A stretch of DNA of 64,000 nucleotides from Phycisphaerae bacterium (lineage in GTDB: Bacteria > Planctomycetota > Phycisphaerae > UBA1845), in assembly GCA_035356615.1 (NCBI GenBank), contig DAOQSN010000007.1:56192-120191 (forward strand), read 5' to 3'. A program made the position numbers and the translations under genes. Shown one piece after another: positions 1-64,000 of the stretch. The notes under the pieces were generated by a model that had not been told where the DNA came from, searched no databases, and saw nothing but the letters and a program-made list of their open reading frames with translations. How positions within the stretch are numbered: position 1 is the first letter of the stretch; every line of letters begins with the position of its first letter.

Positions 1-1700
1 CATACATATTCCGGCCGCTCGGCGGTCGCCGTGGTGTACTCCGTGTCGATCTGATCCGCCCCACCCACGACGGCTGCCGGCAGTTCCACCTTGTACTGCG
101 TCCCAGCGGTTAGCGCGAGCGTGACGATCAGGTCCGTAAGGTCCACGTTGCCGGTGTTCTCGACGCGGATCTTCAGACGGGCATCCTCACCGGCGGCGAG
201 CTGCGCCCGGCCGACGAAATCCACACCGGCCGCGACGCGCCCGGGCTCAATCCGGAACGCGTCGTCGAGGCGCCGCGCGCCATCCGGCGCCGTGAAGATC
301 ACGTCACAGGCGCCCACTCCCCGCCCGGTCAAATCGAAGCGCGCCTGCAACACGCCCGCTTCGAGGGTCACGTCGTACCCACTAATCGCCTCCCCGCCCG
401 CCGACACGAGGGCCACTTGCGTTCCCGTCACGAAGCTACCCAGGAACCGCACGGTCACCTCGCCGTCGTTCCCGCCCCGGTCCGGGACCACCTCACCCAA
501 GTGCGTACTCAGCTCCAGGTTGACCGCCAGAGCACCCGACGAGCCGGCCGCAATGTAGATCTTGCGGCCGTCCGGTGTGATGATCATCTCGTGGTTGTTG
601 TAGGAGCCCAGACCGAACCAGCCCGTGGCCTCCGGCAGGTCGATCCCCGTCAGACCGTTGCGGGGATCATCGTCCAGGTCAATGAACTGGTAATCCACGC
701 CGCTGGCGACCACGATGCCCTCGCCGCCGTAAGTTGCCTGCTCGGGATCGTTGTAGGACCGGGCGAAGCCCTCATAGAAGAGAAACGCACCGGTCGGAGT
801 GCGGACGAACATCTCCGGACTGAAGGCGCTGTACGCGTCGAAGGGCAGTGACCGCACCGTGCGCTGCGTCACCGTATCCCAGACGTTGCCGCGGGAGTCG
901 AAGAGCAAGCTCCCGTCGCCCGACAGCTCCACACGGGTTGCGCCCGGCTCAAACACCGCGGCGGGCATCTCGAAGACGGTGAAGGTCAGCCCGGCCGACG
1001 TCGGCCCGGCGCCGATGCCCGCCACCACCTGCAAGCCCGCGATGGACGGCCAGAACTCAATCTCCTCGCCGACCACGTACAGACGATCGCCGTCCGGACT
1101 GACGGTGATCCGGCGGGCACGCAGGAAGTCGGCCTCCCAGGTCGGGTGGGCCGGCAGCAACCCGTCCACGTCGCTTGTCTCCGGCAGCGTGTCTATCCAC
1201 TCCACGCCGGCGGCCGTCACGCGGAGGACGAAGATGTCCCATTCGGACGCCACGTAGATGTACTGTCCGTCCGGCGTCACCACCATCGGGCCCCGATACC
1301 ACGCCCAAGGCGCCTCGAGCGTGGCGACCGGCGCATAAGTACGCGGGTCCAGTTCGTAGAAGGCGTAGTCCGTGTTGACGAAAAGCCGGCCGTCGGAGCT
1401 GAAAGCGATCCCCCCGATGAAGCCATCGTCCGGCAGTTCGATGGTGGCCGCCAGCGTGTCGGTCGCCACGTCAATCACCGCAATCCGCCGGTACGCGTCA
1501 CCGAGCAATACCCGGGCGCCATCGGGAGACACCGCGAGGGTGTCCCACTCCCCATCGGCGGGCACCGGCAGATAGGCGACGGTACTGCCCGCCAGCGGGT
1601 GCTGCGCCGCGGACGCCCCCACGGTGCAGCAGCCGCCATACAGGAACGCTACCGCAAGAAGAACGCCCCGCCCGGAAGGCAATACACACCGGAGCGGCAT
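1..1700 (-). CDS. secreted beta-propeller repeat protein with Ig/CARDB-like C-terminal region (3' end runs off the window)
   Basis: Absent from the ORF track because there is no stop in the window. The reverse frame is open from ATG (1700-1698) to the window edge. The N-terminus MPLRCVLPSGRGVLLAVAFLYGGCCTVGASA looks like a signal or lipoprotein peptide. Recurrent SPDG/TPDG...YV blade-like motifs are present and GC3 is high. Confidence 0.6.
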   Translation of the reverse strand, partial: MPLRCVLPSGRGVLLAVAFLYGGCCTVGASAAQHPLAGSTVAYLPVPADGEWDTLAVSPDGARVLLGDAYRRIAVIDVATDTLAATIELPDDGFIGGIAFSSDGRLFVNTDYAFYELDPRTYAPVATLEAPWAWYRGPMVVTPDGQYIYVASEWDIFVLRVTAAGVEWIDTLPETSDVDGLLPAHPTWEADFLRARRITVSPDGDRLYVVGEEIEFWPSIAGLQVVAGIGAGPTSAGLTFTVFEMPAAVFEPGATRVELSGDGSLLFDSRGNVWDTVTQRTVRSLPFDAYSAFSPEMFVRTPTGAFLFYEGFARSYNDPEQATYGGEGIVVASGVDYQFIDLDDDPRNGLTGIDLPEATGWFGLGSYNNHEMIITPDGRKIYIAAGSSGALAVNLELSTHLGEVVPDRGGNDGEVTVRFLGSFVTGTQVALVSAGGEAISGYDVTLEAGVLQARFDLTGRGVGACDVIFTAPDGARRLDDAFRIEPGRVAAGVDFVGRAQLAAGEDARLKIRVENTGNVDLTDLIVTLALTAGTQYKVELPAAVVGGADQIDTEYTTATAERPEYV

Positions 1701-1815
1701 GGTCGAATCTCCCTGAACGTACTCTGACGCGTCCCCACGCCCTCACCCTGAGGAACAGAGGGAGGATCGCATCGGCCAAGCCCACCATCCCCCCCCGGCC
1801 CGGAGTACAGGCACC

Positions 1816-3705
1816 TCAGCCGCCCGCCGCCCTGGATCGGGTCGCGAACGGGATGCGCAGCGTGTACGCCCCGTCCTCCATTTCGGTATCGATCGGGAAC
1901 CCGGTGCTCTGGAACACGCGCAGCATACCGATGTTCTCCGCCAGCACGTCGGCCGTGAACCCGGCGATGCCGTTCTCCTGGGCTGCTTCCACCAGGACCC
2001 GGATCATATGCTTCCCGATGCCTTTGCCCTGCCAGTCGTCGCGGACCAGGAAGGCCGCGTCCGCGTAGTTCGTACGCGGGTTGTTGCGGTAGTGCGCGAT
2101 GCCGATGATGTCGGCGTCCTCGTCCGCGGACACCAGCGCCACCAGCGCCATGTCCGATTCGTAGTCGACGCGGAGAAACTCCTGAAGCTGCTCATGCGGC
2201 ATCGCCTTGACGTACCGGAAGAACCGGAAATGAACCGATTCCGTCGACAGCCGGTAGAACATGTCGCGCAGCCGCCCCTCGTCCGTCAGCTTCAGCGGCC
2301 GCAGGAACACCCGCGACTCATCCTTCAGGTCGACCCACTGCTCCAGCCTCTCCGGGTAGAGCGGCGTCCGCACGGGCAGTTCGATCTGGTCCGCGTAGAC
2401 CAGATGACGCCCTTTCGCCTCGGCCAGCAGCCACGGCCGAAACTTCGGGTGGGCAATGTGGATCAGCGCCAGCGCCCGCTCCCGAATGCTCTTGCCATGC
2501 AGATAGGCCGCGCCGTATTCCGTCACGATGTAATGCACGTCCCCCCGACTGGTGACCACGCCCGCCCCCTGCTTCAGGTAGGGCACGATGCGTGAGAACA
2601 CCTCGCCCTCGGCCGTGGAGGGCAGCGCAATGATCGGCTTGCCCCCCTTGGACCGGGCAGCCCCCCGTGTGAAGTCCACCTGCCCGCCGATGCCGCTGTA
2701 GAACATCGGACCCAGCGAATCCGCGCACACCTGCCCGGTGAGATCAACCTCGATCGCCGAGTTGATCGAGATCATCTTGTCGTTCTGAGCAATGATGAAC
2801 GGGTCATTCGCATACTCGGTCGGATGGCACTCGATCATCGGGTTATCGTGGGCGAAGTCGTAAAGCTTCCGGGAACCCATCATGAAGCTCATCACGATCT
2901 TACCCGGGTGCAGCGTCTTGGCGGAGTTGTTGATGACCCCTTTCTGGATCAGCGGGATAACCCCGTCGCTGAACATCTCCGTGTGAATGCCCAGGTTCTT
3001 GAAACCACCCAAGTAGTGCAGCACGGCGTCGGGGATCGTGCCGATGCCAAGCTGGAGCGTGGCCCCGTCCTCGATGAGCCCGGCGATATGTCGGCCGATC
3101 CGCTCCGCAATCTCGTCCGGTGCGCCCTGCGGCGCCTCCAGGACGGGCCGGTCGCTCTCGACCAGAAGGTCAATGTCATCCACGTGTATGAAGCAGTCGC
3201 CAAGGACGCGGGGAAGCTGCCGGTTGACCTCCGCCACCAGGTACCGCGCCGACTCCGCCGCCGGCTTCACGATATCACACGACACGCTGTAGCTGCAGAA
3301 ACCGTGCTCATCCGGCGGGCTGACCCCGATGAACGCCACGTCGATCACCACCCGCCGGGTACGGAAAAGACGAGGAATTTCCGACAGGAAGATCGGCGTG
3401 TAGTCCGCCCGCCCCTCCGCCACGGCCGAACGCACGTTCGGACCGATAAAGTACGCATTGTGCCGGAAACGACCCCCGAGCCGGGGTTCAGCATAAGCGG
3501 CCACGCCGAGCGTGAGGATGTGCACGATCTCCGTGTCGCTCAGATCCTCCCGCCCGGACAGCGCCTCGACCAGCGTCTGGGGCTCACCGGCGCCGGAGCC
3601 GATGAACACCCGCTGTCCGTGCTTCACGCAGGCGACCGCCTCACGGGGGGACACAAGCTTGGCGGCGTACCGCTCCTGCCACGGTCTCGCGGTCTTCGAG
3701 TTCAT
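1816..3705 (-). CDS. acetyl-CoA hydrolase/transferase (4-hydroxybutyrate CoA-transferase-like) fused to a C-terminal GNAT acetyltransferase domain
   Basis: GSGAGEPQTLVEAL and a CoA-transferase-like core. The C-terminus carries a GNAT signature, WQGKGIGKHMIRVLVEAAQENG. ATG at 3705 (MNSKTARPWQERY) is preferred; the track start at 3771 is an alternative. Confidence 0.85.
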   Translation of the reverse strand: MNSKTARPWQERYAAKLVSPREAVACVKHGQRVFIGSGAGEPQTLVEALSGREDLSDTEIVHILTLGVAAYAEPRLGGRFRHNAYFIGPNVRSAVAEGRADYTPIFLSEIPRLFRTRRVVIDVAFIGVSPPDEHGFCSYSVSCDIVKPAAESARYLVAEVNRQLPRVLGDCFIHVDDIDLLVESDRPVLEAPQGAPDEIAERIGRHIAGLIEDGATLQLGIGTIPDAVLHYLGGFKNLGIHTEMFSDGVIPLIQKGVINNSAKTLHPGKIVMSFMMGSRKLYDFAHDNPMIECHPTEYANDPFIIAQNDKMISINSAIEVDLTGQVCADSLGPMFYSGIGGQVDFTRGAARSKGGKPIIALPSTAEGEVFSRIVPYLKQGAGVVTSRGDVHYIVTEYGAAYLHGKSIRERALALIHIAHPKFRPWLLAEAKGRHLVYADQIELPVRTPLYPERLEQWVDLKDESRVFLRPLKLTDEGRLRDMFYRLSTESVHFRFFRYVKAMPHEQLQEFLRVDYESDMALVALVSADEDADIIGIAHYRNNPRTNYADAAFLVRDDWQGKGIGKHMIRVLVEAAQENGIAGFTADVLAENIGMLRVFQSTGFPIDTEMEDGAYTLRIPFATRSRAAGG

Positions 3706-4232
3706 GAATCCGGTTCCCTGAGACTGAGGCCACCACCAAGGTGCGGACCGGGTGACTCCCGGAAGGCCCACCGGTAGACGCCCGCCGAAGGCCGCTTGCT
3801 TCCGGTCCGGCGGCCCAATGGATCGACTGACCTAACGCCTGGCCCTCCGGCCACAACCGCGAGGCCCGCGCGTCAGGCATAGCCCCACGCCGAGCCCCCG
3901 GCAAAGGGAGCAATCGGCGTGCCGTACCCCTCCTTCGCCATATTTAACCCGCCCTCACCTGCCGACGTTTAGTTGGCGAGAAGGGCGCATACGCACCACG
4001 TCCGACAGGAACCTCATCGCCAGTAGCGCCCTGCCCCGTTCACGCAAGTATGCGTATGCACCTATCCCGCTGTGGCCGAGGAGGCTCACGGCCAGGGGCG
4101 CAAGCCGAGCACCCGACATCGCCACACTGCCCACCGGGCCTTGCCACCGCACACCGGCAAAGTCCCGCGCGACCGGCACCGCGGGCGGTTTTCATTGAAC
4201 CCCCCGCTACAACGGGTGCCGATCCTAACCCC

Positions 4233-5078
4233 ATGCTGACCAGGAAGCAGCAGGTTCAGAAAACGTGGCGGCGGGTCGCGTTGCGATTGCGCGCCCCGGC
4301 CGGGACTGCCGTGCCTCTCTTCATCCTCGGGGCACAGCGGTCGGGTACCAACATGCTTCTCGACGTGCTGCAGCCTTGCCCCTGGACCGAATGCTACAAC
4401 GAGACCGACGAGGAGGCGTTCGACAACTACGTCCTGCACCCGGCCGACGTCGTGCTGCGCCTCATCCGGCGCTCGCATGCGCGGGTGGTCGTGTTCAAGC
4501 CCATCTGCGACAGCCAGAACGCCCGCACTTTGCTCGACCTGCACCCGCGTGCCCGAGCGGTCTGGATCTACCGTCGCTGGCCGGACGTGGTCAACTCGGC
4601 CTTGCGCAACTTCACCGAGCACAACCGCTACCTGCACTACATGCTACACGAACCGCGGGTGGCGCGCTGGCGGCTACAGAACGTCGATGCCCAGTGCCTG
4701 CAACTGGTTGAACGCTTCTACAAACAGGGCGTTTCCGAGGCCTCCGCCCGGGCGCTCATCTGGTACCTGCGCGTGTACCAGTACTTCCAACAGGACTTGC
4801 CCTCAGACCCCCGGACCATGCTGCTCAGCTACGAACAGACTGTGCAGGAACCCCATGCGCACCTCCCCCGCCTCTTCGCCGCGTGCGGCTTGAGCTACGA
4901 GGAGCGTTTCGCCCGACCGCTGTTCACAACGTCAGTGGGCCGGCACGCCGCGCCGGAAATCGACCCCGAAATCGCCGCGCTCTGCGATGAAATGTACGCC
5001 CGGCTGGAAGCGGCGTGTGCCGCGTCGCACCCTCCAGGTTTGCCCGAAAGGGCTATGTCCTGCGTCGCAGTCCGTTAG
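4233..5078 (+). CDS. sulfotransferase family protein
   Basis: PAPS-binding loop-like motif LFILGAQRSGTNML near the N-terminus. ATG at 4233 (MLTRKQQ). The upstream part of the track ORF is Arg/Pro-rich junk. Confidence 0.65.
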   Translation: MLTRKQQVQKTWRRVALRLRAPAGTAVPLFILGAQRSGTNMLLDVLQPCPWTECYNETDEEAFDNYVLHPADVVLRLIRRSHARVVVFKPICDSQNARTLLDLHPRARAVWIYRRWPDVVNSALRNFTEHNRYLHYMLHEPRVARWRLQNVDAQCLQLVERFYKQGVSEASARALIWYLRVYQYFQQDLPSDPRTMLLSYEQTVQEPHAHLPRLFAACGLSYEERFARPLFTTSVGRHAAPEIDPEIAALCDEMYARLEAACAASHPPGLPERAMSCVAVR

Positions 5079-5157
5079 CTCAACCCTGGAGCCCCACCGA
5101 AAGCGAGCGGGCCCCGTGCACGTTCCCGGACGACGTGGAGACGTGCGTGCGACGGGT

Positions 5158-5550
5158 TCACGCCTCGCCGAGGGCCTCGGCCGCCCGATCCACGTCGGTC
5201 ACGCTGAGCACCAGGATGCCGGCCGCTTCCTCGCTGCTGCTGCCGTACACGTAGTTGATGTTGACGCCGGCCTTCGCCAACGTCCCCGTAATCTGCGCCA
5301 GGACACCGGGCCGCGGGGGCGGCTCCAAGACCAACACATGCTGGCTGAGGAAGTGGTAGGCGTCGTGCTCCAGGGCGGTCTTGGCCGCGGCGATCGGCTT
5401 GACGACCAACCGGACCCAGCCGCACTCGCCGTTGTCCGACAGCGCAATCGCCTCGATGTTGACCTTCGCCTTCTTGAGACTCGTGCAGAGTCTGGCCAGC
5501 GCTCCCGGCTTGTTGTCGAGACTCACACAGAACTGCGTTGTCTTCGGCAT
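5158..5550 (-). CDS. tandem ACT-domain protein
   Basis: Two ACT-like units (DNKPGALARLCTSLKKAKVNIEAI and PPRPGVLAQITGTLAKAGVNINYV). GGGAG lies 9 nt upstream of the ATG at 5550. Confidence 0.75.
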   Translation of the reverse strand: MPKTTQFCVSLDNKPGALARLCTSLKKAKVNIEAIALSDNGECGWVRLVVKPIAAAKTALEHDAYHFLSQHVLVLEPPPRPGVLAQITGTLAKAGVNINYVYGSSSEEAAGILVLSVTDVDRAAEALGEA

Positions 5551-5611
5551 GGCACAACTCCCGTCACGTGCTGAAGTCTCCCCACGGCCCACTCCCGCAT
5601 CTCAAGCGGAC

Positions 5612-5757
5612 CCGGTACCAGGGCGACCAGCAGGGTGGCACGCCCAAGCCGAAGGCGCCGGCATGCTGCAGAAGACGGCCTTTCGCTCGCAGCGGAGCAT
5701 GGCGGCGCTACGCTTGGCCATGCCACCCGCTTCCGGCTGGTGCTTTCCCTATTGCGT
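5612..5757 (-). repeat. family-A ~150-nt quasi-palindromic intergenic element, copy 1 (inverted relative to the other copies)
   Basis: The core at 5634-5727 is the reverse complement of GGTGGCATGGCCAAGCGTAGCGCCGCCATGC...GCATGCCGGCGCCTTCGGCTTGGGCGTGCCACC. Confidence 0.85.
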
Positions 5758-5799
5758 AGAGCGATTCAGTGACACCCTTAAGCATTGGGGGCGCCACCG

Positions 5800-6267
5800 C
5801 TACGCCGGGACCCAGGCCAGGTCGAGAATCGTATGCGTCGGCCGCTTCGCATTGAACACGGCCTTGATCTTCATGCCGAACTTGGGCTTGCCTTCCTTCA
5901 GCCAACTCATCAGCTTGGTACAGACACCGTCGATTTCCACGCTGATCAGCGGCGTACCGGGCGGCAGCTTGAACAGCTCGCCCGGGTACGTCACTACCGA
6001 ATGCGTGTAGATGGTGCCCACCTGGGGTGCCTCGACCCACTCCATCGCATGCCAGCAATCGGGGCAGTCCGCCCGCGGCGGCAGCCACAGCCGCTTCTCC
6101 TTGCACTTGGGATTCGTGCAGCGCGCGGCCAGCAACTTCTGCTGCTGCAAGCCTTGGAAGAACTTGCCCCAGCCGCCGTAGCTGTGGATGTGGTACCAGG
6201 TCTTGGGGTTCTTCACCACCAGTGGTTCTTCGCTGAAAACTTCGAGTGCCGTTGTTGGCCAATCCAT
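5800..6267 (-). CDS. Zn-ribbon/OB-fold DUF35 protein (thiolase-associated)
   Basis: CTNPKCKEKRLWLPPRADCPDCWH zinc ribbon followed by an OB-like segment (GTIYTHSVV). AGGAAG Shine-Dalgarno upstream of the ATG at 6267. Confidence 0.85.
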   Translation of the reverse strand: MDWPTTALEVFSEEPLVVKNPKTWYHIHSYGGWGKFFQGLQQQKLLAARCTNPKCKEKRLWLPPRADCPDCWHAMEWVEAPQVGTIYTHSVVTYPGELFKLPPGTPLISVEIDGVCTKLMSWLKEGKPKFGMKIKAVFNAKRPTHTILDLAWVPA

Positions 6268-6345
6268 CGTATATCTTCCTTTCGGTCTGAAATCTTCCAG
6301 CTCATCCGGCCAGGACTGCGGTTCGTCACCGTCGCAGAACCGGGC

Positions 6346-7275
6346 TCAAGGTTTGGGTCGCGGGTTCCTTCGTTCCTTCGCCGGCGCTGCAGACGGCGCC
6401 GGCACCGATGCGTCTACCTGGGCGGCAATCTCGACCGGCGCTACCACGCGGAAGCCGCCGATCTCAGGCGGATACGGGGGCTGGGTCCAGGCGCGGTTGG
6501 CGCTGCGGCACGCCTTGGCCGAGCTGTTAAACGATCCGCCGCGCAGCGCCCGTTTCACGCCGGTTGGCGCACCGGTGGGGTCGGTCTGGTCCCCCGCCGG
6601 ATACGGTCCATCCCAGTCCTGGCACCACTCATAAGCATTGCCGTACATGTCGCACAGCCCCCAGGCGTTGGCCCGCTTCTCGCCCACGGGATGGGTCGTC
6701 TTGTCCGAGTTCTTGGCATACCAGGCGTACCTGCCCATGTCGCCCTCATCATCGCCGAAACAGAACGCCGTAGTGCTCCCCGCCCGGCAGGCGTACTCCC
6801 ATTGTGCTTCCGTGGGCAGACCGAAATGAGAGCCGCGGTACTTGGCGGAGAGGGCATCCAGGAACTTCTGGCAATCCTCCCACTTGACGTCCTCCACGGG
6901 CCGTCGCGGACCCACAAACTTCGTGGGATTAGTGAGGTTGAGGGCGGTCCATTGTTCCTGCGTCACCTCATACTTGCCCATGTAGAACGGCTGCGAGATA
7001 TTCACTTTATGGACGGGCTTCTCGTCGCTGTCGAAGCCTTCCGATCCCATCATGAAGCTGCCCGCCGGAATCAACACCAAGTCCAGACCCACCTGATCGT
7101 TCAGCTTGACGGTCAGTTGGGGTGGAAGCTGTGGGCCAGGCTGCTGCCCCAACGCGGGAAGCAACGCAGAGACCACAGGAGGCTCGACGGCCTGCAGCGG
7201 GCCCGGCAGGCACCAGAAGCACGTACCGACCGTCACTACCGCAGCTACCCACAGCGTGCCTCGGGCGCGTACCAT
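6346..7275 (-). CDS. formylglycine-generating enzyme (SUMF1/FGE) family protein, membrane or signal anchored
   Basis: FGE-sulfatase motifs (GKYEVTQEQW, LPTEAQWEYACRAGS, YGNAYEWCQDW, RGGSF). GGAGGTGGAG upstream of the ATG at 7275. N-terminal hydrophobic anchor LWVAAVVTVGTCFWCL. Confidence 0.85.
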   Translation of the reverse strand: MVRARGTLWVAAVVTVGTCFWCLPGPLQAVEPPVVSALLPALGQQPGPQLPPQLTVKLNDQVGLDLVLIPAGSFMMGSEGFDSDEKPVHKVNISQPFYMGKYEVTQEQWTALNLTNPTKFVGPRRPVEDVKWEDCQKFLDALSAKYRGSHFGLPTEAQWEYACRAGSTTAFCFGDDEGDMGRYAWYAKNSDKTTHPVGEKRANAWGLCDMYGNAYEWCQDWDGPYPAGDQTDPTGAPTGVKRALRGGSFNSSAKACRSANRAWTQPPYPPEIGGFRVVAPVEIAAQVDASVPAPSAAPAKERRNPRPKP

Positions 7276-7298
7276 GACTCCACCTCCTTCGCAGAAGC

Positions 7299-8669
7299 CT
7301 ACGGCTTCTCCAGAATCGCGCAGGTCACGTGGCTGCCGGTGCCGGCGTGGCTGATGGCGCAGCCGCGCTTGGGGTTCTTCGCCTGCAGGCTCTTCCAGTC
7401 GGCCGGCTTCTGCTTGCCGTAGCGCGTCCACATCTTCGGGTCGCCGTGGAACTTGTCGTACTTGCCCTGGAGCTGCCAGAGCAACTCCACCATCTGGAAG
7501 ATGCCGGTGGCGCCGACGGCGTGCATGGTGCCGATGAGACCGCCGGAAAGATTCGTCGGCAGCTTGCCCTCGAAATAGGCCTCGCCGGAGTCGATGAACT
7601 CGCGCCCGCGGCCATACGGTCGCAGGCCGATGTCCTCATACGTCTGCACGTCGCTGATGGTGAACGCATCGTGCGTCTCCAGCAGGTCGAGGTCCTCCAC
7701 CGGGTCCTTGATGCCGGCCATGTGGTACGCCAGGTAGGCGGCCATCCGCGCCGCCAGGAATGAGCTGAACCCCGGCCAGTCCTGCCGATGCTTGCCAAAG
7801 TAATCCTTGTACGTTGCCTCGGTCTCATTGGGCAACAGCAGGATGGGCATGTGTCGGCGGTCGGCGGTGCGCAGCGTGTGCGAGCCGCCGCAAATGGCCT
7901 TCAGTTGGACCGGCTTGTCGGTGAGCTTGTGGGCCGTCTCCTCATCCGCCACGATCAGCACGGCCGCCCCCACGCTCATCACGCAACATTCCAGGAACGT
8001 CAGCGGGTGGGCGACGATCTCATTCTTGAGCACGTCCTCGACAGTGTACTTTCCCGGATTCTGCGAGAACGGCGAGTAGTACGCGTACAGGCGGTTCTTG
8101 ACCGCGATGCGCGCCAGCGTCTCGTGCGGGACGTTGTTCTCATACTGGTAGCGTTGGGCCATCAGGGCGTAGTACGCGGCATACATCCAGCCCAATTCGC
8201 TCTCAAAGTCCTTGCACGCGGCCGAGGCGATGTAGCTGTTGCCCACCTTCGTGGTCACCTCGTCCATCCGCTCCCAGCCAACCACCGGGACACAGTCCGC
8301 ATACCCAGAGGCCACCGCCTGGGCAGCCGCCAGGACCGCGGAGCCGCCTGTCGCTCCACCGGTCTTGACCTCGATGTTGCCCAGCGGGTCGAAGCCGAGG
8401 TAGTCGTGAATCTTGGCGGCCGCCAGAAGCTGGTCGCCGAAGTGGTCGGCGAACTGCGAGTAAACCACCCAGTTTACCATCCGCCGGAACTGCTCGGGAT
8501 CGACCTTCAGGTCGTTCTCCTCGACCGCCATCCGGAGGGCCTCCGTGCAGAGCTGCGAGGTGTTCTTCTCCGGATGCTTCTTGCGGAAGTCGGTCAGCCC
8601 GCCGGCCACCACGTACACGGGCTTCTCAAAGCGTGGGATACGCAGGTTTCCCGGTCCAAACTTGATCAT
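7299..8669 (-). CDS. thiolase-domain protein (SCP-x/nonspecific lipid-transfer thiolase-like)
   Basis: 456 aa with a thiolase-like layout and the usual DUF35 partner nearby. High GC3. Confidence 0.85.
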   Translation of the reverse strand: MIKFGPGNLRIPRFEKPVYVVAGGLTDFRKKHPEKNTSQLCTEALRMAVEENDLKVDPEQFRRMVNWVVYSQFADHFGDQLLAAAKIHDYLGFDPLGNIEVKTGGATGGSAVLAAAQAVASGYADCVPVVGWERMDEVTTKVGNSYIASAACKDFESELGWMYAAYYALMAQRYQYENNVPHETLARIAVKNRLYAYYSPFSQNPGKYTVEDVLKNEIVAHPLTFLECCVMSVGAAVLIVADEETAHKLTDKPVQLKAICGGSHTLRTADRRHMPILLLPNETEATYKDYFGKHRQDWPGFSSFLAARMAAYLAYHMAGIKDPVEDLDLLETHDAFTISDVQTYEDIGLRPYGRGREFIDSGEAYFEGKLPTNLSGGLIGTMHAVGATGIFQMVELLWQLQGKYDKFHGDPKMWTRYGKQKPADWKSLQAKNPKRGCAISHAGTGSHVTCAILEKP

Positions 8670-8987
8670 GAGCCATCACCTTTCTTGCATCGACGACCAC
8701 AACTCAGGATGCAGCGATCCACCGCCCGCCCCTGCGAGCTGATGGCTTGCTGCTGGGCCTGCATCGGGGGACACGACAGTCCTGCTCGTGGGGTCTCTAT
8801 GCGCCCCCGTCGCCCCTCGTTGGACCGCGCCCCCTTCCGCCGCGCGAGCCCGCATCTTAGCGGCCTCGCGTCCCGGAGCAAGCCAGCAGGCTCCCGTGTG
8901 CCGGGCTCCCCTGTAGGGCGGCTTCCACCCGCCTGCGTAGCGGCAAGGGTTCCACCCGCCAACCGGAGCACACTTCGTATTCGCCAG

Positions 8988-9067
8988 GACTGCGGCGGGC
9001 AGAGCACGCCCTACCATGCTGGCGCCCCGCAGCGGCTGGCAGAGGCCGCCCTACCATGCTGGCGCCC
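8988..9067. repeat. two tandem ~40-nt units; the proximal unit contains the last codons and stop of rmlC
   Basis: gccctaccatgctggcgccc occurs at 9008-9027 and 9048-9067. On the minus strand the units read GGGCGCCAGCATGGTAGGGCG..CTCTGCC..CCGC twice. Confidence 0.8.
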
Positions 9068-9599
9068 GACGGTAACTCGCCAAGCTCGGGTTCTGCTGAT
9101 CGCGGGGGCTGACGATCGGGTCGCGCACCGGCCAGGGGAGAGCCAGCTCCGGCTCAGCCCAATGAACGCCCGCCTCCGTCGCGGGATCGTGGTAGGCGCT
9201 GCACTTGTAGATCACGTCCGCCAGGTCGCTCAGCACCGCAAACCCGTGGGCGAACCCCACCGGGATGAAGAGCTGATGGCTATTCTCCTCGCTCAGCTCG
9301 AACGCCTCCCACTTCCCGAACGTCGGCGACTGCGACCGCAGATCGACGGCCACGTCCCAGATCGCTCCCCGCACGCAGTTGATGAGCTTCGCCTGGGCGG
9401 ACGGCGGGCGCTGGTAGTGCAGGCCGCGAACCACCCCACGGACGGATCGACTCCAGTTGTCCTGCACGAACGTGCAGTCTATCCCTTCCTCGGCCAGCCG
9501 GCAGGCCTGGAAGACCTCGCAAAGGTGGCCCCGCGCGTCGCGGTGCAGCACGGGAACCAAGCGCAACAGTCCCGGCAGTTTGGTCGTTTGGACCTCCAT
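9051..9599 (-). CDS. rfbC: dTDP-4-dehydrorhamnose 3,5-epimerase
   Basis: RmlC motifs: RGLHYQ, KLINCVRGAIWDVAVDLR, FIPVGFAHGF. Confidence 0.9.
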   Translation of the reverse strand: MEVQTTKLPGLLRLVPVLHRDARGHLCEVFQACRLAEEGIDCTFVQDNWSRSVRGVVRGLHYQRPPSAQAKLINCVRGAIWDVAVDLRSQSPTFGKWEAFELSEENSHQLFIPVGFAHGFAVLSDLADVIYKCSAYHDPATEAGVHWAEPELALPWPVRDPIVSPRDQQNPSLASYRRAPAW

Positions 9600-9805
9600 G
9601 AGCGCTCCTGCACGTCCGCCGCCTTCGAGCCCGGACTTAGAGCCGCTGGTATACCCGCTCCGGCGGCTTGCCTACCTTCTCAGACAGCCACGCGAAGATC
9701 AAGAGGACGCCCACGCTGAGGCCAATGGGTCCCCAGAATCACGCGGCGGCCGCAAGCGGGGCCGGCGGTATTGCGGCTTGTCTGCCCGGCGCCGCGTCAA
9801 GACCG

Positions 9806-9835
9806 TCCACGTCGGCCGCGGGGGGCCGACGCTAC
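9806..9835 (+). repeat. family-C hairpin repeat TCCACGTCGGCCGCGGGGGGCCGACGCTAC
   Basis: Stem GTCGGCC/GGCCGAC with a G-rich loop. One of four copies in the window. Confidence 0.85.
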
Positions 9836-10023
9836 GGGCCCGTCAGAACGCTGCTGCGAAGCGTGCGGGCCGAAGGTACCCGCCTCGTCTTGCCGCGTCT
9901 ACCTATTGTGTCGCACGCACGGAAACCACGCGAAGCCGCCGACCACCGCGGTCTGCCCGATGGCGTGCGTTCGACCGCGGCCATCGGTATGATGTCCCCC
10001 CAACAGGGCAGGAGCACCCGACC

Positions 10024-10422
10024 ATGAGCACGCTTCAGGACCGTGAGCTATTGCAGGCGATCGTCGTTTTGGCGGCGGCCGACGGGCATCTCTCCCGCAG
10101 TGAGTGGGGAGTGATCGAGGGGCTCGCCCAACGAGCCGGCGTGGGTACCGTGTCACTCCAGGCCATGGTCGCGCGTGCCCTCGAAGACCCCCAGGTGCGA
10201 GCCGACCTCTTCCAAACGGTCCAGAAGGACCGCGAGCACTGCCTGAAGCTGCTCGTGGCCACCGCACGCATCGACGGTGCGATCAGTGCGCCGGAGCGCG
10301 GCCTGCTTGTGGACCTGGCGGGCATGCTGGGCGTGACCGGTGAGCGCTTTGAGTGTATATATAAGGAGGGCATCGGGGCGGCCGACGCGCTGCGTACCCG
10401 CCGCGGCGCGGGGGGCGCGTAG
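10024..10422 (+). CDS. TerB-like (tellurite-resistance TerB family) domain protein
   Basis: Two AADGxxSxxE/IDGxISxxE repeats typical of TerB-type helical domains. ATG at 10024. Confidence 0.55.
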   Translation: MSTLQDRELLQAIVVLAAADGHLSRSEWGVIEGLAQRAGVGTVSLQAMVARALEDPQVRADLFQTVQKDREHCLKLLVATARIDGAISAPERGLLVDLAGMLGVTGERFECIYKEGIGAADALRTRRGAGGA

Positions 10423-10958
10423 CAGCCAGATGGAAGCACGTGCCCACTATGCGGTTCAGCCGCGCGGAAACAGGTGGCGTCGAGGCCCGGGCGAGGTTCG
10501 CTCGCTCTCCGGGCGACATCAAGAGAAAGGGGAATGGTCCTACCCCCAGGGCCTGGAAGGCCCGGGCCACGCTCGTGCGACCTCCGGGCGAAGAGGACAC
10601 TCGCTGTTCGCCCGGAGGGCGCACGGTGGTTGCCAGGGACTTCGAGTCCCTGGAAGGCGCCAGGCTCCCCTCCACCCTCTTGCTGCCGCCCGGAGGGCGG
10701 ACGAAGGCTGCGGCGAACGTCGCCTGTGCGTCGAGTGCCTCGCGCGTGCTCGCTTGCCGCAGGCACACGAGTCTTCGTCGTCGGGTATACAAGCGCTGAC
10801 CGCAGGCGTGGCCGCCATCAGGGCAAATGTTCAACAACTAGTGATGAACGGTCGGCCCGCATTGGATACCGTGGAAACCGCTGCCTTTGAGGCCAGTTGC
10901 ATCGGCCGCGCGGGACGGAGGCTACTTCTTCAACAGGAAGCCAAGGGGTTCAACTTCG

Positions 10959-11621
10959 ATGCTGTGGGTCGCCAAAGAGGGTAGATACGAGGTCCTTACG
11001 GCCACCGTGGTGCTCGGCGCACTGGCGGTCGCTGCGAGCATGTGGTTCTGGCCGGCGGCTTTGCTGCCCGCGGTGGTCTGGCTGGCGGTGTTCTGGTTCT
11101 TTCGTGATCCCAAACGAGAGACCTCCGTGGCCGTCGGTGAGCTGTGTTCACCCGCCGACGGAACGGTGACCGACGTTACGCCCCTCGACCGCCACGAGGA
11201 TATCGGGGGGCCGGCCGTTCGGGTGGGCATCTTCATGAGCCTCGTCAGCGTGCACGCGAATCGGGCTCCGTGCCCCGGCCGGGTACGCACGGTAGCGCAC
11301 CGGCCGGGCGTGTTCCTCAACGCGCGCAGTGCCGATGCCGGTGGACGCAACGAGTCCAACGCCCTGCTGCTGGATCCGGACCCGCCCTTGCCGGGGCCCA
11401 TCGAGGTGCGGCAGGTGGCGGGCGTGCTCGCCCGGCGGATCGTCTGCCACGTGGCTCCAGGTGACGTGGTAGCCGCCGGGTACCGCATCGGCTTCATCAA
11501 GTTCGGTTCGCGGGCGGAGCTGGTCATTCCGCGCCTGCCCGGAACCGAAGTCCTTGTGAAGGCGGGTGACCCGGTATTCGGGGGCCTGACCGTACTGGCC
11601 CGCCAGCCGGTCGCCAAGTAG
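10959..11621 (+). CDS. psd: phosphatidylserine decarboxylase proenzyme (short type)
   Basis: N-terminal TM segments, SPADGTV, and the self-cleavage site FGSR (IKFGSRAEL). Lies directly upstream of pssA. Confidence 0.85.
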   Translation: MLWVAKEGRYEVLTATVVLGALAVAASMWFWPAALLPAVVWLAVFWFFRDPKRETSVAVGELCSPADGTVTDVTPLDRHEDIGGPAVRVGIFMSLVSVHANRAPCPGRVRTVAHRPGVFLNARSADAGGRNESNALLLDPDPPLPGPIEVRQVAGVLARRIVCHVAPGDVVAAGYRIGFIKFGSRAELVIPRLPGTEVLVKAGDPVFGGLTVLARQPVAK

Positions 11622-11632
11622 GAGTAACGGCC

Positions 11633-12577
11633 ATGCCGGTTCTTGCTCCCTTCCCTGCCGGCGATGTACCGCGCCGGCGACTGCGTCGGCTCAAGTCGAT
11701 CGCGGTGCTGCCCACACTGTTTACGTTGGGCAACCTGCTGTGCGGGTTCGCGGCCATTCACTTCTCGTTGGTGGCGACGCGTTACGTTGACACCACGGAG
11801 GGGGGTGCACTGCCGCCGCCGCTGCTCGAGCGGATGCTGCCGACGTTCCTGGCCTGCGGGGCCGGTCTGATTATACTCGGCTTGGTGCTCGATTGCCTCG
11901 ACGGGCTGGTCGCCCGCGCCACGCGGACAACGACGAACTTCGGCGGGCAGCTTGACTCGCTGGCCGATGTGGTCACGTTCGGCGTGGCACCCGCGATACT
12001 CACGATCGCGTTTGTGATGAAGGAACTCGCGCGCGAGGCCATTCTGCCTTCACCGATTAGCGCGCACCTGCTGGGACGGGTGGCGTGGATTTGCGCGGGT
12101 ATCTACGTGGCGCTGGCCGCGATCCGCCTGGCACGGTTTAACGTCGAGCACGCGGAGGTCGGCTTTGATCATCGGGTGTTTCGCGGCCTGCCCAGTCCGG
12201 CGGCGGCCGCGGTCGTGGCCGCGCTGATCATCCTCCAGGAAGCCCTGGGTCAGACCCCCAGGCAGGTCATCGCGTACATCCTGCCGTTTGTGGCCCTCGT
12301 CGTGGCGTTCCTGATGGTCAGTCGCATCCCCTACCGCCGCTTCCACCGTGTCTACCTGTTGGGCCGCAAGCCCGTGTACCAGGTCGTCGTGGTGCTGCTG
12401 GTGCTCGCGGTGTTCTGGACGTACAAGGCGCCGACGCTGGTAGCCATCGTCCTGTGGTACGCGGCCAGCGGGCCGATCGAGTTGCTGGTGCGGCGTCTGC
12501 GCGGGCAGTCGCGGGCGCCGGCGGTCGCGGCCCCAGACGCGGACGAGGCGACGCAGCGCCCGGCCGAATCGGGCTGA
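11633..12577 (+). CDS. pssA: CDP-diacylglycerol--serine O-phosphatidyltransferase
   Basis: CDP-alcohol phosphatidyltransferase motif DCLDGLVARATRTTTNFGGQLDSLADVV in a polytopic protein. Confidence 0.85.
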   Translation: MPVLAPFPAGDVPRRRLRRLKSIAVLPTLFTLGNLLCGFAAIHFSLVATRYVDTTEGGALPPPLLERMLPTFLACGAGLIILGLVLDCLDGLVARATRTTTNFGGQLDSLADVVTFGVAPAILTIAFVMKELAREAILPSPISAHLLGRVAWICAGIYVALAAIRLARFNVEHAEVGFDHRVFRGLPSPAAAAVVAALIILQEALGQTPRQVIAYILPFVALVVAFLMVSRIPYRRFHRVYLLGRKPVYQVVVVLLVLAVFWTYKAPTLVAIVLWYAASGPIELLVRRLRGQSRAPAVAAPDADEATQRPAESG

Positions 12578-12701
12578 CCCCTTCTTCACGTGCCCTACCG
12601 CCCACCAGCCGCAGGCGGTACCATGCTCCGTGGAACGTCGGCCGTCGACCGGTCTGTCGTGCTCGACGGCCGTGGCGCTTTGTTGGTCAGTGAGTTGAAG
12701 C

Positions 12702-14219
12702 ATGGTCCCAACTACGACGAACACGGAGCCCCTGCGCGTCCGTTTCGCACCGTCGCCGACGGGGTACCTGCACATCGGCGGGGCCCGGACGGTGTTGTTC
12801 AACTGGCTGCTCGCCCGTAGGGCGGGCGGGACGTTCATCCTGCGCATCGAGGACACCGACCAGACCCGCCACGTAGAGGATTCCGTCCAGAAGATTCTCG
12901 AGGACCTCCGCTGGCTGGGGTTGCACTGGGACGAGGGGCCGGAACTCGGCGGACCCTGCGGCCCCTACTTCCAGAGTGAGCGGTTGGACACCTACAACCG
13001 CTATCTGCAACAGCTTCTGGAATCGGGCCATGCCTACTACGCCCTCGAGACGCAGGAGCAGTTGCAGGCGCTGCGTGCAACGGGCGAGCGCACGACCGGT
13101 GGCTTTCGCTATCGGCGCCCCGATCCCGTGCCGACGGTCGAGGAGGGTCTCGCGGCCCGGGCGGCCGGCCGGCAGATTGTCGTCCGCTTCAAGATGCCTG
13201 AAGAGGACATCGTCGTGAGCGACATCATCCTCGGCGAGGTGCGCTTGCCGGCCGAGCAACTCGAGGACTTTGTCCTGCAGAAAGGCGACGGCTTTCCGAC
13301 GTACCATTTCGCGTGCGTCGTCGATGACGCCCTCATGCGGGTCACGCACGTGCTGCGCGGGCAGGAACACCTGATGAACACGCCCAAGCACGTGGCCTTG
13401 CAGCGGGCGCTGGGCTTTCCCACGCCGGTGTATGCGCATCTGCCGGTGATCTTCAACCTCGACGGCTCCAAGATGAGCAAACGCGACAAGGAGAAGGCCC
13501 TGGCGCGCGGCGAGGCCCCACCGGAGATCGACGTGCACGACTTCCGCGTGGCCGGCTACCTGCCTGAGGCGCTGGTCAACTTCATCTCGCTGCTCGGCTG
13601 GTCGCCGGGCGAGGACCGCGAGAAGCTCACCCTCGATGAGACGGTGGCTCTGTTCAGCATCGACCGCGTCGGCAAGACCAACGCCCGCTTCGACCGGGAG
13701 AAGCTGCTGGCGTTCAACACGGACTGGGCCACACGCGTGACACCGCCGCGGTTGCTGGAGGCCCTCAGGGATTTTCTGGCGGTCAACCCCGATGTGCCGT
13801 CCGCCATGCGCGAGGCCGCAGAGGAGACACTCGCGGAAGTGCTGCGGGTCTGCACCGGGTTCCGGACGTTCCCCGACGTGATCCGCAAAGCCGGCTTCCT
13901 CTTCGTCCCCGACGAGGCCATCGTTTACGACGACAAGGCCGTCAAGAAGGTCCTCGCCAAGAACGAAGGCGAGGGCTACGCGGTGCTGCGTAAGCTGCTG
14001 CCCGCGCTCGCCGATTTGGCGGACTGGTCAGCCGCCGGCGTCGAGGCGTTCCTCCAGCACACATGTTCCGACAGAAACGTGCAGCTCGGTAAGATCGCCC
14101 AGCCGCTGCGCGTGGCCGTCAGTGGCACGACCATCAGCCCGTCGATCCATGAAACCTTGGCGCTGCTGGGTAAGGCGCGGACGATCACGCGTATAGAGCG
14201 GTGCTTACAGAGCGTCTGA
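12702..14219 (+). CDS. gltX: glutamate--tRNA ligase
   Basis: Class I HIGH (PTGYLHIGG) and KMSKS (KMSKRD) motifs with a GluRS-type body. Confidence 0.95.
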   Translation: MVPTTTNTEPLRVRFAPSPTGYLHIGGARTVLFNWLLARRAGGTFILRIEDTDQTRHVEDSVQKILEDLRWLGLHWDEGPELGGPCGPYFQSERLDTYNRYLQQLLESGHAYYALETQEQLQALRATGERTTGGFRYRRPDPVPTVEEGLAARAAGRQIVVRFKMPEEDIVVSDIILGEVRLPAEQLEDFVLQKGDGFPTYHFACVVDDALMRVTHVLRGQEHLMNTPKHVALQRALGFPTPVYAHLPVIFNLDGSKMSKRDKEKALARGEAPPEIDVHDFRVAGYLPEALVNFISLLGWSPGEDREKLTLDETVALFSIDRVGKTNARFDREKLLAFNTDWATRVTPPRLLEALRDFLAVNPDVPSAMREAAEETLAEVLRVCTGFRTFPDVIRKAGFLFVPDEAIVYDDKAVKKVLAKNEGEGYAVLRKLLPALADLADWSAAGVEAFLQHTCSDRNVQLGKIAQPLRVAVSGTTISPSIHETLALLGKARTITRIERCLQSV

Positions 14220-14275
14220 TGGCACGTCTGTAAGAGGGCCGTTCAAAGAGGGCCGCGTAGGAGGGCCGTACGGAA

Positions 14276-14316
14276 CCCCTCTCCCTTGCAGGGAGAGGGG
14301 TAGGGGTGAGGGTCGA
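14276..14316 (+). repeat. family-B hairpin repeat CCCCTCTCCC...GGGAGAGGGGTAGGGGTGAGGGTCGA
   Basis: 11-bp stem CCCCTCTCCCT/AGGGAGAGGGG. Preceded by three GAGGGCCG motifs at 14234, 14248 and 14261. Confidence 0.85.
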
Positions 14317-14363
14317 GGAGCCGGGGCCGCACGTCCGTGGGAGAAGCGTACCGACCCAGGCGT

Positions 14364-14387
14364 GCTGTCGCGGGGAAGCATGGCGCC
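14364..14387 (+). repeat. family-E repeat (GCTGTCGCGGGGAAGCATGGCGCC)
   Basis: Related copies at 28305-28337 and 59871-59902. Confidence 0.7.
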
Positions 14388-14453
14388 GGTGCTGCGGAAT
14401 GCGCTGAGTGCATGCAGACCCATGTCGCCTGCGTGACCCAACGCACACCGTAC

Positions 14454-14476
14454 CCCTCGCTTCCGCTCGGGCTCGA
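14454..14476 (-). repeat. family-D repeat (reverse complement of CGAGCCCGAGCGGAAGCGAGGGG)
   Basis: Related copies at 15235-15258 and 47399-47425. Confidence 0.75.
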
Positions 14477-14509
14477 ATGGTGGCGGCCGCAGTGGTGGGA
14501 GAGACGATC

Positions 14510-15142
14510 ATGGCCGCGAAGCAGACCGGCTATCGCATTGAGGACGCCCGCGGGCGCACGGTTCGCCAGCTTGACCCGGTCTCGCTGCTGGTGCGGCACT
14601 GCGAGCGGCCCATCGAGGTCGACACGCTGACCGCGATCGTCGAGGAACTGGAGCCGGGGACGGCTAGGCTGCGACGCTGGATGATCGTGATCGTACCGGG
14701 CTTCATTCTGCTGGTGGTAGTCGGCGTCGCCGCGCTCTACTGGGTCGAGGACGCCGGCGGGCGGGCAGACCTGATCAGCACGTTGCTCAACCCCGCGATC
14801 TCGGTGCCGGGCTTGATTGCCGGCGTTTTCACGCCGTGGTTCGCCGCCCGGCAGGCGCGGGCGCAGCGCATCCGCTTCGCCATGCTCAAGCATCGCCGGT
14901 GCCCGCATTGCGGGTATGACCTGCGCGGTTCATACCCTGACCCGAGCGACGCGGCCACGGTCTGCCCCGAGTGTGGTTGTGCCTGGCTGATTGACGACGA
15001 GGCGCTGGCAAAGGGCCTCGCGGCGGCGCTACCCTTTGGCGGGCAGCCGCGCAGCAGGCGAAGCGTTGCGTTGGTCATGGGACTGTTGGTAGGACTGACG
15101 TTGCTGGCGGTACTGGGGACTATCGTGTTCATGATGAGGTAA
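14510..15142 (+). CDS. membrane protein with CPxCGYDLRG...CPECG zinc ribbon
   Basis: TM segments flank RCPHCGYDLRGSYPDPSDAATVCPECGCAW. GGGAGAG upstream of the ATG at 14510. The track start at 14408 reads through repeats. Confidence 0.55.
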   Translation: MAAKQTGYRIEDARGRTVRQLDPVSLLVRHCERPIEVDTLTAIVEELEPGTARLRRWMIVIVPGFILLVVVGVAALYWVEDAGGRADLISTLLNPAISVPGLIAGVFTPWFAARQARAQRIRFAMLKHRRCPHCGYDLRGSYPDPSDAATVCPECGCAWLIDDEALAKGLAAALPFGGQPRSRRSVALVMGLLVGLTLLAVLGTIVFMMR

Positions 15143-15234
15143 CAGTGGGCAGCCCGGTCCTCCGTAGATGTGCCAACGCTGTGTCGACAGCGGTGTGAGC
15201 CGGTAGGTTGGGTCCGTGACTTGTCGCACGACTG

Positions 15235-15258
15235 CCCCTCGCTCCCGCTCGGGCTCGG
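15235..15258 (-). repeat. family-D repeat (CCCCTCGCTCCCGCTCGGGCTCGG)
   Basis: Near-identical to the reverse complement of 47402-47425. Confidence 0.8.
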
Positions 15259-15292
15259 AACGTGGTGGTTGTCTGCAACTGACGGTGAAGCG

Positions 15293-16201
15293 ATGTTCGG
15301 ACACGAATGCCCGGTTTGCCGGCAGCCGATCTCGCACGTGAAGCTGTTCTGCACCAGCGCCTTCGGCCGGTTCCGGTGCAGAACCTGCGGCTCACTGCTG
15401 GGCGTGAACGTCCCGTGGCGTTTCATGGTCGTTCTCGTACCCGCCGCCGGGCTGGCCCTGCTCTTCCGACTGGTCGAAGGCAACGCCGCTGCCGCCGGTT
15501 GGGGTTGGGTCGTCGGCGGGCTTGTCGGATTGCTGGGGCTGATCCTGTTCTTCGATCGCGCCAAGGCCTATGAACGGTGCGCGGTGCGTTGCCCCAAGTG
15601 CGGCTACGATCTGCGGGGGCAGGTGGTGGACCGCTGTCCGGAGTGCGGGGAGGAGAAGGTGCTGGCAGTGGTGCCGCTGCCGGTGCCGTCGGACCCATCG
15701 AGACGCCGGGGCATGATCTTGCTGCTCATTCTGGTGGGCATGCTCGCGCTGACCGTGGGCATGATGGTTGCGAAAGTGCAGCGTCAGAAGGCCGCCACGG
15801 CCCGTCGCGTCAATGCACCACCCCGGCCCCGAAGGCTTATGCCTTCGGAGGTTCCGGCTGACCTTGCCGAGAAGCTGGAGCGTATCTACCAAGCCGTGAG
15901 CGTCTATCGGCGTGACCTGGGCCGCTGGCCGGACGACGTTCAGGCCCTGGTCGGATACGCGTTGCCCAACGATTTCGTCATGCCCGCGCGGCTTACGTAC
16001 CGAGCGGTCCCGCAAGACACGCCCGGCCCCGTGGATTGGGTGCTGGTCATTTCGGAGCCGCTCAACTACGACCGCAGCGGAGAACGGCTCCCGACCCCCC
16101 ACCGCCTGATCCTGCGGCTCAGCGGAAACATCGAGTTCCTTCCCGCAGCCGCGGCGGAGGAACTCGTCCCCGATGCACCCGCCGTACCGGCGGAGCCTTA
16201 G
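15293..16201 (+). CDS. membrane protein with two zinc ribbons, including CPKCGYDLRG...CPECG (paralog-like to 14510-15142)
   Basis: CPVCRQP...CRTCG, then TM segments, then RCPKCGYDLRGQVVDRCPECG, then a TM segment and a soluble C-terminal domain. The ATG at 15293 lies after the repeat. Confidence 0.55.
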   Translation: MFGHECPVCRQPISHVKLFCTSAFGRFRCRTCGSLLGVNVPWRFMVVLVPAAGLALLFRLVEGNAAAAGWGWVVGGLVGLLGLILFFDRAKAYERCAVRCPKCGYDLRGQVVDRCPECGEEKVLAVVPLPVPSDPSRRRGMILLLILVGMLALTVGMMVAKVQRQKAATARRVNAPPRPRRLMPSEVPADLAEKLERIYQAVSVYRRDLGRWPDDVQALVGYALPNDFVMPARLTYRAVPQDTPGPVDWVLVISEPLNYDRSGERLPTPHRLILRLSGNIEFLPAAAAEELVPDAPAVPAEP

Positions 16202-16528
16202 GTCGGATCCCCAAACCGTTGCCGTTCCATACGGTGCCCAGGACAACCACCAGGACGCCAACGCCTACAAAGACCTCTTCGTACTATTGACGCTCGGCCT
16301 CTTCCCGGACCGCGAGGATTCCCTGGCACCGGCGTCCCGCCGATGGCCCCACGGTCGAGACGCCCGGGCCGCGCTTTGGGCTGCGGGCAACACCGGCGGT
16401 GGGTCTTCGTAGCGCCTACCGCGGGCGCCGGACTGCCCGACCCGATAGGCTCCCCCGGGGAACGCCTAGGGGGGGCCTGCGCCGGGGGAGTTGAGGTAAG
16501 GGCCCCGGTTCCGGATAATGGAGCCCCA

Positions 16529-17617
16529 ATGGGTACCATCAAGACTACTGCGTCCGGCACGACGGACCCCCGCGGGGCGCGTCCGGCGGTTGACACTTCG
16601 GGGCCGGCCGCCTCCCCCTCAGGCACGGCTGGGCGTTCCGCGGGCATCCTTGCCCGTGGCCAGACCGTCCTGCACATGGAAGCCAACGCCATCCTCGATG
16701 CCCGCGGCCGGCTGGGTGACAACTTCATCGAGGCGGTCGAGACGATCATCGCGTGTCGCGGGCGGGTGTGCGTGACGGGGGTGGGTAAGGCCGGGCTGAT
16801 CGGGGCCAAGATTCAGGCGACCCTTGCCAGCACGGGCACGCTTTCGTACTCCCTGCACCCGGTCGAAGCCCTGCACGGCGACCTGGGCATGATCCACGCC
16901 GACGACGTGGTGCTCGCGCTCAGCAAGAGCGGCGGTAGCGAGCTGGTGGAACTGCTGCCGCGCCTGCGGCAACTGGGCTGCCGGATCATCCTGCTGACCG
17001 CGGCCCCCGACTCACCGGCCGCCCGACAGGCGGACGTCGTGCTGGACATCGGCCGATCGGAAGAGGCGTGTCCGCTGGGCCTGGCGCCGAGCTCCTCGAC
17101 GACGGCCATGCTCGCCCTCGGCGATGCCCTGGCTCTGACCGTCATGGAATTGAAGGACATCCGGCCGGAGCAGTACGCCCGCTACCACCCCGGCGGGGCC
17201 CTAGGGCGGTACCTGATGAAGGCGGGCGAGATCATGCGTACCGGGGCGGATTGCCCCACGGTGTCCGAGGAGGCGACGCTGGGGACATGCTACGAAGTCA
17301 TGCTGGCGGCCCCGCGGCGGGCGGGGGCGGCCATGGTCGTGGATGCGGCCGGGCACCTCGTGGGCATCGTCACACACGGCGACTTCTTCCGGTTGTTCAC
17401 GCGGGGGCAGGCCGGGGCCGGGCGACAGGTGGCGTCGGTAATGACCCGCAATCCCAAGTGCGTGCGCGTCGATGAGAGGGTCATGGCCGCCTTGCAGCTT
17501 ATGCGGCAGCACGCCATCGACGAACTTCCGGTCGTGGACGCCGAGGGCAACCTGGCCGGCATGATCGACATTCAGGACCTGCTGGCCCGCGGCTTCTCGC
17601 TGTTTGACAACCGCTGA
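16529..17617 (+). CDS. KpsF/GutQ-family arabinose-5-phosphate isomerase (SIS + tandem CBS)
   Basis: SIS motif VCVTGVGKAGLIGAKI and a C-terminal CBS pair. GGAG lies 8 nt upstream of the ATG at 16529. Confidence 0.85.
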   Translation: MGTIKTTASGTTDPRGARPAVDTSGPAASPSGTAGRSAGILARGQTVLHMEANAILDARGRLGDNFIEAVETIIACRGRVCVTGVGKAGLIGAKIQATLASTGTLSYSLHPVEALHGDLGMIHADDVVLALSKSGGSELVELLPRLRQLGCRIILLTAAPDSPAARQADVVLDIGRSEEACPLGLAPSSSTTAMLALGDALALTVMELKDIRPEQYARYHPGGALGRYLMKAGEIMRTGADCPTVSEEATLGTCYEVMLAAPRRAGAAMVVDAAGHLVGIVTHGDFFRLFTRGQAGAGRQVASVMTRNPKCVRVDERVMAALQLMRQHAIDELPVVDAEGNLAGMIDIQDLLARGFSLFDNR

Positions 17618-17887
17618 GAAACGGGGAAACGGGGACGCGGCTAGTTTTGTGGAGCGGCGGCGAGTGGCACCCCGGACGCACGGAGCACACGGCGGGAAGC
17701 GAGCGATTCTTCTCCGTGTCCACTCTGCTTCCGTGGTGCTCATCTTTGCAGGCAGGCGCGACGCCGGTCGATGAGCACGGGCGAGCAGGCGCTGCGCGTG
17801 GTGAGGTTCGTCCGTTCGGCGACAATGGCGGTTCGGATCGCCGGCGCGGCAGCACGCAGAGTGAAGTAGCCACGAGGACAACTTGGT

Positions 17888-18604
<717 letters not shown>

Positions 18605-19062
18605 CGAACCTAGAGGCGGCGCGCGGGCGCGTGTTCCTCCTGCCAACCGTGTCTCCACGGTGTCTGCCTCTGCGGGGGAGCCGCGACACAGATGGTGCCC
18701 AGCCGCGCGTCCCTGAATCACCGCCCGCAATTGGGCACCGGCGAGCCTGATCCCGACCGTTACGGAGCGGCCTGATCCCAACGCCATTGGTGCGTGTTTG
18801 CGTACACACCTTGGGCAGCACGTTGAAGAACGACAGGACTGCACGCGACGCCCTGAGCACCGGTGCCTGTGAGGCCCTCCGCATCGCCCGGGGCGGGCGA
18901 CGCCACTGGCGCTGCCGCGCCCACCGGCAGCGCTGCGTGGCTTGGCTGGACCAGGACGAAGCTGTAACATAGCCGGGCTCGCCGCACGCTGGGCGGAGGT
19001 GCCTCTGCTCCCGGTGTCGAGGTTGGGCCACGGCGGCGCGGTTGTTCTTCCCGGGAAAGGTC

Positions 19063-22000
19063 ATGATTCGCCTGCACGCAGTCTGGAAGGATGCGTCTCT
19101 CCACATCTGGGGCGAGTTGGCGCCAGCAACGGGCGTTGGCCTGCAGGCGGTGGGCAACGAGCACGTCGGCACTCGGGGCACAGTCGGCCCGTTGCCAGAC
19201 TCCACGGCCGACGGGGCTGCTTCTGAAGCTGGTGCATCGGGTGGTCTCCACGTCGGCCGCGGCGGGCCGACGCTGCCTGCTCAACCGGCCACAACGGCCG
19301 CCGCCTCTGAGCAACTCCAAGTGCTGCCCGAGGACGAGCTGCGCGCCTGCCTGGGAGAACTGGCGGATGGACTGTTGGTATCCGGGGCGCGCGGAGGTTC
19401 GTTGCGTCTTACTTTGCCGCACCGGGCGGGGGTTCCTCTTTCCTCTTTCGCGCCGGAACTGTCGGCGGCCACGTCACTGGATCAACAGCAGCAGGCCGCA
19501 GAGGTCACGGGCCAACCGGTGACGGTGCCGGTGTTGCGGCTGTCGCCGGCGGATGCGATGGACTTCCTGACGGACTGGCCCACTCGGGCCGCCCACGGGA
19601 TGGAGGCAGGTGGATCATTGCGCTACTGGTCGTGCGTGGCCCGCCTGGTTCTCGAACTGCTGGCCCGGCAGCGCTTCGTCCCGGACCTGCACCATGTCCA
19701 CGGTAACAACTACCAGGCGTTCTGGCGCGTGGTGGTGGATGGCGCCGAGACGGCGGACCGCATCGGGCGGTTGATCACGGCCATGCCGCCGGTGTGCGTT
19801 GCGGGCCCCGGCACCGAACCGCCTCCACAAGTCCCGCTAGTGCTGGAGAACTTCCTTTGGACCACCGCGGACGCGGTGATCCGTCGCTGCCTGGAGGGCG
19901 ACGACCTGGCCCACGCGCTGCGCGACCGCGGCGGCGACGCTGCCTGCGGCAAGGTCGGCTGGCTGCGGGCCCTGCTGGGTCCGGAGTCGAGGCTGACGGG
20001 GCCGGCGTCCCAGTGCGCCGAGGTGTGGCAGAGCGTACGCGGCTGGCTGGCCGCACTGGAGCCGCCCGACCTGCTGCGGACGTGCAGAACGTGCTTCCGC
20101 CTGCACCCCTCGCCGGCGGAGGATGAGACGCCGACTGGCGCGATTGACGCTCGGGCTTGGCTGCTCACCGTCCATGTGCAGGCCACCGCGGACGAGGACG
20201 TCGTGATCGACGTGGCGGAACTCTGGCGCGAACAGCCGCGGCAGCCGGCGATCCTGCCGCGGCCGTTCGATGGGGCCCGGGCGTTCGTGCGGGAAGACCT
20301 CGCCCGGGCGGCCCGCCACTTCGAGCCGCTGGCGGCGGCTTTGGAACAGCCGCAACCGGGCGTGCTGCCCCTGACGCTGGAGGAAGCGTACCGCTTCCTG
20401 CGGGACGCGGCCGTTGTGCTCGAACTCGAGGGCTTCGGCGTCTGGCTGCCCGAGTGGTGGCGGCGGGAGCGCAGCCGGTTAGGTGTCCGGCTGGACGTCC
20501 GGCCGGCGGGCGAAGACGCGGCACCGGCGCAGCGGGTGTCGTTCGACGCGCTGGTCTCTTACGACTGGCGCCTGGCCCTGGGGGACGAAGACATCTCACT
20601 CGAGGAGATCACGGCCCTGGCGCAGCAGAAGGCGCCGCTGGTGCGGTGGCGTGGGCGGTGGACTGAGCTCCACCCGGCGGAAGTGGAGGCGGCCGCGGAG
20701 TTCGTACAACGCAGCCCGAGCGGGCGAATGACGCTGCGCGAAGCGTTGCAGCAGGCGTTTCTGCGTGATGAAACGGCGGCGGGGTTACGCGTCGTCGGCA
20801 TGCGTACCTCCGGCTGGGTGCATCAGCTTCTGCACGCGACGCAGACGGACCGGCACCTGGAGTCGGTGCCCGCGCCGGCGGGTTTCCACGGCCAACTGCG
20901 ATCCTATCAACTGACGGGCCTGGCCTGGCTGGCGTTTCTGGCCGAGCATGGCCTGGGCGCGTGCCTCGCGGACGACATGGGTCTGGGCAAGACGATCCAG
21001 ACCATTGCGTTGTGGCTGCATGAGCGGCACAGCGGGCAGCGTCCGGGGCCGACGTTGCTGGTGGTGCCGATGTCGCTGGTAGGCAATTGGCGGCGGGAAA
21101 TCAACCGGTTCGCGCCGTCGCTGCGCGTGCTCGTCCATCACGGTCTCGATCGTCTCAGCGGTGAGCAACTGCGTACACAAGCGACCGAGTACGACGTAGT
21201 GATCAGCACGTACGGCCTGATCCACCGCGACTTCGAGCACCTGGCGTCCGTCGCCTGGCACCGAGTGGTGCTGGACGAGGCGCAGAACATCAAGAACCCG
21301 GCGGCCAAGCAGGCCCAGGCGATCCGGGCCCTGCCCACCGGGCAACGCGTGGCGCTGACGGGCACGCCGCTGGAGAACCACCTGACGGAACTGTGGTCGA
21401 TCCTGGACTTCCTCAACCCGGGTTTTCTGGGCTCAGCCAGTGACTTTCGCCGACGCTTCGCCGTGCCCATCGAGCGGCATCATGACTCCGACCGGGCCGA
21501 CCGTCTGCGGCGCCTGATCCAGCCGTTCGTGCTCCGCCGGCTCAAGCGCGATCCCGACATCATGCAGGACCTGCCGGAGCGGTTGGAGATGAAGGTTTTC
21601 TGCAACCTGACGCAGGAGCAGGCGGCCCTCTACGAGGCGGTGGTCGCAGACATGCTGGGCCAGATCGAAGAGAGCGGCGGCATGCAGCGGCGCGGGCTCA
21701 TCCTGGCCGCCCTCGTGAAGCTCAAACAGATCTGCAACCATCCGGCCCACTTCCTGCGGGAACAAGTTCCCGGCGCGGCTGAGGCCCGGCACGGGCCCGT
21801 CCTGCATCAGCGCAGCGGCAAGTGCGAACGTTTGCGCGAGATGATCGAGGAGGTCGTCGCGGAAGGTGATGCCGCCTTGGTGTTCACCCAGTTTCGCCAG
21901 ATGGGGGCACTGCTGCAACACTACTTAGGTGAAGCATTCGATCGGGAGGTCCTCTTCCTGCACGGGGGCACCTCGGCCGGGCAACGCGATGCGCTCGTGC

Positions 22001-22359
22001 ACCGGTTCCAGCAGCGACGCGGCGACACGCCGGTGTTCGTGCTGTCCCTCAAGGCGGGCGGCGTGGGGCTGAACCTGACCGCGGCCAATCATGTGTTTCA
22101 CTTCGACCGCTGGTGGAACCCCGCCGTCGAGGAACAGGCCACCGACCGGGCGCATCGCATCGGGCAGCAGCGCATGGTGCAGGTCCACAAGCTCATCTGC
22201 CTGGGCACACTCGAAGAGCGCATCGACGGCATGCTGGAACAGAAGAAGGACTTGGCCGAGCGAATCGTTGGAGCAGGCGAGGAATGGCTCACCGAATTGA
22301 GCACCGAGGCCCTGCGCGATCTGCTCACGCTCTCACGCGAGGCGGTGGGGGAGGACTAG
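19063..22359 (+). CDS. SNF2-family helicase with a long bacterial SNF2-associated N-terminal region
   Basis: LRSYQLTGLAWL, DDMGLGKT, DEAQNIKN and a helicase C-terminal block (QATDRAHRIGQ). N-terminus MIRLHAVWKDASLHIWGE. Confidence 0.9.
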   Translation: MIRLHAVWKDASLHIWGELAPATGVGLQAVGNEHVGTRGTVGPLPDSTADGAASEAGASGGLHVGRGGPTLPAQPATTAAASEQLQVLPEDELRACLGELADGLLVSGARGGSLRLTLPHRAGVPLSSFAPELSAATSLDQQQQAAEVTGQPVTVPVLRLSPADAMDFLTDWPTRAAHGMEAGGSLRYWSCVARLVLELLARQRFVPDLHHVHGNNYQAFWRVVVDGAETADRIGRLITAMPPVCVAGPGTEPPPQVPLVLENFLWTTADAVIRRCLEGDDLAHALRDRGGDAACGKVGWLRALLGPESRLTGPASQCAEVWQSVRGWLAALEPPDLLRTCRTCFRLHPSPAEDETPTGAIDARAWLLTVHVQATADEDVVIDVAELWREQPRQPAILPRPFDGARAFVREDLARAARHFEPLAAALEQPQPGVLPLTLEEAYRFLRDAAVVLELEGFGVWLPEWWRRERSRLGVRLDVRPAGEDAAPAQRVSFDALVSYDWRLALGDEDISLEEITALAQQKAPLVRWRGRWTELHPAEVEAAAEFVQRSPSGRMTLREALQQAFLRDETAAGLRVVGMRTSGWVHQLLHATQTDRHLESVPAPAGFHGQLRSYQLTGLAWLAFLAEHGLGACLADDMGLGKTIQTIALWLHERHSGQRPGPTLLVVPMSLVGNWRREINRFAPSLRVLVHHGLDRLSGEQLRTQATEYDVVISTYGLIHRDFEHLASVAWHRVVLDEAQNIKNPAAKQAQAIRALPTGQRVALTGTPLENHLTELWSILDFLNPGFLGSASDFRRRFAVPIERHHDSDRADRLRRLIQPFVLRRLKRDPDIMQDLPERLEMKVFCNLTQEQAALYEAVVADMLGQIEESGGMQRRGLILAALVKLKQICNHPAHFLREQVPGAAEARHGPVLHQRSGKCERLREMIEEVVAEGDAALVFTQFRQMGALLQHYLGEAFDREVLFLHGGTSAGQRDALVHRFQQRRGDTPVFVLSLKAGGVGLNLTAANHVFHFDRWWNPAVEEQATDRAHRIGQQRMVQVHKLICLGTLEERIDGMLEQKKDLAERIVGAGEEWLTELSTEALRDLLTLSREAVGED
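19247..19276 (+). repeat. family-C hairpin repeat lying in frame inside the SNF2 CDS
   Basis: TCCACGTCGGCCGCGGCGGGCCGACGCTGC, translated as LHVGRGGPTLP. Confidence 0.85.
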
Positions 22360-22361
22360 GA

Positions 22362-22649
22362 ATGTCGAGCACCACGCCAGATGGCAACCAGCACCTTCGC
22401 TCGCTGGGGGCGGTGGCCGAGGCGGCCGCCCCGGTCGGCGATCCAAAGTGGGCGGGCTTCTATGAGGCCGGGACGGCCCTGACCCAGATCGCGGTCCGCA
22501 CGCGGGAACCCGAACAACCGCTGGAGTTGCTGGAACGCCTCGGGCCGTCGCCGTTTGAACGCGGCGGCTTCCCCCTGGTCGGATTCCTGGCGACGACCTA
22601 CGACCGCGTGAGCCGATATGCGCTGGAGCGGCTGCGCAAGTCACAGTGA
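22362..22649 (+). CDS. hypothetical 95-aa protein, start 2 nt after the SNF2 stop
   Basis: High GC3. The ATG at 22362 follows the TAG at 22357-22359. No recognisable domain. Confidence 0.5.
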   Translation: MSSTTPDGNQHLRSLGAVAEAAAPVGDPKWAGFYEAGTALTQIAVRTREPEQPLELLERLGPSPFERGGFPLVGFLATTYDRVSRYALERLRKSQ

Positions 22650-22656
22650 GACGCGC

Positions 22657-24246
22657 ATGTGTGATGAAGCTGATCCAGGCGGCGGCATCGTGGACGAGTG
22701 CCAGGCGGAGGATGCCGGCGGGCAGCGCATTCCCTTCGTTCGATGGCTGGGATTGCTGGGGGCGCCCCTGCTCGCCGTTGTGGTGTACCTGCTGATTCCG
22801 GCGGCGCGATTCGAAGCCGACGGCAAGATCGCGGCCGGGTTGACCCAGCCCGGGCGGGCGGTGGCGGCCGTCGGCATCCTGATGGCCGTCCTCTGGGTAA
22901 CCGAGGCGTTGCCCATCCCCGTTACCGCGTTGATTCCCATGGTGCTGTTTCCGTTGGCGACCTTCGGAGTCGTCGATGTGAAGGCGGCCGCCGCCCCGTA
23001 TGCCAACGACTTGATCTTCCTGTTCATGGGCGGCTTTCTGCTGGCCCAGGCGATGCAGCGCTGGGGCTTGCACCGGCGCATCGCGCTGCACACGATCCTG
23101 CTGGTGGGCACCCGCCCCGCGGGAGTCGTGGCCGGTTTCATGCTGGCCAGCGGCTTCCTGAGCATGTGGGTCTCGAACACAGCCACCGTCGTGATGATGC
23201 TGCCGATCGCCCTGAGCGTGATCGAACTGGTACGGCAGGAGTTGGCACGACGGAACGACCCCCAGCTTCCGCCGCGGGGGGCACCGTTTCACTTTGCGAT
23301 CTGTCTGCTGCTGGGGACCGCGTACGCGGCCTCCATCGGCGGCATCGCGACGCTCATCGGCACTCCGCCCAACGCCATGCTGGCAGCCTACGTGGGCAAG
23401 ACGTTCAACATCCAGATATCCTTCGTCCGCTGGATGATGATCGGCGTGCCCCTGGCGGCCGTGCTGCTGCCGCTGACGTGGTTGCTGCTGACCCGCATCG
23501 TCTACCCCATTCGTCTGCGGCAGATTCCCGGCGGGCGTGAACTGATCGCGCGGGAGTTGCAGCGGCAGGGGCCCATGACGCGGGCGGAAGCGGCCGTGCT
23601 CGTGGTGTTCGTCCTGACGGCGGTCGGCTGGATCACCCGCCCGTGGCTGGCGGCCATCCGCGTTGGAGACAGCTTTCAGCCGCTGGCAGGCTTGAGCGAC
23701 AGCGGCATTGCGGTCGCGGCGGCCGTGGTGCTCTTCGCCTGTCCCATCTACCCAGGCAAAGGTGAGTTCCTGCTCACCTGGCGGCAGGCGCGGACGCTGC
23801 CGTGGGGTGTGTTGCTGCTGTTCGGGGGCGGCCTCAGCCTGGCGGAGGCCGTCAAACTCACCGGCGTGGCGGAGTTCATCGGTCACGGCGTCAGCGGTCT
23901 GCACGGTTGGTCGGTGGCCCTGCTGGTGTTACTTGTCATTACCCTGATTGTGTTCCTCACGGAACTGACCAGCAACACCGCGACGACGGCCACGCTGCTT
24001 CCCATCCTGGGTCCGGCGGCGGTCGGGCTGGGACTCAGTCCTCTGCTCTTCGTCGTGCCGATGACCATCGGGGCGAGTTGCGCGTTTATGATGCCGGTGG
24101 GGACACCACCCAATGCCATCGTGTTCAGCTCCGGGGAACTGAAGATCTGGCAAATGTGCAAAGCCGGCTTCTGGCTGAACCTGATCAGCATCGCGGTCAT
24201 CTTCGCGCTCACGTACCTGTTCGCAGGCCCCCTGCTTGGACAGTGA
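22657..24246 (+). CDS. DASS/SLC13-family anion:sodium symporter
   Basis: Duplicated SNT hairpin motifs (WVSNTATVVMMLPI and ELTSNTATTATLLPI) in a polytopic protein. Confidence 0.85.
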   Translation: MCDEADPGGGIVDECQAEDAGGQRIPFVRWLGLLGAPLLAVVVYLLIPAARFEADGKIAAGLTQPGRAVAAVGILMAVLWVTEALPIPVTALIPMVLFPLATFGVVDVKAAAAPYANDLIFLFMGGFLLAQAMQRWGLHRRIALHTILLVGTRPAGVVAGFMLASGFLSMWVSNTATVVMMLPIALSVIELVRQELARRNDPQLPPRGAPFHFAICLLLGTAYAASIGGIATLIGTPPNAMLAAYVGKTFNIQISFVRWMMIGVPLAAVLLPLTWLLLTRIVYPIRLRQIPGGRELIARELQRQGPMTRAEAAVLVVFVLTAVGWITRPWLAAIRVGDSFQPLAGLSDSGIAVAAAVVLFACPIYPGKGEFLLTWRQARTLPWGVLLLFGGGLSLAEAVKLTGVAEFIGHGVSGLHGWSVALLVLLVITLIVFLTELTSNTATTATLLPILGPAAVGLGLSPLLFVVPMTIGASCAFMMPVGTPPNAIVFSSGELKIWQMCKAGFWLNLISIAVIFALTYLFAGPLLGQ

Positions 24247-24471
24247 CGGAGATCACAGCACCAGGGGCGAACCATCCGCTCACGAAAGGGGAAGGGGTCA
24301 GGCAGTCACCATGATGCTTCGCGGCCTTCTGTGTCGATTGACCGGCACAACCGAACGGTGAGCATGCTCCCCTGCGTAGCGCCGAAAGTTCCAGGCGCCC
24401 CGGAGAACGGCCGCTGTTCACCGGGATCGCAATCTCATGGAAGCCGCTTCTCCACCGCCGCGTTCCCTCCG

Positions 24472-25284
24472 CTAACCGCCACGCGACAGCGCGCGCCGGA
24501 TGAGGTCCCGCGCCGCCTCGAGATCCGCGCGCGGCGTCTCGGAGTCCAAACGACGCAGGATGTGCGGACCGCCGTACCCGGCGTCGGCCAGGGCCTGCCA
24601 GAATCCGACCAGGTCCACTTCACCCTCCCCGAGCCGCGTCTCATGTCCGGCCCGACCGGCGCTACCCACCGTCCCATCCCGGGCATGCGCCAGCACGATC
24701 GCGTTCGGTAAGCGCTCGATCACGCTCAACGGATTGTGACCCAGCATCACCATGGCGGCGGGGTCCACACCCAGCGCCAGCGCCGGGCAATCAAGCTGGT
24801 CAAACAGACGCACCAGCGGCTGCGCGGTGTCATGCGCCGGCCGCAGCGCGTAGCAGACCCCGCACGTGTCGGCCTGGTCACCGATGCGACGCAGAGCCTC
24901 GAGCGCCAAAGGTGCCGGCTCGCCCGTCTCCGGGTGGGTCAGCGCCCCGGCCGACGCGGTCACCACCCGCACCCCCATGTCCGCCGCCAACGTCAGAATC
25001 CGGCACGTCCGTTCCACGCGCTCCTCCACCGTGGACGGGTCGGTAAGCCGGGTGTGCGGCACCTCCGCGGAAAGGGCCGCCAGCTTCAGCCCCAAAGTGC
25101 CCACCAGGTGTTGCAGGTGCCGACGCCCACTCGTGGAGAGCCCCTCCGGGGTCACCTCTCCCGCGGCTGCACCCAGCTCCACGACGTCGCCCCCCAGCTC
25201 CCGGGCAGCGCGCAGGCCTTCCTTGGTCGGCAGGCGTAGATCATCCAGGTCGATGCCGAGCGAAACGTGACTCATGACTGACAT
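24472..25284 (-). CDS. sugar phosphate isomerase/epimerase (xylose-isomerase-like TIM barrel)
   Basis: 270 aa with a TIM-barrel AP-endonuclease-2-like pattern. Call is from overall sequence character. Confidence 0.7.
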   Translation of the reverse strand: MSVMSHVSLGIDLDDLRLPTKEGLRAARELGGDVVELGAAAGEVTPEGLSTSGRRHLQHLVGTLGLKLAALSAEVPHTRLTDPSTVEERVERTCRILTLAADMGVRVVTASAGALTHPETGEPAPLALEALRRIGDQADTCGVCYALRPAHDTAQPLVRLFDQLDCPALALGVDPAAMVMLGHNPLSVIERLPNAIVLAHARDGTVGSAGRAGHETRLGEGEVDLVGFWQALADAGYGGPHILRRLDSETPRADLEAARDLIRRALSRGG

Positions 25285-25456
25285 GATACATGGGTCGAGG
25301 CGCAGTGCCTAGCGCGCCGCTTGGCGTTTAGGAACTGACGGGGAGATGCCGCCCGGCGTCGGCCGCCGGGGAACGAAGCTACAACAACCACGCAGGCGCG
25401 ACGCCACGACGGACGGGGGCACCAGGCTGCATCGTTGGCGCCAGGGGCAGGCACGT

Positions 25457-26128
25457 TCACGATCGGTGGGCGTTGCGCTGCTCCACCAGCGCCTCCGTGG
25501 CCGAGCGCCGCACGTCCGACATCTGGTAGAAGCAGCTGACCACCGTCGGCACCAGCACCACGAAGGCCACCAGCAGCGTGCTCTGCCGGGCAAACCCGGC
25601 AAACGAGCGGTACACCGACGGCGCGGACATGCTCAGCACCGCCAGCGCCGACACCAGCAGCATGGAGCCCTCCAACGCCGTCAGCACGATGGTCACCTGC
25701 CGCAGGTTCAGATGGGCCAACCCCAAGCCCAGGAACGCTCCCAACCCACCCGCGACCCACATCGCGGCCGTCGGCAGATGGAAGCCGCCGACGAACTGCG
25801 CCAGCATGAGCCCGCCCGCGCCGGCCCCCAGGAGCGCGATCCCATGCAGGCCCAGCACGTACCCGACCACGCCGCCGACCAATGCCGCCCCCAACGCGCA
25901 CAGCCACACCGAGCCCGACGACCCCAGCAGCGCGTGCGCCACGCCGATCCCGATTAACGCGTACGTGAATGCCGCCGACACGCGCCACAGCCGCCACCCG
26001 AACAGCATCAGCACGGCCGAGCCGACCAGCAGCGGCAGGACCGCCATCGGTCCGATGTGCTCCAGAAACGCCACCCACTTGCAGGCAAGCTGATCCACGT
26101 GCAGGCCCTCCCCATGCGGCGAGGTCAC
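25457..26128 (-). CDS. polytopic membrane protein (DUF4203/TMEM198-like), second of two
   Basis: About six Gly/Ala-rich TM helices. The start is uncertain (GTG at 26128 or internal starts). Confidence 0.55.
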   Translation of the reverse strand: MTSPHGEGLHVDQLACKWVAFLEHIGPMAVLPLLVGSAVLMLFGWRLWRVSAAFTYALIGIGVAHALLGSSGSVWLCALGAALVGGVVGYVLGLHGIALLGAGAGGLMLAQFVGGFHLPTAAMWVAGGLGAFLGLGLAHLNLRQVTIVLTALEGSMLLVSALAVLSMSAPSVYRSFAGFARQSTLLVAFVVLVPTVVSCFYQMSDVRRSATEALVEQRNAHRS

Positions 26129-26366
26129 GCCCGCGCACGGCCCGGTCCGGTAACCGCGCGCAGTGCTTCGTCAAGCCGGTAGACCAGAGTAGTGTACGAT
26201 ATGCCACGCGCGGGGGTCGTTGGTTCGCTTCCGGCACGCGCATCCTCATGCTGCCCGCCGTGCCCACATCCACCGCACGCGCGACCCGGCAGAGGTCGTG
26301 GTTGCGAAGGCATGGTTGCCCACAATTGCCGTCGCGCCAGGGGATGCCACCCGCGGACCGGTGCCG

Positions 26367-27191
26367 TCATTTCGACTTGGGTTTGTCACTGTCCGCCGGA
26401 GCCGGCGAACGCTGCCGGGTGAACACCGTCTGGAGGAACAGCGACGTCACCAGGAAAGCCCCGACCGCCAGCCCCAGCAGCGCCTGGGACCGCGCGTCGC
26501 TGAAACCACCGGTCGGACCCCACTGACTGAACAGCATCACCGCCCCACCGGCCGCCAGAAGCGTCCCCAGCACCGACGTCGACGTAATCAGCGCGAACCG
26601 CGCCGCCAGCAACCCCACCAGCATCCCGACCAGCATCGCCAGCGCCCCCAGCGCCGAGCCCAGCCGGGCGGCCGCGGCATCCTGCTCGCGCACGTAACCA
26701 CCGAACTGCGTCACCCACGCTGCCGCCGGGCAGCGGGCCGACGGCTGACCCTCGCTCACCGGCGGAAAGGCCTCGCTTTCCGGCGGCAGGATGCTCTCCA
26801 GATGTGTCTCGAAGCTCGTCATGTACGGCTGGAGCCGCAGGAAACTGTAGCCCCCGACCACCAGCGTGGCCAGCACGCCCGACATCAGCAGCCCTACCCA
26901 GAAACGAAAGGCATGATAGCCGATCATCCCGATGAGCAGCGCCGCGATCGGCACGCACACATACGGCGTCAGGTCCACCGCGACCGCGAAACCCCAGCCC
27001 GCCCACGCCCCCACGGCGATAAACCACGTCGTCACCACCGGCCGGGCGAGCTTCGCGCCCAACACGCCGATCCCCAACCCCAACAGCAACAGCACGATCC
27101 CCAACGGCACCACGCCGAGCTTCACGATCACCGGCGCATGCTCGGCCGCAACCAGCCGAACCTGCTCGACAAACTGTACCACGTCATTCAT
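26367..27191 (-). CDS. polytopic membrane protein (DUF4203/TMEM198-like), first of two, immediately downstream of the ftsQ-like gene
   Basis: Amphipathic N-terminus, then multiple TM helices. Lies 47 nt after the ftsQ-like stop on the same strand. Confidence 0.6.
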   Translation of the reverse strand: MNDVVQFVEQVRLVAAEHAPVIVKLGVVPLGIVLLLLGLGIGVLGAKLARPVVTTWFIAVGAWAGWGFAVAVDLTPYVCVPIAALLIGMIGYHAFRFWVGLLMSGVLATLVVGGYSFLRLQPYMTSFETHLESILPPESEAFPPVSEGQPSARCPAAAWVTQFGGYVREQDAAAARLGSALGALAMLVGMLVGLLAARFALITSTSVLGTLLAAGGAVMLFSQWGPTGGFSDARSQALLGLAVGAFLVTSLFLQTVFTRQRSPAPADSDKPKSK

Positions 27192-27238
27192 GTGCAGACC
27201 TCCGCGGCCGCCCGCGCCCCGCCGGCGCCGAGCCCGGC

Positions 27239-28126
27239 TCAGCCGGGAACCGCAAACCGATCCGGAAACGTCGAAATGTCAATCACCGCGTGCCCGGCGT
27301 CGGCGCGCCCGCTACGGCGGTGGTTCTCCCGCAGCAGCGCCAGTTTCTGCGCCGGTGTGTTCTCCTCGACCTCCCGACCGGGAGCCGAGCCCCAGCGGAT
27401 GCGCCCGCCCGCGCGGTCCGTCGCCAACTCCAGGTGCGGGCCGTGTCGGTTGCGCCGCCCGCCGTAGTTTTCGACCAGCACGGCCGTAATCTGTGCCGTA
27501 AACGGCTCGCTGGAGAGCAGGTGCCACAACGACAGGGCCGCTTGCAGATCGTCCCCCTCCCACCGCTCACCGGGCTGCGGGGCTCGAGCAGCGACTCCCT
27601 GCACCAGCGGCCAGGCGGGGTCGTATGTATACGTGCCCGGAACGCGCGTCCCAGTCGCATCCACGAGGAGGAATTCCGCGCCCTGCTGCACCATCACCAC
27701 CGGCACCCGGTAGTCACACGAAACGCGTACGACACCGTCTCCACCACGGCGCACGTACCGCACCTTCGAGACCCACCCCAGCGCGCTGAGGCGCTCCGCC
27801 AGGTTCGGACAGAGTGACTCTTCCGTCCAGAGCACCTCGAGCAACGGCAGGAGCTGCGCCCGCAGTTCACCCTCCGCGAGGCGCTGCACGGCCGGTGGCA
27901 GATCAACCAGCAGTAGTGCCGGCCGTTCCACCCGACTCGTCACCTCCTGCTGAACGTGCGCGTCCAGACGCTGCCAGCCGATGCCGCCGCCGACCAGCAA
28001 CGCGCCGGTGGCCAGCGTCACCGCGCCAACACGCAGCCCCCGCAGGCCGTGCTCCCGAAAGAAAGCACGCCAGCGCCCGGGCACAGCGGGCCGCGGAGTC
28101 TTCTTTGTCCGACGAGTACGAGCCAT
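27239..28126 (-). CDS. ftsQ: FtsQ/DivIB-like cell-division protein
   Basis: Basic N-terminus, a single TM segment (VGAVTLATGALLVGGGIGW) and a periplasmic POTRA-like region. It occupies the canonical position after ddl in a dcw cluster. Confidence 0.55.
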   Translation of the reverse strand: MARTRRTKKTPRPAVPGRWRAFFREHGLRGLRVGAVTLATGALLVGGGIGWQRLDAHVQQEVTSRVERPALLLVDLPPAVQRLAEGELRAQLLPLLEVLWTEESLCPNLAERLSALGWVSKVRYVRRGGDGVVRVSCDYRVPVVMVQQGAEFLLVDATGTRVPGTYTYDPAWPLVQGVAARAPQPGERWEGDDLQAALSLWHLLSSEPFTAQITAVLVENYGGRRNRHGPHLELATDRAGGRIRWGSAPGREVEENTPAQKLALLRENHRRSGRADAGHAVIDISTFPDRFAVPG

Positions 28127-28155
28127 GTCACGTTACGTCCGAACTTCCGACACAA

Positions 28156-28193
28156 CCCCTCCCCCCCGGGAGAGGGGTAGGGGTGAGGGTCGA
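28156..28193 (+). repeat. family-B repeat CCCCTCCCCCCCGGGAGAGGGGTAGGGGTGAGGGTCGA
   Basis: Near-identical 3' half to 14291-14316. Confidence 0.85.
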
Positions 28194-28226
28194 ACCTCCC
28201 CCGTCACCCAGCCCTCTGTCCCAAGT

Positions 28227-28363
28227 ACGTGTTTAGCGTGGGTGCCATGCCCTCACCCGCCGCAGGCGGGGGTGGGCATGGGGTCGGGCCTAAGAACATG
28301 CTTACCCGCGACCGCTGTCGCGGGAAAGCATGGCACCCCGGCGCCCGTCTGCGCTAAACACGT
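28227..28363. repeat. 137-bp segment bounded by inverted repeats ACGTGTTTAGCG / CGCTAAACACGT
   Basis: Contains a 37-nt hairpin (28245-28281, CCATGCCCTCACCCGCC GCA GGCGGGGGTGGGCATGG) and a family-E copy (28305-28337). The 14-nt CTGCGCTAAACACG recurs at 28413-28426, overlapping the ddl stop. Confidence 0.7.
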
Positions 28364-28417
28364 ACTCTCCCAAGGGCAAGAGGCGTCCCGCCTGCCTGCG
28401 CCAGGCACCTGCCTGCG

Positions 28418-29392
28418 CTAAACACGCGCCAGCGACAACTCCACGATGCGCTGACACAGTCGATCGAACTCAATCCCGACCCGGGCGGCAGCCTTCGGCA
28501 GCAGCGAATGGCTCGTGAACCCCGGAATCGTGTTCACCTCCAGCGCAAACGGCCGACCCGTCGCCTCCTCCACCATCCAATCCACGCGTGAAAACACCGC
28601 GCAGCCGAGTGCCTGGTGCGCGCACACACTCAGCTCCTGCATGCGCCGCAGCAGCTCCTCCGGCAGATCAAAGTCAAACAGGTACTTCGTCTCATCACTG
28701 AGATACTTCGCGTGGTAATCATAGAACTCACGCGCCGGGCGAATCTCACAAACCGGCAGCGCCTGATCACCCAGGATGCCGACGGTAAACTCACGCCCGG
28801 CGATAAAACGTTCCAGCAGCGCCTCCCCGTACTTGCTGACCAGTTCGCCGACCGTCGCACGTAGCGTCTCCGGCGTCCGGACGATGCAGGTATCCACGCT
28901 GCTGCCGGACGCCACCGGCTTGAGCATGGCCGGCGTGGCGAAACTCGCCACGACCTGCGCCAGGTTGCCCCGGTCCGCGACGGCATACGGCGGCGTCGGC
29001 ACACCCGCCCGTTCAAAGCAGCGCTTGGCCTCGACCTTGTTCATCGCCCGCGCCGAGGCCTCCGCGCCCGAGCCGCAATACGGCACGCCGCGCCGGTCCA
29101 GCTCCGCCTGCAACGTCCCATCCTCACCGAACGGGCCGTGCAGGGCGATGAACACGAAATCTCCCGCGTCCTCCAGCGCCGAAAGGTCATCCGGCGTGAT
29201 GTCCCGCAGGCGCACGCGATGCCCGAGGCGAGCGAGCGCCGCATGCACTGCCCGCCCGCTTTCGAGGCTGACCTCGCGCTCGCCCCCGATGCCGCCGGCC
29301 AGCACGGTGATGCTCAACGGACGCGCGGGCGCAGCCTCGGGTCGATTCGCCGCCGTCCGCACGCTCGTCCGGGCCTGGCCGGGTTTGCCCAT
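28418..29392 (-). CDS. ddl: D-alanine--D-alanine ligase
   Basis: ATP-grasp Ddl pattern (HGPFGEDGTLQ, EVNTIPG). Confidence 0.9.
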   Translation of the reverse strand: MGKPGQARTSVRTAANRPEAAPARPLSITVLAGGIGGEREVSLESGRAVHAALARLGHRVRLRDITPDDLSALEDAGDFVFIALHGPFGEDGTLQAELDRRGVPYCGSGAEASARAMNKVEAKRCFERAGVPTPPYAVADRGNLAQVVASFATPAMLKPVASGSSVDTCIVRTPETLRATVGELVSKYGEALLERFIAGREFTVGILGDQALPVCEIRPAREFYDYHAKYLSDETKYLFDFDLPEELLRRMQELSVCAHQALGCAVFSRVDWMVEEATGRPFALEVNTIPGFTSHSLLPKAAARVGIEFDRLCQRIVELSLARV

Positions 29393-29406
29393 CGTCTCTC
29401 GCCCCC

Positions 29407-30285
29407 CTACCAGATATCCACTTCCGGTTCCAGCTCAACGCCGAACCGGTCACGCACGGTATCTCGAATGGACTCCATAAGGTCCAGCACGTCCCCAGCC
29501 GTGGCGTCCTTGTCCGCCACGATGAAGTTGGCATGCCGCGTCGAAACCGCCGCCCCGCCGCGGCGCATGCCTTTCAGTCCCGCTTGGTCAATGAGCCGGC
29601 CCGCGTAATCGCCCGGCGGGTTCTTGAACATGCAGCCCGCGCTGCGATCCGCCAGCGGCTGGGCCGCCACCTTGCGGGCCAGCGCGGCATCGAATCGCGC
29701 CCGCGACTCGCGCGGATCATCCTCAACCAGCTCCAACCAGGCTGACAACACGATCGCCTCGCCCAGGGCACTGTGCCGGTAGCCGAAGCCAAGGCGGTCC
29801 CGATCCCACGTTTCGACGTGGCCGGCGGGCGCAAGCACGTCGGCCTCACGCACGCGGTCGCCGATCGAGCCGGCCGGACCGCCCGCGTTCATGCGCACGG
29901 CGCCGCCGATCGTACCGGGAATCCCGGCCAGACACTCCAATCCCGCCAGCCCTTCGTAGCTCAGTGATTTCACCAGGGGCATCAGATCGACACCGCCGCC
30001 CACCCGCACGTTGGTCCCCTCACGCCGAATCCGCCGAAACGCCGGCTGATCCAGCCGCACGACAACGCCGTCGAACCCGTCGTCACGCACCAGCACATTC
30101 GCCCCAGCGCCGAGCACCTTCACCGGCACGCCGGCCTCGCGCGCCCGGCAGACCACGGCCGCCAAGTCGTCCGCGTCCCGGGGGCGCACGAGGTATCGTC
30201 CCCGCCCGCCCAAACGGAACCACGTCATGCGACCGATGGGCGCGTCGAGCTCCGTCCTATTGGCAAACTCGTCCCACCAGCTCAT
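29407..30285 (-). CDS. murB: UDP-N-acetylenolpyruvoylglucosamine reductase
   Basis: FAD-binding MurB pattern (FRLGGRGRY, GAGANVLV, GCMFKNP). AAGGTGG upstream of the ATG at 30285. Overlaps the murC 3' end. Confidence 0.9.
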   Translation of the reverse strand: MSWWDEFANRTELDAPIGRMTWFRLGGRGRYLVRPRDADDLAAVVCRAREAGVPVKVLGAGANVLVRDDGFDGVVVRLDQPAFRRIRREGTNVRVGGGVDLMPLVKSLSYEGLAGLECLAGIPGTIGGAVRMNAGGPAGSIGDRVREADVLAPAGHVETWDRDRLGFGYRHSALGEAIVLSAWLELVEDDPRESRARFDAALARKVAAQPLADRSAGCMFKNPPGDYAGRLIDQAGLKGMRRGGAAVSTRHANFIVADKDATAGDVLDLMESIRDTVRDRFGVELEPEVDIW

Positions 30286-31687
30286 CCGCCACCTTCCACA
30301 CGTCACCCGCCCCCATCGTCAGCACCAGGTCCCCTTCCGTCACATGCGTGGCTACGTGCTCGGCGGCCGCGGCCAGGGTGGGCAGGTGCCGGGCGTGTCC
30401 CCCGCGCTCGGCAATGCGGTGGACGAGCTCGGCCGAGCCGACCCCCGCCATCGCCTCCGCCGTCTCGCGCGCCCCGTACACGTCGGGCACGATCACCTCG
30501 TCGGCCTGGCTGAACGCACCGGCAAACTCCTCGAGCAGATGCCGCGTGCGCGAGTACTGGTGCGGCTGGAAGACCACCCAGGTACGCCGCGGCTCATAAC
30601 GCGAACGCACCGCCTCGATCGTCAGACGGATTTCCGTGGGATGGTGGGCGTAGTCATCGACGACCGTAATCCCGTGCCCCTGCCCCCGCATCGTCAGCCG
30701 GCGACCCACGCCGTGAAACTCCGGCACTGCCGCCGCGACGGCCTCCACATTCGCCCCCGCGTCATTGGCGAGGGCAATGGCCGCCAGGGCATTCGCCACG
30801 TTGTAGCGCCCGGGAAGAGCCAGCGAGGTCGTCAACACGTAGTCCCCGCCGTGCATCACGTCGAACCGGTAGCAACCGCGCGTGCACACCAGGTTGACCG
30901 CCCGCCAGTCGGCGTGCTCCCCGAAGCCGAAGGTCGCCACGCGCGACGCGGCCGACCGCCCTACCTCCACCGCCCAAGCGTCATGCGCGTAGCAGACCAG
31001 CAGTCCGTCGGGCGCGACCTGGCTCGCGAACGCCCGGAACGCGTCCACGATCTCCGCGAAGCTGCCGTAGCAGTCGAAGTGGTCCGGCTCGACGTTGAGC
31101 ACGGCCCCGTAGCGCGGGTTCAGGTGCAGGAATGACCGATCGTACTCGCACGCCTCGACGATCAGGTACGGATCAGCACCCAGCCCGCCGTTCCCCCCAA
31201 GCTGGTCGGCACAGGCGCCTACCACGTAGGAGGCCTGCACCCCGCCGGCGCGGAATAGGTGCGTTGCCAGGGCTGTCGTCGTGCTCTTGCCGTGCGTGCC
31301 CGCGATGGCCACCCCCGCCCGGTCCTCCATCAGCAGGCCCAGCAGCTTGGCATACTTGATCAGCGGGACGCCCAGCTCCCGCGCGCGTTGACACTCGGGA
31401 TTGCCGTCGGGCACGGCCGCACTACGGACCACGAGCCGGACGTCCGGCGTCACCTGCTCCGCCCGGTGCCCGATGGCCACCCGGATGCCGCGCGCGGTGA
31501 GCCGACCGACACCCTCGAAAGGCTGCATGTCGGAGCCGGAGACGACGGCACCGGCCTCCGCCAGCAGGCAGGCAGCCCCGTTCATCCCGCAGCCGCCGAC
31601 GCCCACCATGTGCACGCGCAGACCGGCCCAGCGCCCCACCGGCACCTGCTCCCTCAGCATCGTGGGCGCGCCCATCGACTCGGACAT
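30257..31687 (-). CDS. murC: UDP-N-acetylmuramate--L-alanine ligase
   Basis: VHMVGVGGCGMNG and GTHGKSTTT Mur-ligase motifs. AGGAAGGA Shine-Dalgarno. Confidence 0.9.
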   Translation of the reverse strand: MSESMGAPTMLREQVPVGRWAGLRVHMVGVGGCGMNGAACLLAEAGAVVSGSDMQPFEGVGRLTARGIRVAIGHRAEQVTPDVRLVVRSAAVPDGNPECQRARELGVPLIKYAKLLGLLMEDRAGVAIAGTHGKSTTTALATHLFRAGGVQASYVVGACADQLGGNGGLGADPYLIVEACEYDRSFLHLNPRYGAVLNVEPDHFDCYGSFAEIVDAFRAFASQVAPDGLLVCYAHDAWAVEVGRSAASRVATFGFGEHADWRAVNLVCTRGCYRFDVMHGGDYVLTTSLALPGRYNVANALAAIALANDAGANVEAVAAAVPEFHGVGRRLTMRGQGHGITVVDDYAHHPTEIRLTIEAVRSRYEPRRTWVVFQPHQYSRTRHLLEEFAGAFSQADEVIVPDVYGARETAEAMAGVGSAELVHRIAERGGHARHLPTLAAAAEHVATHVTEGDLVLTMGAGDVWKVADELVGRVCQ

Positions 31688-31781
31688 GGACGGATCCTTC
31701 CTGCTAATCGTGAGGCTTCGGCCCTCCGGGCTTTGACCGCTCCTTTGTACCCCGGGCGCCGCGGATAGTATATCGGGAAAC

Positions 31782-32948
31782 TCAATAACTCGCCTGCACG
31801 GATTCGCACGACACGCCCCGCGCCAGCATCAGCACACGGTCGGCGATCCTCCCGGCCGCGTCCGCACATCCCATTCGCCGCGCCGCCCCTGTCAGCGTTT
31901 CCAGCATCTGATCGTCAGTCATCAACTCGTCCAGCACGGCACCGAGCGCCGGACCGTTCTGCTCCACGTGCGTCGTATCCGCCACGATCCGCGCCGCCCC
32001 CCGCCGCTCCAGGCACCGGGCGTTGGCAAGCTGATGCATATCACGGTGAAACGGATACGGCATCAGCACTGACGCCCTCCCCACGGCCGTGATCTCCGCC
32101 AGCGTCGAGGCTCCAGCCCGCGACAGCACCAAGTCCGCGGCCGCCAGCGCCGCCGGCATCGCTTCCGTGTACGACAGCACCCGCGCGGGCAGCCGCCGCC
32201 CCTGGTAGGCGGCCGCCACCCGTTCGTAGTCCAGCTTCCCAGTCAGGTGCAAGACCTGCCAACCCCCGTGCTGCTCCAGGCGGTCGAGGTTCGCCACCAA
32301 CGCGTCATTCAGCGTGCGCGCGCCCTGCGAAGCACCCGTGGCCAGCAGCGTCCGACGTGCCGGATCGAGGTCAAAGTGCCGGACACCGGCCGCTCGGTCC
32401 GGCGTCCCGAACCCCGGCCGGATCGCGCAGCCCAACGCCTCCAGCCGCGTGCCGCGGGGGAAGTGTCGAATACTGTCTTCCCACTGGACAAAGACGGCAT
32501 CCATCCGTCGGGCGAGAAACCGGTTGGCCCGGCCGGGGATTGCGTCGGGGTTGAGAAGGGCTGCCGGAATGCCCGCCCGCAGCGCCTCCAGAACCGCAGG
32601 AACCGAGGCCAACCCCCCCGTTCCCAGTACCAACATCGGCCGCTGCCGCTCAAACCACGCCCTCGCCTGCCGGCGCGCCCGTGACAGGCCTCGCAGGATG
32701 CCCGGCCAACGCCATGGCGCAGGGTGCAATGGCGGAAGCGATTGACGCACCAGCGTACACGCCTCGCGGCCACCAAGAATCTGCTCGTCAATCGCCCGGT
32801 CCGTCGCGAAGAAGACGAACCGCAACTGCGCCAGTCGCTCACGCAGCACTTCCGCGACCGCAAGCGCGGGGTACAGGTGTCCACCCGTGCCGCCGCCCGC
32901 CACGGCAACTACCGGATCCCGCACGTCCGTCGCAGTGCCCGCCGACAT
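31782..32948 (-). CDS. murG: undecaprenyldiphospho-muramoylpentapeptide beta-N-acetylglucosaminyltransferase
   Basis: AGGGTGGHLYPALAVAE motif. The ATG at 32948 is preferred over the GTG at 32999. Confidence 0.9.
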   Translation of the reverse strand: MSAGTATDVRDPVVAVAGGGTGGHLYPALAVAEVLRERLAQLRFVFFATDRAIDEQILGGREACTLVRQSLPPLHPAPWRWPGILRGLSRARRQARAWFERQRPMLVLGTGGLASVPAVLEALRAGIPAALLNPDAIPGRANRFLARRMDAVFVQWEDSIRHFPRGTRLEALGCAIRPGFGTPDRAAGVRHFDLDPARRTLLATGASQGARTLNDALVANLDRLEQHGGWQVLHLTGKLDYERVAAAYQGRRLPARVLSYTEAMPAALAAADLVLSRAGASTLAEITAVGRASVLMPYPFHRDMHQLANARCLERRGAARIVADTTHVEQNGPALGAVLDELMTDDQMLETLTGAARRMGCADAAGRIADRVLMLARGVSCESVQASY

Positions 32949-33048
32949 CGTCTTCCCGTCCGTGCTGATTCGCGGCACGTTCGTGCGCGGCACAGCCACC
33001 TAGGCGGTACCGCAACAGCCTCACGAGCGTGGGACCACGCACACTCGG

Positions 33049-34311
33049 TTAGTCATCCGCCGTGCGCGTGCTCACCACCGGGTCGCGAGCACGCGCCGCC
33101 AACCCCGCCAGGAGTCCGAACGCGACCGCGAACGTCAGCACTCCACTCCCCCCGGCCGACACCAATGGCAGCGAAATCCCCTTCGTGGGCGCCGCCGCAC
33201 TAACGACCGCGATGTGCATGGCCGCTTGCAGCCCAATCGTCACCGTAACACCGAACGCCAGCAGCCGCTCAAACCGAGACCGAGCGTGTTGCACCACGCG
33301 CATGCCGAAGTAAACAAGCGCCGCATACAGCCCGACAACCGCCAAGGCCCCTACGAGCCCCGTTTCTTCACAAATTACAGAATAAATGAAATCCGTGCGG
33401 CTCTCTGGAACGTAGCCGTACTTCTGCACGCCGGCCCCGAGCCCCATCCCTGCCACACCGCCGGACGCAATCGTCACCAACGACTGCGTGGCGTGGTACG
33501 CAGCGCCTTGGGGATCTGCCTCCGGGTTGGCAAAGGCCGTCAGCCGCGCCACCCGGTACGGCGCCATCTTCACGAGGCCGATCGCGCCGGCCATGCCCAG
33601 CAGAGCCAGCACGGCCAGATAGCGCCAGCGACAGCCCGCCACCAGCAGCATCATTGCCCCAACCGTCCCGATCAGGGCTGCGGTGCCGAAGTCCTCGATC
33701 CCGACCAAGGCCACACTCGCCCCGATGAACAGCGAACCGGGGACGAAGCCCGACCAGAAGCCGCGCGGATCATGGCGTCGCCGCCCAAACCAGCCTGCCA
33801 AGGCACCCGCGAGCGCCAGCTTCGCCAGCTCGGAGGGCTGAAAACGAAACCCCCAGGAGGCCGGGCCCACGGGCAGCCACCGCTGCGACCCATGCCGCGC
33901 ATGCCCGATGCCCGGCACCAGCGTGATCACCAGCACGGCCGCCACCAATGCGAACACCACGAAGGGGAGCACCCGGCGTGTGGGTCGCCACGAGACTACC
34001 GCGGGCGTGAGCCTGGCCGTCGCTACCATGAGCCCCAGCCCGAACAGAGCGAAGATCACCTGCCGCCCGAACGGCGTGAGCCACCAGCGCGGCCCGAACA
34101 GCGAGTGATCGAGCGACGCGCTCGTCGAGGCAACCATGACGACACCGATCGCCATGAGCGCGCAGGCGATGAGCATGATGGGGCTCGACGTGCCGGCCCC
34201 GATCGCCGCGGCCGCGCTTCGCGCCGAGGCCGCACCGGAGGCAGCGCCGACCACAGCCCCATCCTCATCCGCGTCCATCGCCCGATCACCGCCACGGACC
34301 AGTTGCGTCAT
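33049..34311 (-). CDS. ftsW: SEDS-family peptidoglycan glycosyltransferase FtsW/RodA
   Basis: Polytopic with a SEDS pattern (SELAKLAL, PESRTDFIYSVICEE, GISLPLVSAGGS). The track N-terminus (34312-34434) reads through the family-A repeat, so the start is taken at ATG 34311. Confidence 0.85.
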   Translation of the reverse strand: MTQLVRGGDRAMDADEDGAVVGAASGAASARSAAAAIGAGTSSPIMLIACALMAIGVVMVASTSASLDHSLFGPRWWLTPFGRQVIFALFGLGLMVATARLTPAVVSWRPTRRVLPFVVFALVAAVLVITLVPGIGHARHGSQRWLPVGPASWGFRFQPSELAKLALAGALAGWFGRRRHDPRGFWSGFVPGSLFIGASVALVGIEDFGTAALIGTVGAMMLLVAGCRWRYLAVLALLGMAGAIGLVKMAPYRVARLTAFANPEADPQGAAYHATQSLVTIASGGVAGMGLGAGVQKYGYVPESRTDFIYSVICEETGLVGALAVVGLYAALVYFGMRVVQHARSRFERLLAFGVTVTIGLQAAMHIAVVSAAAPTKGISLPLVSAGGSGVLTFAVAFGLLAGLAARARDPVVSTRTADD

Positions 34312-34337
34312 CCTATGCCCCCCACCAAGTAGCCCCA

Positions 34338-34483
34338 CGCAACGGGGAGACCGACAGTTGAGACAGAGTGGCATGGCCAAGCGCAGCGCCGCCATGCTCT
34401 CCCCTGGGCGAGCGGGTGGCTGCTCGCACGGCATGCCGGCGCCTTCGGCTTGGGCATGCCACCCCGCTGGTTTCCCATCTGCG
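34338..34483 (+). repeat. family-A ~150-nt quasi-palindromic element, copy 2 (mraY|ftsW gap)
   Basis: GTGGCATGGCCAAGCGCAGCGCCGCCATGCTC...GCATGCCGGCGCCTTCGGCTTGGGCATGCCACC with outer arms CGCAACGGGGAGACC / GGTTTCCCATCTGCG. Confidence 0.9.
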
Positions 34484-34497
34484 CGGTCCCATAGAGC

Positions 34498-35640
34498 TCA
34501 ACGCAGCTTGATGGTCGCCAGGGCGCACCCGGCGAACAGCGCCGCCAGCAGCCAGAACCGCACCACCGTTTGAGGCTCACTCCAGCCGCCCAGGTGGAAA
34601 TGATGATGCAGCGGCGAGCAGCGGAAGATGCGTTTGCCGCCGCTGAACTTGTAGTATCCCACCTGGATGATGACCGAGATCGCCTCCACGACAAACACCC
34701 CGCCGGCAATAAGTAGCATCAACTCCTGCCGGGTGACGATCGCGACGAACCCGATAAGCCCGCCCAGCGGCAAGGAACCCGTGTCCCCCATGAACACCCG
34801 CGCCGGGTGGCAGTTGTACCACAGGAACCCGAGGCACGAACCCAGTATCGCCCCGCAGAGGATCACCAGCTCGCCCCCGCGCGGCACGTACGGAAAGAGC
34901 AGTTTGTGGGCAAGCCCCTCGGTGCCCCCGATGTGCGCCAGGATGGCGAACACCAGCGCGCACAAGGCCACGCACCCGGACGCCAGCCCGTCCATCCCGT
35001 CGGTCAGATTGACGGCGTTGGACGACGCGGTCATCACGATGACCGTCACGGCCATGAACGCCAGCGCTCCGAGTTGGAGCCCCGCCTTGTAGAACGGTAC
35101 CGACAACACGCGGTACGCCGGCACCGTGCCCGCCTCCACCAGCGGACTGAGCTGGATGTAGTTGCTCTGGCCGTGGCGGAAGATGTAGTAACCCAGCACC
35201 ACGCCGAGGCCCATCTGGAAGAGCAGCTTCTCGTAGCCCTTCAGGCCGACGCGGGATCCCGTTCGGCGCCCGGCCGTCAGCTTCAGCCAGTCATCCACCA
35301 GCCCCAGGGCCCCGAGCCACACCAGGCATACCAAGCTCATGCGGATGTAGAAGTTGCTCAGGTCGGCAAGCAGCAGGACGGCCAGCCCGATGGCCCCGAG
35401 GATCAGCGCCCCGCCCATCGTCGGGACGTTGGTCTTGTCACGCGTGAGCTCGTTGAGCGTGGCGTGGTCGAACTCCGGCCGGTCGCCGACCTTGTAGCGA
35501 ATGAGCTGGCGGATGACGCGCGGGGCCACAACCAACACGAGCAGGAAGCAGAACAGCGCCGCGGCCGTCGCGCGAAACAGGGGATTCTCGTAGGCGTAAT
35601 GCCGTCCGGCGAACAGCTCTTGCAGGAGATGATAGAGCAC
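34498..35640 (-). CDS. mraY: phospho-N-acetylmuramoyl-pentapeptide transferase
   Basis: MraY motifs (NLTDGMDGLA, FMGDTGSL, HHHF). GTG at 35640 gives MLYHLLQELF, with GGGAGA 11 nt upstream. Confidence 0.9.
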   Translation of the reverse strand: MLYHLLQELFAGRHYAYENPLFRATAAALFCFLLVLVVAPRVIRQLIRYKVGDRPEFDHATLNELTRDKTNVPTMGGALILGAIGLAVLLLADLSNFYIRMSLVCLVWLGALGLVDDWLKLTAGRRTGSRVGLKGYEKLLFQMGLGVVLGYYIFRHGQSNYIQLSPLVEAGTVPAYRVLSVPFYKAGLQLGALAFMAVTVIVMTASSNAVNLTDGMDGLASGCVALCALVFAILAHIGGTEGLAHKLLFPYVPRGGELVILCGAILGSCLGFLWYNCHPARVFMGDTGSLPLGGLIGFVAIVTRQELMLLIAGGVFVVEAISVIIQVGYYKFSGGKRIFRCSPLHHHFHLGGWSEPQTVVRFWLLAALFAGCALATIKLR

Positions 35641-35753
35641 GCGGCATGATCTCCCGAACAAGCACCCGCTACAGCGTCGCCGGTACACCCCCCGTCCATG
35701 GCGGGTGGAAGTCGGGGGCTAACTGGCCCGAAGAATCGGAGTTCCCGCGCTCG

Positions 35754-35786
35754 CCCTCACCCTGCCCTCTCCCGGGGGGAGAGGGG
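35754..35786 (-). repeat. family-B repeat, inverted orientation (murF|mraY gap)
   Basis: CCCTCACCCTGCCCTCTCCCGGGGGGAGAGGGG. Confidence 0.8.
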
Positions 35787-35811
35787 TGCCAGCGGGTGAC
35801 GCCAGCGAAGC

Positions 35812-37218
35812 TCAGGCGACCGCGGCCGGGGCGGGAATGTGGGTCTCCAGCCGCCGCACGAGGCGATCCAGCTCCATGCCCCGTGAGCCCTTGATCCACA
35901 CCACGTGCTCCTCGCCCATCAACGTCGCCAGGGCCGCCAACGCACGCTCCTGATCTTCACAGACAAGGACCCGCGTGGACCCCGTTTCCCCGTGCAGGGA
36001 GCGCGCCGCCTGCACCGAAACGGGTCCCACCACGATGAGGGTCTCGATTCCCGCAGCGGCGACGGCCTCCACCACCCGACGGTGGTACTGGCCGGCGGTC
36101 GGCCCCAGTTCGAGCATATCGCCCATGACGAACACTCGCCGCCCGGCCGGGGCACGCTGCAAGGCCGCCACCGCGGCCAGCATGCTCGGCGGGTTGGCGT
36201 TGTAGGTGTCGTCCACGACCGTAACCCGGCCGACCGTGAAGCGGCGGGTTCGCCCGGCCGGCGGGGAGAACGTGCGGAGCCGCTCGACGATCTCCTCCGG
36301 CGCCAGGCCGAACCACCGCCCGACGGCAAACGCGGCGGCCGCGTTGGCGGCATGGTGCGGACCGGGCATCGGCAGCCGCACGGTATAGCGTCCATCCAGG
36401 ATGAACGTCGTCTCGTCGATGCTGCCGGCTACGTCTGTAATCCTCAGGCGTGCCTCCGGCGCCAGGCCGACCGTCACCAGACGCCCGTTGAACGTCCAGG
36501 GCAGGTGCGGGCGGATCTCGCGTCGGTCAATGTTAATCACGGCGAAGCCGTGGTCGCGTACGTGGGTCAGCAGGGAAGCCTTCTCGGCCGCGATCGCGCG
36601 GATGTCGCCCAAGCCCTCCAGGTGGGCCTCGCCAATCGACGTAATGACACCGACGTGCGGCTTGACCATGGCCGCCAGCGACGCCACCTCGCCGGGGGCG
36701 TTCGTCCCGATCTCGACGATCAGGTAGCGGTCGTCCGCCCCCGCGGAGAGGAGCGTCAGGGGGACGCCGAGGTGGTTGTTGAAGCTGCGCGGAGCGCTAC
36801 GGCCCCTGAGCGTGGGCGCCAGGATGTGGTCGATCATGCGCTTGGTGGTGGTCTTGCCGTTGCTACCGGTGACGGCGATCAGCACGGTCGAGGCCGGCAT
36901 GACGCTCCGCCGGTAGAAGACGGCAAGCTGCCCCAGAGCGGCCACGGCGTCGGGCACCACGAGCCGGGGCACCAACCGTCCCGGCGCTTCGACGGGCCCG
37001 CTGCCGCGCTCGACGAGACAGGCGACAGCCCCGCGCCGCGCCGCCTCCTCGACGAACTGGTGCCCGTCGAACGTCTTGCCCGACAGGGCCACAAACAAAT
37101 CGCCCGACTCGACCACCCGGGAGTCCGTAACCACGCGCTGGACCTGCACCGGTTCGATGCCGGCCGGCAGGGGTGCCCCCATGGCCACCGCCGCCTCATC
37201 GAGCAACATGGGAATCAT
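35812..37218 (-). CDS. murF: UDP-N-acetylmuramoyl-tripeptide--D-alanyl-D-alanine ligase
   Basis: Mur-ligase motifs (TGSNGKTTTK). The ATG at 37218 overlaps the murE stop as ATGA. Confidence 0.9.
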   Translation of the reverse strand: MIPMLLDEAAVAMGAPLPAGIEPVQVQRVVTDSRVVESGDLFVALSGKTFDGHQFVEEAARRGAVACLVERGSGPVEAPGRLVPRLVVPDAVAALGQLAVFYRRSVMPASTVLIAVTGSNGKTTTKRMIDHILAPTLRGRSAPRSFNNHLGVPLTLLSAGADDRYLIVEIGTNAPGEVASLAAMVKPHVGVITSIGEAHLEGLGDIRAIAAEKASLLTHVRDHGFAVINIDRREIRPHLPWTFNGRLVTVGLAPEARLRITDVAGSIDETTFILDGRYTVRLPMPGPHHAANAAAAFAVGRWFGLAPEEIVERLRTFSPPAGRTRRFTVGRVTVVDDTYNANPPSMLAAVAALQRAPAGRRVFVMGDMLELGPTAGQYHRRVVEAVAAAGIETLIVVGPVSVQAARSLHGETGSTRVLVCEDQERALAALATLMGEEHVVWIKGSRGMELDRLVRRLETHIPAPAAVA

Positions 37219-38726
37219 GCGACATGCTCCGCCATCCTTGACGCCGCCAGCCACGCCCGGGCTGTTTCCCGATCGTCGAAGTGTAGCACCTGATCTCCGA
37301 CGAGTTGATAGTCCTCATGCCCCTTCCCCGCAATCAGCACGGTGTCGCCGGGCCCGGCCTCGGTCAACGCCCGTTCAATGGCCTCTCGCCGGTCCGGGCA
37401 AACCTCAACCCGGCACCGCGGCTTCGCGCTGAAGCCCAGCAGAATCTCGTCGATGATCGCCTCGGGCCGCTCGGAACGCGGGTTGTCATTGGTCACCACG
37501 GCCAGGTCCGCGTTGCGCTCGACCACGGCCGCCATGCGCGGGCGTTTGGTGCGATCGCGGTCCCCGCCACAGCCGAAGACGCAGATCAGCCGACCCGGGG
37601 TGAGCGGTCGCAGCACGCTCAGCACGTGCTCCAGGGCGTCGTCCGTGTGGGCGTAGTCCACCAGCACCGTGAACGGACAGCCCGGCGGCTCGACGCGTTC
37701 GAGGCGCCCGGGTACGCCGCCCAGCCCCTCCAACCCGGTGCGAATCGCCGTCGGGGGGATGCCGAGTGCCGCCGCGCCTGCGGCCGCCGCCAGCGCGTTG
37801 TGCACATTGTGCCGCCCGATGAGGGGCAGGCCTACCTCCAACGCGGGGCCTGCGCCCTCGACTATGAATCGACTACCACGGCGCGAAAGCTCCAATCCGC
37901 GTGCGCACACCTCGACCGTCGCGTGATCGATCCCGTAACGCAGTGTGCGCCGCGCCGCACAGCCGGTCAACATCCTCTCCCACGCGGGGTCGTCGGCATT
38001 CACGACCGCGACGGCCTCGGCATCCAACCCGGCAAACAAACGCCGCTTGGCCGCCAGGTACCGGTCCATCGTCTGGTGATAGTCCAAATGGTCACCGGTA
38101 AGGTTCGTGAACACGCCGGCCGCGAAGGCCAGCCCGTCGCAGCGGTGTTGATCGAGGGCATGGGAGGACACCTCCAGCACGGCGTCCGTCGCTCCGGCAT
38201 CGGCCGCCTCCGCGAGCAACCGGCACACCTGTATGGAACCCGGCGTGGTGAGCGGTGCCTTGCAGCGGCGGCTGATGAGGTCATACTCGACCGTCCCCAG
38301 GAGAGCGGGGCGTCGCCCGGCCGCCTGGAGGATCGAGCGCAGCAGCCACGCGGTGGTCGTCTTGCCGTTCGTACCCGTGATGCCCACCAGCCGCAGGACA
38401 CGGGGACCGCCGGTCCCCACGCCGTAGTACGTCGCCGCCACTCTTGCCAGCGCCACGCGCACGTCGGGCACCTGCAAGGCGAGCACCCCCGCCGGCACGG
38501 GCACGTTGCGTTCGGTCAGCACCGCGGTTGCCCCGGCCGCCACCGCCGCCTCGATGAACCGGGCGCCGTCGGCCCGGTTGCCCGGCACGGCCGCGAACAT
38601 CGCCCCGGGGATGACTTCGCGCGAGTCGTCGGTCAGCACGGTAACGGGGACATCAGGGCCCCAACAGCCTTCGACCGTCGTGACGCCGGCGCGTCGAAGA
38701 AGCTCGCGTGCCGAAAAAGGGGACAT
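37215..38726 (-). CDS. murE: UDP-N-acetylmuramoyl-L-alanyl-D-glutamate--2,6-diaminopimelate ligase
   Basis: GITGTNGKTTT and the DAP-specific DNPR motif (TNDNPRSE). ATG at 38726; the alternative start is GTG at 38753. Confidence 0.9.
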   Translation of the reverse strand: MSPFSARELLRRAGVTTVEGCWGPDVPVTVLTDDSREVIPGAMFAAVPGNRADGARFIEAAVAAGATAVLTERNVPVPAGVLALQVPDVRVALARVAATYYGVGTGGPRVLRLVGITGTNGKTTTAWLLRSILQAAGRRPALLGTVEYDLISRRCKAPLTTPGSIQVCRLLAEAADAGATDAVLEVSSHALDQHRCDGLAFAAGVFTNLTGDHLDYHQTMDRYLAAKRRLFAGLDAEAVAVVNADDPAWERMLTGCAARRTLRYGIDHATVEVCARGLELSRRGSRFIVEGAGPALEVGLPLIGRHNVHNALAAAAGAAALGIPPTAIRTGLEGLGGVPGRLERVEPPGCPFTVLVDYAHTDDALEHVLSVLRPLTPGRLICVFGCGGDRDRTKRPRMAAVVERNADLAVVTNDNPRSERPEAIIDEILLGFSAKPRCRVEVCPDRREAIERALTEAGPGDTVLIAGKGHEDYQLVGDQVLHFDDRETARAWLAASRMAEHVA

Positions 38727-38839
38727 CACTGATTTGCCTGCTGTGGGTGCCACGGTCCTGGGTTACCGCCTCCGTTTCACGGGGACCTCCATTTTTCGCC
38801 GGGGGTAAACGGGAAAACCAGTGATGCTCCCTTTCCCTT

Positions 38840-40027
38840 CTAGCGACGCAGGAAGTACTCCATCAGTTCATGCCCCGGGTCAATTTGCAGGTCAGCCGCC
38901 GCAGCGTGGGTTTCATGGAAGGGCTTAGCCAGTACGGGGTGAATCGCGTGCCCAGCCAGGCAGAACGGCGGCGGTGTCCGAGTCCCCACGCGGGTGCCGA
39001 CCGGCAGGGTGTGATCCGGAGCAACAAGGATGCGCCACGCCGGGCTGGCCTGGAGTACCTCCAGAAGCGGCCCGACCAGGTGCTCGTCCAGGCGTTCGAG
39101 GGCGGCCACCTTGGCGCCCACGTCGCCCCGCCGCGCGGCCTCCTCGGCCCCGGCGGTCCGTACGACCAGAAGGTCGAAGTCCGCAAGTGCACGCCGGGCA
39201 ACCGTCGCCACCGTAGCTTCGTCCGGCTCGCAGGTGCCCTCGGCAGGGGCCACCTCGATCCAGGACCCGCCGACGTACTTCGCCAAGCCGCGCAGGAGCG
39301 GCCCGGCCGCCACCACCGCAGCCCCAAGCCCGAACCGCTCGCCGAACGGCTGCACGTGCGTTACCCGCCCCGGACCCCAAAGCCAGACGTCGGTGGCCGG
39401 ATTCTCACCCAAGTCACGCCGGACCAGGTTGACGTCGTGTCCGCCGAGGACGACGACGGCCCGTTCCGCGAGCTTCTTGAGCCAGTCGGCGCCAGGGCCG
39501 CGCGGTTCATGGGCGGCCACGGGCTGCTCGGGAATCAGGTGCGGCCTGGTGCACTTCGGCGCGAAATCAGCAGCGTCGGAGACCACCAGTAGGAACCGGT
39601 TCCCTGCGACGGGGTGGAACCGGCAGCGCGTCCCGGCGATCTGGTCGTTGAGATCCGACGCAAGCTGCTGGGCTTCGGGCGTGGACAGGCCGCCGGCGCT
39701 GAAGTCCGCCATCCGTCCTTCGACGAGCGTAACGAAGCTGCCGCAGAGGACCACCTGGTCGGGCTCCACTGGGACCCCGCCCGCCAACGCTTCCAGGTAG
39801 CCGCGTCCAGGATGCTCCGTCTGGGGGTTGTACCCCAGCAGCGCGAGGATTCCCGTGTCGCAGTCCGGGGTGAGACCCGTTGGGATCGTGTGGACCCGCC
39901 CCTGCCGACCGTGCTGGGCGATCCAGTCAAGGTGAGGCGTGCGGGCCGCCTCGCAGGGCGTACGCCCGTCGAGCTGCCGGACGGGCTCGTCGGCCGCCCC
40001 CGAAGGGATAACCAGTACGTACTTCAT
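38840..40027 (-). CDS. cofactor-independent phosphoglycerate mutase family protein (archaeal ApgM-like metalloenzyme)
   Basis: MKYVLVIPSGAADEP...GRTPCEAARTPHLDWIA...LLGYNP pattern. ATG at 40027. Confidence 0.75.
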   Translation of the reverse strand: MKYVLVIPSGAADEPVRQLDGRTPCEAARTPHLDWIAQHGRQGRVHTIPTGLTPDCDTGILALLGYNPQTEHPGRGYLEALAGGVPVEPDQVVLCGSFVTLVEGRMADFSAGGLSTPEAQQLASDLNDQIAGTRCRFHPVAGNRFLLVVSDAADFAPKCTRPHLIPEQPVAAHEPRGPGADWLKKLAERAVVVLGGHDVNLVRRDLGENPATDVWLWGPGRVTHVQPFGERFGLGAAVVAAGPLLRGLAKYVGGSWIEVAPAEGTCEPDEATVATVARRALADFDLLVVRTAGAEEAARRGDVGAKVAALERLDEHLVGPLLEVLQASPAWRILVAPDHTLPVGTRVGTRTPPPFCLAGHAIHPVLAKPFHETHAAAADLQIDPGHELMEYFLRR

Positions 40028-40240
40028 CGCGTGTGCACCCGGACAAGAAGGAGCGCGGTATAACCCGGCGTCGGGCACACGACCGGCAGCGGCGTGTGTC
40101 GACGGGGATCATACTCTACGTAGGTCTCGCGTGCGGTCAATTGAACCGGGGGGGCCGGGCGTGGCAGCCCGGACATTCCAACGCCTGCCGGCGGTGCCAA
40201 GCCGCGGGCTGCTCCCCCCCGCCGCAACAGGAGTAACCTC

Positions 40241-40531
40241 ATGCAGCGCAATTTGTTAGCGATCGTCGTGCTGGCGGCCGTCGTGCTGTATGCGCTCACC
40301 GCGCTTGGGCAGCTCCGTACCCGCGAGGAGCCCGGCGAGGGGCAGCAGCCCGCCTCCGCGGCCGTCTTTCGGGTGACCCTCCTGCCCGATCACGCGGACA
40401 GCGGCACGCCGTACTCGCAGGAGCTGGAAGCCTACCTCAACCGGATGGCCGGCGACGGCTGGCGGTTCCACTCGACGCTGGTGGCCCAGAACCGCGCGGT
40501 ACTGGTCTTCGAGCGTGTGCGGGGTCAGTAA
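40241..40531 (+). CDS. small signal-anchored protein, DUF4177-like C-terminus
   Basis: AGGAG lies 9 nt upstream. N-terminal TM segment LLAIVVLAAVVLYALTAL and C-terminal GDGWRFHSTLV...VLVFER. Confidence 0.5.
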   Translation: MQRNLLAIVVLAAVVLYALTALGQLRTREEPGEGQQPASAAVFRVTLLPDHADSGTPYSQELEAYLNRMAGDGWRFHSTLVAQNRAVLVFERVRGQ

Positions 40532-40655
40532 CCGCGGCGTCGACGGCCGGTGCACGGGCGCCGTCAGGGCGAAGCGCGGGGGCGAAGTCGGCGGCTACCG
40601 GTCTTTGCTCCCCCGGGGACGACCATGCCAACCGCGTGACCGGTGAAGAACCCAG

Positions 40656-42179
40656 GTGCGCGGACTGGCGGTGCCAGCATTGTTGACGCCGCAGGTCTCT
40701 GGTAGAACACGCCCGGTGCGTGCGCAGGAGGAGCCTCAGACGACGACGCCCGGCCCATGCATTGCCCGAGCTGACACCCGTCGCGTCGCGCGCGCGCATC
40801 CCTCCTGGTACCGACCACGAAACACGCCGACGAACGACACCCTGTCGCTCGCGGGCCGGCGCGTGCTCGTCGTGGGGCTGGGTCGCTGGGGCGGTGGGCT
40901 CGGCGTGACGCGGTGGCTCGCCGAAGAGGGGGCGCGGGTCACCGTTACCGATCAGGCCGGACCGGAGGTCCTGGCGGAGCCGCTGGCCGCCCTCGCCGAC
41001 GTAGAGGTCGCGCTGCACCTGGGCCGTCACGATCCACACGACCTGGAGGAAGCGGACCTCATCGTCGTCAACCCGGCCGTCAATAAGAAGGCGTCTGCGT
41101 TCTTCCACACCATCGTCGCGTCCGGACGACCGTGGACCACCGAGATCAACCTGTTCTGCGCCCGCTGCCCGGCGCCCGTCGTCGGCGTGACCGGCACCTA
41201 CGGCAAGAGCACGACCTGCGCGATGCTGACGGGCGCGCTGGACGCATGCGTGCAGGCGGGGCAGTTGCCGTATCGGGCGGTACACCTGGGCGGCAACATC
41301 GGGCGGTCGCTGCTGCCGGAACTGCGGGTTATTCAGCCTGAGGACGTCGTCGTCCTCGAGTTGTCGAACGCGCAGTTGGAGGACTTGCCGCAGATCGAGT
41401 GGGCACCCGCGGTGGGCGTCATCATCAACCTGTCCCCGCAACATCTGGATCGGTACAACTGCTACACAGAGTATGTCGCCGCCAAGCTCAACATCGCGCG
41501 GGACCCGCACCGCTTGAGCCGGGTCGTGGTGGGACCGCTGCCGCCGGAGGCGGAGGCGCTGCTGGGCGACATACTGGGGTCAGCTTCCGAGCGCCTGGTG
41601 CGGATCGCACCGCTGAGCGGGCCGCTGCCGTTGCACACCCCGGGGTCACACAATCAGGCGAACGCTGCCGGCGTGCTTGCCGTGTGCGATCTGCTGGACG
41701 CCACGAGGGAGCCGGCTGAGGCGGCGCTCCGGGCGTTCCCCGGCCTGCCGCACCGGTTGCAGTTCACGCGCGAGCTGGACGGCGTGCGGTATTACAATGA
41801 TTCCAAGGCAACCGCGCCGACGGCCGCTCTGACCGGCATCGCGGCGTTCACCGAACCGCTCGTCGTGCTGGTTGGCGGTCAGGACAAAGGGGTGGCGTTG
41901 GACGCCTGGGCAAAGGAGCTGGTGCGGCGCAGTCGCGTGGTGATTTGCGTGGGCGAATCCGGCCCGCGGGTGGCATCGGCCGTGCGCGCGGCGCGGGGGA
42001 CAGCCGCGGAACCGCCGGTACACCGCGTGGCCTCGCTGGACGCGGCCGTGGCGCTGGCGCACGCGGTCGCGCAGCCCGGTGACGTTGTGCTGCTTTCCCC
42101 CGGCGCACCGAGCTTCGATGCCTATCCCAACTTCGAGCATCGGGGCGAGCATTTCGCCCGGCTGGTACGGGCGCTCTGA
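40656..42179 (+). CDS. murD: UDP-N-acetylmuramoylalanine--D-glutamate ligase
   Basis: VLVVGLGRWGGG Rossmann motif and GTYGKSTT. The start is uncertain: no ATG lies upstream of the Rossmann loop, and candidates are GTG at 40656 or 40716. Confidence 0.85.
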   Translation: MRGLAVPALLTPQVSGRTRPVRAQEEPQTTTPGPCIARADTRRVARAHPSWYRPRNTPTNDTLSLAGRRVLVVGLGRWGGGLGVTRWLAEEGARVTVTDQAGPEVLAEPLAALADVEVALHLGRHDPHDLEEADLIVVNPAVNKKASAFFHTIVASGRPWTTEINLFCARCPAPVVGVTGTYGKSTTCAMLTGALDACVQAGQLPYRAVHLGGNIGRSLLPELRVIQPEDVVVLELSNAQLEDLPQIEWAPAVGVIINLSPQHLDRYNCYTEYVAAKLNIARDPHRLSRVVVGPLPPEAEALLGDILGSASERLVRIAPLSGPLPLHTPGSHNQANAAGVLAVCDLLDATREPAEAALRAFPGLPHRLQFTRELDGVRYYNDSKATAPTAALTGIAAFTEPLVVLVGGQDKGVALDAWAKELVRRSRVVICVGESGPRVASAVRAARGTAAEPPVHRVASLDAAVALAHAVAQPGDVVLLSPGAPSFDAYPNFEHRGEHFARLVRAL

Positions 42180-42589
42180 CAAGCGTACCACGACGGCGCG
42201 GCGTCGGACTCCGGAACGCAGTTCTCACCGAGCTCGGCGGCATCCGAGCGCCTTCCAACGACGATCGGCCGTGTCCGCCGATGCCGGTGAGGACGCCGAT
42301 TTCCGCGACCGGGAACCAAAGGGAGTCTCGGACCGCCACGGTCGCGCCATCGCGGCTCGGGACTCGGCCGGTAGTCCTCCGCAGCAGTTGCACCCGAAGC
42401 GTAGTGACGATTCCGGACTTGAATGGCAGCGCCCCGGATTCCGCCGGCCAGGTACGAGCGGAGGAGAGCTTCTCGCGCTACCACCGGTTCCTGCCCCGGC
42501 GCGTGCAAGCCTGCGGCGCCAATGCAGGCGTCCGGCCGCGCCGTTGTCGTTGCGATTGGGATCGCCGGCGGTGAATCGGACACAGTGAT

Positions 42590-44287
<1,698 letters not shown>

Positions 44288-44508
44288 TCCTTGAACACCC
44301 TCGATGTACTCCACACGCTCAGTATCTTGGCGGTCCGCAAGGACTCCAGGACGCCGGCGCCCCGTCCCGACTGGACGGCGAGACGCCCGTACGAACACGG
44401 GCGGAGCGCCCGTGCCACGCATTGTGCGGCACCTTTGGCGTGGCGGCAAACTCCTCCGGGGGAGCGTGCACCGCGGCTCGTCGGAGCGGGCATGGCGGAA
44501 CCCGCGCC

Positions 44509-45468
44509 TCACGACCGGCCGCCGAAGACGGCCAGGCCCACCAGCGTACTCAGGTTGAACAGGGCATGGGCGGCTACGGGCACCCAGATCGCCCCGGTGC
44601 GCTCGTAGGCTACCCCCAGCAGCACCGCCAGTAACACCAGGGCGGGTAGATGCTGCACCTGGGAGTGCACGGTCGCAAACGCCACCGCCGTCAGCAGAAT
44701 CGCCACCCACCGGCTGCTCAAGTACGTGACCAGGAACGTCTGGAGCATCCCCCGGAAGAACATCTCCTCCGCCACCGGTGCGATGGCCACCGCCCCCGCC
44801 CAGGCCAACACGACCAGCCCCAACGGCGCGAGCCCGCTGTGGAGCACCTCGATCACCGTGTGCTCCGCGAACTCGAACTCCGGCCAAGCCCAGTGGATCG
44901 CAAAAGCGGTCAGGTGCGAAGTCAGGTTGCACAAAACGGCGGCTGCCACTGTCACGCCGGCGACCCAGAGCAGCCCGCGGCCCAACCGCCGCCGCCCGGA
45001 CCAGAACTGCCGCGCACCGCCCTCAAACCGTCGCCCAATGATGGTCAGAACCGCCAGCCCACCAAGGATGGCGGCCCCATTGGTTGCCACGACGGCCCGC
45101 AAGGCGTCCTGCCGGAGCGTACCCTCCAACGCGCCCACGGGGTCGGGGGTGTCCGGGTCAATCGGTATCGGCCAGACGAGTCGCGTCGCCCACTGAAGCA
45201 CGACCGACGCCGCCAGGTAGGCGGCGATTGCCCAAAGGATCGACTCGGGCAGCAAGGTGTTGCCGCGGCGCGGCGCGGCGGCCAGCGGGTCACCTTTCGC
45301 ACGCACCCGCCAGATGACGACGATCCCCACCAATGCCAGGAACCCCGCGGCCGCCAGCGGTTGCCACAGCGGCTCCGGCGAGTACTCTGGCGCAGCGGTG
45401 CCCAAACCCAAGGCGAGGCCACCTGCGGCTATGGGGAACGCAGCGACACCGGCCGGCACGGAGTTCAT
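44509..45468 (-). CDS. CPBP-family intramembrane glutamic endopeptidase (CAAX protease/Abi)
   Basis: EEMFFRG, FATVHS and HALFN motifs in a polytopic protein. Confidence 0.8.
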
Positions 45469-45473
45469 GGTCG

Positions 45474-46352
45474 ATGACTATATTGGAGCGAATCGCAGCT
45501 GACAAACGGCGTACGGTTGAGGGAGCCCGCCGGCGGTGCCCGCTGGCGCAGTTGCAGACAGCCGCGGCCACCTGCCCGCCGCCCCGCGACTTCGCCGGCG
45601 CCGTTGCCGGGAGCATTCCGACGCGCCCGGCGACGACCACCGTGCCTGCGGCGCCGCAGGTCACGGGATTCCACGCCGCTTGCCCCCCTGCCGGACCGCG
45701 GATCATCGCCGAGATCAAGAAGCGTTCACCGTCGGCCGGGGTGTTGGTGGCCGACTTCGACCCGGTCGCGATCGCCCGGCAGTACCACCGCCACGGTGCG
45801 GCCGCCCTGAGCGTGTTAACCGACGAGCCGTACTTCGGTGGCCGACTGGAACACATCGCGGCCGTCAAGGCGGCCGTGCCCCTGCCCGTGCTCCGCAAGG
45901 ACTTCATCATCGACGATTACCAACTCTACGAGTCTCGCGTGGCCGGTGCCGATGCCGTGCTGCTGATTGCGGAAGTGCTCGGGGCGGCTCGGATTGCCGA
46001 GTTGCTGCCCGTCTGCCACCGCCTGACGCTGGCTGCCTTGGTTGAGGTGCACAGCGAGGACAACCTGCGGGCGGTGCGCGCCGCGCTCGGCGACCCGGCC
46101 GTCGGACACTACCTGCTCGGCATCAACAACCGCGACCTCACGGTACAGCGCACAGACTTGAGCACCACGGCCCGCCTGGCCGCCACGCTGCCACCCGGCG
46201 TGCCGTTCATCTCGGAAAGTGGAATCCACACCCGCACCGACGTCCTCGCCGTCGGGCAGGCAGGTGCGTGTGCGGTCCTTGTTGGTGAGATTATGCTCCG
46301 GGCACGCGATATCGGCGAGAAGCTGCGCGAGCTGCGTGGGAGTGGTGAGTAG
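45474..46352 (+). CDS. trpC: indole-3-glycerol phosphate synthase
   Basis: IIAEIKKRSPSAG, LSVLTDEPYFGG, LRKDFIIDDYQ. Confidence 0.9.
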   Translation: MTILERIAADKRRTVEGARRRCPLAQLQTAAATCPPPRDFAGAVAGSIPTRPATTTVPAAPQVTGFHAACPPAGPRIIAEIKKRSPSAGVLVADFDPVAIARQYHRHGAAALSVLTDEPYFGGRLEHIAAVKAAVPLPVLRKDFIIDDYQLYESRVAGADAVLLIAEVLGAARIAELLPVCHRLTLAALVEVHSEDNLRAVRAALGDPAVGHYLLGINNRDLTVQRTDLSTTARLAATLPPGVPFISESGIHTRTDVLAVGQAGACAVLVGEIMLRARDIGEKLRELRGSGE

Positions 46353-46467
46353 CGAGTGCGGAAGGCAAAAGGCAACAGGTAAGAGGTAAAAGAACCCGGA
46401 TCGGGGGCCGCTAATCCGATCCGCGACGTGGCGGAACGCCCCGAGGATGGCCAACTGCGAGTAGGAA

Positions 46468-46845
46468 GTGACCATGACAACCGACAGCCAGAAGGATTCG
46501 CCGGCCGCAGAGTTACTGGGCGGCATGATTGCGCCGGCCCTCCTCGTCCTCCTCGCCGTTTTCAACCTCGTCAAAGGCGAGGTATACTGGCCCATCATCA
46601 AAGAAGCCTACACATCGCGAGGAGAGTTCCGCGTGGCAGCAGGCGGACTTCTCGCAGCGACCAGCCTGCCGTGGGCATTCTGGGAGACTGTCCTCATGAA
46701 GCTTGGGTTCGCCGGTGTGCTCTTCAGTTGGCACTTCCTCGCCAATCACACGCGCATGGAGCGTTGGACCTACCCCGTCGGGATTGCAGGAGCCATCGTA
46801 GCGTTGGCGGGTATGGGCATCGCCGTCGTTGGCGCGCTGTGGTGA
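46468..46845 (+). CDS. small hypothetical membrane protein
   Basis: AGGAAG Shine-Dalgarno and three or four hydrophobic helices. Confidence 0.5.
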   Translation: MTMTTDSQKDSPAAELLGGMIAPALLVLLAVFNLVKGEVYWPIIKEAYTSRGEFRVAAGGLLAATSLPWAFWETVLMKLGFAGVLFSWHFLANHTRMERWTYPVGIAGAIVALAGMGIAVVGALW

Positions 46846-46915
46846 AACACCGCTCCCTCGGCACTACAATCCGTGAAAGACCGCTGATCAGACCCGGCGG
46901 AAGGGGTCACCCGAG

Positions 46916-48277
46916 ATGGAGTTTCTGTCCACCTGGGCTGTCCAGACCTGGGGCGTCCTGGTGCAGGCCGGGCCGTGGTTGCTCGGTGGGTTCATCCTGG
47001 CCGGGTTCATCCACGCCTACCTGCCGATGGGCAAGGTCGCCCGGCACCTCGGGGCACCCAGGCTGGCCGGCGTGCTCAAGGCGTCGCTGATCGGCGTGCC
47101 GCTGCCGCTGTGCTCGTGCAGCGTCATCCCGGTGGCGGCCGCCCTGCGCAAACAGGGGGCGAGTCGCGGGGCCACCGCGGCCTTCCTGGTCAGCACGCCC
47201 GAAACCGGCGTGGACTCCATCTCGATCTCCTACGCCCTGCTGGGACCGTTCCTGGCGGTGCTGCGTCCGATCGCCGCATTCGTGACGGCCATGGTGGCCG
47301 GCTGCACGATCAACTGGTTCACGCGTGATCCGAGCCCAAGCGGGAGAATAGCGAATGGCGAAGAGCGAATAGCGAATGCAGAGGCGGGACGCTTGGCTGA
47401 TCCGAGCCCGAGCGGGAGCGAGGGGCACGACGGGTGCACACATGCGGTCATTGACTCGCCCCGGCCGGTGCGGCCTACCATCGCGCCCCAGCACAGTTGC
47501 TGCTCGCGTCCAGTCGCCGGAATCCCGACAATGCCCGTAGACACCAGCGCCTGCGGGGAATCGGGCACGGCATCGCGCCAGTCGCCGTCGCATTCCGAGC
47601 CGGCTCTGACCTGCTGCGGGCACACGACGTTGCCCGCTGCCACACCTGCCGTTTATCCCGACACCCATCGCGGTGGTTCCGAGCGCTGGCATCGTGTCGT
47701 ACGCCGCCTGTCCGATTCGCGCATCGCGCGGGCCCTGCGCTATGGGCTCAGCGACATGTTCGCCGATCTGGGGCACTGGCTATTGCTGGGATTCGCGCTC
47801 GCGGGACTGATCTCGGCCCTGGTGCCGCCGGGTCTCCTCGAGCGTTACATTGGTGAGGGACCGCTCGCGTACCTCGTTACTCTCGCGGTTGCGCTGCCGC
47901 TCTATGTCTGTGCCACGTCATCGACACCGGTTGCGGCCGCTCTCATCGCCAAGGGCCTGAGTCCCGGCGCTGCGGTCGTGTTTCTGCTGGCGGGGCCGGC
48001 CAGCAACGCTGCGACGATGGTCATTGTGGCGCGCATGCTCGGGCGACGCGCCCTGGCGCTCTACCTGGCGAGCATTGTAATCACCGCCGTGCTGTTCGGC
48101 GTTGCCACCGATGCCCTGCTGGGCACCGCGGTCCTTCCGACCGTCACTACGCTTCATCACCACCACGCCGAAGCTGGCGGCGGCGCAGCCATCGCTGCCG
48201 TCGTTCTCATCGGACTCATGTTCACCGGTGTTGTCCGGCGAATGAGCCGTAGCGTCGCCCCGCTACGGGCGACATAG
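46916..48277 (+). CDS. DUF318/SO_0444-type permease (putative metal transporter) with an enlarged Cys/His-containing central loop
   Basis: GVPLPLCSCSVIP and STPETGVDS motifs. The central ~120 aa carry HSCCS and TCCGH and contain repeat DNA. Confidence 0.75.
   Translation: MEFLSTWAVQTWGVLVQAGPWLLGGFILAGFIHAYLPMGKVARHLGAPRLAGVLKASLIGVPLPLCSCSVIPVAAALRKQGASRGATAAFLVSTPETGVDSISISYALLGPFLAVLRPIAAFVTAMVAGCTINWFTRDPSPSGRIANGEERIANAEAGRLADPSPSGSEGHDGCTHAVIDSPRPVRPTIAPQHSCCSRPVAGIPTMPVDTSACGESGTASRQSPSHSEPALTCCGHTTLPAATPAVYPDTHRGGSERWHRVVRRLSDSRIARALRYGLSDMFADLGHWLLLGFALAGLISALVPPGLLERYIGEGPLAYLVTLAVALPLYVCATSSTPVAAALIAKGLSPGAAVVFLLAGPASNAATMVIVARMLGRRALALYLASIVITAVLFGVATDALLGTAVLPTVTTLHHHHAEAGGGAAIAAVVLIGLMFTGVVRRMSRSVAPLRAT
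47328..47425 (+). repeat. composite repeat inside the permease CDS: GATCCGAGCCC(A/G)AGCGGGAG direct repeats flanking a GAATAGCGAATG duplication
   Basis: Direct repeats at 47328-47347 and 47399-47418, with GAATAGCGAATG at about 47346 and about 47367. The 3' copy extends into the family-D motif ...GCGAGGGG. Confidence 0.8.
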
Positions 48278-48300
48278 TGAAGAATGGAGCCGCGGCGCAT

Positions 48301-48330
48301 CCTACATCGGCCACGGGGGGCCGACGCTAC
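48301..48330 (+). repeat. family-C hairpin repeat
   Basis: CCTACATCGGCCACGGGGGGCCGACGCTAC. Confidence 0.8.
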
Positions 48331-48384
48331 CGCCGCGCCGCAACTGACAACTGACGACTGACAACTTATAGGCGACAGCCTTCG

Positions 48385-49989
48385 CTACGCCCCCACCTGC
48401 CGCACGGCGTCGATCACCGTACCGTCAACCCACTTAATGACCGCCACGACCTTCTCCCCGAACTTCGGCCGTGCCGGCGCGCCGCCGCACATACTGTCGA
48501 TTTCCTTCTTCAGATCATGAATCGAGCGGATCGGCAGGTCGGACCCCTTGACCGCATCAATGAGGTCCTGCCGGCGCGGGTTGATGGCGATACCGCGCTC
48601 GGTCACGATCACGTCGATCAACTCGCCGGGGCCCACAACCGTCGTCACGCGGTCGAGGATCACCGGAATGCGGTCGCGCACGGCCGGGATGGGCAGGATG
48701 ACGCACGGGCTGGACAGGCAGTTCTGCCACCCGCCGATGCCGTGCAGCAGCTTGCCATCCGAGTGGGTCACCACGTTGGCGTTGAAATCGACGTCCACTT
48801 CCGTCGCCCCGAGCACGACGGCATCGACGAACGTGGCGAAGCAGCCCTTGCCGTGCCAATTGTAACTCGTAAACGGGCTGGTGTGCACGTGGCGCGGGTT
48901 ATCGCGCATGGAGCGCACACCGTGCAGGTCGAAGGTCTGGCCGTCGAGGATGTAGTCGGTGAGCCCCTCCTCCAGCATCTGCACCAGGTACTTCGTGCTG
49001 CCGCCGCGGATAAAGCGGGCCTTGACGTTCGCCTGTTTCATGTAGTCCCGCAGGTAGATGGCGAACGCCAGGGAGGTGCCACCCGCCCCGGCCTGGAACG
49101 AGAAGCCGTCCTTCATGATCCCCGCCTCGCGGACGAAGCGGGCCGCCAGTTCGGCGATCAGCAGCCGGTCCGGGCTTTTGGTGAGCTCGGTCGTGCCGGA
49201 GATAATCTTGGCCGGGTCACCAATGCAGTCCATCACCACGACCTGATCTACACAGTTGCCCTGGATTTGCCACGGCACGCAGGGGAACGGGACGAGGTTG
49301 TCGGTCACCATGATGACCTGGTCGGCATACATGGAGTCAACCAGCCCGAACCCCAGCCCGCCGCAGGCCGAGGGCCCCTTGACACCGTTGGCGTTGCCGA
49401 ACGGATCGCACTCCGGCGCCGCCAGCACGGCGATGTCAATGTGGACTTCGCCGTCCTGCACCGCCTGCCACCGCCCGCCGTGGGAGCGCAGGACGCCGAG
49501 CCCGCGCATCTTCCCATAGGAGCAACGCTCCCCGATGGGCCCGTTCATGGAACCCTCGACGTGATGAATGACCCCGGCGTCCATCAACTCAATCAGCGGC
49601 GCGTGACAGGGGAAGCACGCGCTGGGGAACCAGATCAGGTCCTTGATGCCCAGTTCCGCCGCCGCCCGGAACAGCGGCACGGCCACCTTGTCACCATTGC
49701 GAAAGTGGTGGTGGGTGGAGATGCGCATGCCGTCGCGGACGCCGGCCTGCTGCAGGGCAACCTTGAAGGCGTCGATATTGGCGCGCTCGCCGCCGCCCTG
49801 CGTCTTGGCGTCCGCGACGACCTTGTTCCCATCAGCCGGGTAGTCTGCGCAGGACGGTACGGGCGGAGCAGCCTTGCGCCCGGTCGGCTTATACTTACCC
49901 ACGCCCTGAAACGGGACGGCCGGCTGGCCATTGACATGAGTGGGAACCAAGCGACCGGCCGCGTTCTCGACCAGTTTCATTGCCATCAC
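48385..49989 (-). CDS. citF: citrate lyase alpha subunit (citrate CoA/ACP-transferase)
   Basis: CitF-like throughout (ISTHHHFRNGD, RSHGGR, the GGLGFGLVD region). Confidence 0.85.
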   Translation of the reverse strand: MMAMKLVENAAGRLVPTHVNGQPAVPFQGVGKYKPTGRKAAPPVPSCADYPADGNKVVADAKTQGGGERANIDAFKVALQQAGVRDGMRISTHHHFRNGDKVAVPLFRAAAELGIKDLIWFPSACFPCHAPLIELMDAGVIHHVEGSMNGPIGERCSYGKMRGLGVLRSHGGRWQAVQDGEVHIDIAVLAAPECDPFGNANGVKGPSACGGLGFGLVDSMYADQVIMVTDNLVPFPCVPWQIQGNCVDQVVVMDCIGDPAKIISGTTELTKSPDRLLIAELAARFVREAGIMKDGFSFQAGAGGTSLAFAIYLRDYMKQANVKARFIRGGSTKYLVQMLEEGLTDYILDGQTFDLHGVRSMRDNPRHVHTSPFTSYNWHGKGCFATFVDAVVLGATEVDVDFNANVVTHSDGKLLHGIGGWQNCLSSPCVILPIPAVRDRIPVILDRVTTVVGPGELIDVIVTERGIAINPRRQDLIDAVKGSDLPIRSIHDLKKEIDSMCGGAPARPKFGEKVVAVIKWVDGTVIDAVRQVGA

Positions 49990-50100
49990 ACTGTGCCTCC
50001 CGGCACGTCGTCAGCTCTCGGCAGGCCCGTTACGTAGCCCCCGCGGCGGGAGGCTCCGAACGCTCGGGCCGCTAACACTGGCGCTACGGGCGAGCATCCG

Positions 50101-50468
50101 TCACGCGTTGTCAGCCAGGCGCCGAATCCGCACGGCGCTCTCATCCGCAATCCACAACTGCCCCGCGAGGGGCTCCGCCGCCAACAAGCGCAAGACCAGG
50201 TCAAACACCGCCAGTACCTGCGCTCGCGACTGGCGTGCCGCGCGCAGCACGATCACCCCCGCATCCGCCTTCGTGGATAAGCTGCGCGCGTCGGCAAAGT
50301 CGAGATCCAGAGTGACCAGCACCCGACTCTCGTGCCGGCACGCTGTCAGTAGCGCCGCATCGGGCTGTCCGACCATGTCCTGGTCCCTGACGCTCAGGGC
50401 GTCGTATCCGCTGCGCCGCAGGCGCGCAACCACCTCCACCGGGAGATTCTCATCCACCTTAAATCGCA

Positions 50469-50469
<1 letters not shown>
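50101..50469 (-). CDS. DUF5615 (PIN-like/Mut7-C) putative toxin
   Basis: MRFKVDENLP...VLVTLDLDFAD pattern. The start overlaps the stop of the upstream DUF433 gene. Confidence 0.8.
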
Positions 50470-51964
<1,495 letters not shown>

Positions 51965-51991
51965 ATGCCCTTCAACCTGTAAACGCTCCCA

Positions 51992-52145
51992 CGCATCGAA
52001 AAACGGACTGACGGGAAGGGGTGGCATGGCCAAGCGCAGCGCCGCCATGCCTGGCTCCCGGGACAGCCGCCACGTGCAGCCGCCGCATGCCGGCGCCCGC
52101 CACCGGCGGGCTTGGGCATGCCACCCTCCTGGTTTCCCGTTCGCG
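51992..52145 (+). repeat. family-A ~150-nt quasi-palindromic element, copy 3 (PrpD-like|CitDE gap)
   Basis: GGTGGCATGGCCAAGCGCAGCGCCGCCATGC...GCATGCCGGCGCC...GGCTTGGGCATGCCACC. Confidence 0.9.
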
Positions 52146-52229
52146 CGGCCCCCTCCAACACCACCTGACACAAGCCCCTCCGCTCCGGCCCGAGGGCAGA
52201 GTGAAGGGACATACCGCCCCCGGCGGCCG

Positions 52230-53603
52230 CTACCGATCCGCCACCGTCAGCGCCATCAGTTTCCCCACGTCGGCCAGCTTCTCAGCCGACAGAACCGCGT
52301 CGCGCAATTGGCGGCGGCGCTTCTCGCTGAGCACCGGCTCCGCCAGCGCATTGAATTTCACGTCCAGATCCTCGATCGTCATCGGGTCACGCGGGTCGCC
52401 CTTGGGCACGTCCAACTGGTGCGTCACCTGGCGGCCGCCCGTCGTCGTAATCGTCACACGGGCACATTGTTTGGCCGGGAACGCCTTCTCGAACTCGGGA
52501 TTGGCCACCACCTTGACTTTCTTCATCTGGGCCCGCAGGCGCTCGTCCCAGAGCTTCTTCTCCGTGAACTCCAGCGGCGTCACCCGCCCTTCCGCGACGG
52601 CGGCCGCGATACAGTAAGGCAGACTGTGATCCGCCGATTCCTTGCTCTGGGGGTCGTACTTGGCCGGGTCCGACAGGATGTCCGCCGCCCGGGCGATCGA
52701 CTCGATGAGCACCTGCTGCACGTCCTCCGCCTTCAACTGGTGCTCGCGCATCAGGTGCAGCGTAGCCGACACCGGCGAGTGCATCAGTGCCTCGATGGGG
52801 TAACTCTTCATGCCGCAGTCCGTGATCATGAACCGGTCACCGAGCTTGTCCGTGATCCAACTGTAGTCCCACTTGGGCCCCAGGCAGTGTTCCATGCCCT
52901 CCTTGCCGTCGATGACACTCTCGGGCCCCGTGTAACCCCGCTGGGCGAGCAGGGCTGCCTCCACCCCGTCGCGCGTGGACAGCGGGCTGACGGTGTTCTT
53001 CATCATGGTCAGCTTGCCCGCCACGGCGCAGCCCAGCGTGAACCGATGACACGCGGCAATACCGATCGCGTGCTGAAGCTGTTGCCAGGAAAGGCCCAGC
53101 ATGCGTCCCGCCACCAGCGGCGCGGCATACGCCATGATCGTCGCATGGTGCCACCCGCGCTCCCTGATGCCGGGCACCCCGATGTGGCACAACCGCATCG
53201 TAATCTCATAGTCCAACACGATGCCCAATACGAGGTCCTTGCCGCTGAGCTTCTTCCACTCAGCAATGGCAAGCGGCGCGGAAATCAGATCGCTCGGATG
53301 CGATGGATCTTGTTTCCAATAAATGTCATTGTAGTCCATCGCCCGGACCATCAGGGCATTAAGCAGACTGGCCGCGACGACGTTCATCCTGTCGCCGGCA
53401 CCGATCACCGTGCACGGCCCGGCCGCCCCCAGGGCCCGGTAGTGGTCCGCGAAGATGCCCACATCGTGCATGCGACACGCGCCCAGCGCACAGCCCAGCG
53501 AGTCATACAGGAAGCGCTTGGCCGTTTCGACCGCCTCGGGCGTCAAGTGTTCGTACTTCAGGTCGCAGGCCCAGCGGGCCAGACGCTCCGTCAGTGTGCC
53601 CAT
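52230..53603 (-). CDS. MmgE/PrpD-family protein (2-methylcitrate dehydratase-like)
   Basis: 457 aa with a typical MmgE/PrpD N-terminus (LARWACDLKYEHLTPEAVETAKRFLYDSLGCALGA). Confidence 0.85.
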   Translation of the reverse strand: MGTLTERLARWACDLKYEHLTPEAVETAKRFLYDSLGCALGACRMHDVGIFADHYRALGAAGPCTVIGAGDRMNVVAASLLNALMVRAMDYNDIYWKQDPSHPSDLISAPLAIAEWKKLSGKDLVLGIVLDYEITMRLCHIGVPGIRERGWHHATIMAYAAPLVAGRMLGLSWQQLQHAIGIAACHRFTLGCAVAGKLTMMKNTVSPLSTRDGVEAALLAQRGYTGPESVIDGKEGMEHCLGPKWDYSWITDKLGDRFMITDCGMKSYPIEALMHSPVSATLHLMREHQLKAEDVQQVLIESIARAADILSDPAKYDPQSKESADHSLPYCIAAAVAEGRVTPLEFTEKKLWDERLRAQMKKVKVVANPEFEKAFPAKQCARVTITTTGGRQVTHQLDVPKGDPRDPMTIEDLDVKFNALAEPVLSEKRRRQLRDAVLSAEKLADVGKLMALTVADR

Positions 53604-53618
53604 TTCTCTCTCCTGGGC

Positions 53619-55595
53619 TCAGCCCATCTGCTTGATCTGTTCCGCCAGCAGTGCCTCGAAGCCCCCCTTTACCACAAGCTGCTGGGCCACGTCGCCCAAC
53701 GGTGGAAACGCGTAACTCCTGCCGTCACACTCGATCCGCGCCCGCGTGAAGTCCACGATCGCACGCCACCCGGTGCGAATCGTCGGCGCCTTGTCGGCGG
53801 CAAACGTCCGCCGCAAGTCATCGACGAGCTTCGGGCATTCGATCACGATGTACCCGTTGTTGAAGGCATTGCGGCTGTAGGTCTGGGAGAATGACCCGGC
53901 GATCACCAGTTGCAGCCCGCGGAACTTCAGGGCCGTAGCAGCCTGCTCGCGGGAGGAGCCCGAGCCGAAGTTGTAACCGCCGACCAGGAGGTCACCGGCC
54001 CGGGCAAGCTGCTGGAACTTCGGGTCGTAATTGGCCATCGCGACCTTGCCCATCTCCTCCGGGCTCAGCCCTTCCTTGTAGGTGTATTCCTTGCCGTAAA
54101 TGCCGTCGGTGTTCAGATTGTCTTTGGGCACCAGCAGCAACTCGCCCTCGACGCGGGCGGGGAAGCCGGGCAGCGTCTTGACTTTGGCCGCCGGCGGCTC
54201 CGGCTTCGGCTGCACACGCACCTTGCTACCCCGCTCCAAAACCGCCCGCAGCTCCGCCGCGGTCCGCCCGCTGCCACCCGGCGGACCGGCGATCTTGCCC
54301 GCGATCGCCGCAGCGGTCACCACGGCCGGGCTGGCCAGGTACACAAACGAATCCGGCGCGCCCATGCGCCCCTTGAAGTTCCGGTTGGTGGCGCTGATAC
54401 CCACTTCGCCGGAAGCCAATACACCTTCACCCAGCCCGATGCACGCCCCGCAGCCCGGCGGCAATGCAAGCGCCCCGGCCTGCAGCAGCGTGTCCCAGTA
54501 GCCGCGCCGCTTCGCCTCCTCCTGCACCTCACTCGAGGCGGCCGCCACGTAGAACTTCACGTGCGCCGCCACCTTATGCCCCGCCATCACGTGCGCCGCA
54601 ACTTCAAAGTCCTCCAGCCGCCCGTTCACGCAGCTCATCAGGAACGCCTTGTCGATACGCACGTTCTTGGCCTCGATCTCCGGCAACGAGGCAATGGTCT
54701 TCACCTCGTTGGGGCCCGCCACGAACGGCGTGACGGCCGCAAGGTCGAAATCCAGCTCCTTGGCGTAGAACGCGTCCGCATCGGCGGCCGGGGCATCCTC
54801 CAGAATCTCCTCGACCAGCTCGGCCGTCAGCCGCGGGTTCTCATCGCCACGCTGGACCATCACTTCGGCTCGCTGGAGCAGGTACTGCCGCGTCACCTCA
54901 TCGCAGGGGAACACGCCGGCCAGCGCTCCCCACTCGGTGCTCATGTTGGCAATCGCCATGCGATCCTCGATGCTCAGACACGCCACGCCGCGCCCCGCGA
55001 ACTCCACGCAGCAGTTGAGCACCTGGTCCTTGTTGAACACGCCGATCAGGGTGATGATCACGTCCTTGCCACAGACGCCCGGCTGCAACTTGCCGCTGAG
55101 GTTGACGCGCACGACCTCGGGCACCTGCCACCACGTACAGCCGGTTGCCCAGATGGCGGCCGCGTCCGTCCGCACCACCGGCGTTCCCAGGGCCGCCAGC
55201 GCCCCGTAGATGTTCGAGTGCGAGTCGCTCGCCACCACGAACGTCCCCGGCTGTACGAACCCCTCCTCCAGCATGATCTGGTGCCCGATGCCGCGCCCCA
55301 CCGGGTAGAACGACACACCGTACTTGCGGGCAAACGCCTCGATCTTGGCGTACTTGCTCAGGTTCTCCGGCGTGGTGTTCTGGATGTCATGATCCAGCGC
55401 AAAGACCGGCTGACCCGGATCCAGAATGCGCTGGGCGCCGATGCTCTGGAACTTCGGGATGACGGCCGAGGTGTTGTCATGCGTCATCACGTGAAACGGC
55501 CGAATGGAAAGGAAGTCCCCCGCCCGCACCACGTGCCCTTCGGCCAGCCCCACTGCAAAGCGCTGCGCAATCTTCTCTACCAGTGTCTGAGCCAT
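53619..55595 (-). CDS. aconitase-superfamily hydro-lyase with fused large and small (swivel) subunits, homoaconitase-like
   Basis: HVMTHDNT, ASDSHSN, Fe-S cysteines (SCVNGR, PGCGACIG) and a C-terminal swivel domain (GGYNFGSGSSREQAA). ATG at 55595. Confidence 0.85.
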   Translation of the reverse strand: MAQTLVEKIAQRFAVGLAEGHVVRAGDFLSIRPFHVMTHDNTSAVIPKFQSIGAQRILDPGQPVFALDHDIQNTTPENLSKYAKIEAFARKYGVSFYPVGRGIGHQIMLEEGFVQPGTFVVASDSHSNIYGALAALGTPVVRTDAAAIWATGCTWWQVPEVVRVNLSGKLQPGVCGKDVIITLIGVFNKDQVLNCCVEFAGRGVACLSIEDRMAIANMSTEWGALAGVFPCDEVTRQYLLQRAEVMVQRGDENPRLTAELVEEILEDAPAADADAFYAKELDFDLAAVTPFVAGPNEVKTIASLPEIEAKNVRIDKAFLMSCVNGRLEDFEVAAHVMAGHKVAAHVKFYVAAASSEVQEEAKRRGYWDTLLQAGALALPPGCGACIGLGEGVLASGEVGISATNRNFKGRMGAPDSFVYLASPAVVTAAAIAGKIAGPPGGSGRTAAELRAVLERGSKVRVQPKPEPPAAKVKTLPGFPARVEGELLLVPKDNLNTDGIYGKEYTYKEGLSPEEMGKVAMANYDPKFQQLARAGDLLVGGYNFGSGSSREQAATALKFRGLQLVIAGSFSQTYSRNAFNNGYIVIECPKLVDDLRRTFAADKAPTIRTGWRAIVDFTRARIECDGRSYAFPPLGDVAQQLVVKGGFEALLAEQIKQMG

Positions 55596-55643
55596 GTCTA
55601 CACTCCGCCCCCCGCACCCTCGCGCCCCACTGAATAGCTCCAG

Positions 55644-55796
55644 GCAATGGGAAAACCGACAGACGGAACGGGGTGGCATGGCCAAGTCCCGGCGCGCCGG
55701 GACCATGCTCTCCCCCGGTCGAACATGTGCCTGCTGCCAACGCATGCCGGCGCCTTCGGCTTGGGCATGCCACCCGCCTCCTCGTTTCCCGTTTGC
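55644..55796 (+). repeat. family-A ~150-nt quasi-palindromic element, copy 4 (dehydrogenase|hydro-lyase gap)
   Basis: GGTGGCATGGCCAAG...CCATGCTC...GCATGCCGGCGCCTTCGGCTTGGGCATGCCACC with outer arms GCAATGGGAAAAC / GTTTCCCGTTTGC. Confidence 0.9.
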
Positions 55797-55868
55797 GTGG
55801 TCCTAAACCCCGTCGTCGATCCGCAGTACCGCCCGGCAACGATCAAGGTTCCACCGCGGCCGCGTTCG

Positions 55869-57050
55869 TCACAGCTTCGCCAGGATCGCGTCCGTCATTT
55901 GTCGGGTATTGGCCGCCCCCTGCTGGAAGACACCGGGGCCGCCCGTCAGGCGCATCATGTCGTACGTCCGCACCTTGCCCTCGGCCACCACCTTCGCAAT
56001 CGCCCCGCGGATGCGCTCCGCCGTGGCCGTCTCGCCCAGATGGTCCAGCATCATGCACGCCGACAGGATCATGGCGATCGGGTTAACGATCGGCGGATCG
56101 AGCTTCTCGTACTTGGGAGCGGACCCGTGGGTCGGCTCGAACACGGCCACGTCCTTGCCGATGTTGGCGCTGCACGCAAACCCGAGCCCGCCGACCAGCC
56201 CCGCGAAACCATCGGACACGATGTCGCCGAACATGTTACCGGCCACGATCACGCCGTAGTCCTCGGGGTTCTTCGTCAGCCACATCATCTGGGCGTCAAT
56301 GTTCGTGTCCCACAACGCGATACCCGGAAACTCCTTGGCGATGATCTGCGCCTCGGAGAGCATCATCCCCGAGGTCTCCCGAATGACATTGGGCTTCTCG
56401 CAGATCGTCACACTCTTGTAGCCGAACTGGCGGGCGTGCTCGAAACCGGCCCGCACGATGCGCCGACACGCCCCGCGCGAGAAGATGCGCGTCGACACCG
56501 CCAGGTCCTCGCCCGGCACGTGCTTGAAGGCCCCCATCTTCGGGTGCGTTTCCAGCGCCGTCCGCACGTTCGCGGGCGGGTTCGTCCACTCCACCCCGCA
56601 GTACAGACCCTCGGTGTTCTGCCGGAAGATCACCACGTCCACCGGCGGCTCGAAGAAGCCGTCCCCCTGACGCCGGATGAAGTTCAGCGGATTGCCCTTG
56701 AACGACCGACAGGGCCGGACGCAGAGGTCCAGGTCGAAATGCTGCCGCATGGTCACGATCGGGCTGTAGTAGACATGCCCTTTGCCTTTCAGCGCCGGCG
56801 ACAGCTCCGCGGCCGCTTTGTCCTTGGGCTTCGAGGTGATCGCCCCGAATAGGCCGATCTTGTGCTCCGTGAGCAGATCGATCGTGCGCTTGGGCAGCGC
56901 GTTGCCCTCCTTGCACCAGAACTCCCAGCCGATGTCGCCCGGCACGTAGTTCGCCTCGAACCCCACCGCCTGCAAGACCCGCTGGGCCTCCGGCAGCACC
57001 ACCTTGCCGATCCCGTCACCCGGCATCATGACAATCGTTCGCTTCGCCAC
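55869..57050 (-). CDS. isocitrate/isopropylmalate/homoisocitrate dehydrogenase-family beta-decarboxylating dehydrogenase
   Basis: MMPGDGIGKVV, FRQNTEGLY, NMFGDIVSD. GTG at 57050 with GGAGG 7 nt upstream. Confidence 0.85.
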   Translation of the reverse strand: MAKRTIVMMPGDGIGKVVLPEAQRVLQAVGFEANYVPGDIGWEFWCKEGNALPKRTIDLLTEHKIGLFGAITSKPKDKAAAELSPALKGKGHVYYSPIVTMRQHFDLDLCVRPCRSFKGNPLNFIRRQGDGFFEPPVDVVIFRQNTEGLYCGVEWTNPPANVRTALETHPKMGAFKHVPGEDLAVSTRIFSRGACRRIVRAGFEHARQFGYKSVTICEKPNVIRETSGMMLSEAQIIAKEFPGIALWDTNIDAQMMWLTKNPEDYGVIVAGNMFGDIVSDGFAGLVGGLGFACSANIGKDVAVFEPTHGSAPKYEKLDPPIVNPIAMILSACMMLDHLGETATAERIRGAIAKVVAEGKVRTYDMMRLTGGPGVFQQGAANTRQMTDAILAKL

Positions 57051-57337
57051 CGCATACCTCCGACAGCACAGGCCCCACCGCACGCCCAAGCCCCGCGGCT
57101 TCGCGTGTCCACGCCGCCCCGGCGCGCGGAACGGGCGCGGACTGTACGTTCCCGACCGCCGGTTAGCAAGCCCCGTGCCAGCACACGACGCCGGGGATGA
57201 CCGCCCCCCTTGTAGTCCCGCGCCGGTGCCCACGGTAGCCACAGTGCCGTGGTCCGTATGCCTCCGCCCGCGGGCGGGCACCGCCCCTGACCGGCCCCCG
57301 CCTGGACCCTTCCCCGTCCGACCGCCGAGCGCAAAGC

Positions 57338-57377
57338 GAGAGGCGGGCAAAGGGTGCTCACCCCCGGCCCGCCTCTC
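57338..57377 (-). terminator. candidate stem-loop terminator after the PEP-CTERM gene
   Basis: Perfect 11-bp stem GAGAGGCGGGC/GCCCGCCTCTC with an 18-nt loop, 27 nt after the stop. The U-tract is weak (GCUUUGCG). Confidence 0.35.
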
Positions 57378-57403
57378 ACCAAAGCAACCACTCTCCCCTC
57401 ACG

Positions 57404-58327
57404 TCACCTCACCGCAACCGGACTCCTTCCCCCCCAGCAACGTCGGCGCAGAACGCCCGCCCCGACTACCAGCAATAGGAGTGTCGCCGGCTCGGGAACT
57501 TCCTCGGCGAGAGCGTTGCCGCCGTTGCCGAGGCCCAAGCTGATGTCTAGTTCGTGCCCGTTGAAGTCGCCGAAGTTGTAGTCCAGAGTGAACTCGGTCG
57601 GAAACGCAAAGGACAGGTCGGAGGCAGGGGTACCCACTGCCGGCAGCAGGCCGTCAAACATGCCCGTGTCAGCCGATTCCACGACCAACCCCTCGTCGAT
57701 CGTCAGCCTGGCCGTCCCTTGCTGAACCGTATAGGGGCTCGAGATATCCACAAGCAGCGTAGCGTAGCGCGCGGTGATCGTGATCAGGCCCTCCGCCCAC
57801 AGCAGCGCGTCGTCGATCCCTCCCGGCAGTGCAAGATCCTCCTTGCCCACCGTGGTGTCGATGTCCAGCAGCGTGTCCTCCAGGTAGGTGCCGTCCTCCA
57901 GGTCCAACAGCGTGAACGAGATCGGGTCTTTCCCACGTGCGAACGCGCTGTCCGTCACGTGATCCTCCAGCCAGTTGCCCCATTGGATTCGCCCGTTCCG
58001 CAGCATCCTGCCGCCGCGGGCCAGAATCTGGGAAGTGCTCGCCGCGTAGGCCCGGTGCACTATATTCGGGTTGGCTTGCACCCAACCGAATACTTCCACC
58101 TCGCCCGTGACCGGGCCCCCCACGCCGTACGCATTGACATCCGCCCACGAGAATGCGTGCCCCTCGGCACTGGACACGGCGTTCGCCTGGTTGAAATACG
58201 CCCCGCCGGCACGGGGGCGTCTACGCTGGTACTTTACTGCCCCGCCAGCCGCCCCCGGCTGCCGCGATCCTCCCGGATGGGGAAACCGCGTCCGGGGCAT
58301 CGCCAATCGAAACGGCCAGCGCGTCAC
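57404..58327 (-). CDS. PEP-CTERM sorting-domain protein
   Basis: C-terminal VPEPATLLLLVVGAGVLRRR motif. No convincing N-terminal signal peptide. The start is a GTG. Confidence 0.6.
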   Translation of the reverse strand: MTRWPFRLAMPRTRFPHPGGSRQPGAAGGAVKYQRRRPRAGGAYFNQANAVSSAEGHAFSWADVNAYGVGGPVTGEVEVFGWVQANPNIVHRAYAASTSQILARGGRMLRNGRIQWGNWLEDHVTDSAFARGKDPISFTLLDLEDGTYLEDTLLDIDTTVGKEDLALPGGIDDALLWAEGLITITARYATLLVDISSPYTVQQGTARLTIDEGLVVESADTGMFDGLLPAVGTPASDLSFAFPTEFTLDYNFGDFNGHELDISLGLGNGGNALAEEVPEPATLLLLVVGAGVLRRRCWGGRSPVAVR

Positions 58328-58399
58328 TGCGCTGGCCGGTCCAGTGCCACATCCTGACCCTGCGTCGACGTCCCGTTCGAGGCGACGCCGGCGGAAAGC

Positions 58400-59809
58400 T
58401 TACTTACCGTTCATAAGATACCGGTGTATCGCCCCGGCCGCCGTTTTCCCGTCACCCATCGCCAGGATCACGGTGGCTGAGCCGCGGACGATGTCACCCC
58501 CGGCGAAAACGCCGCGAATGCTCGTCATGCAGTTGGCGTCAACCTCGATGTAGCCCCACTTGTTGACCTTCAGGCCCGGCGTGGTCTGCGTCAGCAGGGG
58601 ATTCGCCCGGGTCCCGATGGCCTCGATGAACACTTGGCAGGGAATGTCAAACTCACTGCCCTTGATGGCCACCGGGCGGCGCCGGCCTGAATCATCCGGC
58701 TCGCCCAACTCCATCCGCTGGCAGCGCACCGCCCGCACCCAGCCGTGCTCATCACCGAGCACCTCGACGGGGTTGGTCAGGATTTGAATGTTGATGCCTT
58801 CCTCCTCGGCGTGCTTCACTTCCTCGATCCGCGCGGGCATCTCCTCGCGCGAGCGGCGGTACACGAGGATGGCCGGCTCCGCACCGAGCCGCTTGGCCGT
58901 CCGCACGCTGTCCATGGCCGTGTTGCCGCCGCCCACCACCACCACCTGGCTGGCGCGCATCACCGGCGTATCCGCCTCGCCGTCGCGGAAGCGATATGCC
59001 CCCATCAGGTTCACACGCGTGAGGAACTCATTCGCGGAGTACACGCCCTTCAGGTGTTCGCCCGGGATACCCTGGAAGATCGGCAGGCCCGCCCCGTTGG
59101 CGATGAAGACCGCGTCGAACCCTTCGCTCTCCATCAGCTCCGGAATGGTGTACGTCTGCCCGATCACCACGTCGCACTGGATATCAACGCCGCGGTGACG
59201 CAGCGTCTCCACCTCCGCCTCGACGATGAAGTTCGGCAGCCGGAACTCCGGAATCCCATAGACGAGCACGCCGCCGGGGATGTGCAGCGCCTCGAAGATC
59301 GTCACCTGGTGCCCGCGCTTGGCACACTCACCGGCACAGGTCAGCCCGGCCGGGCCGGAGCCGACGATGGCTACCTTCTTCCCCGTCGGCGGCGGAGGCG
59401 TGAACAGATCCTTGCGGTGTTCGCGTGCCCAGTCGGCCACGAAACGCTCGAGATAGCCCACCGCGACGGGCGTCTCCTTCTTCCCGCGAATGCACTCCGC
59501 CTCGCACTGCGTTTCCTGCGGGCACACCCGGCCGGTGACGCCCGGTAGCACGTTGGCCGCAAAGAGAATGTCCGCCGCTTTGTGCAGATCATTCTCCGAC
59601 ACGGCCGCCACGAACGCCGGGATGTCGATCCCCACGGGACAGCCCTTGATGCACTTGCCGTCCTTGCATTGCAGGCAGCGCTGCGCCTCCAGGCACGCCG
59701 TCGTCGGAGCGTAGCCCTGGTTCACCTCCGTGAAACGCCTCGCCCGCACCAGCGGCTCCTGCTCCGGCATGTGCTGCCGCGCGATCTTCATTCGCTCAGA
59801 TGGCTTCAT
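58400..59809 (-). CDS. nfnB: NADPH-dependent glutamate synthase beta-chain-like oxidoreductase (NfnB/SudA-type)
   Basis: CLQCKDGKCIKGCPVGIDIP Fe-S motif and VAIVGSGPAGL. Paired with a PyrK-like subunit upstream. ATG at 59809 (alternative 59842). Confidence 0.8.
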   Translation of the reverse strand: MKPSERMKIARQHMPEQEPLVRARRFTEVNQGYAPTTACLEAQRCLQCKDGKCIKGCPVGIDIPAFVAAVSENDLHKAADILFAANVLPGVTGRVCPQETQCEAECIRGKKETPVAVGYLERFVADWAREHRKDLFTPPPPTGKKVAIVGSGPAGLTCAGECAKRGHQVTIFEALHIPGGVLVYGIPEFRLPNFIVEAEVETLRHRGVDIQCDVVIGQTYTIPELMESEGFDAVFIANGAGLPIFQGIPGEHLKGVYSANEFLTRVNLMGAYRFRDGEADTPVMRASQVVVVGGGNTAMDSVRTAKRLGAEPAILVYRRSREEMPARIEEVKHAEEEGINIQILTNPVEVLGDEHGWVRAVRCQRMELGEPDDSGRRRPVAIKGSEFDIPCQVFIEAIGTRANPLLTQTTPGLKVNKWGYIEVDANCMTSIRGVFAGGDIVRGSATVILAMGDGKTAAGAIHRYLMNGK

Positions 59810-59870
59810 GTCCTGCTCTTCCTCATTCTCACCGGAGTCCATCACCCGCCACTGCCGGGTGCCCTGCTCT

Positions 59871-59902
59871 CCCGCCACAGCCGTCGCGGGCGAGCATGCT
59901 CG
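59871..59902 (+). repeat. family-E repeat (CCCGCCACAGCCGTCGCGGGCGAGCATGCTCG)
   Basis: Related to 28305-28337 (CCCGCGACCGCTGTCGCGGGAAAGCATGGCACC). Confidence 0.65.
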
Positions 59903-59989
59903 TCGCTCGATCCCATCCCCACGCCCGCCCGCAATCGGTCGGGACATGCCGCCTGCCCACGCCTCAGCCTCGATCAGACCCCGCCACCA

Positions 59990-60865
59990 TCACTGCGACG
60001 CACAACGCCGCTCCGCCTCCGCCAGCTTGCACTCATGCTCCCCATGCAGCCGGTCCCAGGCGATCTTCTCCTCCACCCGATAGCTCGTCAGCCGGTCCGC
60101 CAGCTCGCGGAAGTCCACCTGGTGGGCATCGAACTCCGGCCCATCCACGCAGGCGAACTTCATCTTGCCGTCGACTTTCACCCGGCAGCCCCCGCACATC
60201 CCCGTCCCATCCACCATGATCGGGTTGAGCGAGGCAATCGTCTTCACGCCGTACGGCCGGGTCACTTCCGCCACCGCGCGCATCATCGGCACCGGACCGG
60301 CCATCAGAACCGCCCCCACCTTCTCCTGCGGCTTGTCCAGCAGCTCTTTCAACTTGCCCGTCACGAAGCCGTGATACCCATAGCTGCCGTCGTCCGTGCA
60401 GGGGTACACCACGTCGCAGTACTCGCCCAGTTCCTTCTCGAAGATCACGTACTCCTTCGTCCGACCGCCAATCACCGCCGACACCCGGTTGCCCACCGCC
60501 TTCAGCGCACCCGCCTGCGGGTAGATGACGGCCGTACCGACCCCGCCGCCGACCAGCACCGCATGCCCGAACTCCTCTATCTCCGTCGGCTTACCCAGTG
60601 GCCCCACCACGTCCATGATGTGCTGCCCTGTCTCCAACGAGCACAGCACCTCGGTCGTGGCCCCGACCACCTGCACGACCAGCGTAATCACACCGGTCTT
60701 GCTGTCGGACGACGCGACGGTCAGCGGCACCCGCTCACCCCCGTCGCGCACCCGCACTATGACGAAGTGCCCGGGCTTGTGATGCCGCGCCACCCGCGGG
60801 GCCTCCACTTCGATCCACCGGACCTGCGGCGCCAGCCACCGTGCATTCAGAATGCGAAACATCAT
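59990..60865 (-). CDS. nfnA: ferredoxin-NADP reductase-like FAD/[2Fe-2S] subunit (NfnA/SudB/PyrK-type)
   Basis: The C-terminal MCGGCRV...FACVDGPEF cluster motif. GAGGGT Shine-Dalgarno before ATGATG at 60865. Confidence 0.8.
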   Translation of the reverse strand: MMFRILNARWLAPQVRWIEVEAPRVARHHKPGHFVIVRVRDGGERVPLTVASSDSKTGVITLVVQVVGATTEVLCSLETGQHIMDVVGPLGKPTEIEEFGHAVLVGGGVGTAVIYPQAGALKAVGNRVSAVIGGRTKEYVIFEKELGEYCDVVYPCTDDGSYGYHGFVTGKLKELLDKPQEKVGAVLMAGPVPMMRAVAEVTRPYGVKTIASLNPIMVDGTGMCGGCRVKVDGKMKFACVDGPEFDAHQVDFRELADRLTSYRVEEKIAWDRLHGEHECKLAEAERRCASQ

Positions 60866-61123
60866 TGACAACCCTCGCCTCGCGCTCGACCGCGATCTAC
60901 CTCGCCCGGCGGACCGGCGCCGCCCCCACCCCTCACACCGGCGCACTTCGCCACATCCGCCCCAGTTGTTCCTTCCCGTTCTTAGCAATCCGCGCGCCAG
61001 CCCCGCCCTGACTCTCTCGGCCCGCCTCCCCGCTTCTGCACCGCGCCCACGGCACGGCCCTGCGCCAGACCGACCACTGAACACCCCACGACCGCCCGTC
61101 GGGCCCGGGAGCCCGGTGAAGAC

Positions 61124-61153
61124 GTAGCGCCGGCCCCCCGCGGCCGACGTGGA
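61124..61153 (-). repeat. family-C hairpin repeat, inverted orientation
   Basis: GTAGCGCCGGCCCCCCGCGGCCGACGTGGA. Confidence 0.8.
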
Positions 61154-61416
61154 ACGCCGCTAACGCACGAGGCAATGAGGGTCCCGCCACTGAGCAGGGG
61201 CTGTTCAACAGCCTGCTAGCGCCCCACACCCTCCGGTACACGCTGGCTCGTCGCAGGCACCTGCCGCATCCGCCGCGGCTCCAGCACCCCATCGCAACCC
61301 AACGCAACCCATAAAACACCCCAAAACGCAAGACCTACAGTGTTGCTGTAAGACCCCCCATGCTGCACAGGCACACGCGTACTCACCTCCAAATGCGCCG
61401 CGTGCGCCACGAGAAA

Positions 61417-61503
61417 CGGAGCGGGAGGGATTCGAACCCTCGGTACGGTTTCCCGCACACCGCATTTCCAGTGCGGTCCCTTCAGCCACTCGGACACCGC
61501 TCC
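61417..61503 (-). tRNA. tRNA-Ser (anticodon GGA)
   Basis: GGAGCGG-TG-TCCG...CCGCA-CTGGAAA-TGCGG, a long variable arm, then GAGGG-TTCGAAT-CCCTC-CCGCTCC-G. The cloverleaf was checked by hand. CCA is not encoded. Confidence 0.9.
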
Positions 61504-61702
61504 TATGGCGAGGCGGCTGCGTCAGTGTCGGACACAGCGCCGCCGCCTATGCATCCCAAGCGTCGAAACGTAGCTTTGCCAGCGGGGGCGGTCAAGCATG
61601 CGGCCCCGGAGAGTTCCCGAGGAACGTACGGGCGCGGCCGTGCGGCGCAGTCTCCCAATGTCCGCCGGGCCGGGCCCCGGCGTCGCGGTCTGCGTGCTGT
61701 CC

Positions 61703-61730
61703 TTGCATTCCCCACCCCGCGTGCTCTAAT
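61703..61730 (+). promoter_or_regulatory. candidate sigma70-like promoter for the cytochrome c gene
   Basis: TTGCAT, a 16-nt spacer, then TCTAAT, about 60 nt upstream of the ATG at 61792. Weak evidence only. Confidence 0.25.
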
Positions 61731-61791
61731 GAGCGCCTTGTCCGAACGACAGAACCTGGGTGCATGCAGTTTCAAACGGAGGATCATCGCT

Positions 61792-62472
61792 ATGACACGC
61801 TCATGGATGTTCAGCAGTTGCGTATTGGCCCTGATGGTGGCGGCGGCCGGAGTCGCCTGGCTCGCCACCGGGCAGCCGGCGCAGGCCCAGTCGGCCGCCG
61901 GCCTGACCGTCGCGGTCCTGGCCAACGCGCCGACGGTCGAAGAGGACAAGTACGGCTACGTCGGCAGCGGCAAGTGCAAGATGTGCCACATGGAGGCCTA
62001 CAAGTCCTGGGAGGAGACCAAGCACGCCAAGGCCTTCGATCTGCTGAAGCCCGACCAGGCCGCCGAAGCCAAGGCCAAGCACAACCTTGACCCGAAGAAG
62101 GACTATACGAAGGACGAGGCCTGCCTCGATTGCCACACCGTTGGTTTCAAGCACAAGGACGGCTTCGCGATCGTGGAGGATCCCGCGAAGGCAGAGAAGA
62201 TCGTCAAGAACCTCGGCGCCGTCGGCTGCGAGAACTGCCACGGCCCCGGCAGCGAGTACACCGAGTACCACAAGCAGATCAAGAAGGACAAGAGCACCTA
62301 CACTTGGGACCAGATGGCCGAGAAGGGCATGGTGAAGATCGACCAGGACCTGTGCAACAAGTGCCACAACGACAAGAGCCCGACCTACGAAGAAGGCAAG
62401 GCAGTGAAACTCGATCCGGAAGCCCGAGAGGGCATCCACGCCAAGACTGAGCTGAAGCAGCTCCAGAAGTAG
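61792..62472 (+). CDS. secreted tetraheme c-type cytochrome
   Basis: Four CxxCH motifs (CKMCH, CLDCH, CENCH, CNKCH). Signal peptide MTRSWMFSSCVLALMVAAAGVAWLATGQPAQA. GGAGG lies 9 nt upstream. Confidence 0.85.
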   Translation: MTRSWMFSSCVLALMVAAAGVAWLATGQPAQAQSAAGLTVAVLANAPTVEEDKYGYVGSGKCKMCHMEAYKSWEETKHAKAFDLLKPDQAAEAKAKHNLDPKKDYTKDEACLDCHTVGFKHKDGFAIVEDPAKAEKIVKNLGAVGCENCHGPGSEYTEYHKQIKKDKSTYTWDQMAEKGMVKIDQDLCNKCHNDKSPTYEEGKAVKLDPEAREGIHAKTELKQLQK

Positions 62473-63149
62473 GCCCGGCTGGGGTTACCAGCCAAGGTCC
62501 CATCGACCACGGTGTCATCGGCCTTCCCGGGTCCCGGCCCCGCCTCTCGCGGCCGCCGGGACCCTTCGTCTGCGACCTGTCCCGCCGCCCCGCGGCAGAG
62601 GCGAAACGCGAAGCGGGGACGCGCACAGAAACACGAACCGGCCGCCAATACCGCCAGCCGCGCCAGCCAGCCGACCCCGGCCGGGTCTACCTCGGCGGCC
62701 GAGGATCGGCACGCGGCCAGCATCTGCCGCACGCGCTCGCGCTGCGCCTGCCGGTGCTTCCGATGCTCGGCCATCTTCTCCCGGAAGTACGCCGCATCGA
62801 ACACGAGGCCGTCGAACAGGAACCGCGACACGATCTCCGCCTGGCAGCGGCGGCACTCGTACCGGCGGACGCGCAGGCGCGGCCGGCCGCCACAGGCGTC
62901 ACAGGTCTGGAAGGCCACCGTCGGGTCGAACGTCCTCCCGCACGCCAGGCACCGGCAGGCCCCGTCACGGACCATCACGAGACCTCCCCCGCAGGTCGGG
63001 CAGGCATGCCCGGCCAGCATGACTTCGTGACAGAACGCCCGCACCCTCGCGACCAGCCCGGCCACTGCCTCGGCCAGCAGGAACGCCAGCCGAGTGATGT
63101 CCGGCCCGGCCGGCGCCTTACAGGACGACATCGACATCGGCGTCAGCAT
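62385..63149 (-). CDS. hypothetical multi-zinc-ribbon protein
   Basis: CPTCGG...CRCLACG...CDACGG...CRRCQ with high GC3 in that region. The C-terminal ~110 aa look non-protein-like and overlap the cytochrome gene by 88 nt. Start is ATG at 63149, 63137 or 63131. Confidence 0.45.
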   Translation of the reverse strand: MLTPMSMSSCKAPAGPDITRLAFLLAEAVAGLVARVRAFCHEVMLAGHACPTCGGGLVMVRDGACRCLACGRTFDPTVAFQTCDACGGRPRLRVRRYECRRCQAEIVSRFLFDGLVFDAAYFREKMAEHRKHRQAQRERVRQMLAACRSSAAEVDPAGVGWLARLAVLAAGSCFCARPRFAFRLCRGAAGQVADEGSRRPREAGPGPGKADDTVVDGTLAGNPSRAYFWSCFSSVLAWMPSRASGSSFTALPSS

Positions 63150-63381
63150 CACCGTGCGACGCGGCCTCCTCCTGTGCGCCGGGGCAAGCCGTGCCGCCGG
63201 CTTGATTCGGTCCGGCCGCTGGCTTCCCTGGACGCTGGTGTTTAGGCGTGAACTTCCGGCCACACGCCTTGCAGCGCCGCAGGCGGCGCACCCCCAGCCC
63301 TTTCGTTGATCGCGTCCCCTTCGAGACTGTTCGCTGGCTCTTGCAGTACGGACACTTATAAGGGCGTCCCACGAGCATCAC
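63118..63381 (-). CDS. small zinc-ribbon protein (IS1 InsA / IS1595-type transposase zinc-ribbon-like architecture)
   Basis: YKCPYCKSQRTVSKGTRSTKGLGVRRLRRCKACGRKFTP followed by an acidic tail. Overlaps the next ORF by about 30 nt in another frame. Confidence 0.5.
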   Translation of the reverse strand: MMLVGRPYKCPYCKSQRTVSKGTRSTKGLGVRRLRRCKACGRKFTPKHQRPGKPAAGPNQAGGTACPGAQEEAASHGDADADVDVVL

Positions 63382-63466
63382 CTCGCGAGACCCGCGCGGG
63401 CCTCACGTATAAAAGACTTCTTCACCACGCAGCCGTGGCATGCGCCGCGTGCAGATCGTTTGCCTC

Positions 63467-63519
63467 GGGGAGGGGGGATGGGGGTGCGGGGGCTGGGGGA
63501 GGGGTACGGCGGGGTGGGG
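63467..63519 (+). other. G-run tract (eight runs of 4-6 G in 53 nt), potential G-quadruplex
   Basis: GGGGAGGGGGGATGGGGGTGCGGGGGCTGGGGGAGGGGTACGGCGGGGTGGGG. Confidence 0.8.
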
Positions 63520-63521
63520 TA

Positions 63522-63740
63522 GAGTATGCGGAGTTAATGCGTCAGCGCCTTTCCCGCTGCTGCTATGCTCATTCGCCTCCCCTCCCGGACCCTCCCCTCT
63601 CTTCTTCTCTTTCTTTTCCATATAGAAGGCATACATACACCTGGGCAGCCGTTGGCCGGAACCACGCGCGAGTGACAACAGCCATCCCAATGAGCTCTGC
63701 CGGTGGCTGCGAGCGTTCCACGCGTAAACTCCGCATACAC
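63522..63740. mobile_element. 219-bp MITE-like element with 20-bp imperfect terminal inverted repeats, flanked by TA on both sides
   Basis: GAGTATGCGGAGTTAATGCG at 63522-63541 matches the reverse complement of 63721-63740 (GTGTATGCGGAGTTTACGCG) at 17 of 20 positions. TA at 63520-21 and 63741-42. The interior is visibly lower in GC and has a 44-nt pyrimidine tract (63576-63619). Confidence 0.45.
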
Positions 63741-63808
63741 TAGGCCAGAATGGTCAGCAGCACGGGCGTGAGCGGGACAGCCTGCACCGGCGCGCAGCGC
63801 GCGGCGCC

Positions 63809-64000
63809 TTACTCCCCAAACCGCAGGCGGCAGATCTGCTCCACGATCGGCTGGTCGAAGTTCAGCAGGACGCGGTTCGTGAACGTCCGCCCGACTTTGG
63901 TCGCGACCAGGGCAACCTGCCCGACACGCCGATCAACCGCGTGGATGAGTGGCTGCCCGACGAATGGAAGAGAAGAACCAGCGTACCCACCCCCTGAGCG
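63809..64000 (-). CDS. 3' end of an unidentified CDS (5' part outside the window)
   Basis: The reverse frame is open from the window edge to the TAA at 63811-63809, ending ...VALVATKVGRTFTNRVLLNFDQPIVEQICRLRFGE. GC3 is high. Confidence 0.4.
   Translation of the reverse strand, partial: RSGGGYAGSSLPFVGQPLIHAVDRRVGQVALVATKVGRTFTNRVLLNFDQPIVEQICRLRFGE

Follow-up and report, generated by a model that had tools for sequence, protein, structure and literature searches.

A split Phycisphaerae dcw cluster whose departures from the textbook gene order are probably of three different ages

The canonical dcw cluster, as found in E. coli and Verrucomicrobium spinosum, runs mraZ-rsmH-ftsL-ftsI-murE-murF-mraY-murD-ftsW-murG-murC-(murB)-ddl-ftsQ-ftsA-ftsZ. 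A related cluster lies within a 64,000-nucleotide stretch of DNA (the window) from an uncultured bacterium. Like the canonical one, it carries murE-murF-mraY and ftsW-murG-murC-murB-ddl-ftsQ as a collinear series of overlapping or closely spaced genes on one strand (Table 1), but it has no mraZ-to-ftsI block beside murE, murD lies outside the mraY/ftsW interval, and ftsQ is followed not by ftsA-ftsZ but by two polytopic membrane-protein genes, here called TM1 and TM2. The question raised by this locus is whether these departures represent a loss of division genes, or whether they have separate histories. The reading put forward here, with a probability of roughly 0.8, is that the locus is a split Phycisphaerae dcw cluster, the departures of which form three layers of different age. 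The first layer, phylum-wide and already known, would be the disappearance of ftsA and ftsZ. The second, class-wide, would comprise the removal of murD from the slot between mraY and ftsW, and the paralogous TM1 and TM2 genes after ftsQ. The third, confined to this lineage, would be a rearrangement that cut between ftsI and murE, so that the block mraZ-rsmH-LysM-(ftsL-position ORF)-ftsI became detached and the unrelated apgM, a small ORF and murD now stand in its place.

The host is an uncultured member of the Phycisphaerae (Planctomycetota), placed by the closest homologues of window proteins and by one identical deposited protein. Homologue searches returned FtsQ and MraY from Phycisphaerae/Planctomycetota MAGs as the nearest relatives (MraY is 71-76% identical to that of Phycisphaerae MAGs), and a protein deposited at NCBI from “MAG TPA: Phycisphaerae bacterium”, PKK06_03280, has the same sequence as TM1. 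This bears out the original prediction, made on the sequence by itself, which had guessed Planctomycetota. The minus-strand order proposed there, murE-murF-mraY-ftsW-murG-murC-murB-ddl-ftsQ-like, is likewise recovered, with Pfam and NCBIfam finding every named gene in its place; alignments confirm the two membrane-protein genes after ftsQ, and the ApgM-like gene upstream of murE exceeds the cut-off of TIGR00306 (335.7 bits against 320). A “proposed homoserine kinase” model tried on the latter gene falls below its own cut-off (321.7 against 446.3). The best NCBIfam match of the SEDS protein is TIGR02614 (ftsW), at 308.5 bits below the cut-off of 337.5, with rodA at 244.6, and its position between mraY and murG fits FtsW. 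The murF gene overlaps the stop codon of murE by 4 nt. The Mur genes, ftsW and ftsQ are all intact, with normal coding signatures. By the established functions of these families, MurC, MurE, MurF, Ddl and MurB serve the synthesis of UDP-MurNAc-pentapeptide, to which MurD, encoded close by on the opposite strand, contributes the addition of D-Glu. Lipid I and lipid II are the products of MraY and MurG, glycan polymerisation falls to the SEDS protein, and FtsQ is a divisome scaffold.

Table 1. Genes of the cluster and its flanks, in window positions; coordinates follow public gene calls, and numbers of membrane segments are predictions read from alignments.
Feature	Position	Strand	Evidence
AP_endonuc_2 xylose-isomerase-like TIM-barrel gene	24472..25275	-	Pfam PF01261, E=9.5e-21
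TM2, ~213-aa membrane protein, ~7 hydrophobic segments	25457..26098	-	alignment; no Pfam/NCBIfam family
TM1, 274-aa membrane protein, ~7 hydrophobic segments, ~60-aa soluble loop	26367..27191	-	alignment; no Pfam match
Divergent ftsQ, bitopic, POTRA + beta domain	27239..28126	-	AF2 model, Foldseek
ddl, D-Ala-D-Ala ligase	28418..29392	-	Pfam PF07478, E=1.2e-44; PF01820
murB	29407..30285	-	Pfam MurB_C, E=1.2e-33; FAD_binding_4
murC	30257..31687	-	all three Mur ligase domains; place kept in relatives
murG	31782..32948	-	Pfam Glyco_transf_28 N- and C-terminal domains
SEDS gene at ftsW position	33049..34434	-	PF01098, E=3.2e-86
mraY	34498..35640	-	PF00953, E=1.1e-31
murF	35812..37218	-	Mur ligase domains; gene calls
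murE, first dcw gene of the sub-cluster	37215..38726	-	Mur ligase domains
ApgM-type (archaeal-type) cofactor-independent phosphoglycerate mutase, not a dcw gene	38840..40027	-	TIGR00306
96-aa ORF, weakly DUF4177-like	40241..40531	+	PF13783, sub-threshold; gene call present in four assemblies
murD, divergent from the cluster	40863..42179	+	TIGR01087; public gene call, 438 aa

Downstream of ftsQ, the place of ftsA-ftsZ is taken by TM1, TM2 and the TIM-barrel gene, and among the window ORFs covered by the Pfam scans none had a tubulin/FtsZ or an FtsA domain. This fits the published phylum-wide loss: as far as the accessible text of three papers goes, Planctomycetota are without ftsZ and ftsB and mostly without ftsA (PMC12673574, PMC12283558, PMC8871954). 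Judging from relatives and literature, ftsZ and ftsA are presumably absent from the host genome. An eroded, fragmented and FtsZ-less dcw cluster in Planctomycetota is thus already published (Pilhofer 2008, as cited; Rivas-Marin 2016, PMC5147048; Henriques 2025, PMC12283558; review, PMC12673574). The accessible parts of these works describe fragmented clusters from which ftsZ, ftsA and ftsB have been lost, with the Mur enzymes, MraY, FtsW, FtsI and FtsQ kept in Phycisphaerae. Gene presence and absence were scored there by COG (PMC5147048, PMC12283558, PMC12673574), and the same parts contain no mention of two membrane-protein genes after ftsQ, of a LysM gene in the 5' block, or of a class-wide relocation of murD.

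The order murE-murF-mraY-ftsW-murG-murC-murB-ddl-ftsQ-TM1-TM2 recurs among Phycisphaerae MAG species, so that the collinear run of mur genes with mraY, ftsW, ddl and ftsQ is identical in order to that of relatives. In the Phycisphaerae-type cluster (loci L016, L005, L004 and L008), the full order is mraZ-rsmH-LysM gene-small ORF-ftsI-murE-murF-mraY-ftsW-murG-murC-murB-ddl-ftsQ-TM1-TM2-TIM barrel. The window matches it in order and orientation from murE to the TIM-barrel gene, at 45-76% protein identity, but the five genes ahead of murE are missing from it; apgM stands there, and beyond apgM the small ORF and murD run in the divergent direction. The identity of murD is secure (TIGR01087, 302.9 bits against an equivalog cut-off of 211.95, with a MurD-like_N domain). 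It had been predicted to lie off the mraY/ftsW slot, on the opposite strand and about 1.9 kb beyond murE; position and strand hold, whereas the distance is about 2.1 kb when counted from the start at 40863. This start is more likely than that of a longer ORF from 40656, the N-terminal extension of which is matched by no homologue. Displacement of murD is real but not special to the window: mraY and ftsW, here 63 nt apart with no murD between them, are adjacent and leave no room for murD in 39 of 40 related loci. The displaced murD is therefore the clade-wide ancestral state. The nearest MurD relatives (40-55% identity) are solitary, with no dcw gene within 10 kb, and a murD-DUF4177-apgM neighbourhood was found in no relative; the closeness of murD to murE is peculiar to this organism. 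The small gene before murD, proposed to be DUF4177-like, does exist as an ORF, but its match to DUF4177 (PF13783, E=3.9e-4) scores 21 bits, below the gathering threshold of 25, and this 96-aa ORF was not found beside murD in relatives.

The situation upstream of murE is different. Directly upstream of murE, 26 related loci carry mraZ-rsmH-(LysM gene)-(small ORF at the ftsL position, 132 aa)-ftsI, with ftsI ending 0.1-0.4 kb from murE, a spot that is occupied here by the ApgM gene and by an ApgM gene in no related locus. No such block adjoins murE in the window. Searches of the whole 64 kb by tblastn with MraZ, RsmH, the ftsL-position ORF and FtsI of relatives found none of them, and Pfam found no ftsZ, ftsA, ftsI, ftsL-position ORF, rsmH or mraZ among 48 candidate window ORFs retained by a codon-composition filter, nor were these six genes present in the ~8 kb recovered past the window's left end. 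Such absences could signify a genuine further reduction, in which ftsI, ftsL, rsmH and mraZ were lost outright, leaving a SEDS protein without a class B PBP partner and a divisome even more minimal than in other Phycisphaerae. This is very improbable. SEDS polymerases require a cognate bPBP, the Mur genes, ftsW and ftsQ show no sign of decay, and the window probably represents ~1-3% of the genome, going by the 2.3-5.7 Mb chromosome-level MAGs of relatives. Loss of ftsI together with ftsW does have a precedent in some Planctomycetia, according to the accessible part of PMC12673574, but published surveys, to the same extent, report almost full conservation in Phycisphaerae, and the whole block is kept in the related loci. 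Because these 26 loci retain the block at murE, the window is better read as a rearrangement breakpoint than as gene loss, and the original view that absence of ftsI, ftsL, rsmH and mraZ is a trait of the dcw cluster in this lineage is not supported. It appears that the lineage has a rearrangement breakpoint just upstream of murE, and the detached mraZ-to-ftsI block presumably survives elsewhere in the host genome, as relatives and literature suggest. Near relatives L014, L018 and L040 are likewise without ftsI upstream of murE, indicating that the ftsI/murE boundary breaks recurrently.

That the murE/apgM join is chimeric, and that the real genome has a canonical mraZ-to-ftsI block upstream of murE, might be suspected from the metagenomic source of the assemblies and from a breakpoint falling exactly at a gene boundary. 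Such an artefact is nevertheless the least credible of the explanations considered here. The order trpC-CAAX-glnS-murD-ORF-apgM-murE-murF is the same in contigs of four data sets and assemblers (ENA ERZ27257442, JGI 3300025784, JGI 3300025859 and Logan SRR4236648), and identity in four independent assemblies indicates that the murD/apgM/murE junction is not chimeric. Moreover, no repeats or IS elements were found at the murE/apgM junction, across which G+C is steady at 0.67-0.70 in 2-kb bins.

The gene labelled ftsQ-like is, on the evidence of its predicted structure, a divergent true FtsQ. By sequence it has no Pfam match at E<=0.01, the FtsQ and POTRA_1 models included, and it reaches only E=0.042 with the NCBIfam FtsQ model PRK05529, at 13 bits where the cut-off is 353. 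No FtsQ in the PDB was found by sequence with a profile built from 32 homologues. One homologue bears the NCBI name FtsQ/DivIB. In the AF2 model (pLDDT 87.5), residues 18-65 form a long N-terminal helix, after which come alpha/beta domains, and in a Foldseek search of the PDB, ranks 1-8 are all FtsQ (E 3.5e-7 to 3.3e-5), led by 2vh2_B at E=3.5e-7, with rank 9 DivIB and later ranks mostly POTRA domains. It is this match of the model to FtsQ structures, despite the lack of a Pfam model match, that supports the assignment. With the FtsQ of E. coli and Yersinia (PDB 2vh1, 2vh2, 6h9o, 8hhf) the predicted protein shares a bitopic architecture and, in the periplasmic part, a POTRA and beta-domain fold, which Foldseek matches at probability 1.0 and a target-normalised TM-score of 0.57; its gene lies directly downstream of ddl, as is typical for FtsQ/DivIB. 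Sequence identity to these proteins is only 13-16%, and FtsB, with which FtsQ is usually partnered, has reportedly been lost from Planctomycetota (PMC12673574).

The original prediction had pointed to the neighbours of ftsQ as worth attention, and this is supported by the conservation of TM1 and TM2 beside ftsQ across the class. Neither has a reliable Pfam or NCBIfam match, Pfam scores being sub-threshold and at chance level. The TM1 family comprises 562 clusters at 50% identity, with the conserved motifs VLGAKLAR, FRLWVG and LQTxLTR, and hhalign relates TM2 to it with a probability of 96.4% (E=1.1e-9); going by these profiles, TM1 and TM2 are distant paralogues. Of 16 informative genome loci, 14 have TM1 after ftsQ; TM2 follows TM1 in 13 genome loci, and the two follow ftsQ in four of the five metagenome contigs checked (L166, L167, L168 and L173). 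Because of this recurrence after ftsQ, in 14/16 loci and 4/5 contigs, they are conserved cluster members at the ftsA-ftsZ position. The modest new lead offered by this locus is a pair of membrane-protein genes, as yet unstudied, that are regularly found behind ftsQ in Phycisphaerae.

The chances are about even that TM1 and TM2 are passengers of unrelated function, such as a membrane transporter or housekeeping pair, which keep their place by inherited gene order and take no part in division or the synthesis of peptidoglycan. They have no detectable similarity to known division proteins, and the sole hint of a family is a faint resemblance to the TM7S3/TM198-like domain (PF13886), found in four of 41 TM1-family members (best E=6e-4) but not in TM1 or TM2 of the window. 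The domain and the window proteins alike are multi-TM and rich in small residues, but the domain has no known function, and the resemblance is therefore mechanistically uninformative. Two Phycisphaerae loci, L029 and L032, do not have the pair behind ftsQ, and in contig L174 it follows maf instead. Moreover, the unrelated TIM-barrel gene is conserved after TM2 in at least eight related genome loci, and in L168 and L173, so that order alone is not specific, and with every example coming from one class, shared order can mean shared ancestry rather than function. Against passengers speaks the persistence of the linkage even in L166, L167 and L173, which carry the family members of greatest divergence among those compared; there it outlasts a divergence that leaves FtsQ itself hard to recognise (in L167, profile E=1e-39) and a change of the genes further downstream. 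The start of TM1, read from the sequence, lies 47 nt past the ftsQ stop codon on the same strand, which suggests co-transcription, and the pair fills the exact slot vacated by ftsA-ftsZ. Tentatively, and with clearly less confidence, TM1 and TM2 might share a transcript with ftsQ and work at the membrane alongside the machinery for peptidoglycan or division. More doubtful still is the notion that they are lineage-specific parts of an FtsZ-independent machinery for binary fission or septal peptidoglycan; if true, they could recruit or regulate an FtsQ-FtsW-FtsI complex without FtsA, FtsZ and FtsB. The structure model of TM1 (pLDDT 56) is too poor for use. A promoter and terminator scan gave results at chance level, and promoters could fit into the ddl-ftsQ gap of 291 nt and the TM1-TM2 gap of ~270 nt.

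The gene order murE-murF-mraY-ftsW-murG-murC-murB-ddl-ftsQ, followed by two membrane-protein genes (TM1 and TM2) and often by a TIM-barrel gene, recurs among Phycisphaerae MAG species, as seen when at least 80 genome loci were collected by a MraY scan and the window proteins were mapped onto them by tblastn and profile HMMs. A consensus for the class can now be given: mraZ-rsmH-LysM gene-small ORF-ftsI, then murE through TM2 in the order just given, with murD solitary elsewhere. The TIM-barrel gene also follows TM2 in at least eight related genome loci and in the metagenome contig L168, and it lies one gene further on in contig L173. Its sole NCBIfam signal in the window, a very weak one, is to L-ribulose-5-phosphate 3-epimerase.

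The window has a G+C content of ~67%; filtering by codon-position G+C gave a single clear coding frame per gene, and 48 candidate ORFs were chosen. Pfam and NCBIfam matches, together with alignments, bear out the original prediction of the mur, mraY, ftsW and ddl order, of a divergent murD and of two membrane-protein genes after ftsQ. Going by what is established for the named families, the cluster makes lipid II, polymerises it with a SEDS protein and retains the FtsQ scaffold. A "DUF4177-like" gene had been placed beside murD; the ORF is present, but its match falls below threshold. In every MurD homologue, the alignment to the longer ORF starts between its residues 52 and 68, which fits the shorter murD call. 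The assignment to Planctomycetota was right, because the FtsQ homologues belong to MAGs of Phycisphaerae and Planctomycetes, MraY shares 71-76% identity with proteins from Phycisphaerae MAGs among the matches listed, and TM1 is identical to the NCBI entry PKK06_03280 ("MAG TPA: Phycisphaerae bacterium").

Features of the window, with the basis of each assignment
Feature	Position	Strand	Basis or remark
ddl, murB, murC, murG, SEDS protein (best match FtsW), mraY, murF, murE, ApgM-type phosphoglycerate mutase	28.4-40.0 kb	-	Pfam and NCBIfam
apgM	38840-40027	-	Start refined by public gene calls on identical sequences
96-aa ORF	With murD	+	DUF4177, sub-threshold only
murD	40863-42179	+	TIGR01087 above cut-off; start from public gene calls on identical sequences
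ftsQ-like ORF, downstream of ddl	27239-28126	-	No match in Pfam scan
TM1	26367-27191	-	No match in Pfam scan
TM2	25457-26098	-	No match in Pfam scan
Xylose-isomerase-like TIM-barrel gene, after TM2	24472-25275	-	AP_endonuc_2
GlnRS	42590-44932	-	TIGR00440 and PRK14703 above cut-offs
GluRS	12702-14219	+	
tRNA-Ser(GGA)	61417-61503	-	Sole RNA gene in the window
Multihaem cytochrome c554-like ORF	61360-62472		
Organic-acid run	48385-57350	-	
ORF, 244 aa	14408-15142	+	No Pfam/NCBIfam family
ORF, 343 aa	15170-16201	+	No Pfam/NCBIfam family
Acetyl-CoA hydrolase/transferase with GNAT domain	1816-3705	-	

Scanning the 48 candidate ORFs with Pfam found no ftsZ, ftsA, ftsI, mraZ or rsmH in the window, and the ~8 kb recovered past its left end holds no dcw genes. 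[quoted passage not shown] The dcw cluster as described is a known phenomenon combined with a lineage-specific rearrangement. How planctomycetes divide without FtsZ is a standing question, to which the cluster as such contributes little.

The original prediction had counted ftsI, ftsL, rsmH and mraZ as missing from the cluster, yet in 26 related loci mraZ, rsmH, a LysM-domain gene, a 132-aa ORF at the ftsL position and ftsI lie directly 5' of murE; the 132-aa ORF has no family match and is named from its position only. Searching the window by tblastn with the relatives' MraZ, RsmH, ftsL-position ORF and FtsI gave no match. Since these loci keep the block and the window is without it, the absence of the four genes is not a trait of the cluster, and in this lineage the cluster appears to have been broken between ftsI and murE; the comparison with Phycisphaerae finds the order from murE to TM2 shared and the gap on its 5' side probably local. 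Three fairly close loci (L014, L018 and L040) are likewise without ftsI upstream of murE, indicating that the ftsI|murE boundary breaks recurrently. A chimeric assembly at the murE junction was rejected, as the arrangement trpC-CAAX-glnS-murD-ORF-apgM-murE-murF is common to four independent assemblies. Repeats or mobile elements might also have caused the break, but none flank the junction.

The LysM-domain gene of the relatives' upstream block encodes ~350 aa and is flanked by rsmH and by the small ftsL-position ORF (for example, L016:3618-4664). It is kept in more than 20 loci, including L004, L005, L007, L008, L010, L011, L013, L015 and L023, and NCBIfam gives weak likeness to LysM, YneA and DipM-type peptidoglycan-binding or division proteins. 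It may be a further lineage-specific division gene.

The displacement of murD was correctly described in that the gene is out of the slot between mraY and ftsW, but it is not specific to the window: mraY adjoins ftsW in 39 of the 40 loci that hold both, among the matches listed, which makes the removal of murD from between the two a trait of the class. The nearest MurD relatives (40-55% identity, among the metagenome matches listed) are encoded by solitary genes, and the canonical mraY-murD-ftsW order is found only for distant MurD matches among those listed. Conserved synteny of murD with DUF4177, apgM or glnS was rejected, as within 10 kb of the nearest relatives' murD there is none of these and no other dcw gene. 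In the window, the GlnRS ORF carries ~220 extra N-terminal codons over the neighbouring CAAX-protease gene, and public calls give 565 or 610 aa; GlnRS and GluRS are both encoded in the window.

The ftsQ-like ORF matches NCBIfam only at E=0.042, and a 32-sequence profile compared with PDB sequences found no FtsQ. An AlphaFold2 model built from the 32-sequence alignment (pLDDT 87.5) begins with a long N-terminal helix, with alpha/beta domains after it, and Foldseek against the PDB puts FtsQ structures (2vh2, 5z2w, 6h9o, 8hhf and 2vh1) at ranks 1-8, with a best E of 3.5e-7 at probability 1.0; DivIB and then mostly POTRA domains follow. On this predicted fold, which upholds the "ftsQ-like" label, the gene is a real but divergent FtsQ missed by sequence models. 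The closest long contig with an FtsQ relative (59% identity) is L168 (ENA ERZ21869602 ctg94604l), in which the gene calls for murF, mraY and ftsW are fragmented; the fragments look like frameshift errors of long-read assembly rather than pseudogenes and are not to be taken as evidence of gene decay.

TM1 (274 aa) and TM2 (~213 aa) each have ~7 hydrophobic segments by our own reading of their protein alignments, and TM1 has an extra soluble loop of ~60 residues. BLASTP finds no similarity between them; their profiles match in hhalign with a probability of 96.4% (E=1.1e-9), indicating that they are old paralogues. Word-indexed searches with TM1 returned only 3-5 matches, probably because transmembrane words swamp the candidates, so that HMMER was needed; exhaustive HMMER searching gave relatives in 562 clusters at 50% identity, nearly all of the 150 listed being 260-300 aa long. 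A Pfam scan of 41 relatives gave weak TM7S3/TM198-like matches in four (best E=6e-4), the TM1 profile matched PDB sequences only at chance level, and an AlphaFold model of TM1 from six sequences was unusable (pLDDT 56).

Among the matches listed, TM1 directly follows ftsQ in 14 of the 16 genome loci that reach past ftsQ, and TM2 follows TM1 in 13 of these; in the two exceptions, by our own reading of the translations, the gene after ftsQ is PrkA-like or metG. The order ddl-ftsQ-TM1 is also present in four metagenome contigs (L166, L167, L168 and L173), which include the most divergent listed members of the family. In the window, 47 nt separate the ftsQ stop from the TM1 start, and a promoter and terminator scan gave results at chance level. 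The pair holds together even when detached from the dcw cluster, as in contig L174 (3005-5334), where the order is maf-TM1-TM2 and maf, encoding a Maf/septum-formation family nucleotide pyrophosphatase, stands in the place of ftsQ. Phycisphaerae are the planctomycetes that still divide by binary fission. It is reasonable, from this gene context, to regard TM1 and TM2 as candidate envelope or division factors specific to Phycisphaerae. What is conserved is their linkage, and every case lies in a single class, so phylogenetic inertia is a serious alternative explanation for their position after ftsQ. Being uncharacterised, restricted to the class and located inside the cluster, TM1, TM2 and the LysM gene are concrete candidates for the study of division in cultured Phycisphaerae; the incomplete set of literature searched mentions neither the TM1/TM2 pair downstream of ftsQ nor the LysM gene of the upstream block.

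Elsewhere in the window, the tRNA gene and the 5' end of the cytochrome c554-like ORF overlap, so the true start of the cytochrome gene must lie further downstream. The organic-acid run, all on one strand, encodes CitF (citrate lyase alpha), a fused acyl-carrier/beta subunit (ACP + HpcH_HpaI), a PrpD/MmgE-family dehydratase, an aconitase-family protein and an isocitrate/isopropylmalate dehydrogenase, with a small DUF5615/PIN-like gene between CitF and the fusion. The adjacent ORFs of 244 and 343 aa have good coding signatures. The acetyl-CoA hydrolase/transferase carries its GNAT acetyltransferase domain fused at the C terminus, and a second fusion of the same architecture lies ~5 kb past the left end of the window (L084:17189-19081), the two being separated by genes for a DUF7619 protein and an ADP-forming acyl-CoA synthetase-like protein.

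Follow-up and report, generated by a model that had tools for sequence, protein, structure and literature searches.

A new family of RAYT-associated REP doublets (REPINs) in Phycisphaerae (Planctomycetota)

The closest described system to the repeats reported here is the REPIN/RAYT (TnpA-REP) pair of Pseudomonas fluorescens (P. fluorescens) and E. coli (Nunvar 2010; Bertels and Rainey 2011, PMC3116915; Ton-Hoang 2012). Earlier work, on Planctomycetes among others, has also recorded REPs with a GTAG or GTGG foot, "double-foot" REPs and multiple RAYTs (PMC3733652, PMC6006769); Rhodopirellula baltica and Opitutus terrae are among the hosts of the GTAG/GTGG families of Di Nocera et al. 2013 (PMC3733652). 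Phycisphaera is mentioned in neither of these papers, the term being absent from PMC3733652. The arm sequence of the present repeats occurs in no paper of the literature searched, and nothing in that literature links Phycisphaerae with REPs or MITEs.

Within the 64-kb stretch of DNA analysed here (the window), four intergenic repeats belong to a RAYT-associated family of REP doublets (REPINs) that had not been described before, and do not constitute a new regulatory RNA. We consider it about 85% probable that each element is a REPIN of a Phycisphaerae (Planctomycetota) REP family, most likely made and spread by a RAYT. A first-pass annotation of the window had reported four quasi-palindromic copies, each in a gap between minus-strand genes. 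These were recovered at the same coordinates as four related quasi-palindromes of ~160 nt, with a mean column identity of 76% over ~190 columns (alignment with 20-nt flanks). Their positions stand, but the elements are slightly longer than had been given once the outer repeats are counted. The copies, together with a fifth, diverged element, are as follows, with scores from a covariance model (R1) that was built from 46 distinct copies (alignment A2):

5606-5764, minus strand: copy 1, full element (core 5631-5730; R1, 73 bits), in the gap between an ACT-domain gene and a ChsH2/DUF35-type gene
34330-34493, plus strand: copy 2, full element (core 34364-34466; R1, 69.3 bits), in the gap between mraY and ftsW, with TA dinucleotides at both ends
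51980-52153, plus strand: copy 3, full element (core 52017-52128; R1, 81.8 bits), in the gap between an HpcH/CitE-ACP gene and a PrpD gene
55635-55805, plus strand: copy 4, full element, i.e. the core plus outer inverted repeats TAGCTCCAGGCAATGGGAAAACC / GGTTTCCCGTTTGCGTGGTCCTA
55669-55777, plus strand: core of copy 4, an inverted REP doublet (R1, 46.8 bits, E = 8e-7)
28238-28340, minus strand: distant relative, a REP doublet of another sub-family (R1, 32.5 bits, E = 8e-4; foot motif count)

The gaps that hold the four copies measure 207-270 nt, and Pfam confirmed the gene context, with 8/8 flanking genes on the minus strand (ACT / ChsH2/DUF35-type, FtsW / MraY, HpcH/CitE-ACP / PrpD, and aconitase / isocitrate/isopropylmalate dehydrogenase, Iso_dh). 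The 16-mer arm GGTGGCATGGCCAAGC, with up to three mismatches allowed, has exactly eight matches in the 64 kb, corresponding to two arms in each of four copies; the chance expectation is 1.4, and eight matches were reached in 0/100 shuffles. Alignment of the copies showed invariant left and right arms, a variable centre and a second outer inverted pair, which is real, as had been claimed. The arm sequences first quoted are right for copies 1-3, but not for copy 4, in which the left-arm loop is swapped for the hairpin TCCCGGCGCGCCGGGA. In copy 3, the left arm reads GGGTGGCATGGCCAAGCGCAGCGCCGCCATGC and the right arm bears a small hairpin, P3 (CCGCCACCGGCGG). In copy 4, the left arm (~55671-55709) is followed by a variable spacer and then by the right arm (~55742-55775). 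This core has a DNA folding energy of -36 kcal/mol (z = -4.1), and the copy is flanked by an aconitase-family gene (start ~55598, minus strand) and the Iso_dh gene (stop 55869, minus strand). Each copy can indeed form a long imperfect hairpin, whichever strand is folded (z = -2 to -5 relative to shuffled sequences). The diverged doublet at 28238-28340 (GGGTGCCATGC...GCATGGCACCC) carries its own outer inverted repeat (GTGTTTAGCG / CGCTAAACAC); it sits in a gap between two minus-strand ORFs, and a related half lies at 14364-14405.

The architecture of the core is that of an inverted REP doublet, i.e. two inverted REP-like units with conserved arms, separated by a spacer that varies in sequence and length. 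Each REP unit spans ~32 nt. On its 5' side is a conserved foot, GGGTGG, whose GTGG is a variation on the classical GTAG; a stem of 7-8 bp (GGCATGGC / GCCATGCC) comes next and closes a loop that has a 3-bp apical stem of its own. Arms almost always occur in pairs, 40-110 nt apart, and hardly ever singly. The right arm equals the left arm with one stem pair flipped (G-C to C-G), and in many species it carries the extra small hairpin P3 on its 3' side. Read as one hairpin, the core forms a three-way junction, in which P1 (GGGTGGCATGgCCAAGC / GCTTGGgCATGCCACCC) is followed by a GCA bulge, replaced by a hairpin in copy 4, L020 and L022, and P2 (GCGCCGcCATG / CATGcCGGCGC) closes a spacer of 10-45 nt.

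In this long hairpin, P1 and P2 each contain one invariant mismatch, G opposite G and C opposite C, respectively. Inside the left arm, the mismatched G of P1 finds its partner in the mismatched C of P2, and inside the right arm their C and G counterparts likewise pair. The column pair 13-49 is G-C, and the column pair 95-126 C-G, in 46/46 sequences each, with columns 49 and 95 having been left free by the search pattern; across the 46 sequences, the arm-local pairs are 98.9-100% paired. This arm-local Watson-Crick pairing of the conserved mismatches indicates that each arm is a self-contained footed stem-loop. Each arm alone folds into the foot GGGT(GG), a stem of 8 bp, an internal loop and, at the apex, a 3-bp mini-stem; the stem is short, and compared with shuffled sequences the folding energy of a single arm does not stand out (z = -1.1 to -2.0). 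Little variation is seen in P1 and P2, in part because the search pattern fixed them, so the covariation evidence comes mainly from P3, the one flipped pair and comparison across sub-families. P3 shows double, compensated changes in 4/4 stem pairs, and the REPs that flank the RAYT gene of L142 have the same stem pair flipped with compensation (CATGCCC...GGGCATG versus CATGGCC...GCCATG).

The family is multi-copy and mainly extragenic, as the scan for further copies proposed in the first-pass annotation established. The simple search pattern for the REP family is GGGTGGCATGGCCAAGCGMAGCGCCGCCATG, and the two-arm pattern was found at at least 49 loci (one genome per species), all in Planctomycetota/Phycisphaerae MAGs among the matches listed, with many loci per MAG. 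Model R1 detected ~60 copies in 384 kb, from about a dozen MAGs, and also the diverged element of the window. These copies are overwhelmingly extragenic, with only three possibly lying inside ORFs (on crude gene calls), and 4/4 of those in the window lie in gaps. The window matches contig Ga0209096_1000094 of JGI metagenome 3300025859. Its MraY protein has an exact counterpart (100% identity) on JGI metagenome contigs, and the nearest named relatives of this MraY, 74-78% identical, come from Phycisphaerae/Planctomycetota MAGs. Copies in the JBARRC MAG are recent (97% identical). In L026, positions 5686-6110 hold a tandem array of three copies with a period of ~195 nt, the third of which stops after the left arm. 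L038 carries a single-hairpin REP with the same foot, GGTGGCATGGGCAAGC-GTCA-GCTTGCCCGTG (4395-4434 and 4820-4853), adjoining a full doublet and, judging by eye, probably a tRNA gene. Among 2.9 million viral contigs, there was one single-arm match, indicating no phage association.

The gap between mraY and ftsW differs among relatives in a way that suggests gain or loss of such elements. It measures 219 nt with the element in the window, in agreement with the identical JGI contig. In L051 (4848-5048; MraY 80% identical), the orthologous gap of 200 nt holds a different doublet family (GGGTGGCAC..., GGGTGGCACCGACAAAC...GTGCGTGCCACCC), indicating that this gap has been colonised by different REP families. 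In three loci with MraY 77% identical, two of them near-identical, the gap is empty and only 30-49 nt long, these loci being too diverged for the junction to be aligned. The surrounding dcw cluster (~31700-38800) has ftsW directly after mraY, with no murD between them, and the same order occurs in relatives (L050, L052-L054); on the called contigs, the order is Mur ligase, Mur ligase, MraY, FtsW, MurG, Mur ligase. Integron attC sites were considered because they, too, combine co-oriented genes with imperfect palindromes; they were rejected, as no GTTRRRY core sites were seen on direct reading and the flanking genes are housekeeping genes (dcw cluster, TCA-type enzymes).

The association with RAYT comes from related Planctomycetota contigs, in which the left-arm sequence GGGTGGCATGGCCAAGCG(C/A)AGCGCCGCCATG flanks RAYT genes. 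In L120, the exact left arm of the element lies 14 nt upstream of the RAYT start, on one side only, and this short contig ends soon past the stop codon. Contigs encoding six of the closest homologues of the L120 protein (L136-L138 and L140-L142) extend the pattern: in L136, L137, L138, L140 and L141, GGGTGGCATGG(C/T)CAAGCG(C/A)AGCGCCGCCATG occurs on both sides of the RAYT gene, inverted, and in L142 the gene is flanked by the compensated variant REP (CATGCCC...GGGCATG), with full doublets directly downstream and elsewhere on the contig. The left arm of window copy 3 is 32/32 identical to the REP upstream of the L140 RAYT gene. The encoded proteins (196-210 aa) display the HUH (PEHVH), WQ and YIHxNP (YIHANP) motifs, and 4/4 proteins tested scored 92-103 bits against NCBIfam NF047646 (REP-associated tyrosine transposase, equivalog; cut-off 80); their matches to Pfam Y1_Tnp are weak to significant, and E. 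coli RayT detects the clade by phmmer.

Among 80 related RAYT loci from metagenomes, 35 had their flanks inspected, and the gene is typically bracketed by inverted footed palindromes. The REPs at these 35 loci have a related foot (GTGTGCCAC..., GGGTGGCATGGACAAAC... or GGGTGGCA...), with one REP type per clade. Such RAYT loci with their bracketing REPs are REPtrons in the sense of the literature (PMC3733652, PMC6006769). In L120 and L137, the RAYT gene lies immediately downstream of a gene for an SDF-family symporter, and in L140 and L141 immediately downstream of one of succinyl-CoA-ligase type (CoA_binding/Ligase_CoA). These conserved positions suggest vertical inheritance within sub-lineages, consistent with the long-term vertical persistence proposed for such systems.

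Searches with E. coli RayT and the L137 RAYT (phmmer) found no RAYT in the 64-kb window or beside the ~60 core-bearing copies, except in L017 with another REP type. This L017 gene, the only one detected by E. coli RayT among the ORFs of the sequence set, is flanked by inverted GTGCCACTGCTCTTGAGCAGTGG hairpins, and its homologues are abundant in Phycisphaerales. Since the window lacks a RAYT, the link to the window genome rests on identity with the REPs that flank RAYTs in other contigs, and we infer from this that a RAYT of the same clade is probably encoded elsewhere in that genome. The first-pass annotation had suggested a search for a cognate transposase with the same termini, and had held that identity with the termini of a known IS element would make the repeat an ordinary MITE; the search returned RAYT genes bracketed by the left-arm REP, so that the arms in effect coincide with the termini of a known kind of transposase gene. 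Its suggestion of a MITE surviving only in such gaps was close to the truth, in that these are repeats with long hairpins in intergenic positions, but they are of the REPIN/RAYT kind. Similarly, its remark that the sequence belonged to no named REP, ERIC or BIME family holds as regards a name, an Rfam entry or a paper with the sequence, but the elements are REPs/REPINs by architecture and RAYT association.

Under the REPIN reading, a single-copy RAYT, an HUH/Y1 enzyme related to IS200 TnpA, would make and spread the doublets. By analogy with E. coli TnpA-REP, its substrate would be single-stranded DNA, where it would bind the hairpin and foot of the folded REP and may then cleave and rejoin the DNA, moving or copying the doublet into other intergenic sites. 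If the hairpin also affects host operons, for example by stabilising mRNA as E. coli REPs do, this would be a side effect. To our knowledge, RAYT-driven REPIN mobilisation has never been directly shown in vivo in any organism.

The core is commonly enclosed by outer inverted repeats of ~17-26 nt, with TA at both ends in window copies 2 and 4 and in most copies elsewhere, usually inside CTAG. In L009, the closest relative, as in the window genome, the enclosing inverted repeat is 23 nt long and ends in TA. The outer repeats read TAGCTCC... / ...GGTCCTA in the window and CTAGTGCTC... / ...GAGCACTAG in other MAGs. These termini are what a classical TIR-type MITE would show, i.e. a ~160-190-nt unit bounded by the outer repeats, with the REP doublet as passenger DNA, moved by an IS630/Tc1-type DDE transposase that targets CTAG and duplicates TA; within one MAG, moreover, the shared sequence reaches 25-45 nt past the core and stops at the ends of the outer repeats. 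Between species, however, conservation is much higher in the core than in the outer repeats, whereas TIRs bound by a transposase would be expected to show the opposite, and several copies and whole MAGs share only the core (the JBKJYI and JAKSDK MAGs, and L028, L041, L044 and L046). In ~850 kb, outer repeats nearly always adjoined a core; a search for ones without a nearby core, or enclosing something else, turned up only L034, with no empty shells, and neither a transposase gene nor a longer element with outer-repeat termini was found. The TA ends are a candidate target-site duplication, the empty sites available for comparison (in relatives with MraY 77% identical) being too dissimilar to align at the junction. 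The transposase gene associated with the family is flanked by the core arm rather than by the outer repeat. We therefore regard a TIR-type MITE as quite unlikely.

The exception in L034 (3957-4090) is a CTAGTGC... / ...GCACTAG shell around a REP doublet of a different family (GTGGCACAGCGG... / GGCCCAGCCG...), here behaving as a separate module, as a TIR-type MITE would allow. That the outer TA-ended repeat is in general a separate, reusable shell enclosing REP doublets of different families is an unlikely proposition. REP doublets would then insert preferentially into the apex of a pre-existing palindromic MITE, or a TIR-type MITE would have repeatedly captured REPINs; either way, the result would be a two-layer mobile element, movable by two unrelated enzymes, an HUH tyrosine transposase and a DDE transposase.

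The placement of the copies inside co-oriented gene strings had led to the proposal of an RNA-level role (processing, stability or attenuation), and a cis-acting structured RNA in polycistronic mRNAs, selected as a processing site, stabiliser or attenuator, would account for it: 4/4 window copies would be transcribed, and the hairpin is stable on either strand. REPs of E. coli stabilise upstream mRNA. The orientation of the copies does not support such a role. The core is asymmetric, yet among the ~60 copies from about a dozen MAGs, those between co-oriented genes are divided into 12 in the same and 12 in the opposite orientation relative to the genes, while nine copies lie in convergent and four in divergent gaps; the flanking genes were called by a GC1/GC2/GC3 frame signature, which reproduced the Pfam-confirmed strands in the window. 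Within the window, where all genes run one way, copy 1 is inverted relative to the other three. The co-oriented placement thus reflects the gene layout of the window and not a property of the element. Against a cis-acting RNA, furthermore, the stem has no following T run, the flanking genes are functionally unrelated, and the orthologous mraY/ftsW gap is empty in relatives.

Rfam 15 likewise offers nothing for an RNA reading, returning at E <= 10 only chance-level miRNA and lncRNA matches for a window copy and a copy from another MAG; at the gathering threshold, the window yielded only a tRNA. This tRNA gene lies at 61417-61503 on the minus strand. Within the scope of Rfam 15, this excludes known repeat-associated RNAs such as twister, hammerhead and HEARO. 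Taken together, a cis-acting RNA is highly improbable. An independently transcribed multi-copy small RNA gene or ribozyme would fit the conserved three-way-junction core, the compensatory P3 changes, the optional extra hairpins and the independence from the orientation of neighbouring genes, but it is barely credible, given that no ribozyme or sRNA family of Rfam 15 matches, that arm-local DNA hairpins explain the conserved mismatches, that single arms flank a transposase gene, and that neither a promoter nor a terminator is evident.

The window also contains other repeats. A second, classical GTAG-footed REP family, GTAGCG(T/C)CGGCC-CCCCGC-GGCCGACG, has five matches in the window versus zero expected:

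9810-9835, minus strand: GTAG-footed REP
19251-19276, minus strand: GTAG-footed REP
48305-48330, minus strand: GTAG-footed REP
61124-61149, plus strand: GTAG-footed REP
10900-10925, minus strand: GTAG-footed REP, weaker match

In L073, the same GTAG-footed sequence lies upstream of a region with a RAYT. A third short repeat, TGCCCCTCGCTCCCGCTCGGGCTCGGA, is present in three copies (14449-14478, 15233-15259 and 47401-47427), one pair of which is 27/27 complementary. In addition, positions 10546-10653 hold a 50-nt inverted repeat, 80% complementary with arms 8 nt apart, which is unrelated to the REPIN family, and positions 8992-9067 hold two tandem 36-nt direct repeats, 92% identical and 40 nt start-to-start (GCGGC(G/T)GGCAGAG..CGCCCTACCATGCTGGCGCCC).

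The REPIN family bears on the annotation and assembly of these genomes. As had been noticed from the ORF track, the repeats create false N-terminal extensions of ORFs in annotation; for instance, the ORF at 33049-34434 is 461 aa long, compared with 409 aa for FtsW on the identical JGI contig. They probably also break metagenome assemblies, in which many contigs with RAYT and REPs are 1-2 kb long and end at repeats. The covariance model or the simple arm pattern would allow the repeats to be masked in Phycisphaerae genomes. More broadly, the family extends the range of REPIN-RAYT pairs, which are well documented, to a class of Planctomycetota that is little studied and mostly uncultured. It involves no new mechanism, and is a clear example of a doublet whose arms are two different REP variants with compensated pairing.

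Compared with known systems, the family shares with REPIN/RAYT the inverted doublet of short footed palindromes around a variable spacer, the long hairpin, the many extragenic copies, the GT[A/G]G-type foot, and the single RAYT-family transposase gene flanked by the same REPs in inverted orientation. It differs from the REPIN/RAYT systems of P. fluorescens and E. coli in its Planctomycetota, Phycisphaerae host and its GGGTGG foot. Unlike in those systems, the arms are non-identical REP variants (a flipped stem pair and the extra P3), the REP loop is large and sometimes swapped for a hairpin, and the doublet usually lies inside a further TA-ended inverted repeat, often within CTAG, a trait that has not been described for REPINs and recalls a TIR-type MITE.

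E. coli BIMEs are mosaics of REPs with fixed inter-REP motifs, and their binding partners are gyrase, IHF and Pol I. As in BIMEs (REP types Y, Z1 and Z2), two REP variants alternate in orientation within the unit, further conserved motifs surround them, and clusters or tandem arrays occur (e.g. in L026), but there is no sequence similarity. The double-foot and GTGG REPs (Quentin et al. 2018, PMC6006769; PMC3733652) have three traits in common with the family: a GT[AG]G foot on the 5' side whose reverse complement stands at the 3' end, a range that takes in the PVC superphylum, and the presence of several REP families and RAYTs in one genome. Like the present repeats, Correia/NEMIS, ERIC and RUP elements measure 100-190 nt, lie inside operons, have terminal inverted repeats and a TA at either end, and give transcripts with a long hairpin. 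However, those elements are without REP-type footed arms or a RAYT link, whereas in the window family it is the inner core, and not the termini, that is conserved.
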